Part shown: piece by piece, positions 1-64,000 of the stretch
Layout of the letters: each line of letters starts with the position of its first letter
Position numbering within the stretch: position 1 is the first letter of the stretch
DNA from: a virus
Direction: 5' to 3' (one strand)
Length of the DNA stretch: 64,000 bases
Virus record (IMG/VR): IMGVR_UViG_3300025122_000012
Span: 1 to 64,000 of that record
The notes under the pieces: generated by a model
What the model was told of the DNA's origin: nothing
Seen by the model: only the letters and a program-made list of their open reading frames with translations
Databases searched by the model: none
Program-made: the position numbers and the translations under genes

Positions 1-298
1 CATCTACCACTGATTGAGAGTGAGAATTCATAGAGCCCGACTTATCAATCAGCCAAACAATATCAATGCCGTCAATGGTATAAGGCTGATCGAATGAGTC
101 AACCCAAACATCGCCGCCTTCGCCGGGGACTTCTACAATCACTTCTACCGGGACTTCTACAATCACCTCTACCGGTACTTCGACGGGGACTTCTACCTCA
201 ACAATCTCCGGGGGGTGCATATCATAAATTGTATAATCGCCTTCGCATCCGGTCACGGCAAAAGCGGCTAGAATGATAAAAGCAACTACCCGTTTCAT
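1..298 (-). CDS. Lipoprotein with (V/I)EVP repeats and von Willebrand A domain (runs off window; not in ORF track)
   Basis: Manual translation: MKRVVAFIILAAFAVTGC (lipobox), then VEVEVPVEVPVEVIVEVPVEVIVEVP, then IDIVWLIDKSGSM (MIDAS DxSxS). Confidence 0.8.
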   Translation of the reverse strand, partial: MKRVVAFIILAAFAVTGCEGDYTIYDMHPPEIVEVEVPVEVPVEVIVEVPVEVIVEVPGEGGDVWVDSFDQPYTIDGIDIVWLIDKSGSMNSHSQSVVD

Positions 299-302
299 TT
301 TT

Positions 303-1142
303 CTAATCCCGGGTGCCGCCGCGGCGGGGAGCCCTCGCCCCCGGAAATGCGTTAATAGTATCGGGCACTGTTGCGGTCATTATTCTGATTTTAAGCATCT
401 CGTGATCTATGTGGCTGACAGGCGCGACCCATACAATAGACTCAAGAGGAATGCGGTACCCCATAACTCCGATGTTTCCTACGTCTATGCCCGAAACTAC
501 TCCGACTAGTCTGCCGCGGCGGTCAAAGGCGCCCGAACCAGATGATCCAAACCATCCGAACATATTGGTTACAACCATTTCGTGCTCCAGGGACGCAACA
601 TATCCCCGGATAGTGAGCAAATCGTGATGCGAGGGGAAGCCCGTATACGTAAGGTTAGTGCCGAGCAGCCGCTCGTCATACGATTTTAGCGGACGGTACC
701 GTATAGCGGTGCGAGTTTCCATCTCTGGAACAACCAGAAATGCCAAATCATTTTCTGTGTCAACAAAGACAACTTGGCCCACAACCGTCTCGCCGTTTCG
801 GCCATCGATGGCCATGACGCTCTCGCTCCGGACAACGTGAGCGGCAGTAACAACGACGCGGCGGTCGTGGGCAACCATATAAGTTCCCGAACCATGGCCA
901 CCTTGTAAAAGAGATCTAACTTTTACGGCGGCGGCGCGGGCTCGTTGTTCCGAGAGCGAAAGATTGGACGCATCCAAAATTTCGAGCACATCACCAAAGG
1001 CAGTCTGTACTTCAACTGTGCCTTGGGTGGAAAGGAAGGGCTGAGCGGACTCAGAAGTAAAGGAGAGGGGGGGAGTGGTACAACTTACTAAAAGCAGTGA
1101 TGCAATAACTATAAAATTTTTAATCCACCTACGCACGAACAA
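303..1142 (-). CDS. Trypsin-like (S1) serine protease, probable lipoprotein
   Basis: TAAH, DLA and GSSGS catalytic motifs; LLLVSC lipobox. Confidence 0.85.
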   Translation of the reverse strand: MFVRRWIKNFIVIASLLLVSCTTPPLSFTSESAQPFLSTQGTVEVQTAFGDVLEILDASNLSLSEQRARAAAVKVRSLLQGGHGSGTYMVAHDRRVVVTAAHVVRSESVMAIDGRNGETVVGQVVFVDTENDLAFLVVPEMETRTAIRYRPLKSYDERLLGTNLTYTGFPSHHDLLTIRGYVASLEHEMVVTNMFGWFGSSGSGAFDRRGRLVGVVSGIDVGNIGVMGYRIPLESIVWVAPVSHIDHEMLKIRIMTATVPDTINAFPGARAPRRGGTRD

Positions 1143-1287
1143 TCCTCCGTGTGAGGTTACTTTACCACTACATAAGTGTATTTATACCTGCATACTCCCT
1201 AGGGATGCCAAATTGCATACAACCTTGAGTCCTTTCTAACCCTTGTTTGTCTATTAGTAATTAGAAAGGAATAAGGCTTTCCTGGAA

Positions 1288-3042
1288 TTATTTAATAATT
1301 TGTTGCCAACGCTGTATAATGCGCGATTCGGATAGCCCATAGTCGAGGTCCATTTCTCCTGCTGACTGGCGGAGGGGGAGGTCCAGCTGGTCCTCGCGAT
1401 CGCGTTCGTCCTCTGCATCGATCTCGGCCGCAATGTCACGATAGACACCATATGCTTCTAATCTTTCCTCGACACCTTTCCAAAAACCATTGTAGTCAAA
1501 CTCTGCGTCTTCGGGTGCGGCTTCGACGCTGACGAGGTAACCCGATATCTCGGCAATCTCCGATAGATAGCTGTCGAGCCGTTCAAGCTCGCTCTTTACG
1601 GTTTCTTCGTCATCGTCATTGGGCTGGAAGTCATCCTCCCACACCATCTCAACACGGAGCATCGCGGCTTCGGAATCTTGAACGCCTCTCGCGAATACCT
1701 CGGCAGTGCGGATCCGCGGGTTGGGATAAAGAGTATCGTCCGCAATCGACTGGGCATCCTGACGGATCTCCCAACGCAGTCGGTGAGTATCCTCATCAAC
1801 AATAATATCTTTGACGGGCCAGAACGCTTGATGGCGCAAGCCCACGCCGGCGGATCCGGCATCGTCCGGTGCACCGGGCCACTCAATTTCCAAAAAGGTT
1901 TGACTATCGGTTTCAATGCTGGATTCCCATTGTTCCAGCAGCTCGGTCGCCTCAGCGACCCACACATCCTTAAACTTCACGTCTGGATGTTTCTCCTCAA
2001 GGTACTCTAATATGCCAGCACCATCATCGGTGAAGGGATGCCACCCGCCGCCCTTCTCTACCACCTTTTCAACCCCCATGTTCTCAATAAACCAATCAAT
2101 GTAAGACCACAGATCAGGCCCGGGAGCACTGTTCGCTTTGCCTTTAATTTGATAAATGGTGGTCCCGTCAAACTCTATCGTTACAAACGGCTTCATTTTG
2201 CGTTTCTCGCCGGAGCGCAAGGAATAAAGAGTGCCAGATTCGCCGCGTCCACAGTGGGCCATTTCCTTTGCTTCAAAATCACAAGCATGGCTCTGGATAT
2301 CATACCAGAAGTAGCCGTTATCAAAAGTGTGAATGACTTTGTCGGGATCCTTCGTGGGATTGTCGAGGAATATTTGGGCTATGCGATACGCTTCTCTGAA
2401 AGTCTCGGCGCCCTTAAGCTCCTCGTCATAATAAACAGGATCCAGCGCAAGGACGGTCATAATCCGCCGCAGTCTAAGCCGGAGATCATCACTGTCTGTA
2501 AGACGTGAGAGGAGGCTGTGGTCAAAAATAGTTTGCGCAGTCTGTATCTCGCCGTCGGGAAGGCCCACTCGTTGGAGGGCCCGCGTCATACGTTTTCTCA
2601 GCGCCTTCATATCAGCCAGAGTTTGGAGATCTTCCGGTGAGTCGCTGTGGACGCCCATAGCCCAATCTATAATAGGGCCAATGGCGTCGATTATGCGCTC
2701 TCCTAAGGCTTCTCGTTCTTCCTCTGAGGATGAAGCATCCACACCGCTGGTCTCGCGGACTGCTTTTTTAATAAAGTGCGCCAGGTTTCTCGCGTCAGTG
2801 ACATCAAAAAGTTTCATGTCAAACTTTTTAAGAAGCTGACCCAACCATGTAAGGTGTTTTTCGTCTATCTTTTGGAGTTCCACGCCACGTTGATTGGCAA
2901 GCGTGGCGGCGTGCGCGTCACTATGAACAGTGGACGCTGCTTTACGCCTAATAAACGTAACTACCCGCGAAGGGAGACCGATATTTTCGATCGCCTCCGC
3001 GAGTAGATAGTCGTTCCATTTGTTGGATTGACATAGATACAT
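1288..3042 (-). CDS. PcfJ-like domain protein, candidate internal virion protein
   Basis: EAKEMAHC..LYSLR..VTIEF..QIKGKAN resembles PcfJ domain; C-terminal RWQQIIK; ATG at 3042 just after the late motif. Confidence 0.55.
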   Translation of the reverse strand: MYLCQSNKWNDYLLAEAIENIGLPSRVVTFIRRKAASTVHSDAHAATLANQRGVELQKIDEKHLTWLGQLLKKFDMKLFDVTDARNLAHFIKKAVRETSGVDASSSEEEREALGERIIDAIGPIIDWAMGVHSDSPEDLQTLADMKALRKRMTRALQRVGLPDGEIQTAQTIFDHSLLSRLTDSDDLRLRLRRIMTVLALDPVYYDEELKGAETFREAYRIAQIFLDNPTKDPDKVIHTFDNGYFWYDIQSHACDFEAKEMAHCGRGESGTLYSLRSGEKRKMKPFVTIEFDGTTIYQIKGKANSAPGPDLWSYIDWFIENMGVEKVVEKGGGWHPFTDDGAGILEYLEEKHPDVKFKDVWVAEATELLEQWESSIETDSQTFLEIEWPGAPDDAGSAGVGLRHQAFWPVKDIIVDEDTHRLRWEIRQDAQSIADDTLYPNPRIRTAEVFARGVQDSEAAMLRVEMVWEDDFQPNDDDEETVKSELERLDSYLSEIAEISGYLVSVEAAPEDAEFDYNGFWKGVEERLEAYGVYRDIAAEIDAEDERDREDQLDLPLRQSAGEMDLDYGLSESRIIQRWQQIIK

Positions 3043-3048
3043 CAACTA

Positions 3049-3056
3049 TAAATAGT
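3049..3056 (-). promoter_or_regulatory. Putative late promoter motif ACTATTTA
   Basis: Same motif recurs upstream of many structural genes. Confidence 0.6.
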
Positions 3057-3064
3057 TGTGTATA

Positions 3065-3469
3065 TTACTTAATGTCAATTGTAATGGAGTTGGTCGCAGG
3101 GGTTTCGCGGGGAACGAAAACGGCCAAAATGCCCTGCTTGTATTCGGCACGGATAGTATTATAGTCAGCATCGGTGGGAAGCTTCCAAAAACGACTAAAA
3201 GATTTATACTGAACGGTCGTATCAGTATTGTTCTCACTATTATAAGTTACATAAAGGTGATTGTTTTCTACCTTCACGCCTAGGTCGTCCTTGTCGAGTC
3301 CCGGGGCAATAACATCAATCTTGTATTCCTCATCAGTACTGGACACATTGGTCTTTACCGAATAATCATCAACAAGTTGATTGCCAAAATTAATAAAGTC
3401 ATCTCCAAAGATGGTCTCAAAGAGTAAGCTGCGCGGAGACCTCGCGCTGTTGCGTAGAACTGGATTCAT
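3065..3469 (-). CDS. Small heat-shock protein (Hsp20/alpha-crystallin)
   Basis: APGLDKDDL, FSRFWKLP, AEYKQGIL motifs. Confidence 0.9.
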   Translation of the reverse strand: MNPVLRNSARSPRSLLFETIFGDDFINFGNQLVDDYSVKTNVSSTDEEYKIDVIAPGLDKDDLGVKVENNHLYVTYNSENNTDTTVQYKSFSRFWKLPTDADYNTIRAEYKQGILAVFVPRETPATNSITIDIK

Positions 3470-3495
3470 AGGTGTTCTAACCTCCTTCGCTTCAT

Positions 3496-3523
3496 ATTAT
3501 AACACTCTGTGCTGGAGTGTCAA
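3496..3523 (-). promoter_or_regulatory. Sigma70-type promoter TTGACA-N16-TATAAT overlapping an ACACTC-N7-GAGTGT inverted repeat
   Basis: Exact consensus hexamers upstream of hsp20. Confidence 0.8.
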
Positions 3524-3536
3524 GCGAAAAAGTAAA

Positions 3537-3938
3537 TTATTTTCCACTAGTAGGTGGAGGAGTGGGGATATGAGAAATACGTTTATAGTCGTCCTCAAGG
3601 CGGACTATGTCGTGGGTCTCCGGGGTGCTGACTTCCACAAGGCGCACATCGCCCCCCTCCGCACTAAATCGGTGGATCGTCCCCGGCGGAACATGAAATA
3701 TCTCTCCGGGATGCATTATATGCGAGTGAATAGTGTCTCCATCAAAATAGGGGCCCGCTTCACATATCAAGGTACCCTCTAGGACCATAATGGTTTCTTC
3801 TTTTACTCGATGATATTGACGTGAAAGACGATGGCCTTTTTTAATAAATAAGATCTTTCCGACGTATCCGCGAGAGCTTTGGGCCCACAGTTCTTCGTGG
3901 CCCCACGGTTTGTCAACGATTGTAGCTTTTTTTAACAT
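3537..3938 (-). CDS. Cupin-domain protein (mannose-6-phosphate isomerase-like)
   Basis: KPWG, SRQYH..KEE, PPGTIHRF, D.VRLED motifs. Confidence 0.8.
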   Translation of the reverse strand: MLKKATIVDKPWGHEELWAQSSRGYVGKILFIKKGHRLSRQYHRVKEETIMVLEGTLICEAGPYFDGDTIHSHIMHPGEIFHVPPGTIHRFSAEGGDVRLVEVSTPETHDIVRLEDDYKRISHIPTPPPTSGK

Positions 3939-3940
3939 CT

Positions 3941-4249
3941 TTATCCTTTCAGCAGAGTTCGACTATCTCGGTTTAGGCGCCCGGCCACAATGTCAGGGGC
4001 CCCCACCACCACGTGGGTCTCCATCACCCCGCAATTATTAAGAGTAATAGAGGTAAAATTATGCTCTGCGTTCAACTCTTCTCCCATTAAACCATCACGC
4101 AAGAGCTGTTTATAGCCCGTTGCGTTTCGTATCTTTACAACTGAGTCCTCGTTAATCCAGAGTTCTCCCAGCGAAAATTGAGGAATCGCTGTTCGTTCCA
4201 TCCGCGGATTAAAGTTGGTTTCATTGATTACTTCAATAAACTTAATCAT
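3941..4249 (-). CDS. Hypothetical protein
   Basis: Tightly packed co-oriented ORF. Confidence 0.65.
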   Translation of the reverse strand: MIKFIEVINETNFNPRMERTAIPQFSLGELWINEDSVVKIRNATGYKQLLRDGLMGEELNAEHNFTSITLNNCGVMETHVVVGAPDIVAGRLNRDSRTLLKG

Positions 4250-4252
4250 TTT

Positions 4253-4483
4253 CTATCCTAATTTATATACTTTACTATCCTTTACCGCCCAGTAGGCACC
4301 ATCGCAAAAAATGCGAACATACCCTCCCGACGAGACATATGTCACAATTCCTACCCGGGGGCGTTGAGTTTGTTCCACTCTGAGCGGGATAGTAAGCTGT
4401 GGGTCGGCTTCGATAGGACAATCTATTAGATGCACTGCTTGGGGAACGTGTACTAGGTCCCCGATTTGATATGTGTCTTTCAT
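4253..4483 (-). CDS. Hypothetical protein (SH3-like small beta protein)
   Basis: IGDLV motif; abuts neighbours. Confidence 0.55.
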   Translation of the reverse strand: MKDTYQIGDLVHVPQAVHLIDCPIEADPQLTIPLRVEQTQRPRVGIVTYVSSGGYVRIFCDGAYWAVKDSKVYKLG

Positions 4484-4806
4484 TATTCGGAGGACTCAGA
4501 CGGGAGGTCAGCGGGAGCAACGAGCGAAGAGTCCCGAGCCGGAAGGGGGCGCTTCTCGTAGGCTGTCAAAATTTGGGTTATCTCTCCGGCGCGAACATCG
4601 AGTTCTACCAGAGCCTCCCTAAAATCACCTACCAGTTCTCCCACTTTGGTGCTGTTAACAGGCTCATCCCCCGGACTGAGCGCTTGTTGAATATTTTGAA
4701 AGAGATCGATAAGTTTTTGAACTGTGGGGGCTTTAAGCCCGAGAAGCTTACCCGCCTCTTCAAACACGTTCTCTTCATCGACCGTGTAAAATAATTGAAA
4801 TTGCAT
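4483..4806 (-). CDS. Hypothetical protein
   Basis: Co-oriented; AGGA-rich RBS. Confidence 0.6.
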   Translation of the reverse strand: MQFQLFYTVDEENVFEEAGKLLGLKAPTVQKLIDLFQNIQQALSPGDEPVNSTKVGELVGDFREALVELDVRAGEITQILTAYEKRPLPARDSSLVAPADLPSESSE

Positions 4807-4819
4807 CTTTTTTCCTTTC

Positions 4820-5107
4820 TTAGAACAGAGTTGCCCACATCGTTTTAGCCATCAAGCCTACAACCGCCGCCACTACAATCCATAAAATTTTAGTGTTGTT
4901 GTTTTTCCACGTTTCTAAAGCGTCGAGGCGGGAGCCAAGACTACTCAAACGAGCGTACAGACCATTGTCTGGATCGTAAACGGCTTCCTTGATTTTAGAA
5001 ATATTTTCTGCTAGCTCGTCTTGCTTATCAAGAAGAACTTGCATCTTGGTAGCTATCTCTGCCATCATTACAGTAAGATTTTGGGTCGCGACGTCGGGAT
5101 CGGGCAT
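4820..5107 (-). CDS. Coiled-coil protein with C-terminal TM helix (XhlA/holin-like architecture)
   Basis: ILWIVVAAVVGLM hydrophobic tail; GGAG RBS before ATG 5107; late motif at 5130-5136. Confidence 0.5.
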   Translation of the reverse strand: MPDPDVATQNLTVMMAEIATKMQVLLDKQDELAENISKIKEAVYDPDNGLYARLSSLGSRLDALETWKNNNTKILWIVVAAVVGLMAKTMWATLF

Positions 5108-5138
5108 TTTTAATTCTCCATTGCTCAACTAAATAGGA

Positions 5139-6710
5139 CTATACTTCTAGAATAGCATGAGAAGTAGTAATTAAAGTACCAGCCGCAGAAGCCGCATTCT
5201 CCAAAGCTGTCCTGGTGACCTTCAGGGGGTCAATAATGCCCGCCTCATACATATCTACCTCGCAAAAGTCTCGAAAATTGTGACCGTAATTTTCAGGCGC
5301 CTTTCGGGTTTGAGCTTCGATAAGATCGGCGGACAGGCCGCAATTCTCCGCCATTTGTCGTAGCGGAGCTATTGCCGCGGCCGTGATGATATCTACTCCA
5401 TACTGTTGGTCCTCATTCTCGACTTCCACCACTATGTTTTCAGCGGCACGTAGAAGGGCGACGCCGCCTCCCGGCACGACACCTTCCTGCTGCGCTGATT
5501 TAACTGCTTCTAGGGCATCTTCAACCCGATGTTTCTTTTCGATCATCTCTACTTCGGTGGCGGCGCCCACATTAATTACTGCGACTCCCGCGGCCAACTT
5601 AGTGATACGTTCCTGAAGTTTATCACACTCTCCCAGCTCATCGGTGTTCTTAAGTTCTACTTTTAGTAACTCGATACGCTTATCCACCTCGGCGGGATCT
5701 CCTCGACCGCCAATAACGGTGGTAGTGCTCTTGGTAATATCAATGGAGCGCGCCTGCCCAAAGTGCTTAAGCTTTGCTTGGCGCAAGGGGACTGCGGATT
5801 CCTGCGATAAGAATTCAGCTCCTGTGGAGAGGGCAAGATCGGCAAGAATATTTCTTCGGCGATCGCCATAAAAAGGTGCCTTCACAGCAACAATTTTCAT
5901 TGATCCTCGAACCGTGTTCATAATCAAAGCTGCGAGGGCTTGGCCCTCTATCTCCTCGGCAACAATAATCAAGGGGCGCGCGTCGCGTGACACTAATTCG
6001 AGAGCGGGAAGAATCTGATCAACGGTATCTATCTTTTGGTCTGTCACAAGAATGAGGGGCGTGTCATAATGAACAGCTCCCCGCCTTTCATCTGTCACAA
6101 AAGCTGTCGCAGCATAGCCTGCCTCCAACCTAAAGCCCTCGATGATGTCCAGGGTGGTATCTACTGTTTTAGATTCCTCAATAGTGATGGCTCCATCTTT
6201 GCCAGCTTTATCGACGGCCGTAGCAATCAGCTTGCCTATTGTGCGATCATTGTTGGCTGAGATGGTGGCCACATTCTCTACGTCGTCGAGCGTTTCAATA
6301 TGCTGCGCCATCTCCTTGAGATTGTGGACGATTGCGTCCACTCCTAAATCCATTCCGCGTTTAATTTCAACCGGCGAAGATCCGGCAGCGATGTAACGTT
6401 GGGCCTTTACCATTATGGCGCGGGCCAGAACGGTAGCCGTAGTCGTGCCGTCCCCCGCTGTGTTGTTGGTTTCTTGGGTAGCTTGTTTAAGTATCTGCGC
6501 TGCAGCATTCTCGAACTCATCATCTAAATGTACAAAGGCAGCAACCGTGACGCCGTCCTTAGTAATAAAGGGGTCTTTGCCCTGCTGTTGCAAAAGCACA
6601 TTGCGGCCTTTAGGCCCCAGTGTGGCGGCGACGTTATCAGCCAGCACATTGACGCCTCTTAAGGTTTTGGTAGTTAATTCAGAACGGGACTCAAATTTAC
6701 ATTTGGGCAC
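5139..6710 (-). CDS. groEL: Chaperonin GroEL
   Basis: TLGPKGRNV, ITKDGVTVA, GDGTTTATVLA, GGGVAL motifs. Confidence 0.97.
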   Translation of the reverse strand: MPKCKFESRSELTTKTLRGVNVLADNVAATLGPKGRNVLLQQQGKDPFITKDGVTVAAFVHLDDEFENAAAQILKQATQETNNTAGDGTTTATVLARAIMVKAQRYIAAGSSPVEIKRGMDLGVDAIVHNLKEMAQHIETLDDVENVATISANNDRTIGKLIATAVDKAGKDGAITIEESKTVDTTLDIIEGFRLEAGYAATAFVTDERRGAVHYDTPLILVTDQKIDTVDQILPALELVSRDARPLIIVAEEIEGQALAALIMNTVRGSMKIVAVKAPFYGDRRRNILADLALSTGAEFLSQESAVPLRQAKLKHFGQARSIDITKSTTTVIGGRGDPAEVDKRIELLKVELKNTDELGECDKLQERITKLAAGVAVINVGAATEVEMIEKKHRVEDALEAVKSAQQEGVVPGGGVALLRAAENIVVEVENEDQQYGVDIITAAAIAPLRQMAENCGLSADLIEAQTRKAPENYGHNFRDFCEVDMYEAGIIDPLKVTRTALENAASAAGTLITTSHAILEV

Positions 6711-6736
6711 ACGTCACCTCTCTTTCAATTATGTCT

Positions 6737-6764
6737 ATTATAACACAAATATTCAAATTGTCAA
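6737..6764 (-). promoter_or_regulatory. Sigma70-type promoter TTGACA-N16-TATAAT (extended -10 TGn)
   Basis: Exact consensus upstream of groEL. Confidence 0.8.
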
Positions 6765-6771
6765 TCTTTTT

Positions 6772-8430
6772 CTATTCCCGGTCCGGGAGAACGGTCGCAA
6801 TTTTCTCATCCACTACCCTCTTGAGGGTGGCAGCATCTTTGATTGCGTCGTGGCCCGCTGTCGAACGCATAGAAGAATCTTTTTCATCACACGTTTGAGC
6901 TTCTTCCTGCGGATCACCACAATCAATTAAGAAGAAGCGACCCACATTATCTATCAATGCGCTTAAAGCGTTAAACATTTCAGTTAATTCGCCGCCAATC
7001 ATTTCGGCGCCTCGTGCAAAAGTTTCGTCCATCGCCGAAGGAAGGATGTTTATAGAGCCGATGTCTCCTGATGAAGCTGCCGCCTGGTAGGTGGAACCAA
7101 TTTCAAATTGTTCTTTGCCCCAATAGCCGTGGGCTCCTTTGGGGGCAAAGGGCACTTCTCTTAGCATCTCTTCTTCGCTGAGCGCTGGCGGCCCCGCGGC
7201 ATCTTCGTCTTTGATTCGAAGGAGTTGTGGCCCGCGGACATACTGCCAAAACTTAGGATCATTAGGCATTGATTTCCAGAGTGCATACCACTCGGCGTAC
7301 TGATCTGGGGTGCCCCATATCCTCCCCGCCGCGCCCTGCCTTTCGGCGTGGCGTTTCTCGCCAGGGGCGCCGGGGATTTTCGTTGCGGTTTTCATTTGTA
7401 TTTCATATGTTTCCCCGGGAACAATTATCGACCCGTCGCCCCTTAATGGAACTAGAGCCCCGTTTTTCTCAACCCTCGTAACGACCCATCCGCTTTCAAG
7501 AGGGCTCTTGTCGGAAGCAAGATACATTTCTAAGTCCTTGCGCCCCCAATGTGAAGGGGCGTCCGGCGCGGTCTCTTTGTCTCGGGTTGGGGGTGGTCCG
7601 GCGTCTTCCGCATGTTCATACTCTATTGTCTTCCTTTGAATCGCGAGCTTGGGAGGGCCAATCCACTTAAAAAATGATTCCTGTGAAATCGTGAATTGCC
7701 AAAACACCATACTGGCTTCTTTGATATCCTCGCCGGCTTTAGTTTTGCCGGGCATTTTTCTAATCACCACATACACCATCGGCTGGTCTGGGTTTTTTGC
7801 AAAATGGTTCACGAGATCAATAAAGCTGCCCCCCACCGCGCCGGTAGGGCTTAAAATCTTAAGGCTTACGCGCTGCAGGCCACCGCCGCCGGGTTGGTCC
7901 ACCAGGATACTGTATTCCAATTTAACATCCGCAATGTCCCCCTCTTCGGTATGGACCTGAGTCGACTTCCCTCCAAACATAGCAGCCAGGAAAGGCTCCC
8001 ATAAAAAGCCCGCAACAGAAGCATTAAACTCCCTGATCATAAAAGAGAACGTTTGTAAAAACATTAAGTAAGAAAGAGTAGTTGCAACAGTCATCCCTTC
8101 CGGTGGAGCATCGATGAATTGCTGAATGGAGGCTATCTTCTCTTTAAGGCCTCCGGTGGGGGCTATCTTCGACATCCAAGCTTCGAATGTTGCCCGATCT
8201 TCGCTGCCTTGTTCGGCAGTATACTGTCCTACGCTCTGCTCTGTAGGAATCATAAGAGGAAAGCGCAGCATGCGCTCCCGGCGGGGTTTCCCAGGTCCCG
8301 AAGGGAAGGGGTCCTTGGTCTTTTTTTTCTTGGTCTCTTCCTCCTTGAGCAGAAAGTTCATCACCTCATTTATCAGGTTTGCGTCCTGCGCCTGCTTATA
8401 AAATCTCTCTACAAGTGTATCAATATTCAT
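6772..8430 (-). CDS. Hypothetical protein, possibly PD-(D/E)xK-like; candidate internal virion protein
   Basis: GFLWEPFLA..DIADV..VSLK spacing; CTAATTA motif at 8454-8460. Confidence 0.45.
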   Translation of the reverse strand: MNIDTLVERFYKQAQDANLINEVMNFLLKEEETKKKKTKDPFPSGPGKPRRERMLRFPLMIPTEQSVGQYTAEQGSEDRATFEAWMSKIAPTGGLKEKIASIQQFIDAPPEGMTVATTLSYLMFLQTFSFMIREFNASVAGFLWEPFLAAMFGGKSTQVHTEEGDIADVKLEYSILVDQPGGGGLQRVSLKILSPTGAVGGSFIDLVNHFAKNPDQPMVYVVIRKMPGKTKAGEDIKEASMVFWQFTISQESFFKWIGPPKLAIQRKTIEYEHAEDAGPPPTRDKETAPDAPSHWGRKDLEMYLASDKSPLESGWVVTRVEKNGALVPLRGDGSIIVPGETYEIQMKTATKIPGAPGEKRHAERQGAAGRIWGTPDQYAEWYALWKSMPNDPKFWQYVRGPQLLRIKDEDAAGPPALSEEEMLREVPFAPKGAHGYWGKEQFEIGSTYQAAASSGDIGSINILPSAMDETFARGAEMIGGELTEMFNALSALIDNVGRFFLIDCGDPQEEAQTCDEKDSSMRSTAGHDAIKDAATLKRVVDEKIATVLPDRE

Positions 8431-8456
8431 GATCAATCCTCTTTGGCCAATACTAA

Positions 8457-9083
8457 TTAGATGATTTCATCAACAAAACCCATTTCAAGTGCTTCCTCGG
8501 CCGAGAAATATTCATCCGTGTTTTGGGAAAAGATATTATAAATTTCTCCCACTGTCAACTTGGAGTTGTCAGCGAGTGCTTGAATCATCATTTCCTCCAC
8601 GTGGGTGGCCTCTTTATAAACCGTTTTAAGATTGGGTACGGGCCCCGACTCTGCGGCCGAGCAGTGATGAATCATCAGTCGTGTATTTCTAGAGATAAAC
8701 CGCTTCCCGGGAGTGCCTGCGGCGAGGAGTACCACTGCAGCAGACGCTACTTTTCCGAACGCGTAAGTACGGACGTCGCGGTTCTTCTTCACCACGCGCA
8801 TCAAATCATACACAGCAAACATATCTCCCACCGATCCCCCGTTGGAAGAGATAAAAAATTCTAAATCTTCTTCATCTTCAAAATCATCTGGATCTACATT
8901 AAGTATTCTGTTGTGGTTGGCAGCAATAAAGGCAGCAGATAAATCTTGGAGGCTCTCCTCGTTTATCTCCCCGCACAAACCAACCAAGGCTGGGGTTTCA
9001 CTGTCCTCTTCGGGCACAACCACGCCGTCGGAGCCTTCCGCCTCTTCTTCGCGCGGACTTTCCTGGTCTTCGTTCTTAATCAT
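8457..9083 (-). CDS. clpP: ClpP-family protease
   Basis: ISSNGGSV, GKVASAA (Ser), LMIHH (His), DEYFSAEEALEMGFVD (Asp). Confidence 0.9.
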   Translation of the reverse strand: MIKNEDQESPREEEAEGSDGVVVPEEDSETPALVGLCGEINEESLQDLSAAFIAANHNRILNVDPDDFEDEEDLEFFISSNGGSVGDMFAVYDLMRVVKKNRDVRTYAFGKVASAAVVLLAAGTPGKRFISRNTRLMIHHCSAAESGPVPNLKTVYKEATHVEEMMIQALADNSKLTVGEIYNIFSQNTDEYFSAEEALEMGFVDEII

Positions 9084-9480
9084 TATCGCCTCGTCTCTCT
9101 GCCTTTAAAAATTTCATCGCCCCGGTCCAATCGTCGAACGGCATTAGCGTACGAAACGAAGGGGGAGCTTTACTTACTATAGACAGTATAGCGGAGTCTT
9201 TCCAGTTTGTCAAGGTGTGTTCCCAAACGTTTTCAAATTCTCGAATTTGTTTGTCGTTAAACTCAGCTTCATGCATTGCTTTAACTTTAAGAGTATTTAA
9301 AAACTCTACGTTCTCCACGATACTCAAACACATAAACAACAAATGGGCGATGACCTGTCTCACCAAGCGCCACATATGCACCAACTCTAGCAGGCGCGCC
9401 AAATAAAAAGTGGCGAATACTCCAGAGCAAAACCCCAACACCACAAACACTGCAAGCTCTTGCGTGCTTACCTCATACAT
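9076..9480 (-). CDS. Hypothetical membrane protein
   Basis: N-terminal hydrophobic helix; GGAGG RBS. Confidence 0.6.
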   Translation of the reverse strand: MYEVSTQELAVFVVLGFCSGVFATFYLARLLELVHMWRLVRQVIAHLLFMCLSIVENVEFLNTLKVKAMHEAEFNDKQIREFENVWEHTLTNWKDSAILSIVSKAPPSFRTLMPFDDWTGAMKFLKAERRGDND

Positions 9481-9495
9481 ATAACCTCCAAATAG

Positions 9496-9521
9496 AAAAG
9501 GCCGTGATCTCTCACAGCCTT
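9496..9521 (-). terminator. Intrinsic terminator
   Basis: AAGGCTGTGA-GAGA-TCACGGCCTT followed by T run on minus strand. Confidence 0.65.
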
Positions 9522-9553
9522 ATTCTATCAGAATATGATCTAATGATCAAGTA

Positions 9554-10471
9554 TTATTTTCGTAGCGCACTCTTAAGGATACGCGCAGCAACACGCTTAG
9601 TAATCTCTTCAACCAGATCGTTAGTGGATCCAACAGATTCGTCTTTCTTCTCGTATGCTTTATAATGACCTCCAACGTCGCCGGCCTTCTTGCCTTCGGG
9701 ATGCTCCGCGCTCTTGCCGCGGCGCTTATACTCACCCTTCTTGCTGCCTTCATCATCATCGTCGTCCTCTTCCTTCACGAGGCCGGGGCCCTGCGAGGCG
9801 AGTCCGCCCTTGGAGTTCTTCTTGTTGCGGTGGTCCGGGTGCTGCTTGGAACCCTTATGGGTGTTGGCGGCGCCAGTGGCAGACTTGGGATGCTCCCAGC
9901 CTTCCTGCATCGCTTCTTCGTCGCCCATTTCAACATCGGCTACGACCTCTTCGCCCTCGGGGGCAAAATCGTCGACCTCTTCCTCGGCTTCCACCTCGTC
10001 AGAGTCAATCTCAACTTCATCACCGATCGCATCTTCAAGTGCAGTCTCTAGCGCAGCTAGGAAATCGTCAACAGAAACCATACGACCTTCGTCGGCTCCC
10101 ACCTCGGGCTCCATCTCGATGTCAGCCTCTAACTCGCCGCCGGCTTCAAGCTCATCGTCGGCAGCTTCGCCGGGGTGGCCTCGCTCAAGGTCGCCCGCAG
10201 CATAATCTTCTAGAGCGCCGGGATCAGCCTCGGCCTCTTGAAACAGAGAGCCATCGGCTGCCTCACCTTGTCCGCGGCCGTGGCCGGGGTTCGCTCGGCC
10301 CGACTTGGGACCTAGTGCTCCCGTGCGCCCGGTTCGCAGTTCGTCTAAGTTATCATCGTCATCCCGATAATCCATCTCATTAACAAAGCTGCTAGCAAAC
10401 GGCCTCAAGTTAGCAAGCTTCATAAACTTTCGAACTTGCGCTTCATTCAGAAGGTTCTTTTTGCCTGACAT
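9554..10471 (-). CDS. Acidic low-complexity protein, candidate prohead core/internal protein
   Basis: N-terminal LLNEAQVRKFMKLANL; D/E-rich; late motif at 10511-10517. Confidence 0.55.
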   Translation of the reverse strand: MSGKKNLLNEAQVRKFMKLANLRPFASSFVNEMDYRDDDDNLDELRTGRTGALGPKSGRANPGHGRGQGEAADGSLFQEAEADPGALEDYAAGDLERGHPGEAADDELEAGGELEADIEMEPEVGADEGRMVSVDDFLAALETALEDAIGDEVEIDSDEVEAEEEVDDFAPEGEEVVADVEMGDEEAMQEGWEHPKSATGAANTHKGSKQHPDHRNKKNSKGGLASQGPGLVKEEDDDDDEGSKKGEYKRRGKSAEHPEGKKAGDVGGHYKAYEKKDESVGSTNDLVEEITKRVAARILKSALRK

Positions 10472-10509
10472 AATTTATTTCTCCTACAACATACTGCAGT
10501 ATGCTACTT

Positions 10510-10752
10510 TTAAATAGTATTTTCTTTCACTAATGTCTTTTTTAATTTGACGAGGGTGGCATCCAAGATTTGTTTAACGCGGACGGTACTTATCTGGTGT
10601 CTCAACCCTATTTGTTCCAACGTCATTGGGCCGTGGCGCCCTAGAGCGATCAACGTACAGTTAAGGTCTTCTTCATACTCAATGTGGAGGCGACATTCTC
10701 CCTGTGCGCACGGGGTGCGCGCTAAATAACAATCTTTTGCGCATTCTTTCAT
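10510..10752 (-). CDS. Cys-rich protein with sigma70 region-4-like HTH
   Basis: MTLEQIG..ISTVRVKQI resembles TLEEIG..VTRERVRQI. Confidence 0.7.
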   Translation of the reverse strand: MKECAKDCYLARTPCAQGECRLHIEYEEDLNCTLIALGRHGPMTLEQIGLRHQISTVRVKQILDATLVKLKKTLVKENTI

Positions 10753-11081
10753 AACTCTGGTAAATCCTCTTCTAGTATATCGAATATATTCTGCACCTCG
10801 TCGTGGGTGAGTGCCAGTTCGTCCATAAGTTGTTTGCCTTTGTCCCTGAGCAGCTTCGACTTGCTGGTGCGCGCCTTGGACTGAACCTGTCGCGCGACCT
10901 TTTCCTCATCGAAGAACTTCATAAACAAGTTGTTCTGTGCCAGGTATGACTCCACACACATCCGAAAAAATTCACTTTGATTTTTTACCTGGTCATAGTA
11001 TAAACGTATACGAAAATCCTCGTGCAATTTAGCATCCAAGTAAAAACTTAATACCGACTGTTCGTTGGTGAGTTGCCTCAT
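10749..11081 (-). CDS. Hypothetical protein (possible ribbon-helix-helix)
   Basis: QSEFFRMCVE; overlapping start/stop codons. Confidence 0.5.
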   Translation of the reverse strand: MRQLTNEQSVLSFYLDAKLHEDFRIRLYYDQVKNQSEFFRMCVESYLAQNNLFMKFFDEEKVARQVQSKARTSKSKLLRDKGKQLMDELALTHDEVQNIFDILEEDLPEL

Positions 11082-12100
11082 AATTTAAGTATGTGGGTAG
11101 AACTTTCCAGCTGCCCGCTTGCAGTTTGACGTACGAATTGAGCATTCATTTGAAGTTCGTGAAGAGTTCGGGCTCCGGAGTATGAAAACCCACTTCGAAT
11201 TCCTTTTTCTAGATTTTGTAACACGGTAGCTACGGGGCCCTTACACCTAACTGTAGTCGAGATGCCCTCCAACGACGCGGTCCGGTCGCGCCACTCTATC
11301 TGGGCCTTCTCGCTGGCCATCCCCCGGTATGATTTGAATTTGCCATCCAGCGCGTTAACTACGTCGCCAGGAGTTTCATCAGTACCTGCAAGCATAGACC
11401 CAAGCATAACGAAGTCAGCCCCAGCCGCCAGAGCTTTGACAATATCGCCGGCGCTCCGGATTCCTCCGTCGGCAATAATTGGTACTTGCCGTCCTGCTTC
11501 CGCGCAGTCCAATACTGTTTGAAGACCCGGGACACCGTGCCCAGTCTGAATCCTAGTTGAACAAATAGAACCGCCGCCAATATTGCAGCGCACACTATCG
11601 GCTCCCCAGTTGACCAAGTCATTATAACCCTCCTTAGTGGCAATGTTTCCTGCCATAATATGAACTTTGTTACCCAATACTATACGAAGTTTTCTTAACG
11701 CTTCCTTCATCAATATATGATGACCGTGCGCTACATCGATACATAAGAGGGCAACGCCCGTATTAACAAGCGCCGTTGCTCTCTCTAAATAGTCTCCAGA
11801 AGTCCCGATCGCCGCTCCCACCATAGCGTCTGCCGGGAGGCTCCCGACATGGTTACACTGAGTGTCTATGGAATTATACCTGTGTATAATCCCCAGACCT
11901 CCGGCTGCATCCATAGCCGCGGCCATTGGCGACGTCGTTACGGTATCCATTGGGCTGGCGATGATAGGAAGTTTAAATAATAAATCTCCCAGATATGATT
12001 CGAGGGAGATGCTGGCGCGACTTTTAATCTCAGAATACTGGGGCACGAGCAATACGTCATCGTAGGCTAGTCCTTCTTTAATGTTCATTTGTAACCTCAT
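11078..12100 (-). CDS. IMP dehydrogenase/GMP reductase family, short form without CBS domains
   Basis: DDVLLVP, ASPMDTVT, GGGSICSTR (catalytic Cys), IADGGI, YRGMAS. Confidence 0.92.
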   Translation of the reverse strand: MRLQMNIKEGLAYDDVLLVPQYSEIKSRASISLESYLGDLLFKLPIIASPMDTVTTSPMAAAMDAAGGLGIIHRYNSIDTQCNHVGSLPADAMVGAAIGTSGDYLERATALVNTGVALLCIDVAHGHHILMKEALRKLRIVLGNKVHIMAGNIATKEGYNDLVNWGADSVRCNIGGGSICSTRIQTGHGVPGLQTVLDCAEAGRQVPIIADGGIRSAGDIVKALAAGADFVMLGSMLAGTDETPGDVVNALDGKFKSYRGMASEKAQIEWRDRTASLEGISTTVRCKGPVATVLQNLEKGIRSGFSYSGARTLHELQMNAQFVRQTASGQLESSTHILKL

Positions 12101-12326
12101 TTACTGTCTTCCAACAGGTAGGACACGTGAGGCGCACCACCTTCTTTTCTTGTAGCACCGTTACGTGCCACGTTTTAACTGTTTCTTGTGTTCGTTCAAA
12201 GGGTGCCCGACAGAGACAACACTCGGTTGGCTGCTTCATCATCAGCGCAGCTTGTTCTGCCACCCGGCGCTGGGCTGCTTTGGCTGTCTTTCCTTTTTTG
12301 GTGACAACCTTGCGCAGCTTTTTCAC
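12078..12326 (-). CDS. Small Zn-finger protein
   Basis: CCLC..CPTC. Confidence 0.55.
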   Translation of the reverse strand: MKKLRKVVTKKGKTAKAAQRRVAEQAALMMKQPTECCLCRAPFERTQETVKTWHVTVLQEKKVVRLTCPTCWKTVNEVTNEH

Positions 12327-12787
12327 TTTCCGGTCGACCCAAGCGCACCGTCGCCTCGGTCAGAAATGGTAATAGGATACCATTCATAAATGTCGGGCGA
12401 CGCGGAGGCCACAAATCGTGCATGCACGACAGGCACCACTACGGCCTGAGCTATCTTATCGCCCGGTGACAACATCTGGCTGATGGTGCCTACGTTATGG
12501 AGGTTCACAAAGACCTCCCCCTCGTAACCACTGTCTACCACAGAGGCGCCGACAAGCAGGTGCTGCTTCGCTGCCATACTTGAGCGATTCTTAATCTCTA
12601 GCATATAGCCATGAGGAATAGCAAACTTACACCCCGTAGGTAGTACTTTGCTTTCTCCAGGCTCAATCCGCACGCCGCGGACCGATGCATCTTCTGGACT
12701 CCACCTTAGGTCGAGCCCTGCGTCGCTCGGGTTAGAGCGAACCGGTGCGTGCACATTGCCGTGCACCATATAGTATTGTAATATCAT
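12323..12787 (-). CDS. dut: Trimeric dUTPase
   Basis: DAGLDL, NRSS, VVDSGYEGE, RGDGALGSTG. Confidence 0.95.
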   Translation of the reverse strand: MILQYYMVHGNVHAPVRSNPSDAGLDLRWSPEDASVRGVRIEPGESKVLPTGCKFAIPHGYMLEIKNRSSMAAKQHLLVGASVVDSGYEGEVFVNLHNVGTISQMLSPGDKIAQAVVVPVVHARFVASASPDIYEWYPITISDRGDGALGSTGK

Positions 12788-12930
12788 TTTCCTTGTCCTC
12801 GATAGGGCTTCTTGTACCGCTTGTTCCCCCCGTGGGGGCCCGGGTGACTAGTCTTTGTAAACTTACTGTGCCCGATACTAGTCTTCTTTTTCTTCGTCTC
12901 ACGTTTTCGTGCGGCGTTCTTCTTAGCCAT
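12784..12930 (-). CDS. Small basic peptide ending KKPYRGQGK (48 aa; not in ORF track)
   Basis: Manual translation; fills the MTase-dut gap with an ATGA overlap. Confidence 0.75.
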   Translation of the reverse strand: MAKKNAARKRETKKKKTSIGHSKFTKTSHPGPHGGNKRYKKPYRGQGK

Positions 12931-13807
12931 TTGTTTCACCTTCAATTCTTTCCATCATTTGATCATACATCTTTTTACGAAGTTCGCACCCCCTAAAGCT
13001 GCGACTCGTATTGATCGCCGCCACAGCAGTGGTGCCGGCCCCTAAGAAAGGATCCACAATGAGATCCCCCTCATTAGAGTGTTTTATAATTAAATCTTCG
13101 CAGAGTCCCAGGCTTTTTTGGGTAGGCATTATACGCCACTTCCCTCCCTGGATAGGGTAACGATAGACAGCGTTGTCGTACTTACTATTAAAAGTAGGGC
13201 TGCCTTTCTTCACCCCCAGCAATGCAATCTCTCGACAATTAGTGAGATAATTCCTACTGCTGTTAAGGGGCTGCGGGTTCGTCTTTACCCATTCAATAAA
13301 TCTGATCTGCTTAAACTTATGCCTCTCCATTATTTCTTTGAGATAGGAAATTTTCCAGATGTCAAAGAAGATGATGCACGTCCCCCCGGGCCTTAGAACG
13401 CGATAGAATTCTTTAACAAAGTCTTCCATCTCTTCCATTGTAAACTCGGAGTCCCACTTTCCGTAGTCAGTGCGCACCGCATACTTCTCGCCATAAATCG
13501 AACCATACTTAAGATAATTCTTTTTGGCGTTCCGCAGCGCTCCGAGTCGTTGTTTGCCGGGAGAATATCCCCCCGTTCGTGTCCACGTCTTCCACTCTTC
13601 GGCGGTCTTAAAGGCGCGCCACTCTGCTTCGGTACGCACCAGTGCGTGAGTCTTTTGCACGCTAGCACAATGGTCTACCCATCGATCCATCCCGCTGTCG
13701 CGCGAAGTAATGTAAGGAGGGTCGGTTAAAATCAAATCAACCGTCTTGTTGTTAATGGTTTGAAGGAAATCTAAGCCTTCGCAATTTTTGAGTTCGAAGT
13801 CGGTCAT
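12923..13807 (-). CDS. Beta-class N6-adenine/N4-cytosine DNA methyltransferase
   Basis: TDPPY before DPFLGAGTT; WVKTNP; PTQK. Confidence 0.93.
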   Translation of the reverse strand: MTDFELKNCEGLDFLQTINNKTVDLILTDPPYITSRDSGMDRWVDHCASVQKTHALVRTEAEWRAFKTAEEWKTWTRTGGYSPGKQRLGALRNAKKNYLKYGSIYGEKYAVRTDYGKWDSEFTMEEMEDFVKEFYRVLRPGGTCIIFFDIWKISYLKEIMERHKFKQIRFIEWVKTNPQPLNSSRNYLTNCREIALLGVKKGSPTFNSKYDNAVYRYPIQGGKWRIMPTQKSLGLCEDLIIKHSNEGDLIVDPFLGAGTTAVAAINTSRSFRGCELRKKMYDQMMERIEGETNG

Positions 13808-14388
13808 CTATTCTGTCTTCTGAGGGGGTAAACTTGGATCCCGTGTTGTTTAATCTCTGTCATACAGAGTGTCGCGCTCAGCCGCGGGTCAGCCCTGTGC
13901 TTAGGGTCGTGATATGTTTTGTGCAGCTTCTTGGTTAGAACTTCGAGAACACAGTCGGCTGAGAGTTCCCAAATCTCTGCGATCTCAGACCCCTCAAACC
14001 GTGCGATATAGTGAAAGGGATAACACCCAATCTTTTCGTTCTTCAAATACGCTAGCTGTTCGGCCCAGGTTGCCTTATTAGAGAGGCCCGAGTATAGCGC
14101 GGCGATCCTCTTCTGGATAGTCGTTTTATATTCCGCCTCTATGCCGTCTGGCCTCGTTGCATCTGGGCCGGCTAGCTTAGGAGCCAACGTGTGGCCCAGA
14201 GTCAATGCCATCAGAGCTTCCCTGCTCCGGGCATAACTGAAAATGTCGCCCAGTTTTAGCACCCCAGCAAAGTCCCCAAAGGTTTTAAAGAAAAGGATAA
14301 AGGCGTCCGCTCTTTGTTGGGGTGTCATATTCTCAACATACCCGGGCTCAGTCACGAGCTGTGAAACAAACCGTATTGAATTAATCAT
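13804..14388 (-). CDS. Putative type II restriction endonuclease (PD-(D/E)xK)
   Basis: GPDA..EAEYK motif; overlaps the MTase start. Confidence 0.6.
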   Translation of the reverse strand: MINSIRFVSQLVTEPGYVENMTPQQRADAFILFFKTFGDFAGVLKLGDIFSYARSREALMALTLGHTLAPKLAGPDATRPDGIEAEYKTTIQKRIAALYSGLSNKATWAEQLAYLKNEKIGCYPFHYIARFEGSEIAEIWELSADCVLEVLTKKLHKTYHDPKHRADPRLSATLCMTEIKQHGIQVYPLRRQNR

Positions 14389-14394
14389 ATTCTT

Positions 14395-14423
14395 ATATTA
14401 CCACTTTCTTCTGTAGCTGTCAA
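14395..14423 (-). promoter_or_regulatory. Sigma70-type promoter TTGACA-N17-TAATAT
   Basis: -10 box ends 6 nt before ATG 14388. Confidence 0.65.
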
Positions 14424-17400
14424 CCTAATAATCTCAAATTTCTTCGAATGGAGCGCGTGGAGAATCCCCACGCAGGGTCATAGTCGAGGCGTCCCATGTA
14501 GGGATGGTTCAAATGAATTCTGTCCTTCCCTTCTACTATACCCCAGCATCTAAACTTTGTCAACATCGAATTTGAATCTATTACAGATACAATCCAATAA
14601 ACTTTGCCGTGTTTGGTTTTCTTTTTAATAACCTCACGAGGAATAAACCACACAAGTTGCAGCTCGGGATCATAATCAGAAATGGGAGGCACATAATAGG
14701 ACTCCAATCTATTCCGGACAGTCTCTGTCATCACCAAGTGCATCGGAAAGATGCCGGTGAGAGTGGTAAGATTATCAATCTCTTCCTCATTGGTGAACTC
14801 CCCTTCATCCCGATAGGTTTCGATGTTCTCTAAAAACTTCTTCTTACTATACACGCGGTCAACAGCGACTGCTGACCAGTAGTGCTTGCGGCCGCTGAAC
14901 CGTACGTCCATCAGGCTATTCATAGCCCCCGACCGCACTAGCACATCTAATGCTTTCTTGTTTAGCTTACTGTATACAATCTCATCGTGGAAAAGGAATT
15001 CCTCAATGTCATTAAATGGACGGTTGGCTACAATTTGTTCAATGGCTGCATCCCCCAATCCCTTGAGGCCACTTAGCGGCTGGTAAAGGCGGTGCTCATC
15101 ATTGGGATCAATCTCCCAGACGAATGACGACGTGTTGATGTCTGCTTCCACAATCTCAAAGCCGTTCGACTTTGCAATATTGATGGCGCGCTCCTTGCGC
15201 TTCTCCGGCTCCTTATCAAGGAATGAAGCCATCCACTCCACTGGGTAGTAATTGTATAGCCATGCGCACTGGAATGAGATTGCCGAGTATGAAACTGCAT
15301 GCGACTTATTGAAACCATAACCCGAGAAGTACTCGAACCTCTCCCACATATCCTCTGCTTCACTATGGCTGATGCCTTTCTCTACGCAACCGTCGACGAA
15401 CTTAGTGCGGAGGGTTCTCTTAACTCTCGCTTCCTTCCCCGTCCCCTTCTTGGTGAGCACCTTCCTTAGTAAGTTTCCCTCATCTAGAGTTAGGTCCTTG
15501 CCTAACTTGTGAGCAAGCAGAGCAATCTGCTCCTGGAAGATAAGGAACCCGTAGGTTTCCTTTGTAACCTCCCTCACGTGCTCATTAAGATAATCGATGT
15601 CACCGGGGTTCGCCTTGGCTTGAATGTATTGCTCGTGCACATTGGCCGATAGGGGGCCCGGTCGATAGATCGAAGTGATGGCAGAGAGATCAATCAACGA
15701 CTTGGGCTTTGCGTTCGCACAGAACTCCTGTGCGCGCTGCTCCGTAAATTGAAAAATTCCCGCGAAGTTTCCCTTCTGAAAAACATTCCTATAAACGCTT
15801 GGATCCTTAAAATCTATCACGTCGGGATGGAGGTGTGTATTATAAAACTCTTTTACATCCTCGAACGTCGGCTCAGGGTGGTTGTGGTGTCGTTTCAAAA
15901 TATGTCGAATCGCACCCTCAATCATTCGAAGTGTCGAGAGTCCCAGCAAGTCAAACTTAATAAACCCTAACGGCTCCAAGTGTCGAACGTGCTGCCCCTC
16001 GGCCCACGGTGCCTGTCGCACGCCTCCCGAACTGATGATCGGCATGTGCTCGTTCAAGTTGTCGGCAATCAAGACGCCCCCCGCGTGACGGGAACAGGAG
16101 CGAACCTGTCCAACCAGCGCCTCGACGTGTGTCTTAATGTGCGGGTACTTTATTAGGTAGCCGCGCAAGGAGGGGGAGAGTTCCATAACTTCTTCCCACG
16201 TGGGAGCATACACTCCAGCCTTAATACCGTGCTTCATCTTCGCTGCGGGAGTTGCTTCCGCAATCATCGTTGACGTTACCTTATTAACTTCTCCAAACTC
16301 CACACCGTAAAACTTTGAAATATCCTTAATCAAAGACTTTAACTGAAGTGTGTTCCAGTTTGAAATTGGGATGACCGAGTTCTTTCCCCAGTCCTCCATC
16401 AGCATTTCCTTTAATTCCATCGGCTCTGCGACATCATAATCGATATCAGGATAGTCTGTGGCGTCCTTCCGCAAGAACCTCTCGAACAGTAGCCCATATT
16501 TAATGGGATCAATCTGTGTGATTCCCAGAGCGTACGCGACTAGGGAGCCCGCCGCGGAACCTCGGCCGGGGCCCGTCAACTGAGCAGCGTTAGCCTTGTC
16601 CGAAATTGCTTTCATCGTCAAAAAGTATTTACTAAATCCTCGGTCCTCGATAACGTCCAACTCCTGCTGGAGACGTTCAGCATACATATCATCTTCGTGT
16701 CGCATGAGGCCTCGCAGCCCCTCAAGCGCGTAGTGCACCAACGCCTCACTATCAGTGAACCCGGCCGGAACTACAAAGTCTGGAAGTTTAACAGTTGTGT
16801 TTGGTGTGAAGTCTTCGATTCTATTGAATGCAATATTGTGCGTTTCAGTAATTGAGTCCATTACAAGCTGATCATCATACTCAACCCCACAGGTCTTGGA
16901 GTAATATTTATAGGAATCCCACATCTGGTTTCCGTTCTTAGGATACAACTCATATCCGATCTCTTCTACGCCGGCGGGCAGTTCTGTGTTATCCTCGGCC
17001 CAGGCGGGGGCTCCCTTCCCAAGCCAACCAAGTCGCTTGTACAACTCGCGGTCCTTCCAAGCATCACCATTGGGGTAGTGACTATCAGCTGTGGAAATAA
17101 GTGTAACCCCAAATTCCTCGCACACTTCGATGATGTATTGATTGAGTTCGTGTTGTTCTGCAATGTTGTTCCACTGCAGTTCTCCGTACCAGCGGTCTCC
17201 GAAGATGTCCACAAAGCGCCGGGTAGTTTCCCTCATTGCTTCCCTCACAGCATCGGGCCCTTCCTCTCGGTTAGCCCAGTAGTTTCCAGCGTAAGGTCCG
17301 CCCAAGCATGCCGACGCGGCGATCACCCCTTCGGAGTGACGGTCAAGCATATCATAATCCACACGCGGGTAACGGTAGAAGTTCTCTTCCTTATAAGACT

Positions 17401-17860
17401 CCGACACAATCTTAAAGAGATTATTTAATCCGGTCTGGTTTTGTGCCAGCAGAATCAAATGTCGTCGACGATTGATCACAGACTTGATGGCCTTCTTAGA
17501 AGCCTCTTCGTCCTCAACAGTCGCGCCAGAAGTGTCCCCTTCTTTTGCCAATGATTTCGCCTGCTTGGCGTCTTCCTTGATGCGATTGTAATCATCACGC
17601 CATTCGTCAATGGACGGAAGGAAGTATGCTTCTACTCCGAAGATGGGCTTAAATTCCTTCCCCTCAGACTTCATCTTCTGCCAGTGTAAAAATTGGTGCG
17701 AGAACCCATTCATGTTCCCGTGGTCTGTGAGGGCAAGTGCTTCGCCCCCGTTCTCATAGCAAAAATCCATATGCTCATCTGGATATCCGATGGCATCAAA
17801 AATTGAGCCGGCTACGCTGTGTGCATGCAGGCCTACGAAAGGAATCTTTTTCTCGCTCAT
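14420..17860 (-). CDS. dnaE: DNA polymerase III alpha subunit (family C)
   Basis: PHP domain (HAHS, TDHG), GPGRGSAAGSLV, PDIDYD, HAGG, KFDLLGL, FNKSHA. Confidence 0.97.
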   Translation of the reverse strand: MSEKKIPFVGLHAHSVAGSIFDAIGYPDEHMDFCYENGGEALALTDHGNMNGFSHQFLHWQKMKSEGKEFKPIFGVEAYFLPSIDEWRDDYNRIKEDAKQAKSLAKEGDTSGATVEDEEASKKAIKSVINRRRHLILLAQNQTGLNNLFKIVSESYKEENFYRYPRVDYDMLDRHSEGVIAASACLGGPYAGNYWANREEGPDAVREAMRETTRRFVDIFGDRWYGELQWNNIAEQHELNQYIIEVCEEFGVTLISTADSHYPNGDAWKDRELYKRLGWLGKGAPAWAEDNTELPAGVEEIGYELYPKNGNQMWDSYKYYSKTCGVEYDDQLVMDSITETHNIAFNRIEDFTPNTTVKLPDFVVPAGFTDSEALVHYALEGLRGLMRHEDDMYAERLQQELDVIEDRGFSKYFLTMKAISDKANAAQLTGPGRGSAAGSLVAYALGITQIDPIKYGLLFERFLRKDATDYPDIDYDVAEPMELKEMLMEDWGKNSVIPISNWNTLQLKSLIKDISKFYGVEFGEVNKVTSTMIAEATPAAKMKHGIKAGVYAPTWEEVMELSPSLRGYLIKYPHIKTHVEALVGQVRSCSRHAGGVLIADNLNEHMPIISSGGVRQAPWAEGQHVRHLEPLGFIKFDLLGLSTLRMIEGAIRHILKRHHNHPEPTFEDVKEFYNTHLHPDVIDFKDPSVYRNVFQKGNFAGIFQFTEQRAQEFCANAKPKSLIDLSAITSIYRPGPLSANVHEQYIQAKANPGDIDYLNEHVREVTKETYGFLIFQEQIALLAHKLGKDLTLDEGNLLRKVLTKKGTGKEARVKRTLRTKFVDGCVEKGISHSEAEDMWERFEYFSGYGFNKSHAVSYSAISFQCAWLYNYYPVEWMASFLDKEPEKRKERAINIAKSNGFEIVEADINTSSFVWEIDPNDEHRLYQPLSGLKGLGDAAIEQIVANRPFNDIEEFLFHDEIVYSKLNKKALDVLVRSGAMNSLMDVRFSGRKHYWSAVAVDRVYSKKKFLENIETYRDEGEFTNEEEIDNLTTLTGIFPMHLVMTETVRNRLESYYVPPISDYDPELQLVWFIPREVIKKKTKHGKVYWIVSVIDSNSMLTKFRCWGIVEGKDRIHLNHPYMGRLDYDPAWGFSTRSIRRNLRLLG

Positions 17861-18720
17861 TTGTTTCTCCCTCTATACATAGTGTTTGTGTTCGGACGTT
17901 TGGTTTTCTGCCCAAGTTCCGATGATATAAATTTAACATATCCAGCCCACGAAGTCAAGTCATAAAACTCTTTTAACTCTTGAGTGGTGCCCTCCGGGCC
18001 GCCTCCAAAAACATCTTGCAGCCCGTACTCTAAAGAGAGGTGTCGCTCATCGATGGGCAGCAACTCCGAGGGCATCTCCCCGGGGGGAGGGGCCTTGTAG
18101 TAAGAAGCATTCGTGGTGATAGTATGCTTCGCGCGGCGCCACTCGTCGGCGTCCATTACGAAACTCAAGGGAAGGCCATCTTTTACTGTCTTGCCCTTGT
18201 GAGAAAAATAAAAAGGAACGTTCTTGCGTAATACAGAGCGACTAGCCAACACTTCCTTGGGGTCCATCATCCCCAACGGAAAAGAAACATAATAATGGTG
18301 TGGCTGGGTCCACCGCGAAAACTTTGTTTGAATCCAGTAGGCCACGTTGGCGCCATAAATCGCAGACCACGCATAGTTGTCTACCTTGCCTCGATGTTTA
18401 GGGTGGATAGGAACGTAGTAAATAGGAACTTCTATATGCTTGGTATTCCCAAACATAGCAAACACGCCTCTTTGAATACTGTCAATGTCTGTGGCATACA
18501 CGCCAAGCCTATGGCGCAATAGTGGTGCCACATCATCGTTCGCCACAATCCATATGGAGGTACACCCGGCGTGTAAGCACTCATAGACAGTGGCTTCTAG
18601 TGCAGTATAGTTGGGAGCCACCGGTACAAGGGAGGAATCCCATTCCATCCCAAACTCTGTCTGCATCCCAGCTACCGGGATGATAGCAGGCATATTAAGT
18701 TTCTTAGCCATACAAAACAA
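17857..18720 (-). CDS. Nucleotidyltransferase-like (GT-A fold) protein
   Basis: AIIPVAG..LVPVA..AGCTSIWIV. Confidence 0.5.
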   Translation of the reverse strand: MFCMAKKLNMPAIIPVAGMQTEFGMEWDSSLVPVAPNYTALEATVYECLHAGCTSIWIVANDDVAPLLRHRLGVYATDIDSIQRGVFAMFGNTKHIEVPIYYVPIHPKHRGKVDNYAWSAIYGANVAYWIQTKFSRWTQPHHYYVSFPLGMMDPKEVLASRSVLRKNVPFYFSHKGKTVKDGLPLSFVMDADEWRRAKHTITTNASYYKAPPPGEMPSELLPIDERHLSLEYGLQDVFGGGPEGTTQELKEFYDLTSWAGYVKFISSELGQKTKRPNTNTMYRGRNK

Positions 18721-19432
18721 TCCGCGGGTCTAGCTCGCCCACTATCTCAAAATAAAAATCCCTTTTAATGGCCTGCCGCTCTGCGTGTCGCACCTTAAGA
18801 GGAAGCCCATTTTCTGTTTGAATGTTATGTTCTTTTAGCTTACGCTCAAGCTTGATTCTCACTATGGTCTCCGAAAAATCAAAACTCCTCAAGTCACAGT
18901 CGCTAATACAACTGCGTACAATAATATCTTTAAATTCGCCGTGATGATTCTGGTCTATTCGATTGGAGGGAACAAATTTAATACTTTGAAGCAACTCCTC
19001 ATTGCAAAGGAGGGTAAAGTCCTCTCCCAGTCGCGACCCCTGTGTTACATCAAACAAGTCATACACCAGATGATCTTTGATGATCTCTTCTACTTCAAGG
19101 GTTTCAAAATTGTCGGTGTCAAAAATATGTAACGTTTTAAAGTCAATAAGAACCTTTGTATTTCCCTCGGTTATAATTTTTAGGTCTCCATCCTCGAAGG
19201 CAATCGTTCGAACTTCAAACGGAACCGGCAAGCGGGCGTTCATTCCTAAATCATAAATGCTATCTAACCATTTGCTTTTAACATCTTGGTGGCCCACCAG
19301 ATAATGAAAAGGTCGTTGTTCGCTGTTGACAATCAGGTGGTAGCAATTTGCGCGAGCAAATTCCACGGCCTCTTCGCGCCAGCCAATAACAACGTCCGAA
19401 AATTTAAAGCGAATAGGAGACAAGAAGGTCAT
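18704..19432 (-). CDS. Hypothetical protein
   Basis: Co-oriented; own promoter. Confidence 0.6.
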   Translation of the reverse strand: MTFLSPIRFKFSDVVIGWREEAVEFARANCYHLIVNSEQRPFHYLVGHQDVKSKWLDSIYDLGMNARLPVPFEVRTIAFEDGDLKIITEGNTKVLIDFKTLHIFDTDNFETLEVEEIIKDHLVYDLFDVTQGSRLGEDFTLLCNEELLQSIKFVPSNRIDQNHHGEFKDIIVRSCISDCDLRSFDFSETIVRIKLERKLKEHNIQTENGLPLKVRHAERQAIKRDFYFEIVGELDPRIVLYG

Positions 19433-19438
19433 AGTGTC

Positions 19439-19467
19439 ATTCTAGCACCCAATGACTCCCAAGTCAA
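19439..19467 (-). promoter_or_regulatory. Sigma70-type promoter TTGACT-N17-TAGAAT
   Basis: -10 box 6 nt before ATG 19432. Confidence 0.6.
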
Positions 19468-19472
19468 GAAAT

Positions 19473-19748
19473 TTATTTCGCCAAAATACCGATTACGTGG
19501 TTTTCCTTGATGACGGTGAAGGTCTCGCCGTTGTGCTGGATATCGCGGAGCATTTGTGCTTCCACAATAATCTGCAATCCGGTGCTCCATATGGTTCCGT
19601 TCTCGCCCGAGCAGTTGACTACTTCAACCACCGCAAATGGGCTTTCTACTGCGCGGTAATCCTGGGGCAAGAGAATTGCACTCTCTTCTGTGCCTGTGTC
19701 TTCTACAGTCTTCACGTAGAGGTAGTTATTGACTGGTGTAAAATTCAT
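19473..19748 (-). CDS. groES: Co-chaperonin GroES-like
   Basis: MNFTPVNNYLYV..ILLP..IKENHVIGIL; probable true start 19748 with AAGGA RBS. Confidence 0.8.
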   Translation of the reverse strand: MNFTPVNNYLYVKTVEDTGTEESAILLPQDYRAVESPFAVVEVVNCSGENGTIWSTGLQIIVEAQMLRDIQHNGETFTVIKENHVIGILAK

Positions 19749-19773
19749 TTTGTTCCTTTCTGTTTTTGTTTTT

Positions 19774-20223
19774 TTAATCTGTTCTATATAAAACGCGATA
19801 TAGGGACTGATAGTTAAATTCTTCGCCGCGGCGAGATCTAAAATTGAGTTCATTGAGCCTGAGAACTTGCGCTGCAACGGTGTTGTACCCTTCATTCTTC
19901 AACTTTTCACTAACAGCTTTAATATGAAAGTTAAATTTCTCGGCATTTGATTGTCTAACGGCAATAGCCTTAGCGCCTTGCTCAGCATAGAGATTGGGAT
20001 TGCCAAACTTCAAATCGGGGTCCTCTTCTCTGCGGCGGCGAAATGACTCCTTAACAAGTGCTGATGTAGTCATGTTTTTGTTTCTGTGGTGTGCGTACGC
20101 GTGACATATCCCGCAAAGCGGCACTGTTTGAGTGCCCGAGCGGCTGCGGGGCACTACGTGATGGCGGTGTAACTCGGTGCCTTTGTACCCGCACTCAAAA
20201 CATTGGTTGTCTACTATCCGCAC
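19774..20223 (-). CDS. Free-standing HNH endonuclease
   Basis: CFECG..HHVVPRSRSG..LCGICHAYAH. Confidence 0.85.
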   Translation of the reverse strand: MRIVDNQCFECGYKGTELHRHHVVPRSRSGTQTVPLCGICHAYAHHRNKNMTTSALVKESFRRRREEDPDLKFGNPNLYAEQGAKAIAVRQSNAEKFNFHIKAVSEKLKNEGYNTVAAQVLRLNELNFRSRRGEEFNYQSLYRVLYRTD

Positions 20224-22631
20224 TTGGCAAAACCGCAGTTTTTACAAGTAACGCAGCCCTCAACATATATGAGGCCCTCGGTTCCACACTCGCTACAAGT
20301 ATGTTCAGTTGCCTCTTGACCATCCGGGATGTAGTTCTTTAAAATTCGTGCAATACACTTAGCAAAGCTAAACATATCTGAGTCCCGATCCTTCTGGAGT
20401 TGTTCTACTACATATTGAATGTTCGCTCCATGACGCATCCCAAGTGAAATCATACGAGTGAATGCGGAGTGGTTAGGATTATCGAAAGCCTTAACGAGAT
20501 CCTTGATAATTACGGTGTCGCCGTTCTTCCCAACTTGCAAATCATAAACAGAGTTCATGGTCTTCCTAGGGTGTTTCACCAGAATGCCTTCGACTTTATC
20601 TTTTGGAATCTCAATTAGGTTTGAGAGTCCCCCCATAACTTCATATGGCTTTTGGTCCATTAGACCCACCACTATTAACCAGCGCTCTCCCTTAATCGTA
20701 GTGTGGTGGATGTTGCACGCTAGCTCAATAGGACGTTTGGGTGCCTTGTGCTGTGGGAAATGGTCATCTTCCGTCAGCAAAACTCCAGACCGACTACCGT
20801 CCACATACACAGTGAGTCCTTTTAATCCTTGGCGCCAGCCTTCCATATAAAGTCTGCCCACCAACTCAGGAGCCGTATTCTTTGGGAGATTGATCGTCGA
20901 ACTGATGCTGTGATCAATGCTTTGTTGAATGGCTGCTTGTACAGCAATACGAGCTTCCCAATCAATGCTGTTTGATTCTACAAAAAATGCAGGAAGGGGA
21001 GCCGAGTCTTGAAGTGTTTGTGTTTCCATCCACGTCTTGATGTTGTGGTGGAACACCTCATACTCTACCCAGCGGTCGCCTAGGGCGTCCACGTGATCGG
21101 CGTCTAGGTGTTGCTCATCATGAGAAAGTTTTCGCCGGCGAACATACGAGTTCCTGAATACAGGCTCCAGACCGGACGAAGTCTGAGACATTATAGAAAC
21201 CGAGCCAGTTGGCGCGTTCGTAAGGATTGAGATGTTCCGGCGGCCGTGTTTGGCAATTAAGTCTCTAAGTCTTGCCGGCAGTCTTTGAATAAAGTTGTTG
21301 TTTTCTTCGACGCTCCACTCAAATGCAGGAAATGCGCCGCGTTCTTGAGCAAGATAGACACTCTCTTCGTACGCTGCATCGCGCAAGGTACGATAGATTT
21401 TCTCAATAATTACAAGAGCTTCGGGGCTATCGTATGCTAAATTTAAGCACGCCATAGCATCAGCCAAGCCGTGAGTACCCAAACCAGTCCGACGCCCATT
21501 GTAAGCAGCTTTAAATAGCTTACTCCATAGCTCTTGCTCGTCCTCCGTATCTGCCCACTGTCGAATGTTTTCCAGCTTCTCAAGCTCAAGTTCTACCAGA
21601 TCATCGGACAAGCGCATACCAATAGCAGCAACTTCTCTTAACTTACCGAAGTCAAAGTCTGCATTTTTTTGGAAAGAATTTTTTACGAGACTTTTTAAAT
21701 TCAAAGAAATGAGCCTACAGCTATCGTAGGCCGAAAGGGGAATCTCCCCGCACGGATTAGTGGTCTTGGTTTTAAAGTCGTCGTACTCATGAGCAGGCAG
21801 GTTCTTAGTAATATTGTCCCACATAAGAAGACCAGGCTCCGCAGTCTTCGTGGCGCACTCCACGATGCTATCCCAAAGAGTCGATGCGTCTACCTCCGCA
21901 GTATATTCTGGCTGCTCAGCATCAACTGGAAACTGTAAAGTGAATGATTGGTTGTTCTCTACCGCTTCCATAAAGCTGTCGCTAATCTTTACTGAGATGT
22001 TCGCTCCCGTAACCTTGTTGATGTCTTGCTTCATCGTAACAAACTTTGCAATATCTGGGTGGCGCACATCCATTGATACCATTAGCGCTCCGCGGCGTCC
22101 ATTCTGTCCGATCATTCGGCAGACGTACGAGTAGAAATCAGCAAAAGACCACGCACCAGTAGTAGTCCGAGCGGAATTATTAACAGGGGCCCCTTCAGGA
22201 CGCAAACTAGATATATCAACCCCAACACCGCACCGACGTTTAAAAAGATTCGCAAGATCTTTGCCAGCATCCATAATACTCGATACGGAATCGGCGGGAT
22301 TATCAACAACAACACAATTAGAGAGAGACACATTAACATAATTATTTCCTATCCCCATCATGGGAGAGCCTTGGGGTACAATGTATTTAAAATTTTTGAG
22401 GAAAGAATAGATCTCTGTCTCTGTAAGATGATTAGATTTACGTGTGATGAACTTATCTTCCATTCTCGCGAACTCTCGTGCGAGGCGATGGTGCATATCA
22501 TCGGGTGTCTTTTCAAGAAAATTACCTTTCTCGTCGCGCAAACAGTACTTTGTTATAAAAACATTGGTAGCTAATTCATCATCATCAAAATATTCCAGAG
22601 TGGCTTCTCGTACTTCAGTCTCCTCGAACAT
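20214..22631 (-). CDS. nrdJ: Class II (adenosylcobalamin-dependent) ribonucleotide reductase
   Basis: SNC, TNPCGE, APTGS, C-terminal Zn ribbon; no beta subunit adjacent. Confidence 0.85.
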   Translation of the reverse strand: MFEETEVREATLEYFDDDELATNVFITKYCLRDEKGNFLEKTPDDMHHRLAREFARMEDKFITRKSNHLTETEIYSFLKNFKYIVPQGSPMMGIGNNYVNVSLSNCVVVDNPADSVSSIMDAGKDLANLFKRRCGVGVDISSLRPEGAPVNNSARTTTGAWSFADFYSYVCRMIGQNGRRGALMVSMDVRHPDIAKFVTMKQDINKVTGANISVKISDSFMEAVENNQSFTLQFPVDAEQPEYTAEVDASTLWDSIVECATKTAEPGLLMWDNITKNLPAHEYDDFKTKTTNPCGEIPLSAYDSCRLISLNLKSLVKNSFQKNADFDFGKLREVAAIGMRLSDDLVELELEKLENIRQWADTEDEQELWSKLFKAAYNGRRTGLGTHGLADAMACLNLAYDSPEALVIIEKIYRTLRDAAYEESVYLAQERGAFPAFEWSVEENNNFIQRLPARLRDLIAKHGRRNISILTNAPTGSVSIMSQTSSGLEPVFRNSYVRRRKLSHDEQHLDADHVDALGDRWVEYEVFHHNIKTWMETQTLQDSAPLPAFFVESNSIDWEARIAVQAAIQQSIDHSISSTINLPKNTAPELVGRLYMEGWRQGLKGLTVYVDGSRSGVLLTEDDHFPQHKAPKRPIELACNIHHTTIKGERWLIVVGLMDQKPYEVMGGLSNLIEIPKDKVEGILVKHPRKTMNSVYDLQVGKNGDTVIIKDLVKAFDNPNHSAFTRMISLGMRHGANIQYVVEQLQKDRDSDMFSFAKCIARILKNYIPDGQEATEHTCSECGTEGLIYVEGCVTCKNCGFAKCG

Positions 22632-22634
22632 GGC

Positions 22635-24014
22635 TCAGCCTCCGTTATTCTTTTTAAATTTCTTATACTTCTCAACCAAATTCTCTTTTTGTTTCCTAAC
22701 GCTTACTTCCACCAGTTCGTCCTCCCCGTAGGGGTCGAGCACCTTAATGTGCACATTGGATGTGTCCATAAATAAGGGAAACACAATCCCGTCCGGGCCG
22801 TTCCTATTCTTGGCTACAAAAAGGCGCCCCCCATTAGCGTTCTTGTCTTCTACTGTACGGGAAATACTAAAAATAAAATCTGCGATGAAACATTTATTGA
22901 ATGCCTCAGAAATAGATTCCATTGTGATAACTTCGGCGTTAAGCCCCGACCGATTAGTCTGCGATGCTGTCCACACTGGTACCTCATACTCTGCAGCGAT
23001 AGCGCGCAGCTCTTCATAAATAGATTCTAATTCGTTTCTCTTCTCTTTAAGATATCGAACAGGTCGTAATAAATCCCCATAGTCAATAATAATAATGTCA
23101 ACTACAATATTTCGCATCTTCAATTTTTCCAGGTGGGCGCGTACTGTCTGGGTGGATGCTGTTTTGGTGGGATACTCTTTCACAATAAGAGTACCCTCGA
23201 TATCTTGAACCTCTTCGTAGATTTTTTCCTTAAAGGATGATAAATTTTCAAGGGGTATCTTGGTAAGACACGCATCATAGCGCGAAGCTACCACCGTATC
23301 CTGGAGTTCGAGAGTATAATGAACAACGGTCTTGCCTTCGCGCAAAGCGTGGGCCCCCAGGTGTACCAAAGCCATAGACTTCCCGGCGCCCGTTGGGGCG
23401 ATAACAACGCCTAACTCCTTCTGGCCTAGGCCCCCCTTACAAATGCCGTCAATAAGATCCCACCCAGTGGAGACTGGGTTGCGAAACCGTGGCTTAAATC
23501 TTTCTTCAAAATCTTTTTTATAGTCGTAGCCGCTGTCGTTGTCCACCCCTAACTTAAGCGAGTCATTAATAACCTGCGAAATCTCATCAAAGGAGGAGTT
23601 CTGAAGGAGGCCTATCGACTTCACCATCGCGGACTTAAGATTCTGTTTCTTACAAAAGTCTAAAGAGGTGTCTTTGATATACTCTGTGTCGGTAACAGCG
23701 GTAACCTGACTGCGAACGTAAAACTCTCGCGCTTGTTTGGCTGTTAGTTCGTTCTCGTTGTCAAGTTCGGACCGGAGAATTGTTTTGACAATATCGCGTG
23801 AAGGGTGGACTCCATACTTTTTACGATAGTTAAAAATTTTATTGAGAAAAAGCTTAAGATAGTTAAGCTCTAGAAAGCTAACATCTAATACTTCTTCAAT
23901 CTGATCGGCGAAGGAGCGGTCATCCAAAATCACCATACATAATTTCTCTTGGAACGACTTACCGTACTTGGAGAAGCTACCACGCTCACCATTTAATTTC
24001 ATAGCTTCCCTCAT
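22635..24014 (-). CDS. Replicative DnaB/gp41-like helicase
   Basis: APTGAGKS Walker A, IIIDYGD, TASQTNR, KNRNG. Confidence 0.93.
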   Translation of the reverse strand: MREAMKLNGERGSFSKYGKSFQEKLCMVILDDRSFADQIEEVLDVSFLELNYLKLFLNKIFNYRKKYGVHPSRDIVKTILRSELDNENELTAKQAREFYVRSQVTAVTDTEYIKDTSLDFCKKQNLKSAMVKSIGLLQNSSFDEISQVINDSLKLGVDNDSGYDYKKDFEERFKPRFRNPVSTGWDLIDGICKGGLGQKELGVVIAPTGAGKSMALVHLGAHALREGKTVVHYTLELQDTVVASRYDACLTKIPLENLSSFKEKIYEEVQDIEGTLIVKEYPTKTASTQTVRAHLEKLKMRNIVVDIIIIDYGDLLRPVRYLKEKRNELESIYEELRAIAAEYEVPVWTASQTNRSGLNAEVITMESISEAFNKCFIADFIFSISRTVEDKNANGGRLFVAKNRNGPDGIVFPLFMDTSNVHIKVLDPYGEDELVEVSVRKQKENLVEKYKKFKKNNGG

Positions 24015-24019
24015 GACTA

Positions 24020-24048
24020 ATATTACTACTTTGCAAGTGCCTTGTCAA
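24020..24048 (-). promoter_or_regulatory. Sigma70-type promoter TTGACA-N17-TAATAT
   Basis: Upstream of helicase. Confidence 0.6.
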
Positions 24049-24991
24049 GACAAATCCGATTCATTGTGGCGTGTAGATCGTCCCAGTTGAATACACCAAA
24101 CCCATCTTGATTCATCATTCGGATAACCTCGGTTTTATTATAGTCGTACTCAAAGTTATCCAAGGCATAGTGCACTTTCTCGCGGCAATGCAAAGATAGC
24201 GCCGGAGCGTACAACTGCATCAATTTATAGTTCTCTATAATTACATCTCTGTACTCCAAAACGTTCGTGAAAAACTTAGCCTTAGAGTCGCTAGCGAGGC
24301 AGAAATCAAAAATCTCCTGCAATGTTACATCCTTATCTTCCCTAAGAAATTTTAAGTTTTTTGAAATACTTTTTAGGCCGGCGCGAGGTACCCCTTTGAG
24401 ATTGTCCGATGGGTCCCCAGCGATGGCTCTCGCCATCGCAAAATTGCGAGGATGGATATCAAAATCTTCCACAATGTTTAACTTATTATGAATCTTCTTT
24501 TGAATGGGGCGGAACAAAACGGTTTCGTCGTCGCACAGCTGAAGGAAATCTTTATCACTGGAGATAACTACCTTTTGCCAGCCCTTGAATTGTTCGGTCT
24601 GAGTTGCAAAAGCAATAACGTCGTCGGCCTCTACCTCATCGAAGCGCAATTGAATCACGGGCAGCTCATTAAGATACTCCATCAGGCGCAGCTGCTGCCA
24701 CGCCATGTTGGCGCGCTGTTGCTCGTCAGTCAAGTCCGTCTGGCGGTTGACGCGAATGGGCTTACGGCCGGCCTTATAATTCTTGTTTTGCTCTCGCCTT
24801 TTGCGGCTACCGCCCGGGCCATCCCAGATGATCATCACCGTGTCGGGCTTAATGTCTCGACAGAGCTTCTGTAAGATGCCCAGGAAGCCCTTGAGGCCTC
24901 CGATGGGGTGGCCGTGGACCGAGAGGCTAGGGTTGACGATGAAAGCCCTGTAGTAAGCGTTCAGGGCGTCGACAATCATTACTCTTTTCAT
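24026..24991 (-). CDS. 5'-3' exonuclease / flap endonuclease (PolI N-terminus, T4 RNase H family)
   Basis: IVDA, YKAGR, EADD, SSDKDFLQL, GDPSDNLKGV. Confidence 0.93.
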   Translation of the reverse strand: MKRVMIVDALNAYYRAFIVNPSLSVHGHPIGGLKGFLGILQKLCRDIKPDTVMIIWDGPGGSRKRREQNKNYKAGRKPIRVNRQTDLTDEQQRANMAWQQLRLMEYLNELPVIQLRFDEVEADDVIAFATQTEQFKGWQKVVISSDKDFLQLCDDETVLFRPIQKKIHNKLNIVEDFDIHPRNFAMARAIAGDPSDNLKGVPRAGLKSISKNLKFLREDKDVTLQEIFDFCLASDSKAKFFTNVLEYRDVIIENYKLMQLYAPALSLHCREKVHYALDNFEYDYNKTEVIRMMNQDGFGVFNWDDLHATMNRICLDKALAK

Positions 24992-25371
24992 AGTCTCATA
25001 CTCTCAATCTTGCCGTTCTTATCTGTATAGACCACGCGCTTGACACCAACGTGACGCAGCGCGCTCTCACACATAGGACAAGGCTTGCTGATACGGGCCT
25101 CTCCCTCTCTGTTAATACGGGCTACGTAAACTGTGGACCCGCGTGTGGTAGAACGGTCCACTCCTAAAATGGCTCCCAACTCTGCATGGAGGGTGGCTTC
25201 GCCACGGCCCTCTTTACGAAATCTCGCACCGAAACTACAATGCCGGTGCTTGTTGCAGGAAATATTACGAACGGAACTGCCCTTCACAAGGACGGCGCCG
25301 TGCCTAAACTTTCCATAATCTGATTGTTCCGCCACCCTCTTGGCGAACTCTATATATCTCTTGTTCTTCAA
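24988..25371 (-). CDS. Cytidine/dCMP deaminase family
   Basis: HAE..PCPMC Zn motif. Confidence 0.85.
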   Translation of the reverse strand: MKNKRYIEFAKRVAEQSDYGKFRHGAVLVKGSSVRNISCNKHRHCSFGARFRKEGRGEATLHAELGAILGVDRSTTRGSTVYVARINREGEARISKPCPMCESALRHVGVKRVVYTDKNGKIESMRL

Positions 25372-25388
25372 CTGTATCCCCTAACGTA

Positions 25389-25430
25389 TGAAGCTCCTAT
25401 GAGTATACCTCACAGGAGCTTCAGAGTCAA
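25389..25430 (-). promoter_or_regulatory. Sigma70 promoter TTGACT-N17-TATACT within a 35-bp imperfect palindrome
   Basis: TGAAGCTCCT..AGGAGCTTCA arms around the -10 box. Confidence 0.65.
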
Positions 25431-25445
25431 GGGTTTAGTTTGAGT

Positions 25446-26375
25446 TTATTTGACTTTCGGCTGTGCTCCGGCCTTGTTATAGGGAGGGTTAACATTAACC
25501 TCTCCCCCTTGGAGCGCTTTAATGGCCAATTTCGATGCCGGCTGGACCGGACCATCCTTGTCATCGATCACTGGCATATCGGAGCGAGGGTTGCTCGTTA
25601 ATACGGCCCCATCGCTGACGCCCGGAACCCCTTTAACATTGTTCACCATAAAGTTGGCCATGGCTTTAATAGCCTCGGCGCCCTCTTTTCCGGTTTTTGC
25701 TTGCATTACTTCTAATGCTTTGCCCTTGTCGAACGCGTTGGGCACGCCACTAAAGAATTTGCCTTTTCCATCAGGCTGTTTGTCAACGGCCAAGGCAGCT
25801 AAAACCTTCTCTACGGCGCCCACATCGTGGAACTGCTTGAAGTTACCTGTGCCGGGCTTGCCCTTGTTTACCCCCAAGATACCCTTCGTAATTGTATTAA
25901 GAATGGCAACCAATTGAGTGCCCGGGAAATCTACTTCGTATCCACTAATTGCCGCGCTGGGGTCGGCCATGGCTGTTGCGAGCCAACGATGGTGGCCATC
26001 CATTAGAAAGTTGTCCTTTGAGACAAACGCGGCGATGTTTCCTCCTGGGCCTCCAGAGCCAAACATAGTACCATTTAACATTCCCAAAGCAAACCAAGCA
26101 GCCTTGCCTAAATTCATAGAAGTTTGTGACGGGAACAAGTCGCGCGCGGCCCACTTACCGTTTAGGTTAACAGGGATAACATCGTCTTTTGCGTCGCCGT
26201 CGAATGCCGCGGGGCCACTAGTTGCATTAGTTTTGGCCTGATTTGGATCAACTGCCGATAAAGCAATTGGAAACATCTTTGTATCAAGTTCGGCCGCGTT
26301 GGCTTTTTCATTTACAAACTTGCGCCAGTTCTCTGTAATCAACTGGGCTTTTGGGTAACTTGACCATTTGCTCAT
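25446..26375 (-). CDS. ParB/Srx-like domain protein, candidate internal virion protein
   Basis: LFPSQ..LMDGHHRW; N-terminal QLITENWRKFVNE; late motif 26400-26406. Confidence 0.6.
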   Translation of the reverse strand: MSKWSSYPKAQLITENWRKFVNEKANAAELDTKMFPIALSAVDPNQAKTNATSGPAAFDGDAKDDVIPVNLNGKWAARDLFPSQTSMNLGKAAWFALGMLNGTMFGSGGPGGNIAAFVSKDNFLMDGHHRWLATAMADPSAAISGYEVDFPGTQLVAILNTITKGILGVNKGKPGTGNFKQFHDVGAVEKVLAALAVDKQPDGKGKFFSGVPNAFDKGKALEVMQAKTGKEGAEAIKAMANFMVNNVKGVPGVSDGAVLTSNPRSDMPVIDDKDGPVQPASKLAIKALQGGEVNVNPPYNKAGAQPKVK

Positions 26376-26408
26376 CTTATATCTCCGTGGAATATATAAT
26401 AAATAGTC

Positions 26409-27530
26409 TTATTTTTTATCTACGTCGTAGAAATCTTCGGCATTCCCCTCGCGCGTATCAAACTTACGAATGATCTGTTCATCCATAATCTCAAGCACCC
26501 GGGTTTTGAACTTCTTGTCTTTAAGTTTTTCAATCCAATGAGCGCTCTGGAACTTCTCTTCCGTTCCATCTTTATAGACCAGGGAGAACCAAGCGCCGGC
26601 TTGCTTGAGATTGTCGGAGCCCTTGATTGCTTCCAGCCAACTCTCTTGGTCCTGGATACCAACCTTGTCGGTTCCCCACAGAATCTTGAAGGCGCAGTTG
26701 CGCCCCTGTGTACCGAAGCGAGACTTCTCAAGCTTAACCTTCACCTCTGAACCAATACGGAAACCACTTTCATCTTCGATAAAAGCAGACTTGGCTTTGC
26801 GCCCCGTCAACCATACCCGAAGGGAATATACATAATGCATAGCCTTCCCGCCGGGGGTGATGAACGGAGTCGTCATTGCGACGATGCGTGCGTTTGGGCC
26901 CTGTGGAATATTGGTCTTCAACTGGTTGAGAACCAGGAAGGCAGACTTGGTGTTGGCGATCGGAATAGTCAGCTTAGACATTCCCTTTGATAAAATGCGC
27001 GCCTTCATAGCCATCGTGGATTGCGGATTGAAGTCTCCTTCCACGTCGGTAATAGTCGGAGTCATAGCCAGCGAGTCCCAGATAAACAAGGTTCTTTCCG
27101 CTCCTGACTTTAAGACGTTCTCAACAGTTTCTAACACGTGCTCAACTGATTGTGCTTGCACGTAAATAAGTTCACCTATATCACAGCCAGCGCGCTCCAG
27201 GAACCCGGGGTCGATAGCAGACTCCGAATCCATATAGATAACAGTCATTCCCATACGTTGGGCATTCCCGGCAATCTGGGCAGCCATAAAGGACTTCCCT
27301 GTGGATTCTAGTCCGGCAATCTCAGTAAACTTACCCACCGGTACTCCAGCCAATTGGCCGCGACAAACAATAGAATCCAACCAGCGCGAGCCGGTTGGAA
27401 TCCATTCTTTTACCTCTGTTGGGTTGGCGTGGTTGAGGTTATGCGCTACTTCCAGACCGGAAGTCTTATTGATTAAGGTGCGCAATCCATCAATAGAAAT
27501 TTTTCCAGCTGTGGATTTACTTTTTGCCAT
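26409..27530 (-). CDS. recA: RecA/UvsX recombinase
   Basis: GLESTGKS, MDSE, WDSLA, LNQLK, TPGGKA. Confidence 0.93.
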   Translation of the reverse strand: MAKSKSTAGKISIDGLRTLINKTSGLEVAHNLNHANPTEVKEWIPTGSRWLDSIVCRGQLAGVPVGKFTEIAGLESTGKSFMAAQIAGNAQRMGMTVIYMDSESAIDPGFLERAGCDIGELIYVQAQSVEHVLETVENVLKSGAERTLFIWDSLAMTPTITDVEGDFNPQSTMAMKARILSKGMSKLTIPIANTKSAFLVLNQLKTNIPQGPNARIVAMTTPFITPGGKAMHYVYSLRVWLTGRKAKSAFIEDESGFRIGSEVKVKLEKSRFGTQGRNCAFKILWGTDKVGIQDQESWLEAIKGSDNLKQAGAWFSLVYKDGTEEKFQSAHWIEKLKDKKFKTRVLEIMDEQIIRKFDTREGNAEDFYDVDKK

Positions 27531-28022
27531 CTAAGACAAGTCCAAAGTCAATAGACCATTCGATGTCTGTACTATCACATCGAAGCCGTCAACAAACTCG
27601 TCGGCGCCTCCGTTTAGACTGTAAAGATCTCTGGCATGCACTTTTACATTGGCCGCGATCTCGCACGTGCCACGCTTATGATCGTGGCGCTCTGTAGAAA
27701 TGGTCAAAAGATCATATTCATATGCTTCTTTTTTGAGTGTTTGCGTAAGATACTCTTCGAACCAGTGTGCTCGATCATACTTTTCTAACAACCCGCCATC
27801 GCGCATCGTGTCTAAAATATCTTCCTCGTAGCGTGAATACACTGTGATGTAAGGCGTGGCCAATAACTTAGCCAATCGCTCCGCTGTATCCGTTTGCTCC
27901 AATGCGTTCTCAACATAATCGTCCGAGATGTGCCATACACTGGCAGCATCTTCATAGTTTAAATAAACAAAATCTTTATCTGTAATATTAAGGTCCTGAA
28001 GTGTTTCCACGATATTTCCCAT
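27531..28022 (-). CDS. Hypothetical protein
   Basis: Co-oriented ORF. Confidence 0.6.
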   Translation of the reverse strand: MGNIVETLQDLNITDKDFVYLNYEDAASVWHISDDYVENALEQTDTAERLAKLLATPYITVYSRYEEDILDTMRDGGLLEKYDRAHWFEEYLTQTLKKEAYEYDLLTISTERHDHKRGTCEIAANVKVHARDLYSLNGGADEFVDGFDVIVQTSNGLLTLDLS

Positions 28023-28057
28023 TTTTGATTTTCTCTTTTCTACAATATGTTTCGAAC

Positions 28058-28246
28058 TTATTGTGAGTTCTTGGTGTCTTGAATATGTGTGCGTAGTTCT
28101 TGTGCAAGGTTCTTTACTTCTTGCATGGTCTTGCGTACGCGGGTGCCAGCGGCATTGTTGCTGCGGCTGAAAAACTTCTCATGATCTTCTCGGGTATTCT
28201 CCAGAAGGGTGATTAGCTTCTCAAGATAATTATTTTCAGTACTCAT
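28058..28246 (-). CDS. Histone H1-like Hc1-family protein
   Basis: NNAAGTRVRK..K.LAQELR. Confidence 0.7.
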   Translation of the reverse strand: MSTENNYLEKLITLLENTREDHEKFFSRSNNAAGTRVRKTMQEVKNLAQELRTHIQDTKNSQ

Positions 28247-28264
28247 ATAACTGCTCCTTTATAA

Positions 28265-28303
28265 TGTGAGGCACCTGATAACCCTGTGCCTCCCTGTGGG
28301 TCA
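28265..28303 (-). ncRNA. Putative cis-regulatory H-type pseudoknot, copy 1
   Basis: GACCC/GGGUU and GAGGCAC/GUGCCUC interleaved stems. Confidence 0.5.
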
Positions 28304-28308
28304 AGGCT

Positions 28309-28512
28309 TTACTTCTTTTGAACGAAGGCGTAAAGCTTTTCAGCTTCCGTTAAAATTTCCTCAGTCGTGTAAGGAGCAACAGCCTCGCGCTGGCCCTCCG
28401 GCTTTAGAAATTCATTATCAACACAGCGCTGGTTGCGCTCGCCGACAATTCCAATTGCCATTCCTAGCAAATCGGTGCGGAGTTCGTATCCGCTTTTGTT
28501 TGTATCACTCAT
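28309..28512 (-). CDS. Small hypothetical protein (MSDTNKSGYELRTDLL...)
   Basis: AAGGAG RBS before ATG 28512; ORF-track start is too far upstream. Confidence 0.7.
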   Translation of the reverse strand: MSDTNKSGYELRTDLLGMAIGIVGERNQRCVDNEFLKPEGQREAVAPYTTEEILTEAEKLYAFVQKK

Positions 28513-28537
28513 AATATCTCCTTTGTGTGTGTATAAG

Positions 28538-28576
28538 TGTGAGACCCCTATAACCCCGGGCCTCCCTGCGGGGGGG
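28538..28576 (-). ncRNA. Putative cis-regulatory H-type pseudoknot, copy 2
   Basis: CCCC/GGGG and GAGGCCC/GGGUCUC stems, compensatory relative to copy 1. Confidence 0.5.
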
Positions 28577-28579
28577 ATA

Positions 28580-29350
28580 TTAAAGAGCGCCGAGCTCTGC
28601 GAAAGCAGCGTCAACAGCATTGCCGTCGCCCTCTGTGGTCTTCCCATACTTCTCGGTTTCGCTACTAACCGTCTCGGGATCGTCAACCTGTGCGTTGACG
28701 AAAGTGTCGAGAATAGTCTGGACATCGCTGGTCGCCTTTCGCTCGAACAGTCCAGTGAAATCTGGAATGCTATCGAGAAGCTCTGCGCACTTCTCGGGCG
28801 TCAGTTCCTCGCAAAGCGGGGAGGACCGGCGGCGAGGCACAAGCTTCGTCTGTGGGAAGGAAGCGCCCGGAGGCTTTCCGTAGGTCATCTGCAGGTCGGT
28901 GCCTGTCTCGGTGTCGGTGATATCACCATACTCCGGATTCAGCACGAGAGTCAGAAGATTCTCGTAGGCGGTCTTACCATAGCCCCACACGCGCACACCC
29001 TTCTCTTCCTCTCCACGAACCATCACGGGGCTGAAGAAACGCTGTCGCACAAAGAGAGACTTTGCAGTCTTCTTACTGTGGTCGTCGTTGTTGTCGACTC
29101 CCTCTCGCCAAAGTTGTGAGGCGAACTCACATACAGGACACTCGTCACTGTAGTTGCGCTTGGGGCAGAGGAAACCACCCTTCTCGATGTTGTAGTGAAA
29201 CCACATCTCCTTGAAGGGATCGCCGTCTGCCGTCGGAACGATTCGAATAGTCTGGTCGCCGTCATCAGGACGCCAGAATGTGTCATTTGAGTTGCCGTCT
29301 CCACGTAGTGACGAGAGCTTTTCTCTCATCTTGTCTAAATTGATACCCAT
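28580..29350 (-). CDS. gp32-like single-stranded DNA-binding protein
   Basis: FWRP..IRIVP, H..C..CPVC Zn site, DITD.ETG.D, acidic tail VDAAFAEL. Confidence 0.85.
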   Translation of the reverse strand: MGINLDKMREKLSSLRGDGNSNDTFWRPDDGDQTIRIVPTADGDPFKEMWFHYNIEKGGFLCPKRNYSDECPVCEFASQLWREGVDNNDDHSKKTAKSLFVRQRFFSPVMVRGEEEKGVRVWGYGKTAYENLLTLVLNPEYGDITDTETGTDLQMTYGKPPGASFPQTKLVPRRRSSPLCEELTPEKCAELLDSIPDFTGLFERKATSDVQTILDTFVNAQVDDPETVSSETEKYGKTTEGDGNAVDAAFAELGAL

Positions 29351-29382
29351 TTTTATCTCCTTATAGTTGGGTTAAAGTACGA

Positions 29383-30231
29383 TCAGCCAATATCCTGATC
29401 GTCTAGTTCTGTATATGATTGTACCACAGATGAATACTTAATGCAATAACAAAATTTCTGATCGTATGTTGTCTTAAAGACTCCGTACGAAATGTTGGTC
29501 CCCTCATCGAGCTTGGACTTTACATAATCAGTAATCTTGCGGTATAGTGCACCCTCTTCCATTAGGTCGTTCTCATTAATACCATAGTAGTATACCACAT
29601 CGCGCGCACATTTCAAGTCATAAAACCACTTTTCTTCATCATCATCTACACTGAGAACGCCGAAGGTTCCGATGCGACTGAGGTCCGAGGGCTTAATGAA
29701 GTTGCCAATGATGGGCTCTGAATTCTTAAAAACATTAATCATATGTACGGTGTTAACGATCGCCTGATTGACTACATCAAAGTATCCCAAAATGGAAACA
29801 TTCCCTACGCCACTCTCCACCAATAAATTATCGATGAGATAGACACACTCTAGGAGCCCGGAACGCGCGTACTCCTGTACAACGTTCCTTACAATTTTCT
29901 CCTGCATCTTTTGGGTTTCGCTCAAAAGGGCCAAGTCGGGCTGAACATACAGGACAGTTATGGTATTAGTTTTTAGTTGCTCAAGGAGACGAAGGGTGGC
30001 TCCCGATATCTGGCCGCTCCCTCCGATAATGACCAATACATCCTCCTTGTTAAAGTTGAGCTTCTTTTTTAAAGAAGGGAAATGCTTCTCATATTCTTCA
30101 TGACTATCTCTTTTTTTAATGGTGATGTCTGCGTCTTTGGTCACATCAATACTATAGGTTGTGTACTGGGGGAATTTAGAAAATACCCTGGTAACGTTGT
30201 GTCCCACTTTACCGAGCCCCACTACAATCAC
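29383..30231 (-). CDS. Divergent tubulin/FtsZ (PhuZ/TubZ-like) GTPase domain protein
   Basis: IVVGLGKVGHNV (T1), GGSGQISGA (T4-like loop), YLIDN. Confidence 0.65.
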   Translation of the reverse strand: MIVVGLGKVGHNVTRVFSKFPQYTTYSIDVTKDADITIKKRDSHEEYEKHFPSLKKKLNFNKEDVLVIIGGSGQISGATLRLLEQLKTNTITVLYVQPDLALLSETQKMQEKIVRNVVQEYARSGLLECVYLIDNLLVESGVGNVSILGYFDVVNQAIVNTVHMINVFKNSEPIIGNFIKPSDLSRIGTFGVLSVDDDEEKWFYDLKCARDVVYYYGINENDLMEEGALYRKITDYVKSKLDEGTNISYGVFKTTYDQKFCYCIKYSSVVQSYTELDDQDIG

Positions 30232-30545
30232 TTGTCTTCAACCCATTCTAAAATGAAGCCCATATCAAACGACCCCTTTGTTACCCATTTGGAAAGGCGA
30301 GCTGCCTCCACCTCGGAGGAGCGAATGCCTTCGCGTTCGCAAATAAAATTCAAAACTTCCTGGATATCTCCTGCTTCTTCGGCACATGGATTATCAATAA
30401 ACTCTTCTACCTCTTCACGTAATTTTTTCAACGCGTAGGCGCGCAAAGTATGGGGGTCTACCTGGTGAACCCGGGCGACCTTCTGGGCTTCTTCGATAAG
30501 TTCCGGAATCTTATCCCGAACGAGCTTGTCGTAATGTTGTTTCAT
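30228..30545 (-). CDS. All-alpha NTP pyrophosphohydrolase (MazG/HisE superfamily)
   Basis: KLVRDKIP..KLREEVEEF..EEAGD. Confidence 0.85.
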   Translation of the reverse strand: MKQHYDKLVRDKIPELIEEAQKVARVHQVDPHTLRAYALKKLREEVEEFIDNPCAEEAGDIQEVLNFICEREGIRSSEVEAARLSKWVTKGSFDMGFILEWVEDK

Positions 30546-31741
30546 AACTTGAGATCCTTAAGGTCGCCCAGATTCTTCCCGGCAGCAACGTTTACCTTAA
30601 AGATATCATACCGTGTTTTTTTGAAGGTGTCAAGCAAATTTAAAATTTCATATCGATCTTCTTCGGCCAAATCAATGTAGACCGCATCGTGAATTAAAAA
30701 GGAAATATAACTTTTTCTCCCCCTAAGTGCTTGATACACTTTATAGGCTTGCTCATGTACCATATCAATGGTTGTACTCTGAATTATATAATTCAAGGCG
30801 TGATGTTCGTCCACGTTTTCAATTATGCGACCATACTCTGTCTTAATCGTGCTACCGTCCCAGTATTTTTCTCGCACCACTTCCTTGTTGTACATCTCCT
30901 CTAGGGCCGCATGCGGACGGTCAGAATACAGCCACGCAAATGTCTTAGTCTTTGCTTTCTCGCGGCTTAAGTTGCCGCCAAAGACATTCTGGGCGTTCCA
31001 CGCGTGGATATCATTGGTGGGCTGGCTCTTGCCCGCCAAGGCTAACAGGGTCCGCAGTTCGGCGGCATTAAAATCTAACTCAAGAAGCCAATCATTATGA
31101 GGCCTGATGCATTGGCGAAATTCTTTGTTCATTGTAAGGATGGGAAAGGTGTGCGGCTGGGTTGCGAGGCGACCCGTGATGGTGCCCCACGGATTATAGT
31201 CGCACGTCGGGCGTACAGTTTGGAGCGTCTTTATAAAGTTTTTACCGCGGACCGAACCTAGAAGATGCTGAATGGGCCTCACATCAATATTCAGAGAGCG
31301 TTCTCGAATCGCGGTAAGCATCTCCAACAACTGATACATCTGTTTATAGTTCTCGGGGCGACGGATGGTGTTAAGAACATGTTGAGTAATACTATTCTTG
31401 GCGCTAAGAAACTGGAATAAGAAGTATTCGGGGACTACATCGTAAAAACAATTATGTTGTAGAGAAAGTTGCGCCTTTTCAAAAGCGCGAAGGCATGCAC
31501 GTACTCGTTGTTTGATAGCCTCCCACTCTTCTTGAAGATTTTCGGGGCACATCTCTGTGAGCGTGGCTCCGTTGCTATAGATGCGCGCGATCTCATACCC
31601 ATCGCCCGTTAGGTGAGATGAGTAGTCCCACGTTTTGCCAATACGAGGGAGCGGCGAACGAGGATTAATCATGTTGTTGGCAAAATATCCCACACAATCG
31701 GCGTTGCTATCCAGAACTTGAAAGAGGGGCGCTTCATCCAT
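30542..31741 (-). CDS. Minimal family A DNA polymerase domain protein
   Basis: TGRL, DFNAAELR (motif A), REKAK..F..LY (motif B), NYIIQST, IHD (motif C). Confidence 0.8.
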   Translation of the reverse strand: MDEAPLFQVLDSNADCVGYFANNMINPRSPLPRIGKTWDYSSHLTGDGYEIARIYSNGATLTEMCPENLQEEWEAIKQRVRACLRAFEKAQLSLQHNCFYDVVPEYFLFQFLSAKNSITQHVLNTIRRPENYKQMYQLLEMLTAIRERSLNIDVRPIQHLLGSVRGKNFIKTLQTVRPTCDYNPWGTITGRLATQPHTFPILTMNKEFRQCIRPHNDWLLELDFNAAELRTLLALAGKSQPTNDIHAWNAQNVFGGNLSREKAKTKTFAWLYSDRPHAALEEMYNKEVVREKYWDGSTIKTEYGRIIENVDEHHALNYIIQSTTIDMVHEQAYKVYQALRGRKSYISFLIHDAVYIDLAEEDRYEILNLLDTFKKTRYDIFKVNVAAGKNLGDLKDLKL

Positions 31742-31748
31742 CTACACT

Positions 31749-31777
31749 ACTGTATCATTAGAGAGGGCGCCCGTCAA
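31749..31777 (-). promoter_or_regulatory. Sigma70-type promoter TTGACG-N17-TACAGT
   Basis: At the structural/replication module boundary, 7 nt before ATG 31741. Confidence 0.5.
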
Positions 31778-33105
31778 GAAGATTTTGTCTTTTTCTTCGG
31801 TAAGGAGCCTGCTATATGACTTTCGCGCATCAGAACGCTCACGGGCTTTCCGGCTAATAGGGGCAATGTAGAGGGATAAATATATTTTCTATATTCCTTA
31901 TTGATCTCCTTGGCGGCGCGCTGGTATGGTGTCATCACCGTGGGGGCCCGAAGGGTGTACAGTTCGTATGCGCGGTTGCGGATGCGCAGAAGGTCGATCT
32001 TTTTCACGGCGTGTTGAGATTCTACTTGTCTCAAGTCAATATAAAGATCGATCATTTCTTTAGGGTCGAGGCGCCCAGTCATTGCTTTTAGATTATACTG
32101 TTCACGGATATGGGTCGTATAGTCAAACCCTCCGTCTTTGCAAATTTTATGCTTCTGATAGAGCGGGGCAGATGTCGAAAGAAATCTATAGGCCCGCAAG
32201 AAAATAGCCAGCAGATCATCGAAGTCAGTAAGATAGGTTTGTTTATAAAACACTTTAAAAAAATTATCTTTTGTAACGGGATCATAAGTTATAGGATCCA
32301 AATACATTTGAATTTCCTCCATCGCCGCATCAGTAAAAAGGTCTGCCGTTAAAACCCACGGTCGATTCTTAGCTACGCGTAGCCCAAATTTTTTGGCCGC
32401 ATTATTATAAAACAGGAAATTAGGATCTTGAATCCACGCCTCATACTTTAGTTTATCGTCGGCAGGATCACTATCTGATAGGCTAATAGATAGGCCCGTT
32501 CCCATTAGCCCCATCCGATAAGATAAAACTAAATTTGTTTTAGTTACTGGAAAGAAGGCCGCCATTCTTTTTAAGAAACGACTGTAATAATAAATAAAGG
32601 TTTTAAAATTATCAATTGGTCGCGAGGATGGCGCCTTAAAGCTCGTTACAAAAGCCTCCGCGAGCATATCATGAAATCGAGTATAGCGTTGGCTCGGGTC
32701 TTCGTAGCCTCCTTTCGCCTGCGGAAACAAGATTTCTTTGTTGCCCGTCTTAGACACAGCCCCCACTAAATACGCCTCCGACATATGGTTAACGAATGCG
32801 CTAAAAGAATTTGTAACAAAAGCCAACGCAAAAAGGGGAAACGTTGCTTCCTGTACTTGAGTGAGGGCCGCTGCGGCCGGGATCACAGTATTCTGTTGAA
32901 CATCTACTTTTCCAAAGTACCCTTTTTGGTACCATGTGTCCAAGGGTGCGGGGATACCTTCTGAGCGGGTGGGGAATATACGATCCCGATAGAGGCTGCG
33001 CTGGAACGACGACGCAAAAGCGGTTAAGTTATTGCGGCCATCGGGGTTGCGCAGCTCGCGCTCGCTGAAAAAATAACCTTGGCTATCACTTATTTTAACT
33101 GTCAT
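31774..33105 (-). CDS. Hypothetical protein (end of baseplate operon)
   Basis: Probable start MTVKISD directly after the upstream stop. Confidence 0.6.
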   Translation of the reverse strand: MTVKISDSQGYFFSERELRNPDGRNNLTAFASSFQRSLYRDRIFPTRSEGIPAPLDTWYQKGYFGKVDVQQNTVIPAAAALTQVQEATFPLFALAFVTNSFSAFVNHMSEAYLVGAVSKTGNKEILFPQAKGGYEDPSQRYTRFHDMLAEAFVTSFKAPSSRPIDNFKTFIYYYSRFLKRMAAFFPVTKTNLVLSYRMGLMGTGLSISLSDSDPADDKLKYEAWIQDPNFLFYNNAAKKFGLRVAKNRPWVLTADLFTDAAMEEIQMYLDPITYDPVTKDNFFKVFYKQTYLTDFDDLLAIFLRAYRFLSTSAPLYQKHKICKDGGFDYTTHIREQYNLKAMTGRLDPKEMIDLYIDLRQVESQHAVKKIDLLRIRNRAYELYTLRAPTVMTPYQRAAKEINKEYRKYIYPSTLPLLAGKPVSVLMRESHIAGSLPKKKTKSS

Positions 33106-33106
33106 T

Positions 33107-36100
33107 CTAGAACCCGCCGAGTAGGCGCGCTTCTTCGGGAGGCGCTTCGGCCATCGCAATCGCTTTCTCTTGGGAGATATCGCTCGATTGTACGAACCCC
33201 ATGAAGAGACGAATTTCATCTTGGGTGTACCCATTCGCTGCCATCTCTGCGGCAAGATCCCGCGAATCCTCTCCCGTTCCTACGATTAAGGTTAGATCAT
33301 CTATGTCGGTGCTAAACTTTTCAGGCGCTGGGGCTAGAATAGCATCTGTTTCTGGGGCCGTAGCAGGCACCAGGCTTTGCTTTTTCTCTATCTCTTCTGC
33401 AGCGTGCTCTTCGGCCGGGTTAAGGTTGAGAGGCTCAATAGTCTCCCCTAGTAGCTCTGCGGCAGTGAAGCTTTCTATCTTAACCACCTTCTCGTTGAAG
33501 TTCGTATCGAAGGGAACCATTTGTTGGATCGCCTTAACTGATGTAGTATAGCCCTCGGGACCTAATTGATGATTCACACCTGTGACCAAGAAATAGCCCC
33601 CCAAACCAATCAGGCGCGCGATGTTGGGAATGCCCCCAATGGCTTTAGCAGATCCGGCGCCGATTGCAATAGGATCAATGTAAACAAACGTACCGTTCTT
33701 ATGAAAGTTGTTTCCTATCATATTCATATTTACGCTATATAGTTCTTTTAACTGCTGGGCGCCGAGAGAACCGTCCTTGTCAATCCGGGCCTCGCGATAG
33801 CCGGGCATATCCTCTCGGTTAAATACAATCTCCTTGGCCAAACCACAGCGGCCGCCCAAGAAATAATGGTAAATACCTTCTTTAAGATCAGACATACGAT
33901 CGCCGGTGTCGGGTCGCGAATCCACGCTATATAAAACGGTGGTGGGTATGAGTGTGTTAACACTCTGGGCGTGAAGGCTGAACTGATCCAACTTTCTGGC
34001 GGCGATATGGGCTGCGGCGAGGCCCTCTTCGCCATCAAGGGGAATATTATTCTTCCCTTTAAAACTTTTGTTTAACCTAAAGTTGGCAGTGTCAAAACGC
34101 AAATTAAAGCTAAGGTCTTCAAAGCACGCCTCATTAAATGCCGTTCCAAGCAGCCCTGCACATACGTCTTTAATAAAGTTCAACAAAAAATAAGAGTCCT
34201 TTTTTTTGCGAATCACTGTGTCTAAGAACCATTCATTAAACTTGTCAAGAGAAATGGGAATACTTCCAATGTCCATATGAGTGGTGATCCCGGCTAATTT
34301 TTTGAAACGGAGGGGGTCAATATCGCGCAGTCTCTTAAGTGCTGTTTCGCTTTTGCCGGGGCACTCGTAAGTGACTTGCTTGATTTGATAGGCCGCAAGA
34401 GGGTCTATTAACTCAATCCTCCCCAATACCATTTGCATTTGAGCGGCGTCAGCGCCGTTTTCTTGGACAAGGTGTTGTAACTGAATATCAAAGACCGCAT
34501 CAAATAAGTCGCCCAAATACATATAAGGAATAAGAACATTGTCTTGACCGCCTGTCGCAAAAATACCCACATTGTCTGCCATTTCCTTGAGTTCGGCGCT
34601 TCGGGTATCTGTATCTTCCTCCTTCGGAGGGGTTGTTTCGTCCTTTGAGACCTCTGTAACTACCGTGGTCACCTCTTCGGTCGAAGCCACCTCCGCAGCT
34701 GGGACCGGCTCGGGGCTCAAAGTCATCTGTGATCTTTTCTTAGCCTCTTCGGCGCGCATGGCAGGAGTCATCTTACCAAGTGGATTGAGTAGTTGCTCCG
34801 ACGGTATCCTAATACCATAAATCTGATCGCGATCATACAGAGATTGTAAAAATTTATTATACTTACGCAAGCGATCCAACTTCATCAAAGAAATAACCTT
34901 TTGCTGCTTCTCTCGAATCTTGTCATCGAAGGTCGGATCCCCCTTCCCTTGTCGTTGTTTCTTTTCGAGAGCCGCTATTTCCTCTTCTAGCTTTTTTACG
35001 TCCTCGGAATTTAATTCTTTAGCAATAAAGATATCAGCACTCGGTGATCTCATTATACCAGATAACGATGCCTGATAATCAATCGATAGTTCAATGGTGC
35101 CATTCTGTTCAAAGCGCAGCTCGTGACTAACAATCTGCAGATGAAGGGCTATTCGGCTTTCATCGATCGCCTTTTGTACCATTGAGATTTTTATTTGATC
35201 CTGATCAAGAATATCTAGCTGGCCAAAATCAGGAGGCGTGCTCCACCCCACCAATGCCTTAATACGATAGGCGGCGCCTTCATATACCTGTGCATCAATA
35301 TTACAAGGAGGGCTTAGATCAGGTTCGTCATCAAGTTTAGCTCCGATTTTCCCCTCTTCCTCTTGGGCTTCTCGTTCGGCCTGCGTAACCGTAGTGCCGG
35401 AGCCAATTATTAAATCAAGGTATCCGGGTTGATCCGGAATACCTCCCTGGTAGCCGCCGGCGGCATTTTTGTTAAATCTAAAAAGATCAAATACGCTTTG
35501 AAAATGGAGAACCAAATTAGCTGAGATGATGTTATCCACTTCCGCGGGCTGTACACCATCCAAACTCCATGTAAACGACTTAATCCCCGCGCCCCCGATA
35601 CGTCCATATTTCCCCTTTGTTATTTGAGAAACATCGTTAGGGTCTATAAAGTTAGAAAAAGGAATACGTAACTCTTGATAAGGAACGTATTGATCACTTC
35701 CAGGACGGATCGGTTTATAATCCACCCGGAACAATTCAATGTGGGGAACCAATAGGGCCCACACATCGGGACACAATGCTTGGAGCGCTAAAATTTTATC
35801 ATCGTTAAAGAGGCCCTGGCCGTGATTGATCTTAGATATAATATTGCCAGGCTGGGCCATCCCCATTTTTCCAATGTGAGTGTAAGAATCCCCAGCATGC
35901 GCAACTGCTAGCTTTCTAAGATGCTCAAGGAGATAGCATTGAACATCCACCGCGTATACTTCGCCCTCACGTAATGCTCTTTTATCTTGGGGTGCTAAGG
36001 GCTCTGGAACAGGGGGGGTGGAGGTGCCAGTGCGTGAGGGGCGGCCGCCGAGGTCTGGGCCTCCCTTGCCGGGAACTCCCTCGTCGCCTTTCATCACCTC

Positions 36101-37597
36101 GCGAACAGCATTCACGAAGGCCGGGTTTTGGAGCGATGCACCGAAGGCCAATATGGTGCGTTGCCATTCCCAGAACAACGAAAGATAATCAATATACAAA
36201 TACTGAGGCTGCGGGCGCCCTCCCCACTGGTTATCTTCCGCCGCCTTATAGCCCATAAGCACTAGGTTTCCCGCGCCCCACCGGGTGAGGCCGTGGTGCT
36301 TGCCGTAGTGGCCGTAAGAAGTTATAGCCATGTAGGTAGGGAAGCCACCAGAGTGCCCACCACCTTTGTTGAACTTTGACTTTAGACGATCATAGTATAT
36401 AAAATTATTAGCGCCGTTCATGACCTGACGTGCATAAGAGGGAATATTGGGACCTACACTGCCCCCCTGGAGGCCTTTTTCATCAGTATTAATGGGGGTG
36501 CAGCCCCACTTATAACCCTGATCCTTGATATTCTTTTGGGTCAGTTTCCCGCCCAGATTAAATTGTTTGCCGTCCCAGCTCTTGTCCCAGCCGTAATCAA
36601 TTATTTCCTTCTCCGTGACGGTCTTGTAGGGGCCGCTCATAAATGCCGCAATCAGAGGGGCTGTATTCTTGTTCTTGTGTTTTATGATTTTCCAGCCAGC
36701 CGCATTCATCTTCGTTGGATCTTCCGGGCCGTCCAGGGCGTCTGCGGTAAATTTAGAGCCGTAGCTCGAGTTGCCAAACATACTATTCATTACAAGGTTA
36801 AAGCGTACATAGTCATTAATGGTATCATTGTTATGCTTCCCGGTCTTGGTAACCCACCCCAGACTCTTGGTAGGGTCGACGCCGCCCTGTTTCACAAAAA
36901 ACTTCTGTTGGCTTGAGCAAATCCAAACTCCCTCATTCTTGGATGTCCGCATATCCGGAAACCAGGACGTCATATCGCCGCTCACAAGCTCCCGACAAAC
37001 CTCAGCAATTTCAGACTTCGCTAATTTTTTATAATCATACTGGCGGCTCTGCCAGTACTTAATATTCCCGCCGTAGCCTTGGTCGTCTCTGATAACATCT
37101 TTGTAGCTGGAGTGGCTTTGATTGGAGCCCGGGCCACCCTGATAATCCATAAATGCATCTCGTATGTTAAGGATTTTCTCGCTGCCGCGGCCATCGGATC
37201 CGGTCTTGAAAATTCCGTGCTTAGGATAGGGAGGGTCGACATCGATCGTGTCGCCCATGCCGTCGACCGAGCTTGATCTGTCGCCCATAAGGGGGTTCCA
37301 GGAATAGCGCCCCTCGTTCAGCGCCATCCCGATCAGCAGCTGCTGGGAGGTTCCGTCGCCCTTCCAATCATTGGTGGTCGAATCCTTCTGGGGATTCTGC
37401 CTTTCACTATTTTTATAGCCGTTGTAACGGAAATCTCCGTGTGAAAAATAGTACTGAGCTGCATACCGGCCGCAGGCTGGCAAGAACCGCTCGAACCACC
37501 ACTTCGCCCACTTCTTGCTTTTGTTACCAATGAGGCCTGTACTAATCCAACCTAATGCATCATCTGGGTCAAAGCCGGGAGGCTGGTCACTACTCAT
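33107..37597 (-). CDS. Large baseplate hub-like protein
   Basis: Follows tape measure/tube-initiator/LysM genes; C-terminal MIGN..G..VYIDP..GLGGYFLVTGVNH..YTTSV resembles hub proteins. Confidence 0.55.
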   Translation of the reverse strand: MSSDQPPGFDPDDALGWISTGLIGNKSKKWAKWWFERFLPACGRYAAQYYFSHGDFRYNGYKNSERQNPQKDSTTNDWKGDGTSQQLLIGMALNEGRYSWNPLMGDRSSSVDGMGDTIDVDPPYPKHGIFKTGSDGRGSEKILNIRDAFMDYQGGPGSNQSHSSYKDVIRDDQGYGGNIKYWQSRQYDYKKLAKSEIAEVCRELVSGDMTSWFPDMRTSKNEGVWICSSQQKFFVKQGGVDPTKSLGWVTKTGKHNNDTINDYVRFNLVMNSMFGNSSYGSKFTADALDGPEDPTKMNAAGWKIIKHKNKNTAPLIAAFMSGPYKTVTEKEIIDYGWDKSWDGKQFNLGGKLTQKNIKDQGYKWGCTPINTDEKGLQGGSVGPNIPSYARQVMNGANNFIYYDRLKSKFNKGGGHSGGFPTYMAITSYGHYGKHHGLTRWGAGNLVLMGYKAAEDNQWGGRPQPQYLYIDYLSLFWEWQRTILAFGASLQNPAFVNAVREVMKGDEGVPGKGGPDLGGRPSRTGTSTPPVPEPLAPQDKRALREGEVYAVDVQCYLLEHLRKLAVAHAGDSYTHIGKMGMAQPGNIISKINHGQGLFNDDKILALQALCPDVWALLVPHIELFRVDYKPIRPGSDQYVPYQELRIPFSNFIDPNDVSQITKGKYGRIGGAGIKSFTWSLDGVQPAEVDNIISANLVLHFQSVFDLFRFNKNAAGGYQGGIPDQPGYLDLIIGSGTTVTQAEREAQEEEGKIGAKLDDEPDLSPPCNIDAQVYEGAAYRIKALVGWSTPPDFGQLDILDQDQIKISMVQKAIDESRIALHLQIVSHELRFEQNGTIELSIDYQASLSGIMRSPSADIFIAKELNSEDVKKLEEEIAALEKKQRQGKGDPTFDDKIREKQQKVISLMKLDRLRKYNKFLQSLYDRDQIYGIRIPSEQLLNPLGKMTPAMRAEEAKKRSQMTLSPEPVPAAEVASTEEVTTVVTEVSKDETTPPKEEDTDTRSAELKEMADNVGIFATGGQDNVLIPYMYLGDLFDAVFDIQLQHLVQENGADAAQMQMVLGRIELIDPLAAYQIKQVTYECPGKSETALKRLRDIDPLRFKKLAGITTHMDIGSIPISLDKFNEWFLDTVIRKKKDSYFLLNFIKDVCAGLLGTAFNEACFEDLSFNLRFDTANFRLNKSFKGKNNIPLDGEEGLAAAHIAARKLDQFSLHAQSVNTLIPTTVLYSVDSRPDTGDRMSDLKEGIYHYFLGGRCGLAKEIVFNREDMPGYREARIDKDGSLGAQQLKELYSVNMNMIGNNFHKNGTFVYIDPIAIGAGSAKAIGGIPNIARLIGLGGYFLVTGVNHQLGPEGYTTSVKAIQQMVPFDTNFNEKVVKIESFTAAELLGETIEPLNLNPAEEHAAEEIEKKQSLVPATAPETDAILAPAPEKFSTDIDDLTLIVGTGEDSRDLAAEMAANGYTQDEIRLFMGFVQSSDISQEKAIAMAEAPPEEARLLGGF

Positions 37598-37600
37598 AAT

Positions 37601-37939
37601 TTACCTTAGGTAAAATCCCAACACTATGGACAAGGGCAAAGGAATATAAATTACATCCCCAGCGCTTAAGTCCGATTCAGTGGGGCGCTTGTTGTACTGG
37701 GCGATCACCCACCAATATTCAGGAGCACTGTAGTACCTCGCTGCCAATTTATAGAATCTATCCCCGACTCTCCACACATGCTGAACGCGAGTAAGCTCCC
37801 GCAGCTGTGCTATGGTGGGGTACTTCATATTCGGGGTGCCATATTGACGAATAAATTTAACATCACGACGCTCAAGAAGATTATCATACATCTCGTTGTC
37901 GTTTTTATATACCTTGCGATCGTCGTATCTGTTGCTCAT
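37601..37939 (-). CDS. LysM/tail-X-like baseplate protein
   Basis: GDRFYKLAARYY..WWVIAQYN..GDVIYIP. Confidence 0.8.
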   Translation of the reverse strand: MSNRYDDRKVYKNDNEMYDNLLERRDVKFIRQYGTPNMKYPTIAQLRELTRVQHVWRVGDRFYKLAARYYSAPEYWWVIAQYNKRPTESDLSAGDVIYIPLPLSIVLGFYLR

Positions 37940-38739
37940 TTCTCTTCGACCTCCTGGACTGCAGCCGCCTCCTGGTCGGCGTTGGCGCCCTTCCCGGTGG
38001 GGTCAGGGTTAACCTGCACCGGCGCTGGGGCGGCGAAGCCGTCAGCGGGGGCAAAGCGATTGGTGCCACCATGGGGAAAATTATCGAGATTGGCGGTGGT
38101 GCTCTCAGCACGCTGGGCCGCGTTCTCGCTCGACTTTCCAAAATAATATGTATTCTCTCCCCCTTCAACCCACCCTGTCATATGAGTATGCAGCACCGTA
38201 AAGCTTAAATTAAGGCTTATAAGCTGATAATAGATCGAGCCCACGTCGCCACCGCCTTTATAAAAACCCGAGTCCTTACTATTGGGTTCGGCGCCCCCAA
38301 AAAACTGGCCGCTGTTGATATCCGGCGCATAATCTACGCCCTCCAAATACCCCACAAGGCCCCCCTGGTCGAGGTTGCTCTGCAACTCATTGGCCCATTG
38401 AAGCTTCAAGAGGGGGGCAGCCGAAATAATCTGTTCGTCGGCCCTCTCCCTATTATCATAAACGGGATATAAAAACTGAATTAGTCTGTTGATCTTGCGA
38501 TCATTTGTGTAAGCCTCTTCCTGGCTGGCGGCCACTATATCAAAAGTTAAATTAATTTTTCGGGTGGTACTTTGAAAAGTAGTGAGAGGGTCCATTCGTC
38601 CGTAAACCGGCACATCATTCCAGGTTGACATAAACGAGTCGCTGAAGCCCGTGACCCATCCGGGAAAGGTGACGTCGTGCCCCGTAGCAATATGCTCAAA
38701 GCGAATATTATAATTTCTTTCTAGTCCCGGTACCAACAT
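37936..38739 (-). CDS. Baseplate tail-tube initiator-like protein
   Basis: FSDSF..W..VYGRMDP..TTRKINLTF; position after tape measure. Confidence 0.65.
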   Translation of the reverse strand: MLVPGLERNYNIRFEHIATGHDVTFPGWVTGFSDSFMSTWNDVPVYGRMDPLTTFQSTTRKINLTFDIVAASQEEAYTNDRKINRLIQFLYPVYDNRERADEQIISAAPLLKLQWANELQSNLDQGGLVGYLEGVDYAPDINSGQFFGGAEPNSKDSGFYKGGGDVGSIYYQLISLNLSFTVLHTHMTGWVEGGENTYYFGKSSENAAQRAESTTANLDNFPHGGTNRFAPADGFAAPAPVQVNPDPTGKGANADQEAAAVQEVEEK

Positions 38740-38749
38740 TTATACCTCC

Positions 38750-41700
38750 TTAGCGCCGCGCTAGCGGGCCCCACTTCTTCTTTGCGTAGTCACTATCCAT
38801 CGCGTCCACCACAAACTTTTGAAGCAGCGGGCCATTTTCGCTCAAATAAAGCTTTATTTCAACAGGCTGCTTACCGGCTGCCGCGGTTCCTTCTGCTCCT
38901 TTGCCCCTGAGGGTGGTCGCGAGGACACCTGTGAGAGTCTTGGCGAGCGCTGCCTCGATGGATCCCCCTGCCTTCGCACCGAACAACTCATCCTCCGAAT
39001 TAATCGGAGTTATGGTGCCTGGGCCCAGCTCTCCCTTGCCGCGGTAGATAAAGTCGTCGACCTTCAGGCGCCCCTGTTCCCGGGCGAGGGCCTCCATATT
39101 TGCCGGAGACAGAAGGTCTTCCCCGGGGTCAAAGGCCCCCCCGGATCCGCCCCCGATCTTTCCGTAAGCCTTTTGCCGTGTTCCGAATTTACTAAGAGCA
39201 CCCTCTCCCACACCGAGCGACGCCAGATGGGGGGCCATCTGTTCAGTCATCATTCCGTGCTCGTCGCGGACTTGCTCGGTACCCATTCCGGTCCATTTCC
39301 CAAGCCTCCCCCAGTTCGCTTGAGCTCCCTCATCGCGGAGCCAGCCCATCCCCGGAATCTTAGAAATCTTGATGCTCAGCCAATCGAACGCGCCTACAAT
39401 CATATCAATAAAGTCAACAAAAGAGCCAACAAATAATCGACAAACTTCGATGATGCGCATACCAAGGGTGCTGAAAATAGCACCGATCTTCTGCAGGGGA
39501 GTCAGTGAGCTTTCGAATACGACACTTAGGTCCTTAATCCACCCAATAAGACCTTCAAATATTGCTAGAAAGAATGCAACGGGAGCAAAGCGCTTAAGAA
39601 AGCCCTTTATTCCGGCAAATGACTTCAACGCGAGGCCTTTGCCACCGCCGCCTCTTTTGAACACGTCCCTTAGGGGGCCCAGGAAGTTCCCTATCTTAAG
39701 TTTTAAAGCCTTCCAGTTCAACCATGGAGGCCTTTTTAAGGGGAACATCTTGGAAATCCATTCGGGTTTTTGGAAGATCTTGGAAATCCATTCGGGTTTT
39801 TGGAAGATCTGCTTCCACTTGCCGGACGTGAACCACTTGAATGCGCCCTTAAACATGGACTTCCATCTTAGAGGATTAAATATACGCAAGACTCGCCTTA
39901 TGATGCCTGGTTTTTGTCCGGGCGTAACATTTCTTGCGCGCATCTGGGCTAGCCGCTCATAGGAGCCACCTGTACCGGAGCGCGCTATCGCGCTGGCGCC
40001 GCGCGCAGACCTTGCGGCATTTATAGAATCTCTTGAGGCCTTACCAGCCGACCAAGGACTCTTCCCTCTAAGAAGATTCCTCCATCGGACTGACCCGGCG
40101 CCGCGGGCGGCCTCGGTGGCGCGTTGGCCCATACGTGTGCGCAGCGCGAGTTGGCTCCTCAGTCCCCTCATGGCCGCGGGGCCCCCAATGAGAGCCGCGG
40201 CCGAGACGGCGAGGGCCGGCTTGGTGTGTTTGTCAAAGAAGCCCATAAACTTCTTGACGAGGCCCTGAATTGACTTCAAGACGGAATGTAGGCTCTCCAT
40301 CCATTCGATAAATTTGTCGCTCGCGAACTGCTCCATAATATTAAGAAGACGTTCTGTTAAGGTCAGCATGCTATTTTGGCGACGCTTAATCTCATCTTCT
40401 TCCATCGCCTGAATTTTATCTTCTTCGGTCTCGGCGCCAAATAACTTACGAGCTTCAGCAACTTCAACGCCCAATGACTGCGCGATCATCTGCTGTTCAT
40501 ACTTACCCATCTGTTTAAAGTTCATACCAGCCTGCTTCATTGATCGCTGGAGGATTTCAATTCTTTCCTCTTCCGTGGCATTTAACATATCAATGGAGTT
40601 GAGGTATGGGCCACCCATAATCGCATTAAGTTTGCCAACCGCTTTGCCGGCGCCTTCAAAAGTATCAAACTGAGTTACAAATCCAAGAAGCTGATCGATA
40701 GATAGTCCTGTCGCCTTCGCTTGCTGTTCGAGTTTTGCAAACACTCCGATTACATTCTTACCATAGAAGGCTAACTTTTTCGAAACATTGGCAAAGTCTT
40801 TCATTACCACATCGAAGGGCATCTTCAAGGAATTGGCTACGCCGGCGACCTCTTCCAAAACGCCCTTTACTTCGGTAAAACCAAATCCCAAACTACGCGT
40901 CGCTTCGTTGGTAATCTCAGCAACATCCCCCTCCGCAACGCCTAGCTCCCGCAAGTAGGCGGTCATCTCCGCTAATTCACGACGCACCGCCGGCGATTGC
41001 TTCGTAAAATCTACGGCGCCCCTGTAGAGGGCTCTGAATGATTGCTCATATTCTGCCATCCGGATGCCAGTACCCTTGAGGGCTTTCGCGTTCTCGAAGA
41101 CTTCGTCTCCGAAGGCCTTCGACGCCCCGGTGGCGGCCATAAACGACATACGAGCTGAGTCGAGTTGGCCATGCAACATCACCGATGACTCAAAAATGGT
41201 GGTAAGAAGCTTCGCCAACAGCTTCAGGGGGTTAAGGGCACTCACAACGCCCTTCATAAATGCCTTGAAACCGCCTTTGGTCTCAAACAGCTTCTTTGTA
41301 AAGTCGCCTAATTTAGAGTTGACACCCAGCAAATTGTGAGAGAATTCTGCGCCCTCAGCATTTAGCTCTTCGAGGGCGTCTCCGTGCTTTTTGGTTTCGG
41401 CCGCGGCACGGCCGTGCAATTTTGTTTTAAGTTTCAGCGCCTTGACTTCAAGCTTCCAGGTCTTTAGGTTTTCCAGCTGCTGCTCGTCGACGTCTTCGTT
41501 GGCGAGTACGAGGCGTTCGAGGTCGCGGATCATGCGCTGGCGCTCGGTGAGACGCTCCTGCATGTTCTCGGCCTCTAGTGCCATGGCGGCGACCTTTCGC
41601 TCGTGTTCGGTGCGGTCGAGGTCCGCCGTTTCCTTAACAACGCGCCACTCTTCCTTTCGAAGTTCAATGCGCTCTAGAAGGAGCTTACGCCTCTCTTCAT

Positions 41701-41752
41701 GCTCCTCCGGAGTTAGTTCTGTGCCGTCGCCATTACCGTTACCGTTTGCCAC
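38750..41752 (-). CDS. Tape measure protein
   Basis: Long alpha-helical A/G/L-rich protein in canonical position; internal IFQKPEWISK duplication. Confidence 0.8.
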   Translation of the reverse strand: MANGNGNGDGTELTPEEHEERRKLLLERIELRKEEWRVVKETADLDRTEHERKVAAMALEAENMQERLTERQRMIRDLERLVLANEDVDEQQLENLKTWKLEVKALKLKTKLHGRAAAETKKHGDALEELNAEGAEFSHNLLGVNSKLGDFTKKLFETKGGFKAFMKGVVSALNPLKLLAKLLTTIFESSVMLHGQLDSARMSFMAATGASKAFGDEVFENAKALKGTGIRMAEYEQSFRALYRGAVDFTKQSPAVRRELAEMTAYLRELGVAEGDVAEITNEATRSLGFGFTEVKGVLEEVAGVANSLKMPFDVVMKDFANVSKKLAFYGKNVIGVFAKLEQQAKATGLSIDQLLGFVTQFDTFEGAGKAVGKLNAIMGGPYLNSIDMLNATEEERIEILQRSMKQAGMNFKQMGKYEQQMIAQSLGVEVAEARKLFGAETEEDKIQAMEEDEIKRRQNSMLTLTERLLNIMEQFASDKFIEWMESLHSVLKSIQGLVKKFMGFFDKHTKPALAVSAAALIGGPAAMRGLRSQLALRTRMGQRATEAARGAGSVRWRNLLRGKSPWSAGKASRDSINAARSARGASAIARSGTGGSYERLAQMRARNVTPGQKPGIIRRVLRIFNPLRWKSMFKGAFKWFTSGKWKQIFQKPEWISKIFQKPEWISKMFPLKRPPWLNWKALKLKIGNFLGPLRDVFKRGGGGKGLALKSFAGIKGFLKRFAPVAFFLAIFEGLIGWIKDLSVVFESSLTPLQKIGAIFSTLGMRIIEVCRLFVGSFVDFIDMIVGAFDWLSIKISKIPGMGWLRDEGAQANWGRLGKWTGMGTEQVRDEHGMMTEQMAPHLASLGVGEGALSKFGTRQKAYGKIGGGSGGAFDPGEDLLSPANMEALAREQGRLKVDDFIYRGKGELGPGTITPINSEDELFGAKAGGSIEAALAKTLTGVLATTLRGKGAEGTAAAGKQPVEIKLYLSENGPLLQKFVVDAMDSDYAKKKWGPLARR

Positions 41753-41763
41753 GGGTACTACTC

Positions 41764-42087
41764 CTAATTAGTGAAGGGCCAGCGAAGGCCGGTCTCTCTT
41801 TCAAAGCGAGAAACCGCCGTTCCCAGGCGCGCACGGCTAGAAAGGGTGCGCTCATCATCGAGGCCGTGACGCAGAAAAGAGTCCATGTATCTTTTCTCTC
41901 CACCCAATGCATCCATAAACGAACTAATTTGGGGTGGGGTGCCTCGAATTTTGGCCTTGGGACTCATTCCTCCAAACATATACTTAAGCAATAGTTTGGT
42001 CCAACCGCCAAACATTTTAAGCCAGCTTTCGTCTATTTTGTTCTTGTCGACATTTAAATCAATTATAATGGGTACGAGGTCGCTCAT
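41764..42087 (-). CDS. Hypothetical protein (MSDLVPII...)
   Basis: ATG 42087 lies 5 nt after ACTATTTA. Confidence 0.65.
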   Translation of the reverse strand: MSDLVPIIIDLNVDKNKIDESWLKMFGGWTKLLLKYMFGGMSPKAKIRGTPPQISSFMDALGGEKRYMDSFLRHGLDDERTLSSRARLGTAVSRFERETGLRWPFTN

Positions 42088-42121
42088 ATAACTAAATAGT
42101 CGACACCCCAAAAGGAGCGCA

Positions 42122-42283
42122 TTATTTGCGGGACCCCTTACCTTTGGAAGTTTGGGCCTCCATCGCCTTGGCCTCTTTCTCAAACTCTTTTACTAGGCGG
42201 GTAAGAAACCAGCGCCTCAGTTGGATAGGAAGATTGTACAGCTCGAAAAAAGACCACCCACCGTGATGTTTCAAGAGAAACAT
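42122..42283 (-). CDS. Small tail-chaperone C-terminal ORF (gpT-like; not in ORF track)
   Basis: MFLLKHHGGWSFFELYNLPIQLRRWFLTRL...; frame open back to the T7 run of the upstream gene. Confidence 0.7.
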   Translation of the reverse strand: MFLLKHHGGWSFFELYNLPIQLRRWFLTRLVKEFEKEAKAMEAQTSKGKGSRK

Positions 42284-42308
42284 TTCTTCATAGGCGCTTT
42301 CTTGGTAT

Positions 42309-43178
42309 TTAGAGCTCAGGCCAAAAAAAGTCTGCCGTCAAAGGGACAGAAATTCTCCCCTCATGATCACACTGTGAACAGCTAATCTCTTGAGTAAGGT
42401 CTACGTTTGGCATCAGAGCCTCATATATGGCGCGAATCTCACGGGAAGCAGTAGTGGGGATAGCATCAATAAATTTCGCGATCAGGCCGCCATCATCCAC
42501 ATCGTTAACCGCCACAACCACCAGCTTAAGTTGGCCCGTGATCGCAGCTTCGGGTAACTTAAGCTTTTTTTTCTTTTCTCTGGACGCGCTGAATACTTTT
42601 TCATCGTTACCCTTTAAGAGCCTAAGCTCTACGGTAAATCCATCAATCGTCTCCAGAGTTGCCTTAAAATTACCGTTAGGAAGGAGTTCCACATTAGGGG
42701 GCAACTCAGTGGCTGATACCAAGTCTAACTCATTAAGATTAAAAGAGTTATCAATAGTTTCTCCGCAGGAGGGGCAGCCAACTTTCGTTTCGTAGTGGGG
42801 CCCGAAGCCTGTGATTCGAGCAGCAACCAGCAGAGCGTTCTTGTCGCCGATCAAAAGCTCACCAAGTTTAAGACTTTTATCTACCACCAAGGACTGGAGC
42901 ATCCGGTCGACCGCAATGCCCTTTTTCAGAAGAGATTCAGAAGTTAGAATATCCTCTTCTTTGGCCGTCATATGACGGATTTCAACAGTTAGAGAATTAT
43001 GGAGAGGGTGGCCCTCCGCATAAAATCTCCCCTGGCTAGGAAGATCAACAAACTCCGTCGGAGTTACAAATGAAAATAGTTCTTGGCTGCTTTCTTGTGC
43101 GGCTGCCGGGGCACTTTGGTCCGGCTCCACTTTTTTCTTTCCTGTCAGGGCACGTTCTAAATTATTCCTTTGTGCCAT
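42309..43178 (-). CDS. Tail/baseplate-hub assembly chaperone (gp26-like)
   Basis: VDLPSQG..MTAKEEDIL..CPSCG..CSQC..DFFWP; between tube and tape measure. Confidence 0.75.
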   Translation of the reverse strand: MAQRNNLERALTGKKKVEPDQSAPAAAQESSQELFSFVTPTEFVDLPSQGRFYAEGHPLHNSLTVEIRHMTAKEEDILTSESLLKKGIAVDRMLQSLVVDKSLKLGELLIGDKNALLVAARITGFGPHYETKVGCPSCGETIDNSFNLNELDLVSATELPPNVELLPNGNFKATLETIDGFTVELRLLKGNDEKVFSASREKKKKLKLPEAAITGQLKLVVVAVNDVDDGGLIAKFIDAIPTTASREIRAIYEALMPNVDLTQEISCSQCDHEGRISVPLTADFFWPEL

Positions 43179-43203
43179 TCATTACCTTCTTTCTTTTTCA
43201 AGC

Positions 43204-43764
43204 CTATAGCTTACCGTAGTCACCCGTGGGGCTCTTGTTGGCGGTGTACTGAGCCCAATCATACCTCATACCAATCTCGATATTAAGTAAATCATCGCCT
43301 TCATAGTCTAAATCCCCAAAAGTAGCCGATTTAATAAAAGCATTGTGCAGAGTCCACAGACCCACCTTGTCACCGTTCCCGTCCATTTCGGTGATGGTAA
43401 CTGATCCCAAGCCCTGATCGCTGGTCGCGTCAACTTTATTAATAGTTCCCACCTTATCCTGAGCCTGCGCAGTATCTTGGTTCGGTGGAAAGAGATACCC
43501 AGATGCTTCAAGAGCCTTCAACAGGGTGGACTGGCCGTCCGGATTAACGGAATTAACGATCGTCAGCGTGACCTCGTTCCAGGTAAGACTGCCCGGGTAA
43601 TAATAGGTGTTACCTAGAAATTTGTGTTCTGTCTCTGAAACCTCAAATGAGGGCTTCGTAACACTCTTAGCCAGATAGGACTCAAACGCCCCCGCCAAAG
43701 ACATATTAACAATCCACCTATGTTGTCTTTTAGGTTCTGATGATGCTGCGCTCCAAAAGGTCAT
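43204..43764 (-). CDS. Tail tube protein (gp19-like)
   Basis: EPKRQHRW..W.L.NAF..FGDLDY..YDWA; follows sheath. Confidence 0.85.
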   Translation of the reverse strand: MTFWSAASSEPKRQHRWIVNMSLAGAFESYLAKSVTKPSFEVSETEHKFLGNTYYYPGSLTWNEVTLTIVNSVNPDGQSTLLKALEASGYLFPPNQDTAQAQDKVGTINKVDATSDQGLGSVTITEMDGNGDKVGLWTLHNAFIKSATFGDLDYEGDDLLNIEIGMRYDWAQYTANKSPTGDYGKL

Positions 43765-43832
43765 TTTACTGGTCTCCTATAAACTCTGTACTAACTAGAG
43801 TACTCTGTTGAAAAATCTTTTTCTTTGTGTTC

Positions 43833-46751
43833 TTAATCATTGAAGGAAGCTCCCGTTCTCGTGATATTAAAATCAATGGCAATGAACTCAATAGACCGCG
43901 TAGGCTTCAAGAAGATTTGTGCATACATCACATTTCGATCCACCAAATCGGGGGTTGTCGTTGTCTCATCAAGAACGACCCTAAATTCCGATAGACCGAA
44001 TTGTGTCTTTACCTCTCCCAAGAAAGGATTAACTGCCCCCAGGAAACGGTTCCAGGTGGTCGCCACATTCGGGGAGAACAAGAGGCGCGCAGCAATCTGC
44101 GAGATACGCTTCTTGATGAAAATCATAAGTCGACGCACATTAATACGATCCAAGGCAGACGGAGTTACCTGCAGCGTCTTCTGTCCGAAGATAACAATGC
44201 CCTCCGCAGGGAACTTCGCAATGGGATTAATGCTGGCAGCGTAGAGGTCGTCTCGGTCGACGCGACGTAGCTGGTGCGATACATCCACAACCGGAATGCC
44301 GGCTGCGCCTTCTGTTAAGCCGCCACGATTGAAGCCCGCCGGAGCAAACCAAACCTGTGTCCGGCGCTGCGAGCTTGAGAAAGTACCCAGCGCTGCAATC
44401 GAGGGAGGCAGCCATACAAAGTTGCCACCGATCGTATCGCGGGCGCGAACCCACGGATAGAAAGCACAACCATAAGAGGAATTCAGCGCTCGGTCACGAA
44501 GATTATTAATAATCGTGGTAAGAGTTGATGCCGTATTATTCCTTTGAATTTCGGTGCTATCCTCACGGGGCTGGAAGCCTCCCTTCAGATCAATTACGGC
44601 CAAGGCATCGGCTCGGTCTTCACAAACATTGATGAGATGTCCCGTTAGCCCCTCATGGGTCAAACCCGGGATAGAAGCCAGATTCATTTCCACCACCTCA
44701 GGATCGGCAGTAGAATCAATGGCCCTCTTAATTGAGTTAAACTGATAGCTATTCTGCTCAGTGATGCTAGAAATCCCGTTAAGGAGGCGGCTGTTGAACG
44801 GATCCATCTCTGTAATGTCCAGGCCATCAAATCCACCATAGAGTGGCACAGTAAAGCGATCGAAGCCTTTGCCAAGAACGCCGGAAATAGCACCACTCTG
44901 ATTAGTAAGAGAGGTTCCAGCTGCGTGTGAGCCCGAAACCCAGTAGGCAAAATCGCCTGAGCCCGTAACATCGTCGAGAGTGAAGAACATTGACACATCG
45001 CGGATTCCGCTAGAGGCTCCATTAAACATCTCTGTCACCATACCTCCGCGCGCTAACAGGAGATCAATCGTTGAAGAATCAAAGGTAGAGCTGCCTGATG
45101 TTCGCGTAGTTTGGAGGCCGAAGTACGAATCCGTCGCGGACGGCAGATTGCCTGCCGAAGCACTCACTCGAAGTTCGGGGGCCGGATAAAGAACCGAAGC
45201 GGTTAAGGCCGATCCACTAACGGAAAAGACAGACGTGTTACTGTTCTGGTTTCCCTGCGGTCCATTGGTGTCAGTAGAGGCACTATAGCGACCCGTGGTA
45301 CCAATGGTGGAGGATGCAGAAACCCAGTTTCCGGCAGACTCATTGGTCGTAAGAGTGCTTTCGTCCGCGTACTTGGTGATTCCCTTAAAGCCAAAAGGCA
45401 CCACCGCAGCGTCGACAGCATAATTTTCGACGTCACTTGCAACCTGGACTCGAATAAAGTCTGAACGGTTGTTATAGTTGCCCTCGACGCGGTAGCGTCG
45501 TTCGTCTGCAACCCACACGCGGCGTCGGTCGCCGACCTTGCGGGCCACATAATCTAAAGAATCTGGGTTAAGGTTGCAATTAGTAAATTGCTCAACAATT
45601 TTTACCACATTATCACTATCGTCCAGCTTTCGAACAATAAGGGCAAATGATCCAAATGCATTTGACTCATTGGTCGATATCTTAATGTCCTGAACAGATA
45701 CTTTCAAGTTTTTGTTCGTCCAGGAGCCCGGCTCTTCTAAAGCATGAATAGTAAATAGGCTCGGCATTAGCTCCACATTGAATGCGTTGGCCGCGGTGCC
45801 CCGGTTAGCCGTGTCGCATCCGATAACAATGGGACTCCGTGCGCTTTGCAGAGGGTCTCGATGGCCGTCAGCATCACCATTTGTGGTATTGGTCAGTTCG
45901 ACTACGGCTGCCCATGTACTGCGGCCAGAAGGGATGTTCGCCTTCATGTGGCGATCAAACGACTCTCCCAGCCAATAGTTAGCAGTCGTATTGGAAATCG
46001 TGCTGTTCGTTTTCTGAGGGTTGGTGTTGAAAACCTTGCGAATATACTTAGAATCGCCCTGGTTAAAGTTAAAAGAGGAAGTAAGAGTCGTGCCGGATCC
46101 GTCATAACTATTGATGAGCATCTTAAATTCGTACGGGACACCTGTGTCCTTCACGATGACGGAGGAACCGGTGGCGGTCGTGCCCTCGGTAGCATGGGAC
46201 CCTGTTGCGGCCAGGATGTTGCCAGATAATTGAAGAGTGGTCGAGGCGTTAGTGGTGTAAAATACAGCCGCAAGAGCTCCTTCTACTGAACCAGTACCAT
46301 TAGATCCAGATGCATAGGAAGCGCTTGCCGCAGTCCAAGGAAGAACCTCAAAGACTACGAGACCCCATGCTTTACCGCTTGTGCCGGCATCCCAGCCGGC
46401 TTCTCCTTCGCCCGACAGGGTGCCCGGGCCCTCAGCACCAAGAAGGCGCACGTAACTAAGTGGTGAGCTGTTACGAAGATAGGCCTGTGCGGCGTACGCT
46501 CCATAGGTGGGTGCAGTTGTGCTTGCGCCGGTGCGCCAAACATCGCTGCCGCCAGCGCCGGCGCCGGGGGCGCCAAAAACATTAACAAATTCTTCAAAAG
46601 AATTGACAGTAATGGGCCTTAAGCCCGGGCCCTTCTCTGCTCGGCCGATGATTACCGGGCCGATGCCGGCGGGGGATGCTGGAATCTGTGAATTGTCAAT
46701 TTCATCAACAAAAACTCCCGGCGAAACAAATCTAAAGTTTTTAACGGACAT
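43833..46751 (-). CDS. Contractile tail sheath protein (gp18-like)
   Basis: SPGVFVDEID, WFAPAGFNRG, FGQKTLQ..ALDRINVRRL. Confidence 0.95.
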   Translation of the reverse strand: MSVKNFRFVSPGVFVDEIDNSQIPASPAGIGPVIIGRAEKGPGLRPITVNSFEEFVNVFGAPGAGAGGSDVWRTGASTTAPTYGAYAAQAYLRNSSPLSYVRLLGAEGPGTLSGEGEAGWDAGTSGKAWGLVVFEVLPWTAASASYASGSNGTGSVEGALAAVFYTTNASTTLQLSGNILAATGSHATEGTTATGSSVIVKDTGVPYEFKMLINSYDGSGTTLTSSFNFNQGDSKYIRKVFNTNPQKTNSTISNTTANYWLGESFDRHMKANIPSGRSTWAAVVELTNTTNGDADGHRDPLQSARSPIVIGCDTANRGTAANAFNVELMPSLFTIHALEEPGSWTNKNLKVSVQDIKISTNESNAFGSFALIVRKLDDSDNVVKIVEQFTNCNLNPDSLDYVARKVGDRRRVWVADERRYRVEGNYNNRSDFIRVQVASDVENYAVDAAVVPFGFKGITKYADESTLTTNESAGNWVSASSTIGTTGRYSASTDTNGPQGNQNSNTSVFSVSGSALTASVLYPAPELRVSASAGNLPSATDSYFGLQTTRTSGSSTFDSSTIDLLLARGGMVTEMFNGASSGIRDVSMFFTLDDVTGSGDFAYWVSGSHAAGTSLTNQSGAISGVLGKGFDRFTVPLYGGFDGLDITEMDPFNSRLLNGISSITEQNSYQFNSIKRAIDSTADPEVVEMNLASIPGLTHEGLTGHLINVCEDRADALAVIDLKGGFQPREDSTEIQRNNTASTLTTIINNLRDRALNSSYGCAFYPWVRARDTIGGNFVWLPPSIAALGTFSSSQRRTQVWFAPAGFNRGGLTEGAAGIPVVDVSHQLRRVDRDDLYAASINPIAKFPAEGIVIFGQKTLQVTPSALDRINVRRLMIFIKKRISQIAARLLFSPNVATTWNRFLGAVNPFLGEVKTQFGLSEFRVVLDETTTTPDLVDRNVMYAQIFLKPTRSIEFIAIDFNITRTGASFND

Positions 46752-46857
46752 TAGTGTAACTCTCCTAAGACTGAATGGTCTTATTAAATAGTATCTTATA
46801 TCGGCAACAGACCTATTCTCTTTTAAAGTGAAGAAAATGACAATTTAACTAAATTTT

Positions 46858-47820
46858 TTACGATTTACGATACCATCCATCTTTTGTCGTGTCTGGAATC
46901 TCCCCGGGGATCTCCCCAAAAACCGTGCGTTCTCTTCCGAAACTAAATTCAACTGCGTTTTGGCGCGTAACAATCCCGGGGGGTTCTTGGTTTTCCCCCT
47001 CCCCAATCAAATAACCCAAAACCTCAATGCTAACGATCGTCTCATAGTTACGCTGTTCCATACTAAGAGCCGTCTGATTCGAATTATCAGCAAAATCACC
47101 AGCAATAAAAACTTCATACGCGTGACCCATCGCTGTAATTCTTTTAGGCATCCGCGAGTTCCCAGCGATTGTAAAGAAAGGTCGCTGCAGCTCATTCATT
47201 TGGTGCTGGTACTCCGTTCGTATTGCAATTTCGTAGTTGACGGTGACCCACGTTGGCAATGGCATCGTAATCGTATCATAAACCACTTTTGCGGGGGTCA
47301 TTGAGTCTTTATTAGAATTATATCGCCTTGAGCGCATGCGCCCATTGGGACCATATGTTTTATTAGCCATAGCATTCTGAAATTCTGCAGTCTTTTTTTG
47401 GTTGATCTGACGAGCAATCGTTATTGTGCCCCCCTTTGCGTCGTGCACAGGATAGAGATTGGCAAACGGAATGCCCCGCTGGCTCGGGTCTTTGTTAACC
47501 CCAGTGCGCGCTATGGTGATGAGAGGTAGAATCAAGGTCCCCTCTTTATCTCTTATTTCCTTATTATCCTTTACTTGATAGGCGCGTTCTGTCGTCGTCC
47601 ACAAAACAGGTACTTTTTTAAAACCTTCATTAGATCCGATCTGCAGATCCAACTCTACATTAACAAATCTATACATTGCGCGGTCGATTGTTTCAAGACC
47701 CGATGGTTGAAGTTTTATTTCTCCAAGCCTATCCTCCACCGTTTTGTCTTGAACCTGAGCATATCGCTTATCCGGCGTTTTCGCTTCAATTTGTTTTTGG
47801 GTTCTTTTACTACGTGCCAT
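46858..47820 (-). CDS. Tail terminator/completion protein (gp15-like)
   Basis: KVPVLW..ER..LPLI..P.WV.VNYE..T.Y; position. Confidence 0.65.
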   Translation of the reverse strand: MARSKRTQKQIEAKTPDKRYAQVQDKTVEDRLGEIKLQPSGLETIDRAMYRFVNVELDLQIGSNEGFKKVPVLWTTTERAYQVKDNKEIRDKEGTLILPLITIARTGVNKDPSQRGIPFANLYPVHDAKGGTITIARQINQKKTAEFQNAMANKTYGPNGRMRSRRYNSNKDSMTPAKVVYDTITMPLPTWVTVNYEIAIRTEYQHQMNELQRPFFTIAGNSRMPKRITAMGHAYEVFIAGDFADNSNQTALSMEQRNYETIVSIEVLGYLIGEGENQEPPGIVTRQNAVEFSFGRERTVFGEIPGEIPDTTKDGWYRKS

Positions 47821-47831
47821 GGCACACTCCC

Positions 47832-49100
47832 CTAACCTACCCAGATACCAGCGGGAACATTCTGCAATACCTTTTCGGCAGCGTCCTGAAGCGCGCTGTC
47901 GGCGGCAGCGAGCTTGTCATACGTAAGCTCGTTGAGAAGTGTCTTAAGTTCCTCTCGTAGCGCGCTTTGCTCGGTGGCAGCTTGCGAAAGCAAGTCCGAA
48001 GCATTGAGAGTAATGCTCTCTCCCGGAATAGGGACAGACGCAAACTTGCCCCGAATCTGCCCCAACATTTCTTTTGTAAGCGCTAGTGCAAACCGGCGGA
48101 TCCATTGCTTTCCTATAGAATTAATACTAGAATACGGTAAATTATTAAATGGCAAAGTATTGATATTGTTAATCCCTTTAATGCCTTGTTCGCCGCGACC
48201 CGTTTCCTCCCACGGATTATATTGGTTGTCTATAGTAAACTGAATCCAGAACTTCTCCGGACTCGTCATATCGGGGGTGGGATAAATACGCAAGTAATTA
48301 TCCTTTATCTCATAAGAATAATGAGACGTGCGAGTATAAATAGCATCTTCATAAGCCATCGCTTGAAGTTTGTTTTGCCAGACCGGCACAATATCAAATG
48401 TAGAATCATCCGCAAATTGTCCATAAGTACGCAGATTGCCTACCACAGAAAAACCACCGTAATAACCATAGAATCTCCACATCGCGCGCGGGGTTTCATA
48501 AAATACCTTACGTACAACGATACGGTTTCCTTTCACCTGATCGTAATAAGGAAGAGAAGTGTCTGAGGATGCGGATGAAGAAATTAACGTCTGGAGATCA
48601 TAGTCCTGCCGGCCTGATACAGTTCCTAAGGAGGCAGAATAAATCGGAGTAAGGCCCCCAAAGCCCGCTTCGGTAGCTAGGCCTTCGGAGATGCGTCTCA
48701 CATATCCATAATCAAAACGAGGATATCGAAGTTCAATATTGGAACCGGAGAGGCCGTCCCCCCCTACAATTTGTCCATCTTGGTTAAAAGAGGCTGTTTG
48801 GGCTCCTAAAAGGTCCGTCAAACTATTTTTGGTTTGATGAATATTAACCAAATAGGAGTATTCTAATACGGCTTCCTCATAGGCCGCATAAACATTTCCC
48901 TCGCTCAATTCAATATCTAAAACATCTCCGCCCAGCTTTTTATAAGTATATGCAACCTGATCAACGGCGCCAGAGAGAAAAGGGTCCGATGTTACATAGA
49001 TCCCAAAAGGCAACGAACTTGAAACATTCGCTATAGCTCCAGTTACCGGTAAGATATTAGAAGTAGTAGTAGATGCTGGATTTAAATTGGGGATCGCCAT
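47832..49100 (-). CDS. Neck/head-tail adaptor (gp13-like)
   Basis: KLGGDVLDIEL, WIRRFALAL.KEMLG.IRGKF..IPG..LN. Confidence 0.8.
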   Translation of the reverse strand: MAIPNLNPASTTTSNILPVTGAIANVSSSLPFGIYVTSDPFLSGAVDQVAYTYKKLGGDVLDIELSEGNVYAAYEEAVLEYSYLVNIHQTKNSLTDLLGAQTASFNQDGQIVGGDGLSGSNIELRYPRFDYGYVRRISEGLATEAGFGGLTPIYSASLGTVSGRQDYDLQTLISSSASSDTSLPYYDQVKGNRIVVRKVFYETPRAMWRFYGYYGGFSVVGNLRTYGQFADDSTFDIVPVWQNKLQAMAYEDAIYTRTSHYSYEIKDNYLRIYPTPDMTSPEKFWIQFTIDNQYNPWEETGRGEQGIKGINNINTLPFNNLPYSSINSIGKQWIRRFALALTKEMLGQIRGKFASVPIPGESITLNASDLLSQAATEQSALREELKTLLNELTYDKLAAADSALQDAAEKVLQNVPAGIWVG

Positions 49101-49130
49101 TAAGAATACCTCTTCTTTCTCTACTAAATA

Positions 49131-49162
49131 GAAAGCCCCGGCTCTTTCGAGCCGAGGCTTTC
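49131..49162 (-). terminator. Intrinsic terminator after major capsid gene
   Basis: GAAAGCCTCGGCTC-GAAA-GAGCCGGGGCTTTC then TATTT. Confidence 0.8.
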
Positions 49163-49185
49163 AGAAAAGTTGACCGAAGTCAGCT

Positions 49186-51009
49186 TTAGACTAGATCTTG
49201 TACAATCACAAGACCATACATGTCTGGACGCACCATCTTCTTGGCGTATCGAGTCATGACTCCCTTGCGGGGCACGAAATCTTCAACACCGAAGATAGTA
49301 GGCGTAGTCTGTAGTGGCACGTACGGAGCGTAAACGTAGCCGCTTTCGAGGAAACTACCTCCGCGTCGACCAACAAGGATCAAACTACGGGGGAAGTATG
49401 GATCGACATAAATGTCGAACTTCTTGGAAAGCGAACCGACCTTCACGGTTCCGATATCACCACGATCGCTATCAGCAGTCACGTTAGCGCGGAAGCCAGC
49501 CGTGAACTCAAGGATGTTGGCAACTTCAGGTCCGCAGACAACAAAGTTGGCAGCACCGCGTAGAGTCTTGCGGTGGATCTGGGCAGAAACATCGTTGATT
49601 GTCTCAACGAGAGTCTCATACCACTCACTAACGTTACCAGTGAAGTCAGGCGTCGTCGACGCACCGATTTCCACACCGGTCTCCCGATTGACGAAGCGTC
49701 CAGCTGCACGGGACCAGTACCGAGTACCAGCCGTAGAGCCACGAACGAGATCTTCAACAATCTCACGATCGATTTCAAGAGCGATCTGCTCAGACAGAAT
49801 CTGAGTAAGCTCGACCTCGGCATCAAGGTTGTGGTAGGCGTTAAGATCCTGTCCTAACTCCGGAGTCCACTTAGCCTTGAGCTTCTTGGTAACCGCGGTG
49901 ACGGCCACACTGTCGACCTTGATGTCGATCTCAGGAATGTTTGGACTATTCTCTAGTCCCCACTCGCTTCCACCAACAACAGAACCAAGGGCTCCGCCAT
50001 TATCAAAGTCATCAGTCTCGGGATAAGACCACGTGTTGGCACCTGCGGCGCCGCCAGTGACCTGCATCGCTAGCGGGCTCGTACCCCCACTATCCGTGGT
50101 CGAAAACGTCATTAGTATATAATCCGAACTTCGATCGCCGACTGCGGCCCCATTTGAGGACGAACCGAACATCGAAAGGCGTCGAACCAGACGACCGGTA
50201 ACAGTATTGGCACTACCGGAAGCATTCAGGATGTTAAATCCACCATGGCCTGCAGTACCAGAAACCTGGATGGCCACAAGGTCATCAAGGTTGAGACGGC
50301 GCCCTTCGGCGTCGAAGTTGGTTACCAAGGTCTCGGCAACAATCACAGACGAACCAGAAAGATCCGGGTCGAACTGGGTCAGGGACCCAAGCGTGACATG
50401 ACTGTCGACGCCACTGGTACTACCCGTCTTGTTATTATCAGTTCCGGCGGTACCGGAAACGACAACACGCCAGAGACTACCAGCGAGGCCGCTTGAGCCA
50501 GTTGGAGACGAATAGCCGTTGTTAAGGGCATACGGGCCCTGCTGCGGGAGTGCACCCGAAGCGAGATCCACACCACCGGTGATCTGCGCACCAACAACTC
50601 CACCACCATACAGTGACGAAGAAGCGGGATAACCCAGACGTCCAGGTGAACTGGAGCGATCCCCAATCTCACCAGAAACGGTGAAATCCAGGAAGAAGAT
50701 GAGGCCCGAAGGCAAACTCATCGGTTGAACGCTGACGAGATCGTTAGCGATCAGTGAGCCGAATACACGGCGGACGAGGGGGAATGCGACAGCCGCAAAA
50801 CCCTCGACGTCGCCAGCTTGCATAGAGCTGGACTCTCGGAGTAACTCTTTTGCTTGATTTTCAAGCAGTCGAGCCATCCCATTCCGAATCGTATCATCAC
50901 CTAGTCCCTCTAGAAGACCGGTACTTTCCCACTTATTAATAAGTGTAGCACCTTCCTTCGCGAGGTCCCGATTAACGATACCTTCGGTTAATTTTTGTAC
51001 GATAGACAT
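49186..51009 (-). CDS. Major capsid protein (gp23-like)
   Basis: PLVRRVF..VSVQPM..GLIF, KLKAKWTPEL.QDL.AYH..DAE.EL, YAPYVPL, TRY. Confidence 0.96.
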   Translation of the reverse strand: MSIVQKLTEGIVNRDLAKEGATLINKWESTGLLEGLGDDTIRNGMARLLENQAKELLRESSSMQAGDVEGFAAVAFPLVRRVFGSLIANDLVSVQPMSLPSGLIFFLDFTVSGEIGDRSSSPGRLGYPASSSLYGGGVVGAQITGGVDLASGALPQQGPYALNNGYSSPTGSSGLAGSLWRVVVSGTAGTDNNKTGSTSGVDSHVTLGSLTQFDPDLSGSSVIVAETLVTNFDAEGRRLNLDDLVAIQVSGTAGHGGFNILNASGSANTVTGRLVRRLSMFGSSSNGAAVGDRSSDYILMTFSTTDSGGTSPLAMQVTGGAAGANTWSYPETDDFDNGGALGSVVGGSEWGLENSPNIPEIDIKVDSVAVTAVTKKLKAKWTPELGQDLNAYHNLDAEVELTQILSEQIALEIDREIVEDLVRGSTAGTRYWSRAAGRFVNRETGVEIGASTTPDFTGNVSEWYETLVETINDVSAQIHRKTLRGAANFVVCGPEVANILEFTAGFRANVTADSDRGDIGTVKVGSLSKKFDIYVDPYFPRSLILVGRRGGSFLESGYVYAPYVPLQTTPTIFGVEDFVPRKGVMTRYAKKMVRPDMYGLVIVQDLV

Positions 51010-51030
51010 TTATAACCTCCTAAATATAGT

Positions 51031-52206
51031 TTAGTCTAATCCTGCTAAACGCAGCATGCGATCCATTCTTGGATCATTGGGCGCCTTGCTTTCTTTTTGT
51101 GAGCTAAGGAGTAGTGAAGTAGGACGCGATATGGCTTCACGAAGTGTTTGTGGTCTCGAACTATTCCTAGATTGCGAAACGCCCACTGCGTTTTGAATTG
51201 TTGCGAACAATACTTCAGTTTCCTCAACAGAATTGGCACGACTAACAGCTTCGACAATTTGGTGTTTTTGTCGCTCATTCAAGGAGGTGCTGCCTAATGC
51301 CTTGTTTTGGTAAACAAGCTTGGCATTTGCCAGGTTCAACTTTCTAAGCTGAACTTTGGCCTCTTGTAACAAAGATTTTAACTCTTTAACAGAAACATTA
51401 AGATTCATGATTCTTCCCTCATAGAGGTCGACGTCAGATTCAGTCGAAACTGAACTCGCCTCCTCTTCTAATTCCTCACCGTCTTCGCTGAGGTGTGCCG
51501 CTGAGGCTGCGGCAATTGCATTGTTGTTGGCTTCCTCGGTGCTATTATAAGCAGACCCGAGCGAAGACCATCCCTGGAGTTCTGGTGACATGTCTACATT
51601 GAGAAGTTCGCTAACTAATGAGTCGAGCATCTCTTCAGACAAATCAATTTCGTCATCTAAGCCTTCTTCCACGGCGGCCTTCTCAATATCTTCATCGCTC
51701 TGAGATTGTGACTCTTTCTCGGCCGCTTGGCTGACCGGGTCATCTTCCAGACTAGCTTCTCCGGGGGTTTTAACCCCCAAAAAGCCAATTCCATCCTCCT
51801 GCAGTTCCATTGCGGTTTCTTCAGAGCCCATTAACTCATCCGGGGAGGCAGAAATTCCCTCGGCTTCTTCTTCTTCAAGACGAGCCTTCAATTGATCGAA
51901 ATTAATCTCTACGATTTCATCCTCGGCGGGGGCATCCAACTCTTCAGTTTGAAAAGCAAAGGGAGTTTCTTCCAAAAATGAGGCATCACCCGGTGTAACA
52001 GGTTCGGCGCCGCCGCCGGCCGGTTCAGCGCCCAGGTCGCCGCCCAGCTCATCGCCTAGGCCTAGATCATCTTGCTCTAATAGACGCGTTAGTGCACTTT
52101 TCACTTCGGACGAATACTTTTCTAATACCACATCCTCAGCATTTTTCAATGCTGCTTCCTTAAGTGCTTTCGCATCAATTATTGCTTCTTCTAACAACGA
52201 AGACAT
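51031..52206 (-). CDS. Prohead scaffold/core protein (gp22-like)
   Basis: Acidic coiled coil immediately upstream of the capsid gene; ends RMLRLAGLD. Confidence 0.75.
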   Translation of the reverse strand: MSSLLEEAIIDAKALKEAALKNAEDVVLEKYSSEVKSALTRLLEQDDLGLGDELGGDLGAEPAGGGAEPVTPGDASFLEETPFAFQTEELDAPAEDEIVEINFDQLKARLEEEEAEGISASPDELMGSEETAMELQEDGIGFLGVKTPGEASLEDDPVSQAAEKESQSQSDEDIEKAAVEEGLDDEIDLSEEMLDSLVSELLNVDMSPELQGWSSLGSAYNSTEEANNNAIAAASAAHLSEDGEELEEEASSVSTESDVDLYEGRIMNLNVSVKELKSLLQEAKVQLRKLNLANAKLVYQNKALGSTSLNERQKHQIVEAVSRANSVEETEVLFATIQNAVGVSQSRNSSRPQTLREAISRPTSLLLSSQKESKAPNDPRMDRMLRLAGLD

Positions 52207-52330
52207 AGAATTAACTCCAATTCCGATAGGTAATCAAAATAAATAGTATGTAAGACAGGGAAATGACTAATAGTTGTGATTTCAATGCAGGGAGAAGTTG
52301 TTTTATTGATCATTGGGGGGCCCGGGCCGT

Positions 52331-53146
52331 TTAGTTATCAGACAATCTCCACACTCGTAACGAATCGATATTGTTTGAAGGTCCGGTGGAGACGGCGTGG
52401 TAGCCGGCCGCAGTTAGAACAACGCGCGCGGTTGACGGCTTTGTAAGCAACCCTGTGGAGAGGTCTGCGCCGCGGCCTCTCATATTGGGGCCAGTAACAG
52501 AAGCCCAGAGCGTACCCCGCTTTGTTCCGCCGTCTACAGTGGCATCCTGTGAGTCGCTTGTATAACAGGTCCAAAGACCACTGCTTTCTAAGTAAACCCA
52601 ATATGTTTGCTCGCTTCCGGTAAAGCCGGCGCTGGAGTCGCCAGTCTCTTCTGCCGCTCCCAAGAAGAAATAAATCGCATCGACTCCATTATGATAAGTT
52701 CCAAAAAGCGGGCTATAGCCCTTGGTCTTGGCGGCGGTATTATAGAATCCAAAGAGCATGCGCGCGTAGTTCCCGGCGGGGCTTTGAAAACCGGGGGTAA
52801 TTATTTGCACTGCATATCTGGATGAATCAGTAAGACTGCTATCTAGGTCGCTAAGGTCTATCGCTAGCGCAGGCGTGTCCTGTTTGGCCCCATACCAGTC
52901 GCACACCCCTGTTCCTTTGGGGTGCAATACAAGAGTGCTGCCATCTGGACCGAAGGTATTTGCATTTCCGCCGTTTTGGATATCCCAAGTTTTTCCGTCC
53001 AAGGAAACCGAAGTCTCGCCGGTCCAATCAGCCGATGACAAAGACGTAAAATCAATCTCTGTTAATAATACAGAACCATCTAACTCCACTCCACTAATGC
53101 CTTTTATTCTGCTCATTTCTACTCCTAGTATGCTCGTAGCTCCCAT
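52331..53146 (-). CDS. Putative virion surface protein with beta-sandwich domain
   Basis: Last gene of the fibre cluster. Confidence 0.5.
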   Translation of the reverse strand: MGATSILGVEMSRIKGISGVELDGSVLLTEIDFTSLSSADWTGETSVSLDGKTWDIQNGGNANTFGPDGSTLVLHPKGTGVCDWYGAKQDTPALAIDLSDLDSSLTDSSRYAVQIITPGFQSPAGNYARMLFGFYNTAAKTKGYSPLFGTYHNGVDAIYFFLGAAEETGDSSAGFTGSEQTYWVYLESSGLWTCYTSDSQDATVDGGTKRGTLWASVTGPNMRGRGADLSTGLLTKPSTARVVLTAAGYHAVSTGPSNNIDSLRVWRLSDN

Positions 53147-53149
53147 TTT

Positions 53150-54079
53150 TTAACCTATCTCAACATATGTTGCGTCCGGATTAAAATAGATTACATTTGT
53201 TGTATCCGTGCTATAACCTACGGTCCTTACATAAGAATCGCTGGCTGACGGAACTTGATCGCTTATGTACCCGTTGCTTCCGGAATGTACATAAACCGGT
53301 CCCCCTTTTACAAAAGAACCTGAATAATAAGTGTGGACATCAAAAAATCCACGAATCAACATTCCATCTTCGGCCGGTTTGGCGCCCATTGAAATCCCAA
53401 GAAATTGAGTGTGACCGCTGCCCGTGGCTTCGGCCGAGGCCGATGCCCATCCGCCATCACTGTTAAGATAATAGAGGGCCCCTGTTTCGAGTCCCGCAGA
53501 CGAAGTCCCAAAAAATACCACCTCGCCGCCTCCTTCGTCATTATCAAGGTTTGTGGGATCCCCAGATCCGGTGTAATGTATATCAAGCGAGACAGCAGGC
53601 GCCGAAGTGCATATACCGACTCTATCAACTCCCCCCGATACATATAGAGCATAGTCGGTATTGGTTGTCATAACCTTAAAGTCGGTTGCGTCGCCCGAGG
53701 TACCAATTGATACGGTATCTAGACCATTCTCGTCTAGAGTCAGCATGGCTTTACCGCCGCACGTAAAGAGCATTCCATCAACCCCGGGTGTGCCGCCGCC
53801 CCCAAGTTTAATATGAGTGTCAGTATCATTATTGTTAATGATATAAGCAGTACCTGCCGAGCCGACACTTATATACCCCTCTACATCAAGAGTATAATCG
53901 GGGGAATCTGTGCCGATCCCCACTCTCGCCGTTGAGCCGCTTACAACAAAAACGGTAGTGCCGCCAGCAACAACTCCTACGGCGTCCTCGTTCCAGTCTA
54001 AATACGTATTTCCCTGTGCATCATCCTCATTATAGATGTCGCCGCGCTCTACGGAACCTGTTGCAAACTTATATGCCAT
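53150..54079 (-). CDS. Fibre-like virion protein
   Basis: MAYKF N-terminus; RVGIGTDSP / RVGICTSAP repeats. Confidence 0.65.
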   Translation of the reverse strand: MAYKFATGSVERGDIYNEDDAQGNTYLDWNEDAVGVVAGGTTVFVVSGSTARVGIGTDSPDYTLDVEGYISVGSAGTAYIINNNDTDTHIKLGGGGTPGVDGMLFTCGGKAMLTLDENGLDTVSIGTSGDATDFKVMTTNTDYALYVSGGVDRVGICTSAPAVSLDIHYTGSGDPTNLDNDEGGGEVVFFGTSSAGLETGALYYLNSDGGWASASAEATGSGHTQFLGISMGAKPAEDGMLIRGFFDVHTYYSGSFVKGGPVYVHSGSNGYISDQVPSASDSYVRTVGYSTDTTNVIYFNPDATYVEIG

Positions 54080-54090
54080 AATCGTTTATC

Positions 54091-55269
54091 CTAGAAGATG
54101 TTCCATTGGGTACCGTCGCTGATAAGGAACACAGAGGCTCCGGCAGTCTCCAGCGTTAGCTCACCATTTCCATCAATAACGTCTGCTATGTCGGAGCCAG
54201 TAATAGTTACAGTGCCGCTCATCAGTCCATGGCGCTTAACAGCATATTGATAATTTGCGCCAACACTAGCCGAGGGCAAGATCATCGTAATAGTGGCGGT
54301 GCCTCCGCTAACCACCTGATACATAGTGGCGGTTGAGGCAGTCAAGTGCGTATTGGTGGTAACGGTGGTCACTTTGTATTGGGCGCCACCACTTACCGCT
54401 AGTTGTCCCCCGAAAATTGTGTTGCCCACCACCTGTGCGCCGGCCGAGCTTGAAAGCAGCCCGCTCAATGTGGCCGTTGTTACGCCCGCAAGAGCACCAG
54501 CATTCGTGATTCCCCCCACCTGAAGATTGAGAGAGGTCAGCACGCCGGCTTCCCCTTGAATCCCCGAACCGGATATCGTACTAGAGAATGTAGCAGTTGT
54601 GCCCCCGGCGACAGCGCCGGCATTCGTAATTCCGCCGACCTGAAGGTTGAGAGAAGTCAGTGTACCAGCTTCCCCACTGAGGTTGGCGCCCGAGATGGCG
54701 CCAGTGACATTCAATGTACTACCAAGATTTGCCCCTCCTTGGAACAGAAGATCGCCAGAGCCCGAAAGGGCGCCGGACATGTTAATGTCGGACATGGAGC
54801 CAGTACCGGCGAAAGTGACCGAGCCCGAAACTTTTAGGTAGCCCGAGGTTTCAAGGCCGGTGGACGAATAGTGGCGCGCGGAGCCTGAAACATTTCCAGC
54901 AATACCTGTTAGATTTGAGCCGTCACCATGATAGGCGCCCGAAATTGCAATGTCGCCCGAAGACGAAATGGAGCCGACGAATACACCACCAGCAGAACTG
55001 GAAACTGCACCCGCTAAGGTCGTAGACCCGGTTACTTTGAGATAACCGGATGTCTCTAGGCCCGTTGTCAGTTGTGCAGTCGTACCTGAAATTGACGTAA
55101 CAGTAAGACCGGTAATACCCGCACCATCTCCAAACAACGTTGCTGCATGCACGGCTCCCGTTACGGCAATGTCCCCCGATGAAGACATAGAGCCTACCGC
55201 TCTAATTGTAGATGAGCCCGAAACGAGTCCGGCGAGGTGTGCTGCACCTAATTGAACCTTATATGCCAC
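54091..55269 (-). CDS. Fibre-like virion protein with ETSGYLKV repeats
   Basis: GTG start 55269 with GGAG RBS; ends DGTQWNIF. Confidence 0.7.
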   Translation of the reverse strand: MAYKVQLGAAHLAGLVSGSSTIRAVGSMSSSGDIAVTGAVHAATLFGDGAGITGLTVTSISGTTAQLTTGLETSGYLKVTGSTTLAGAVSSSAGGVFVGSISSSGDIAISGAYHGDGSNLTGIAGNVSGSARHYSSTGLETSGYLKVSGSVTFAGTGSMSDINMSGALSGSGDLLFQGGANLGSTLNVTGAISGANLSGEAGTLTSLNLQVGGITNAGAVAGGTTATFSSTISGSGIQGEAGVLTSLNLQVGGITNAGALAGVTTATLSGLLSSSAGAQVVGNTIFGGQLAVSGGAQYKVTTVTTNTHLTASTATMYQVVSGGTATITMILPSASVGANYQYAVKRHGLMSGTVTITGSDIADVIDGNGELTLETAGASVFLISDGTQWNIF

Positions 55270-55312
55270 AAAAGTGTCTCCCGATGTACACAATAAATAG
55301 CTTCTTAAATGC

Positions 55313-55346
55313 AAAAGAGCGTCTACTCCGAAGAATAGACGCCCTT
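55313..55346 (-). terminator. Intrinsic terminator with cUUCGg loop
   Basis: GGGCGTCTATTC-TTCG-GAGTAGACGCTC-TTTT. Confidence 0.8.
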
Positions 55347-55391
55347 AAGATTTTGTATCTAAGTTTTATCTTAGAGAGTTTTATCTTCGAC

Positions 55392-56291
55392 TTAGAAGAT
55401 GTTCCATTGAGTACCATCCGCAATCAGGAATACAGAGGCTCCAACAGTTGACAGAGTAATGCTTGCATTTCCATCAATCAACTGTGAGGCCGCATCTCCG
55501 CCGCTACCGGTAATAACAACATTTCCACTCATAAGCGAGTGGCGTTTAATCATATACGAATAGTTCGTGTTACTAGCCGAGGGCATAGTAAGTGTAATAC
55601 CACTCGTTCCTCCACTCACGATCTGATAAGACCGGTCGCTAGAGGCAGTAAGTTCCGTATTGGTAATGATCGTACCTAGCTTGTGTCCTTCGGGACCAGA
55701 GAAAACCGCTGTGGCCTTGACTTGCATAGTATCAGACGTCGAATCGCCGACAACCAGGTTACCACTGACATCCAGATTTCCACCAAAGATGGAGTTGCCA
55801 ACAAACTGAGCACCAACGCCACTTGAAACAAACGTTGCAGCATTGAAAACAATTGCACCGGGGGCGTTAATATCTAGATTTTGCCCTTGATTGGTAATCT
55901 TCGCAGTGTTAGACGAACCGTTGAAGGAGAGCGAGTTGCCCGACTCCATCCGAACCGTACCACTCATCTTCATCGCTCCAACAAAAACTGATGCACCAAC
56001 AATCTCTGCCGCGGCAGAACTCGAAAGTTTGCCGGCGAGTGTAGTAGACCCGGTTACTTTGAGGTATCCGGATGTCTCTACGCCAGTGGTAAGCTGAGCA
56101 GTAGTACCTGAAATTGCCGCAACAGTAAGGCCGGTAATACCGGCGCCACCACCATACAGCTGTGCAGCATGAATTGCTCCCGTAACGGCAATGTCGCCGG
56201 AAGATGAAAGGGACCCAACGGCTTTTACCGTTGACGAACCTGATATAAGGCCATCCGCGTGGAATGCGCCCTTTTGAAATTTGTATGCCAC
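55392..56291 (-). CDS. Fibre-like virion protein, paralogue of 54091-55269
   Basis: Near-identical N- and C-terminal blocks. Confidence 0.7.
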   Translation of the reverse strand: MAYKFQKGAFHADGLISGSSTVKAVGSLSSSGDIAVTGAIHAAQLYGGGAGITGLTVAAISGTTAQLTTGVETSGYLKVTGSTTLAGKLSSSAAAEIVGASVFVGAMKMSGTVRMESGNSLSFNGSSNTAKITNQGQNLDINAPGAIVFNAATFVSSGVGAQFVGNSIFGGNLDVSGNLVVGDSTSDTMQVKATAVFSGPEGHKLGTIITNTELTASSDRSYQIVSGGTSGITLTMPSASNTNYSYMIKRHSLMSGNVVITGSGGDAASQLIDGNASITLSTVGASVFLIADGTQWNIF

Positions 56292-56478
56292 TTTAAATCC
56301 TCCTTGGTTATGGCAAAACGGGTGAAAAATTCATTAAATCATATGATTATGCGCACAATCTGAAAGAGTAAAAAATAAGATATATAAGTACCCACTCCCG
56401 TTTTTCTTCTATAACATATAGTGTGCCGCGTCGCAAACTCCCCTAATTGAAAAGATGTTTATACATATATTTTTAGAG

Positions 56479-59400
56479 TTAGTAGATGAACCAATTTGAG
56501 CCATCTGTGTAAAAGTGGGCGGCCCCATAAGGAGAGTTAATATCAAAGCTCGCAACTCCATCAATAGTTTCTGACCCATCGCCGTCGATCGTGATAGCGT
56601 TGGCGCCGGCTTGGCCGGTCTCATCTTTAATAACATAAGTTTTGCCGGTTCCGGCTGCCGCGGCTACTGGCAGTGTTAGGGTCACGGCGTTAGATGTAGG
56701 ATCAACCCCTATATAATAGTCTGTTACCAATACTGTGTAAGTCGCGGCCGTAATGGCACTTCGAGGATATGTAATACCTCCCCCAAACGTTGAACTACCC
56801 GACACGTTCAGTGCCGCCCCCAAGGTCACGGCTCCCACAGCCTGTAGAGTACTGGATCCAGATATAGAACCGGTGGCCACCACTGACGAAAGGGAGCCAG
56901 TCCCCACCAAAGTTGTAGATCCCGTGACCCGTAGATACCCAGACGTTTCAAGGCCAGTTACAGAATAATGACGCGCGGAGCCTGAGACAGCGGCCGCTCC
57001 AATACCCGTTAAATTTGAACCATCGCCATAATAAGCAGCTGCATGAACGTTGCCTGTGACGGCTGTGTCTCCAGAGGAGGAAATAGAGCCCACGAGGACG
57101 GCGCCGGCCGATGAAGAAACAGCGCCAGCGAGTGTTGTGGAGCCTGTAACTTTCAAGTATCCCGAGGTTTCAAAACCCGCAACAGAGTAATGGCGCGCCG
57201 AACCCGAAACCCCTACGTTGGTCAAATTGGCCCCGTCGCCATAATATGCTGCCGCATGAACATTGCCTGTGACGGCTACATCTCCAGAGGACGAAACGGA
57301 GCTTCCGAAACGTGCTGTACTAGACGCAGATAACGTTCCCGTCATATTTAACGATGACACCGAACCAGTCCCCGCCAGGGTGACCGAACCAGAAGCCTTC
57401 AAATAGCCGGACGTTTCCATTCCTGTTGAAGAGTATTGACGTGCTGAGCCCGAAACGGCGTCGACACCGGTGAGGTTGGATCCGTCGCCATAATAGGATG
57501 CCGCGTGAACATTGCCTGTAACTGCCACATCTCCGGAGGACGAAACAGATTGAACAAAAGCAGCCCCATATGAAGACGAGAGTTGGCCGGCAGAGCCTAA
57601 GACGATGTCACCGGTGCGGCCGTCGGCGCCCAATTGAAGATCCGACGAAGAACCTGCCCTGAGTTCGAGCACTGCATTCGAGACAAGATTAAAGGTACCT
57701 GCTCCAGTAGAAGTAATTTCTGCGCCGCCGCCCGGTGATGTGAAAAGGATCTGTGGCGTGGCGTTGCCGGCGTTTGGAGCTAAAGTGATATCGCCCGCAT
57801 ACACCTGACCACTGGAACTCACGCTACCTGCTACTGTAACAGCCCCTGAAACATTAAGAGTGCTCCCCAGCGTAGTGGCGCCTACGGTTTGCAAAGTGCT
57901 GGAGCCCGATATAGAGCCCGTAGCAACAATAGAAGAAAAAGAGCCAGTTGCCGCCAAAGTCGCAGCCCCCGACACGGCCAGAGTGCTCCCCAAAGTAGTG
58001 GCACCCACAGCTTGAAGGGTGCTAGACCCGGACAAGGTACCAGATGCATTAACTGAAGAAAAAGATCCGGTTCCCCCCACGGTAAGCGTACCCGAAACGC
58101 TCAGTGCGCCCCCAAAAATAGAGTCGCCCACGATTTGCGTTCCCGCCGAACTAGAAAGAACGGCATCGGTGGGATTGTAAACAAGACCCGTGTTGCCCCC
58201 AAGCCCCAAAGAACCATCACTTTGAAAATCTTCTGTGAACACCACTCTATATGATAGATCACCAGTTGAGCTCGTGACGTCTATTCCGTCGGCTGAAAGA
58301 TTAGTAAGGCCTGAGCCGTCGCCATATAAGGTAGCCGCATGGAGGGCGCCACTAAGAGCTACATCGCCGGAAGATGAAAGAGACGACGCCCACGTTGCTC
58401 CCGCCGAAGATGAAAGCGACCCAACTAAAGTAGTAGACCCAGTTACTTTAAGGTATCCCGACGTCTCCACCCCCGTAACTGAGTATTGGCGGGCGGCGCC
58501 AGACATGGAAGTAAGGACACCGGTGAGGCCGGAGCCATCCCCATACAAAGTAGCTGCATGCAAGGCACCCGTCAAGGCCATATCGCCCGAGGAAGAGATC
58601 GACGACCCCCAAACGGCTCCGGCTGACGAAGACAGCGAGTTTGCTAAGGTTGTAGACCCGGTCACCTTCAAATAGCCGGATGTCTCTAGTCCAGTAGCAG
58701 AATATTGACGGGCTGATCCGGAAGCACTGGAGCCCACACCCGCTAAATTCGATCCATCGCCATAATAGGTGGTGGCATGAATGGCACCGGTGACGGCAAT
58801 ATCACCCGATGAAGACACAGAACCAGCCCAGGTTGCGCCGGCCGATGATGAAATGGCACCTTGAAGAGTTGTGGAACCCGTCACCTTCAGATAGCCCGAA
58901 CTTTCAACGCCTGTCGAACTATAAACTAGCGCCGAACCTGATGGCGCCAAATCACCCGTAGCCGCAATAGTAAGACCGCCCCCGGCGCCGCCATCTGTCA
59001 GGGTAATATTGCTCCCAGCAGTCAGTACTCGTTCTTGGGTGAGCGCATCCGTAGCTTCAAGCACCACGTACTGAGCATTGTTGGGGGCTTTGGGAACGGC
59101 AGGAGGTGGTGCCGGGGCGGGCTCTGATGAGGGTACGGCGCCCGGGCCAGATGTCACAATTTGCGGAGTCATCTCACCGCGGATGCGGAAGGTGCCGCGG
59201 CGCGCTTTTATGCACTCCGCACTAATTTGAAATTTGTGCTCTACTTGACCAAAGTAATAGCGCGTATCATTATAGGTTCGAGCAATCTCATAAAACTCAT
59301 CTCCATATTGAACAAAATCTCCAACACGGACAAAAAGATCTTGGTCTTGTGTGAGCCTCTTGCGATTAAAATTAACTGTGAGCTTCGTTTGGTATTCATA

Positions 59401-59670
59401 TCCGTAGCGCTCGTTCGTTTGTTCGTTTTCAACTGTAACGTACGCGTAAACACGCACAGGCGCAAGTGTAACCTTGTCAACAGCTTCGCCATAAATCGGG
59501 TGATAATTAGAATCTTCTAAACTCACGGCGTAATAGGCTATAGTTTGGCCTACTACGCGCTCGGCGAGTTCATCATTTACTTGTTTTACTAGGTCACGTT
59601 CTTTTTTGCCAAAGAACATGGGTGGGGGCGCTGATTCAGGTTGGTCCCACTTATTTACTGGATCTGCCAT
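56479..59670 (-). CDS. gp14-like neck/head-closure domain fused to an S/G/T-rich repeat fibre
   Basis: N-terminal ~165 aa (ERDLVKQVNDEL..YGEA..VGDFV..FYEI..YFGQ), Pro linker, six ~70-aa repeats. Confidence 0.65.
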   Translation of the reverse strand: MADPVNKWDQPESAPPPMFFGKKERDLVKQVNDELAERVVGQTIAYYAVSLEDSNYHPIYGEAVDKVTLAPVRVYAYVTVENEQTNERYGYEYQTKLTVNFNRKRLTQDQDLFVRVGDFVQYGDEFYEIARTYNDTRYYFGQVEHKFQISAECIKARRGTFRIRGEMTPQIVTSGPGAVPSSEPAPAPPPAVPKAPNNAQYVVLEATDALTQERVLTAGSNITLTDGGAGGGLTIAATGDLAPSGSALVYSSTGVESSGYLKVTGSTTLQGAISSSAGATWAGSVSSSGDIAVTGAIHATTYYGDGSNLAGVGSSASGSARQYSATGLETSGYLKVTGSTTLANSLSSSAGAVWGSSISSSGDMALTGALHAATLYGDGSGLTGVLTSMSGAARQYSVTGVETSGYLKVTGSTTLVGSLSSSAGATWASSLSSSGDVALSGALHAATLYGDGSGLTNLSADGIDVTSSTGDLSYRVVFTEDFQSDGSLGLGGNTGLVYNPTDAVLSSSAGTQIVGDSIFGGALSVSGTLTVGGTGSFSSVNASGTLSGSSTLQAVGATTLGSTLAVSGAATLAATGSFSSIVATGSISGSSTLQTVGATTLGSTLNVSGAVTVAGSVSSSGQVYAGDITLAPNAGNATPQILFTSPGGGAEITSTGAGTFNLVSNAVLELRAGSSSDLQLGADGRTGDIVLGSAGQLSSSYGAAFVQSVSSSGDVAVTGNVHAASYYGDGSNLTGVDAVSGSARQYSSTGMETSGYLKASGSVTLAGTGSVSSLNMTGTLSASSTARFGSSVSSSGDVAVTGNVHAAAYYGDGANLTNVGVSGSARHYSVAGFETSGYLKVTGSTTLAGAVSSSAGAVLVGSISSSGDTAVTGNVHAAAYYGDGSNLTGIGAAAVSGSARHYSVTGLETSGYLRVTGSTTLVGTGSLSSVVATGSISGSSTLQAVGAVTLGAALNVSGSSTFGGGITYPRSAITAATYTVLVTDYYIGVDPTSNAVTLTLPVAAAAGTGKTYVIKDETGQAGANAITIDGDGSETIDGVASFDINSPYGAAHFYTDGSNWFIY

Positions 59671-59806
59671 CTAGTCACCCCGCTTGTCTGCCCACTGGCA
59701 TTTAATAAAAGCTCATGGTAACTAGATAGTTTAGCTGTTCCGCTCCTCCCCTTTTGCGTAACGTGCGTGTCGCATACCATCTTCTACCATAGCCTCACCG
59801 ATCCCG

Positions 59807-60247
59807 TTACCCTATGCCAGAGGAGCCGGACCAGTTCGAACCACTGGGAGAATTAGCTTTTACCATATTAATGGTGTCGGGGGCGATCCCCGTAAGGCCA
59901 GCAATCACCGAACAGTTATCAGATCCGCTTAAGAATACCTGTGTTACCTTAATGTCAAATCGCACTGGACCCGAGCCACTAGTTGGCGCGATCTCTAAAA
60001 ATCGATTGCCCTGATCAGCGCACGTTGGCACGCCGGCCACTCCGCCGCTAGAAAAGCCAACTCGAAGGGTGGCGTTGGTACTATCAAGATTTGACACCAT
60101 CACCCAGGAGGTAACATTAGGAAAATCAACCTGTGCTATCGCTAATGCGTCAGCCCGACAGCCGATGCTCCCTGTGGCCCACGGTTTACCGCTGACTTGA
60201 TAAGAGCCTACATTTTGAAGACCAACGTTATATTTAAAAGCTGCCAT
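59807..60247 (-). CDS. Putative small structural protein
   Basis: Late motif 60267-60273; GGAG RBS. Confidence 0.55.
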   Translation of the reverse strand: MAAFKYNVGLQNVGSYQVSGKPWATGSIGCRADALAIAQVDFPNVTSWVMVSNLDSTNATLRVGFSSGGVAGVPTCADQGNRFLEIAPTSGSGPVRFDIKVTQVFLSGSDNCSVIAGLTGIAPDTINMVKANSPSGSNWSGSSGIG

Positions 60248-60288
60248 TATAATTCTCTCCGTTCATTAATTAGTTGTGACTCAGTGCT

Positions 60289-60510
60289 TTAACGCAACAT
60301 TTTTTCTTGTTGGCGCCTTTCCAACTTCTCTCGGGCCCTAATAGCCTTTTTCCGTTTCATCTTTCGGCGCACCGAAGGCTTGATATAATGATTTGTTCTC
60401 TGGCGGTATATTTCTAAAATTTTCTCATTCTTAACTTTTTTAATAAACCTACGAATTAATTTTCCAGACGATTCGTTTCGCCGCAAGTCGACCCGTACAT
60501 TGGTGGCCAT
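60289..60510 (-). CDS. rpsU: Ribosomal protein bS21 homologue
   Basis: V....NES..KLIRRF.KKV....IL...R...HYIKPSVRRK. Confidence 0.85.
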   Translation of the reverse strand: MATNVRVDLRRNESSGKLIRRFIKKVKNEKILEIYRQRTNHYIKPSVRRKMKRKKAIRAREKLERRQQEKMLR

Positions 60511-60522
60511 CAGAAGTATACC

Positions 60523-60966
60523 TTATTTCTTTCTCGCGCTCACATCTTGCATGTGGGCTCCCCAACTATTCCCAACAGAGCCAAATAAATTACTAATATC
60601 TACGCCGGCGTCGCCGGCCTCTACACCGGCAAGAGGGGCCGCGGCTGCAGCGCCCTGGAGCTGCTGCGGTCCTGGCGTTGTTCCTTCAAACAAATCTATG
60701 CCATTATAGGCCTGCGAGCCTATCGCTTCCATGAGCTTCTTTTTTTGTGCTTTCATTTTAGATCCCTGTTCCGCACTAAATGTGTTGCGCTGCATACGTG
60801 CTAGCGTTGGATCTACAGGGGGAGAAGCCGCTTCGATTTGCGGGGCGGCAATTCCTCTACTTACTTCGCCAATGATCCCCGAAAGAACACCATCTTCAAA
60901 CATCACCTCCTTGATGCATTCTTTAATCAGCGGCTTCAGAATTTGCTTTAACTGTGATTTTTTCAT
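60523..60966 (-). CDS. Hypothetical head-region protein
   Basis: MKKSQLKQILKPLIKECIKE N-terminus. Confidence 0.6.
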   Translation of the reverse strand: MKKSQLKQILKPLIKECIKEVMFEDGVLSGIIGEVSRGIAAPQIEAASPPVDPTLARMQRNTFSAEQGSKMKAQKKKLMEAIGSQAYNGIDLFEGTTPGPQQLQGAAAAAPLAGVEAGDAGVDISNLFGSVGNSWGAHMQDVSARKK

Positions 60967-61538
60967 TTAACGCCCGATAATACCTTCCATCGATTGAGTC
61001 GACTTTCTTCTAGAAGAGCTTCTTCGTAATCGCTCACATCGCCAAGGTTCCCAAAGTCTTCCGGCGTCATATCAAACAGGCGTGCGCCTAGGCCTCCTAG
61101 GCCCTTGGTTTTCTTACCCTGTACATCTCCCGTAACGGGTGCGCCGGGGATATCCTGCGACAACCAGCCGCGGCTTACATACTTCTTTCGGCGGCCGTCA
61201 TCAGTAGCTTTTCGGCCAGCACGGCGGCCGTCAGCAGCTTCTCGATCGCCGCCTGTGAATTTCTTCCACCAGCCTTTCATCCTGCTTCCAACACCATCGT
61301 CAGAAGGGGAGTCGCCGCGGGTGCGGGGGTGTTCCTCCTCGGCTGGAGATGGCAACTCAATATCGTCGTCGGACGGGGGGATGTGGGCACGACTAGATCT
61401 CGGGTCTGGTTCTCCGGGGACGGTGTCAGACTCTACGCTTGATCTTCGACGACGCGGGCGGGAAACCTCAATTTGCAATTCTTCAGCTACCAGTTGGCGA
61501 AGGGCCTCATATTGCGGTGTAGAAGAAGGTTTAGGCAT
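60963..61538 (-). CDS. Disordered protein, candidate internal head protein
   Basis: Ends EESRLNRWKVLSGVK. Confidence 0.55.
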   Translation of the reverse strand: MPKPSSTPQYEALRQLVAEELQIEVSRPRRRRSSVESDTVPGEPDPRSSRAHIPPSDDDIELPSPAEEEHPRTRGDSPSDDGVGSRMKGWWKKFTGGDREAADGRRAGRKATDDGRRKKYVSRGWLSQDIPGAPVTGDVQGKKTKGLGGLGARLFDMTPEDFGNLGDVSDYEEALLEESRLNRWKVLSGVK

Positions 61539-61542
61539 ACCA

Positions 61543-62142
61543 CTATTTTCCTATAATATCATCCAAGAGGCCAATGATCTTGTTCTTGCGTTGAATGCTT
61601 TCGTTCATCAATCTACTTTCTGAGATTCCCATAAAGGCATTAGGGGTCGATGGTTCCGAAACAATATCAAAGCAGATCAATTGAAAGTCATCCTCTACAA
61701 TCGTCTTACCCTGCTGCTCGGTCACAGACCCCATTCCGCGAGAGGAGATGCCGATCTTTACACCGGACTCAACAAGGGACCGGAGAATTTGGCCTGAGGG
61801 TGTATTAAGAACCTTCGCTTTGCCCATAACATTCGCCCCGTCCATCCAAACTTCTGTCATCATGTGAGACACATTAGCAAGGTTAATAATAGAAGACTCA
61901 GGATGATCGAGTTCTCCCAGAGCGCGGTTATCTTCTACGAGGCCCGCATATTTCTTCACTTCACGAGTAAGGATTGGGCCCGGGTAGACGCGTCCGTTAC
62001 CATTTTGAACGTCACATTCTTGAAGTTTACCCGTGAGCATCAGGCCCCCCTCACGGACAAAACTCTTCTCCGCTTCTGTCAGAAGATCCTGACAGATGCC
62101 GCCTTCACATAATTCATAGTACTCGCGGAGAAGCTGGGGCAT
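61543..62142 (-). CDS. Prohead maturation protease (gp21-like)
   Basis: NGNGRVYP, ALGELDHP, NVSH, GISSRGMGS, DIVSEPS. Confidence 0.95.
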   Translation of the reverse strand: MPQLLREYYELCEGGICQDLLTEAEKSFVREGGLMLTGKLQECDVQNGNGRVYPGPILTREVKKYAGLVEDNRALGELDHPESSIINLANVSHMMTEVWMDGANVMGKAKVLNTPSGQILRSLVESGVKIGISSRGMGSVTEQQGKTIVEDDFQLICFDIVSEPSTPNAFMGISESRLMNESIQRKNKIIGLLDDIIGK

Positions 62143-62148
62143 TCAGTT

Positions 62149-62796
62149 CTACCTACTCTTCAGGATGTCCGCTATGGTTTCCTGGACAAGTCTCTTGGTT
62201 TCGGAGCGCGAGAGGTCGCTTCGGGCCTCTTGCACAGCGCTTTTCTGGAAGGTGTTTCTTAATTTATCGTTAAGAGCACTGTATATCTTCTGATTTACCT
62301 GCGCGAGTCCATTCTCTTGTAGCCAGGGACCGCCGTCGCCCTGCTCTAAACAGGCTAAGTATCCTACTGCATTCCTCATCAATTCACATACTTCTTCACC
62401 CTCTGGGCACGGAGGGAGGGTCCGGAGTACCTCGCCACATATAGCTGCAGCGGCTTCGCCGCCGCGGGTAGAGCCTCCGCCTCGGCCGAGCTGTAGGGCT
62501 GCAGCCTCGTCCAACTTGTCCACATACTGGGTTATCATTCCTTCCAGATTGCCTCCTGCCACATTTCGAGGAGCTTCATCATCTGGGCGCAGCGCTGCGC
62601 CGGCTCGGGCTTCGGGATCTCTAGATGCAGAAAGAAGGCCCGATTCTAATATGCCCCTTAGCGCTTTCGTGGCGCTCAGCACTATTTGATCAAGCTGCTT
62701 AGCTATATTTGCCGACATCCCCTGCTCAAACAATACTGTCTCATGCAAGAAGTATCTTGGGTCTATTCGTTTTACATTTTTTCTATATCGTGCCAT
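62149..62796 (-). CDS. Hypothetical protein, candidate internal head protein
   Basis: MARYRKNVKRIDPRYFLHET N-terminus. Confidence 0.6.
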   Translation of the reverse strand: MARYRKNVKRIDPRYFLHETVLFEQGMSANIAKQLDQIVLSATKALRGILESGLLSASRDPEARAGAALRPDDEAPRNVAGGNLEGMITQYVDKLDEAAALQLGRGGGSTRGGEAAAAICGEVLRTLPPCPEGEEVCELMRNAVGYLACLEQGDGGPWLQENGLAQVNQKIYSALNDKLRNTFQKSAVQEARSDLSRSETKRLVQETIADILKSR

Positions 62797-62976
62797 TATC
62801 TTATTTCCTCAGAGTGTGGGGCCCCGGGGCGAGCCTCCTCACAAGTTTGTCCGGGATGCTCTCCCGATTGGTCCTCTTGGCCCCCGCCCATCAGCTGATC
62901 GATCTACTGTCTCGTGCAAGAAGTATCTTGGATCGATTCTTTTTACATTTTTTCTATATCGTGCCATTATCTTATT
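62734..62976. repeat. ~72-bp direct repeat (62734-62805 and 62905-62976)
   Basis: Both copies cover the start region and first 21 codons. Confidence 0.9.
62839..62967 (-). CDS. Short (42 aa) paralogue with identical N-terminal peptide; possibly frameshifted
   Basis: MARYRKNVKRIDPRYFLHETVDRSADGRG... Confidence 0.55.
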   Translation of the reverse strand: MARYRKNVKRIDPRYFLHETVDRSADGRGPRGPIGRASRTNL

Positions 62977-63013
62977 CCTAAAAAGCTTAACGTGGACACG
63001 AGCCCACCGATAG

Positions 63014-63064
63014 TCAGCTTCCTTTGCAGCAACGTCGCACTGGTTGAAGTATCCATTTTTGCAT
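63014..63064 (-). CDS. 16-aa peptide MQKWILQPVRRCCKGS
   Basis: Perfect AGGAGGT RBS before the ATG. Confidence 0.5.
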   Translation of the reverse strand: MQKWILQPVRRCCKGS

Positions 63065-63075
63065 TTTATTACCTC

Positions 63076-63378
63076 CTAACGATCGTTTTTAATTCCGTTA
63101 TCATCTACCAGCATACTTAAAAAGTACGATGTTCCGGCACTGATGCATCCGCATATAAATGCAGTTACGGGACTATTACTGAATGTAAATAGTTCGGTCC
63201 AGGGGTTAATCCCCCAAAGAAAAAGCCCACTCCAAAATCCCACACAAAGAGGACAATGCAAAAGTGTTCCCCAAAAATGACTTTTTGTAGAAAGAAACCT
63301 TACGCGTTCAAAAATTGATCCGTAAACTATGATGAAAGTTAAGCCGTAAGCAGCAAGAATAAAATGTAATAATTGCAC
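63076..63378 (-). CDS. DUF1360-like membrane protein
   Basis: Hydrophobic helices with LLHCPLCVGFW. Confidence 0.65.
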   Translation of the reverse strand: MQLLHFILAAYGLTFIIVYGSIFERVRFLSTKSHFWGTLLHCPLCVGFWSGLFLWGINPWTELFTFSNSPVTAFICGCISAGTSYFLSMLVDDNGIKNDR

Positions 63379-63379
63379 A

Positions 63380-63886
63380 TTAATAACGATATCTGAGCGG
63401 GTAGTAGTAGTACCCGGGACGCATCGCTCCCTTCTCAGCATATTGTGGTACTTCACCGAACTCTGTGGAATCCTGGTCGTCCGGATGGGTATACATATCT
63501 TCTAGCTCTTTCTCGTATTCGTCAGCTACGCGATCAATGTTTGCCTCATGGTCAATAAATTCTGCAATCACATAGACTGCCGCCTGTAGTGAGTTGATTT
63601 GTTCGTTGCTAAATACAACGGCTTCGAGGGAACGAAAAACGTGGCCCCCTTGAATTGTCGATCTGTCGATAACACCTTTGTCGGCCAGCAGTTCTAGCAG
63701 ACGATTTTGATAATCGTAAACATCTTCTGTAGCCGTTGTTTTTGGAAAGGTCACCACTTTCATCTTTTCGGGGATGACGGCAATATCAATTTTTTTGTGA
63801 TCCATGATGAGCAGTGAGCCATCAAGCGCCTTGCGGGCATTTAGCTCTACTGTTGCTTGTGGTCCGCCGATCTTGATCCTAATCAT
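63380..63886 (-). CDS. Hypothetical head-region protein
   Basis: Probable start MIRIKIGG overlapping the upstream stop. Confidence 0.6.
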   Translation of the reverse strand: MIRIKIGGPQATVELNARKALDGSLLIMDHKKIDIAVIPEKMKVVTFPKTTATEDVYDYQNRLLELLADKGVIDRSTIQGGHVFRSLEAVVFSNEQINSLQAAVYVIAEFIDHEANIDRVADEYEKELEDMYTHPDDQDSTEFGEVPQYAEKGAMRPGYYYYPLRYRY

Positions 63887-64000
63887 TTTCGGCGAGTTCC
63901 CGCACAAGCTCTTGAGTCTTAAGGAGCTTCGTTAAGTCCGCGCCCTCAAACTCCCTGCGCCGCAGGCTATCAAGATATCCTACAACATCAGTCGATTTCT
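63879..64000 (-). CDS. 3' end of a hypothetical gene (partial)
   Basis: ...KLLKTQELVRELAEND* open to the window edge. Confidence 0.55.
   Translation of the reverse strand, partial: KSTDVVGYLDSLRRREFEGADLTKLLKTQELVRELAEND

What the first reader, a model, noticed from the sequence alone, without database searches (positions are those of the whole stretch)
1288..62967. Candidate peptide 'zip-code' system for loading diverse cargo proteins into the capsid
Seen: unrelated proteins carry short similar terminal helices. The C-terminal type is ESRIIQRWQQIIK (1288-3042), EESRLNRWKVLSGVK (60963-61538) and PRMDRMLRLAGLD (scaffold); a related RKFMKLANL is at the N-terminus of 9554-10471. The N-terminal types end in hydrophobic-x-Glu: NKWNDYLLAE, QLITENWRKFVNE (25446-26375), LINEVMNFLLKE (6772-8430), PRYFLHE (62149-62796), MPQLLRE (protease), QKLTE (capsid). 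Four of these genes sit among early genes, yet each has its own late-type motif. Known: T4 internal proteins use a capsid-targeting sequence removed by gp21 after (I/L)-x-E. Inference: scaffold-mimicking tags recruit swappable cargo (PcfJ-like, ParB/Srx-like, nuclease-like) for packaging, processing and injection.
Basis: partly seen in the sequence, partly recalled or inferred. Interest (0 to 1): 0.8.

Follow-up and report, generated by a model that had tools for sequence, protein, structure and literature searches.

The report
Clip-off capsid-loading tags on phage proteins
An uncultured marine T4-like phage and its relatives put a few short, conserved, protease-clippable peptides, one copying the tail of the head scaffold, on otherwise unrelated proteins, most likely to load them into the capsid as phage T4 does with its internal proteins, but no packaging has been measured.

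Summary
The window is 64 kb of a 76-kb "Far-T4"-type myovirus contig with a gp23-type capsid and a gp21-type (S77) head protease.

The core of the finding is real. The scaffold ends in R-[W/M]-x-x-L-A-G-I/L, and the same tail ends the hypervariable protein beside the protease (60963-61538). In relatives, 43 of 45 motif matches lie at C-termini, with none in 4,539 off-frame ORFs.

Two N-terminal leaders are also shared by unrelated proteins:
- **NW leader:** MSxWSS…WRxFΦxE, on 25446-26375.
- **RYF leader:** MARRKNVKRIDPRYFLxE, on 62149-62796 and a truncated copy at 62839-62967.

Orthologues of one ParB/Srx-fold cargo carry different tags in different phages. RYF leader differences are 71% synonymous, against 13% just downstream. 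Cargo tails are preceded by Φ-x-E in 10 of 11 independent families.

Other items are weaker:
- The 1288-3045 termini are conserved but family-specific.
- The 9554-10471 and 6772-8436 tags are unverified.
- The protease and capsid N-termini are inherited propeptide features, not tags.
- Generic "hydrophobic-x-Glu" is near chance.

Best reading (about 0.7): a Far-T4 version of the T4 capsid-targeting-sequence system, with a new scaffold-tail-mimic tag. Packaging, cleavage and injection are untested. The scan has flagged similar systems on other DNA.

The parts
51031..52206 (-). Putative head scaffold (391 aa, 22% D+E) directly upstream of the capsid gene. It ends in the LAGI-type tail (last 13 residues, about 51034-51072).
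   Evidence: Tail HMM E 1.8e-4. All 21 clade homologues end ...RM[KL][RK]LAGI/LK. The same tail is on the scaffolds of cultured phages immuto and Mel-JY01. It is the second most acidic protein on the contig. Homology to T4 gp22 is not shown.
60963..61538 (-). Hypervariable 191-aa protein just downstream of the protease. Its C-terminal LAGI-type tail (about 60966-61010) is preceded by LEE.
   Evidence: Tail HMM E 8.6e-5. No BLAST homologue of the body in relatives, yet the same slot holds 142-891-aa proteins with the same tail.
61543..62142 (-). gp21-type prohead serine protease (Peptidase_S77), the presumed tag-clipping enzyme.
   Evidence: Pfam PF03420 E 4.8e-32. 33% identical to T-even gp21, E 2e-24, with N-terminal PQLLRE aligned to PQLLIE.
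62149..62796 (-). 215-aa protein with the RYF leader (first 21 residues, 62734-62796) ending FLHE.
   Evidence: HMM E 2.9e-15. The leader is about 95% conserved on 88-428-aa unrelated bodies upstream of the protease in relatives. Leader codon differences are 71% synonymous against 13% downstream.
62839..62967 (-). Second, truncated copy of the RYF leader gene (42-aa ORF). Its first 21 residues are identical to the 62149-62796 leader.
   Evidence: The two copies differ by 4 synonymous and 0 non-synonymous codon changes. HMM E 4e-16.
25446..26375 (-). ParB/sulfiredoxin-fold cargo (309 aa, invariant DGHHR) with the NW leader (first 23 residues, 26307-26375) holding two ΦxE sites (LITE, FVNE).
   Evidence: NW HMM E 7e-12. 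Orthologues carry NK plus a C-tail, or an N-terminal LAGI tag, instead. Fold: BFVD ParB/Sulfiredoxin E 4e-9. The leader is an isolated helix at residues 7-21. CTATTTA lies at 26400-26406.
1288..3045 (-). 585-aa cargo candidate of unknown function (PcfJ-like lead only). It has a conserved N-leader ...NKWxxΦLLxE (about 2995-3045) and a C-terminal RWxxIIK helix (about 1291-1329) on a disordered tether, preceded by LSE.
   Evidence: Termini are conserved in homologues of 33-55% identity. The model shows a tether at 554-570 with pLDDT below 50, then a helix at 572-583. The RWxxΦIK variant is C-terminal in 6 of 6 matches. The LAGI-model score is only 5.7 bits. CTATTTA lies at 3049-3055.
9554..10471 (-). 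Most acidic protein of the contig (305 aa, 25% D+E). Possible second core/scaffold-like protein, with a conserved N-terminal block between LLNE and FVNE (10376-10471). Its LAGI resemblance is unverified.
   Evidence: The block and the upstream CTATTTA are conserved in L114-L116 and G001. Composition. Tail-HMM score -2.6 bits.
6772..8436 (-). 554-aa virus-only protein of unknown function, with a conserved two-helix N-terminal extension containing LINE and LLKE. Tag status is unverified.
   Evidence: 93 homologues keep an N-terminal extension before the conserved RRxRxLRFP body. No significant tag-HMM hit. The atlas nuclease lead is at chance level.
49186..51009 (-). gp23-type major capsid protein (607 aa) with an N-terminal propeptide holding several conserved ΦxE sites (KLTE-9, LLE-34, LRE-58). 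Presumed receptor shell and protease substrate.
   Evidence: Pfam Gp23 E 5.8e-70. The N-terminus is conserved across the clade and resembles the T4 gp23 propeptide.
60523..60966 (-). Conserved 147-aa head-module protein with an NK-like N-terminus (MKKSxLKxILKPLIKE). Possible core protein.
   Evidence: 69 homologues in relatives. The N-terminus is conserved. The NK HMM hit is only E 2.
3049..3055 (-). Late-type promoter-like motif CTATTTA upstream of 1288-3045. Equivalent sites lie at 10511-10517, 26400-26406, 46785-46791, 49125-49131 and 52240-52246.
   Evidence: All 16 matches are on the coding strand, against 8.5 expected on both strands. The motif is conserved upstream of orthologues.

Best explanation
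This is a capsid-loading tag system of the T4 capsid-targeting-sequence (CTS) kind in a Far-T4-type phage.

During prohead assembly, proteins that carry one of a few short terminal peptides dock onto the scaffold core or the inner capsid surface. The peptides are:
- the scaffold-type R[W/M]xxLAGI helix, usually C-terminal and sometimes N-terminal;
- the RYF, NW or NK N-terminal leaders.

The gp21-type protease then cuts after hydrophobic-x-Glu on the body side of each tag. This frees the cargo inside the head, and the small tag peptides leave. The cargo (a ParB/Srx-fold protein, a 585-aa protein of unknown function, and hypervariable small proteins) stays with the DNA and is probably delivered into the next host.

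Shown here: the tags exist, are strictly terminal, are modular, are under peptide-level selection, are flanked by ΦxE, and are linked to the scaffold and the protease gene.

Inferred by analogy with T4: docking, cleavage, retention and injection.
For: - Head machinery is T4-type: Peptidase_S77 and Gp23, and the protease aligns with gp21.
- The scaffold tail equals the cargo tail. 43 of 45 motif matches are C-terminal, with 0 in shadow ORFs. All scaffolds carry it, as do 11 independent cargo families.
- Tags are modular. 90 tagged proteins fall into 36 core clusters. One ParB/Srx core carries NW, NK plus a C-tail, or an N-terminal LAGI tag in different phages. Two adjacent L092 genes share only the 17-residue tag.
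- Selection acts on the peptide. RYF leader differences are 71% synonymous against 13% in the next 21 codons. Nucleotide identity is 0.88 in the leader, 0.49 upstream and 0.39 downstream. The Glu is invariant, and the x of LxE is the most variable position.
- Tags are excisable. 31 of 32 cargo tails, in 10 of 11 independent clusters (P = 5e-6), have [LIVMF]xE within 12 residues upstream, against a 24% background and 4 of 21 scaffolds.
- Geometry fits. The tags are isolated helices, and the 585-aa tail follows a disordered tether.
- Tagged genes cluster by the protease or have a late-type motif.
- A complete relative has about 14 tagged genes among 248.
- Precedent: the T4 CTS on diverse internal proteins (PMC3012670, PMC12373910), and T4 Alt clipped at both ends at ITE/LTE (PMC5694885).
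Against: - There are no physical data: no virion proteome, cleavage map or binding measurement for this clade, and no cultured phage carries the RYF or NW leaders.
- The scaffold assignment rests on position, composition and conservation. hhalign to T4 and cyanophage gp22 gives probability 0.2.
- The receptor of the LAGI helix is unknown. It could be the capsid, the portal, the scaffold or the protease.
- The ΦxE before the tails could be part of the binding helix rather than a cut site.
- Some tagged proteins are acidic and low-complexity. These may be expendable core material rather than delivered cargo.
Confidence: 0.7

Rival explanations
1. The tags are assembly interfaces of the prohead core itself. 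The tagged proteins would be accessory scaffold or core components, like T4 gp67 and gp68. They would be built in, degraded by the protease and expelled, so they would not be cargo that is kept and injected.
For: The tail is the scaffold's own end. Several carriers are acidic, low-complexity and hypervariable: 9554 has 25% D+E, and the 191-aa protein has no conserved body. They sit where T4 has gp67 and gp68, beside the protease.
Against: Some carriers are well-folded enzyme-like proteins: the ParB/Srx fold with invariant DGHHR, and the 585-aa body at pLDDT 83. Cargo tails have a single ΦxE at the tag junction, whereas scaffolds usually lack it. That looks like release of an intact body, not wholesale degradation. 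This rival probably does hold for a subset.
Confidence: 0.17
2. The terminal peptides address the proteins to something other than the head. Candidates are the phage's own ClpP/GroEL/Hsp20 quality-control set, or the membrane through an amphipathic helix.
For: The phage encodes ClpP (8457-9083), GroEL and Hsp20 next to three candidate genes. RIIQRWQQIIK and similar tails are basic amphipathic helices (inference from sequence).
Against: The motif is shared with the scaffold and clusters around the S77 protease gene, not the ClpP gene. The conserved small residues (A/S-G) and the flanking ΦxE are not features of membrane-targeting helices or Clp degrons. Tags of very different sequence substitute for one another on the same core.
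Confidence: 0.06
3. The conserved gene ends are DNA-level recombination linkers that shuffle gene cassettes, and the peptide itself has no function.
For: There are tandem arrays and a duplicated leader cassette. Leader nucleotide identity is high, at 0.88.
Against: Most leader differences are synonymous, and the amino-acid sequence is held across many codon variants. The C-tail is conserved as a degenerate peptide motif, not as DNA. Recombination at the leaders may still be how cargo is swapped, on top of a peptide function.
Confidence: 0.04

Closest known systems
Phage T4 / T-even capsid targeting sequence (CTS) on internal proteins IPI-III and Alt, removed by gp21 (PMC3012670, PMC5694885, PMC12373910)
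   Same: Both have a gp21-family protease and a gp23-family capsid. Both use short 10-20-residue leaders as the only similarity between otherwise unrelated, polymorphic proteins. The leaders end in (L/I)-x-E. The genes sit in hypervariable tandem loci. C-terminal clipping is also known, for T4 Alt at LTE-619.
   Different: This clade has at least four unrelated tag classes rather than one. One class copies the C-terminal helix of the scaffold, is mostly C-terminal and can move to the N-terminus. Tags interchange on orthologous cargo. The cargo includes large folded proteins encoded far from the head module. No tool-based similarity to the T4 CTS sequence itself was established, and nothing has been measured experimentally.
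Encapsulin cargo-loading (targeting) peptides (PMC8229669)
   Same: Both are short terminal peptides, usually C-terminal and sometimes N-terminal, on a flexible linker. Both direct diverse cargo to the lumen of an HK97-fold shell, and both allow cargo to be found by consensus motif. There is also a loose look-alike in sequence: GGDLGIRK against ...LAGIK.
   Different: Encapsulins have no scaffold, no maturation protease and no tag removal. Here the tag is shared with a scaffold and flanked by protease sites. Binding to a capsid pocket is untested, and the sequence resemblance is anecdotal.
Giant-phage (phiKZ, SPN3US) head-protein propeptides (PMC5694885, PMC10052503)
   Same: Both have many inner-head or ejection proteins with protease-removed propeptides, conserved N-termini on diverged paralogues, and multiple cut sites within a propeptide.
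   Different: The giant-phage propeptides are mostly longer than 100 residues and are cut at A/S-x-E by an S80-type protease. No scaffold-tail mimic has been described there.
P22-type scaffolding protein C-terminal coat-binding helix (established knowledge, not tested here)
   Same: In both, a C-terminal basic helical element of the scaffold is the contact with the shell. That makes a scaffold-tail copy a logical address label.
   Different: The P22 scaffold exits intact without proteolysis, and its tail is not known to be borrowed by cargo proteins.

Membership tests
T4-type CTS / internal-protein system | gp21-family (Peptidase_S77) prohead protease and gp23-family capsid encoded by the phage | tested here: met
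   PF03420 E 4.8e-32 and PF07068 E 5.8e-70. BLASTP to T-even gp21 gives E 2e-24.
T4-type CTS / internal-protein system | A short N-terminal leader is the only similarity among otherwise unrelated proteins | tested here: met
   RYF: 25 of 27 non-homologous hits at N-termini. NW: 14 of 14. HMM E values from 1e-12 to 1e-16. 36 core clusters.
T4-type CTS / internal-protein system | The leader ends in a (L/I)-x-E site | tested here: met
   RYF ends F-L-x-E, with E invariant and x the most variable position. NW ends F-[LV]-x-E. The invariant Glu (E15) lies in the KLLxE site, about 10-20 residues in, across the ParB/Srx family.
T4-type CTS / internal-protein system | The leader is actually cleaved by the prohead protease | not testable with these tools
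   This needs proteomics or in-vitro cleavage.
T4-type CTS / internal-protein system | Proteins are packaged in the head and injected with the DNA | not testable with these tools
   No virion proteome exists for this clade. No cultured phage carries the RYF or NW leaders.
T4-type CTS / internal-protein system | Sequence relatedness of the leaders to the T4 CTS | not tested
   The T4 IP leader was not retrieved with a tool. Any resemblance is recalled from memory only.
T4-type CTS / internal-protein system | Polymorphic, tandem cargo loci with a conserved leader | tested here: met
   There are two to three tandem RYF genes with unrelated bodies per locus. The slot downstream of the protease is hypervariable, 142-891 aa.
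Encapsulin cargo-loading peptide | Terminal peptide on a flexible linker, on diverse cargo | tested here: met
   The 585-aa model has a disordered tether at 554-570 followed by a terminal helix. The linker before the tails varies.
Encapsulin cargo-loading peptide | The shell self-assembles without a scaffold, a maturation protease or a packaged genome | tested here: not met
   The phage has a scaffold, an S77 protease, a portal and a terminase. It works like an encapsulin system in part but is not a member.
Encapsulin cargo-loading peptide | The peptide binds a pocket on the luminal face of the HK97-fold shell | not testable with these tools
   No multimer prediction or structure was available.
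gp22-type prohead scaffold (for 51031-52206) | Sequence or profile homology to T4 or cyanophage gp22 | tested here: inconclusive
   hhalign probability 0.2. No Pfam, PHROG or tblastn match.
gp22-type prohead scaffold (for 51031-52206) | Gene directly upstream of the major capsid gene, encoding an acidic helical protein conserved in the clade | tested here: met
   21-nt gap to the capsid gene. 22% D+E, pI 4.1. 30 homologues. The arrangement is the same in immuto and Mel-JY01.
ParB/sulfiredoxin superfamily (for 25446-26375) | ParB/Srx fold with a conserved DGxHR-type motif | tested here: met
   DGHHR is invariant in 13 sequences. BFVD ParB/Sulfiredoxin E 4.2e-9, TM 0.58. PDB ParB-N hits are weak, E 0.013. 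Pfam gives no hit.
PcfJ-like (PF14284) (for 1288-3045) | Pfam match above the gathering threshold | tested here: inconclusive
   The window protein has no hit. Homologue L082 gives E 0.022 at 15 bits, and P0010 gives 24.5 bits, both under the 25-bit cut-off. No clear fold match.

The most novel reading that the evidence does not exclude
The scaffold-type LAGI helix may be a true luminal address label. It would bind the same kind of pocket on the HK97-fold capsid that encapsulin cargo-loading peptides use. The Far-T4 scaffold tail, its cargo copies and encapsulin targeting peptides would then be one mechanistic, and possibly evolutionary, continuum. In addition, the four tag classes together would define a sequence-predictable 'injectome' of a dozen or more proteins per genome, likely anti-defence or take-over factors, across a very abundant uncultured marine phage clade.
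Probability: 0.15. Interest if true: 0.85.

Novelty: new variant of a known kind. Interest (0 to 1): 0.62.

Why it matters
If the tags do load proteins into the head, they give a simple sequence rule for listing the proteins that a large, abundant and almost wholly uncultured group of marine T4-like phages delivers into its hosts. In T-even phages, the characterised members of this class (Ip1-3) turned out to be specific anti-restriction factors (PMC12373910).

The scaffold-tail mimic bounded by a protease site also suggests how a phage can recruit new cargo: copy about 12 residues of the scaffold, and release the cargo by the same cut that dismantles the scaffold. It points to a concrete peptide-shell contact to look for in prohead structures. 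As with the T4 CTS, the tags could serve to package foreign proteins in phages of Bacteroidota and cyanobacteria.

Tried and rejected
- The T4 late promoter TATAAATA is not enriched: 4 matches against 2 expected.
- Generic [LI]xE near N-termini is at chance level. The post-hoc pattern [FYWLM][LIVF]xE gave 18 of 70 against 7.4, but I treated it as biased.
- The scaffold gave no tblastn match in cultured phages and no profile match to gp22.
- The RYF and NW leaders were not found in 50,697 phage records.
- For the 585-aa protein, a PDB profile search, Foldseek and VIA-align (best Z 8 on a generic helical bundle, and a GNAT-like sandwich at Z 6-6.7 within the noise range) gave no assignable fold.
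- The NK-like look of distant 6772-family leaders (MSDLRNILKEEY) did not reach significance: E 0.06-0.8, though always at residues 2-11.
- The 9554 N-terminal 'LAGI-like' motif failed the tail HMM, and the relaxed regex is at background density.
- CTATTTA is not found upstream of tagged genes that lie inside the protease operon: 0% for NW, NK and RYF, against 9.6% for untagged genes. It marks only stand-alone late genes.
- By eye, there is no obvious co-variation between scaffold-tail and cargo-tail variants within genomes.
- A membrane-targeting helix and a Clp degron were considered and judged unlikely (see rivals).

Full report
**Context.** The window is the first 64 kb of a 76.2-kb IMG/VR viral contig, about 42% complete. 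All real genes are on the minus strand. The phage is a deep-branching T4-like ('Far-T4'-type) myovirus. It has a gp23-family capsid protein (49186-51009, PF07068 E 5.8e-70), a gp21-family Peptidase_S77 prohead protease (61543-62142, E 4.8e-32) and a tail sheath. The portal and terminase lie just beyond the window. The nearest cultured relatives by capsid are Flavobacterium phage immuto, Microcystis phage Mel-JY01 and Rhodothermus phage RM378. IMG/VR holds hundreds of uncultured marine relatives. The Far-T4 literature does not mention scaffold, prohead or internal proteins (PMC4360716).

The unifying rule 'ends in hydrophobic-x-Glu' carries little information on its own. [LI]xE occurs in the first 35 residues of 28 of 70 proteins, against 23.9 +/- 2.9 for internal windows. 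The information lies in the longer motifs, so I tested those against related genomes.

**The scaffold-type tail.** The gene immediately downstream of the protease is hypervariable in relatives (142-891 aa, with no BLAST similarity to the window's 191-aa protein). Even so, it repeatedly ends in ...R[W/M]KxL[A/S]GIK. The pattern R[WMF]xx[LI][AS]G[ILV] occurs 45 times in 1,486 predicted proteins of the related loci. Of these, 43 lie within 8 residues of the C-terminus, and there are none in 4,539 off-frame ORFs. All 21 homologues of the window's putative scaffold (51031-52206) end this way. So do 11 independent non-scaffold families.

An HMM built only from relatives picks out exactly two proteins among 866 six-frame ORFs of this contig: 60963-61538 (E 8.6e-5) and the scaffold (E 1.8e-4). 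The same tail ends the scaffolds of cultured phages immuto (...SRWQKLAGIIK) and Mel-JY01 (...ERMKKLAGIVK). It is absent from T-even and cyanophage gp22.

The 'scaffold' label rests on position (21 nt upstream of the capsid gene), acidity (22% D+E), conservation and the same arrangement in cultured relatives. A profile comparison with gp22 was negative.

**N-terminal leaders.** In an unbiased test, each protein's termini were compared with all proteins of related loci, excluding homologues of its body. The clearest outliers were the N-termini of 25446-26375 (14 of 14 hits at N-termini), 62149-62796 (25 of 27) and 75768-76127, which lies outside the window (49 of 53), and the C-terminus of 60963-61538 (4 of 4). 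Tail-fibre repeats, low-complexity regions and some probable divergent orthologues accounted for most other hits.

- **RYF leader (MARRKNVKRIDPRYFL[H/N]E-TV).** It heads two to three tandem genes upstream of the protease in many relatives, on bodies of 88-428 aa that share nothing else. The window has a full gene (62149-62796) and a truncated second copy (62839-62967) with identical first 21 residues. The two copies differ by four synonymous changes only. Across 30 distinct leaders, 71% of codon differences are synonymous, against 13% in the next 21 codons. Nucleotide identity is 0.88 in the leader, 0.49 upstream and 0.39 downstream. The Glu is invariant, and the x of L-x-E is the most variable position. 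This is selection on the peptide, with the profile expected of a gp21-type site.
- **NW leader (MSxWSS...WRxFΦxE).** In the window it sits on 25446-26375. In relatives it heads diverse proteins beside the protease.
- **NK leader (MKISxxELxxIIKEE).** It is common in relatives. On this contig it is significant only on three small genes beyond the window end.

**Modularity.** The 90 tagged proteins fall into 36 core clusters. The clearest case is the window's 25446-26375 protein. Its orthologues carry the NW leader (window, L093), the NK leader plus a C-terminal RWKELIKG tail (L089/L090, 59% identical), or the scaffold-type motif at the N-terminus (L091, MKKLLTERFQELAGIK..., 15 bits against the tail HMM). 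In L092, two adjacent genes share only that 17-residue N-terminal tag. Different tags therefore substitute for one another on the same cargo, which argues that they serve one purpose.

**Excisability and geometry.** 31 of 32 cargo tails have [LIVMF]xE within 12 residues upstream, mostly 3-5 residues before the Arg. That is 10 of 11 independent families (binomial P = 5e-6 against a 24% background). Only 4 of 21 scaffolds have one; most have D-P there instead. N-terminal LAGI tags sit between two ΦxE sites.

AlphaFold models show the 25446 leader as an isolated helix at residues 7-21. In the 585-aa protein a disordered tether (554-570, pLDDT below 50) precedes a terminal helix at 572-583. T4 gp21 cuts after (L/I)-x-E. 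T4 CTS leaders are 10-20 residues. T4 Alt is clipped at both ends, at ITE-6 and LTE-619 (PMC5694885).

**The weaker candidates.**
- **1288-3045.** Its N-leader (...NKWxxΦLLxE) and its ΦxE-xRIIQRWxxIIK tail are kept across homologues of 33-55% identity, including one with a different C-terminal half. The RWxxΦIK variant is strictly C-terminal, 6 of 6. However, it scores only 5.7 bits against the LAGI model. I call it a probable member.
- **9554-10471.** This is the most acidic protein on the contig. It has a conserved N-terminal block between LLNE and FVNE, and a conserved late-type motif upstream. The quoted RKFMKLANL fails the tail model at -2.6 bits. It may be a second core protein.
- **6772-8436.** It belongs to a virus-only family with a conserved N-terminal extension but no significant tag match.
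- **MPQLLRE and QKLTE.** MPQLLRE of the protease aligns with gp21 PQLLIE. QKLTE of the capsid lies in a propeptide resembling that of T4 gp23. By position relative to the conserved VRR...VQPM block, the main maturation cut is more likely after LRE-58 (inference). These are substrate features, not tags.

**Late expression.** Early genes carry TTGACA...TATAAT-like sites. A different motif, CTATTTA, occurs 16 times, always on the coding strand (8.5 expected on both strands). It lies 10-40 nt upstream of the sheath and scaffold genes and 47832-49100, and also upstream of 1288-3045, 9554-10471 and 25446-26375. It is conserved upstream of their orthologues. 6772-8436 has only a relaxed CTAATTA that overlaps the preceding stop codon. 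Tagged genes inside the protease operon lack the motif.

**Cargo identity.** 25446-26375 has a ParB/sulfiredoxin fold with invariant DGHHR. The 585-aa body is well folded, but its function is unknown and the PcfJ hits are sub-threshold. 'Nuclease-like' for 6772 is unsupported. A complete 194-kb relative has about 14 HMM-positive tagged genes in five clusters, among 248 ORFs.

**Interpretation.** The best explanation (about 0.7) is a Far-T4 counterpart of the T-even CTS and internal-protein system (PMC3012670, PMC12373910), with a new element. This is a copy of the scaffold's C-terminal helix used as a removable address label at either end of the cargo, beside at least three unrelated leader classes. 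It resembles encapsulin targeting peptides in logic (PMC8229669) but is not an encapsulin system.

The main rival (about 0.17) is that many tagged proteins are expendable core components rather than delivered cargo, and this probably holds for a subset. Packaging, cleavage, the receptor of the tail and injection are all untested.

The scan's notebook shows that similar tag systems, including scaffold-tail tags and the MKISK leader, were flagged on other genomes. Those notes agree with this analysis but are not independent evidence.

Noticed in passing
window 3065-9083: The phage encodes its own protein quality-control set: Hsp20 (3065-3469), GroEL (5139-6710, PHROG E 1e-137) and a ClpP-family protease (8457-9083, PF00574 E 7.7e-32). 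This ClpP protease is a second protease, besides the gp21-type head protease. The order is conserved in the complete relative G001.
   Followed up: partly
window 60289-60510: A ribosomal protein S21 gene (PF01165 E 3.3e-10) lies inside the head module. A syntenic S21 gene is annotated in Microcystis phage Mel-JY01.
   Followed up: partly
window 62797-62967: The upstream RYF-leader copy stops after 42 codons. A 31-codon ORF in another frame (62796-62891) runs up to the start of the next gene. This could be a frameshifted remnant or a shifted small gene; relatives have intact tandem RYF genes here.
   Followed up: partly
window 1-1142: Two lipoprotein-like genes sit at the left end. One (303-1142) has a trypsin-like peptidase domain (PF13365 E 8.6e-18) and a lipobox-like N-terminus. 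They are conserved in related phage genomes, so they are phage genes, not host flank.
   Followed up: partly
window 53150-59670: Four tail-fibre-like genes share a conserved N-terminus (MAYKF...) and C-terminus (...DGTQWNIF / ...DGSNWFIY) around repetitive Ser/Gly-rich bodies. This is a second, unrelated kind of end-conserved modularity.
   Followed up: no
window 33107-37597: The 1,496-aa protein has an internal ...RFKKLAGIT... near residue 1100 that weakly matches the tail model (E 0.18). It is probably chance, but it is the only internal near-match on the contig.
   Followed up: no
window 3470-3536, 6711-6771, 14389-14419 and other early gaps: Clear sigma-70-type TTGACA-N17-TATAAT promoters precede the Hsp20, GroEL, replication and nucleotide-metabolism genes, in contrast to the CTATTTA motif of late genes.
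   Followed up: partly
L119 (Flavobacterium phage immuto) 7725-8966: The GenBank product 'DNA polymerase phi-like protein' directly upstream of the capsid gene is almost certainly the head scaffold. It is acidic, sits in the scaffold position and ends in the LAGI tail.
   Followed up: partly
G001 179275-180612 and 70990-71340: The complete relative has further candidate leaders that the four HMMs did not capture: MKNYLHSFDAFLQE-A with CTATTTA upstream, and MTFVSGQWKKFLTE-A. The tag census is therefore a lower bound.
   Followed up: no
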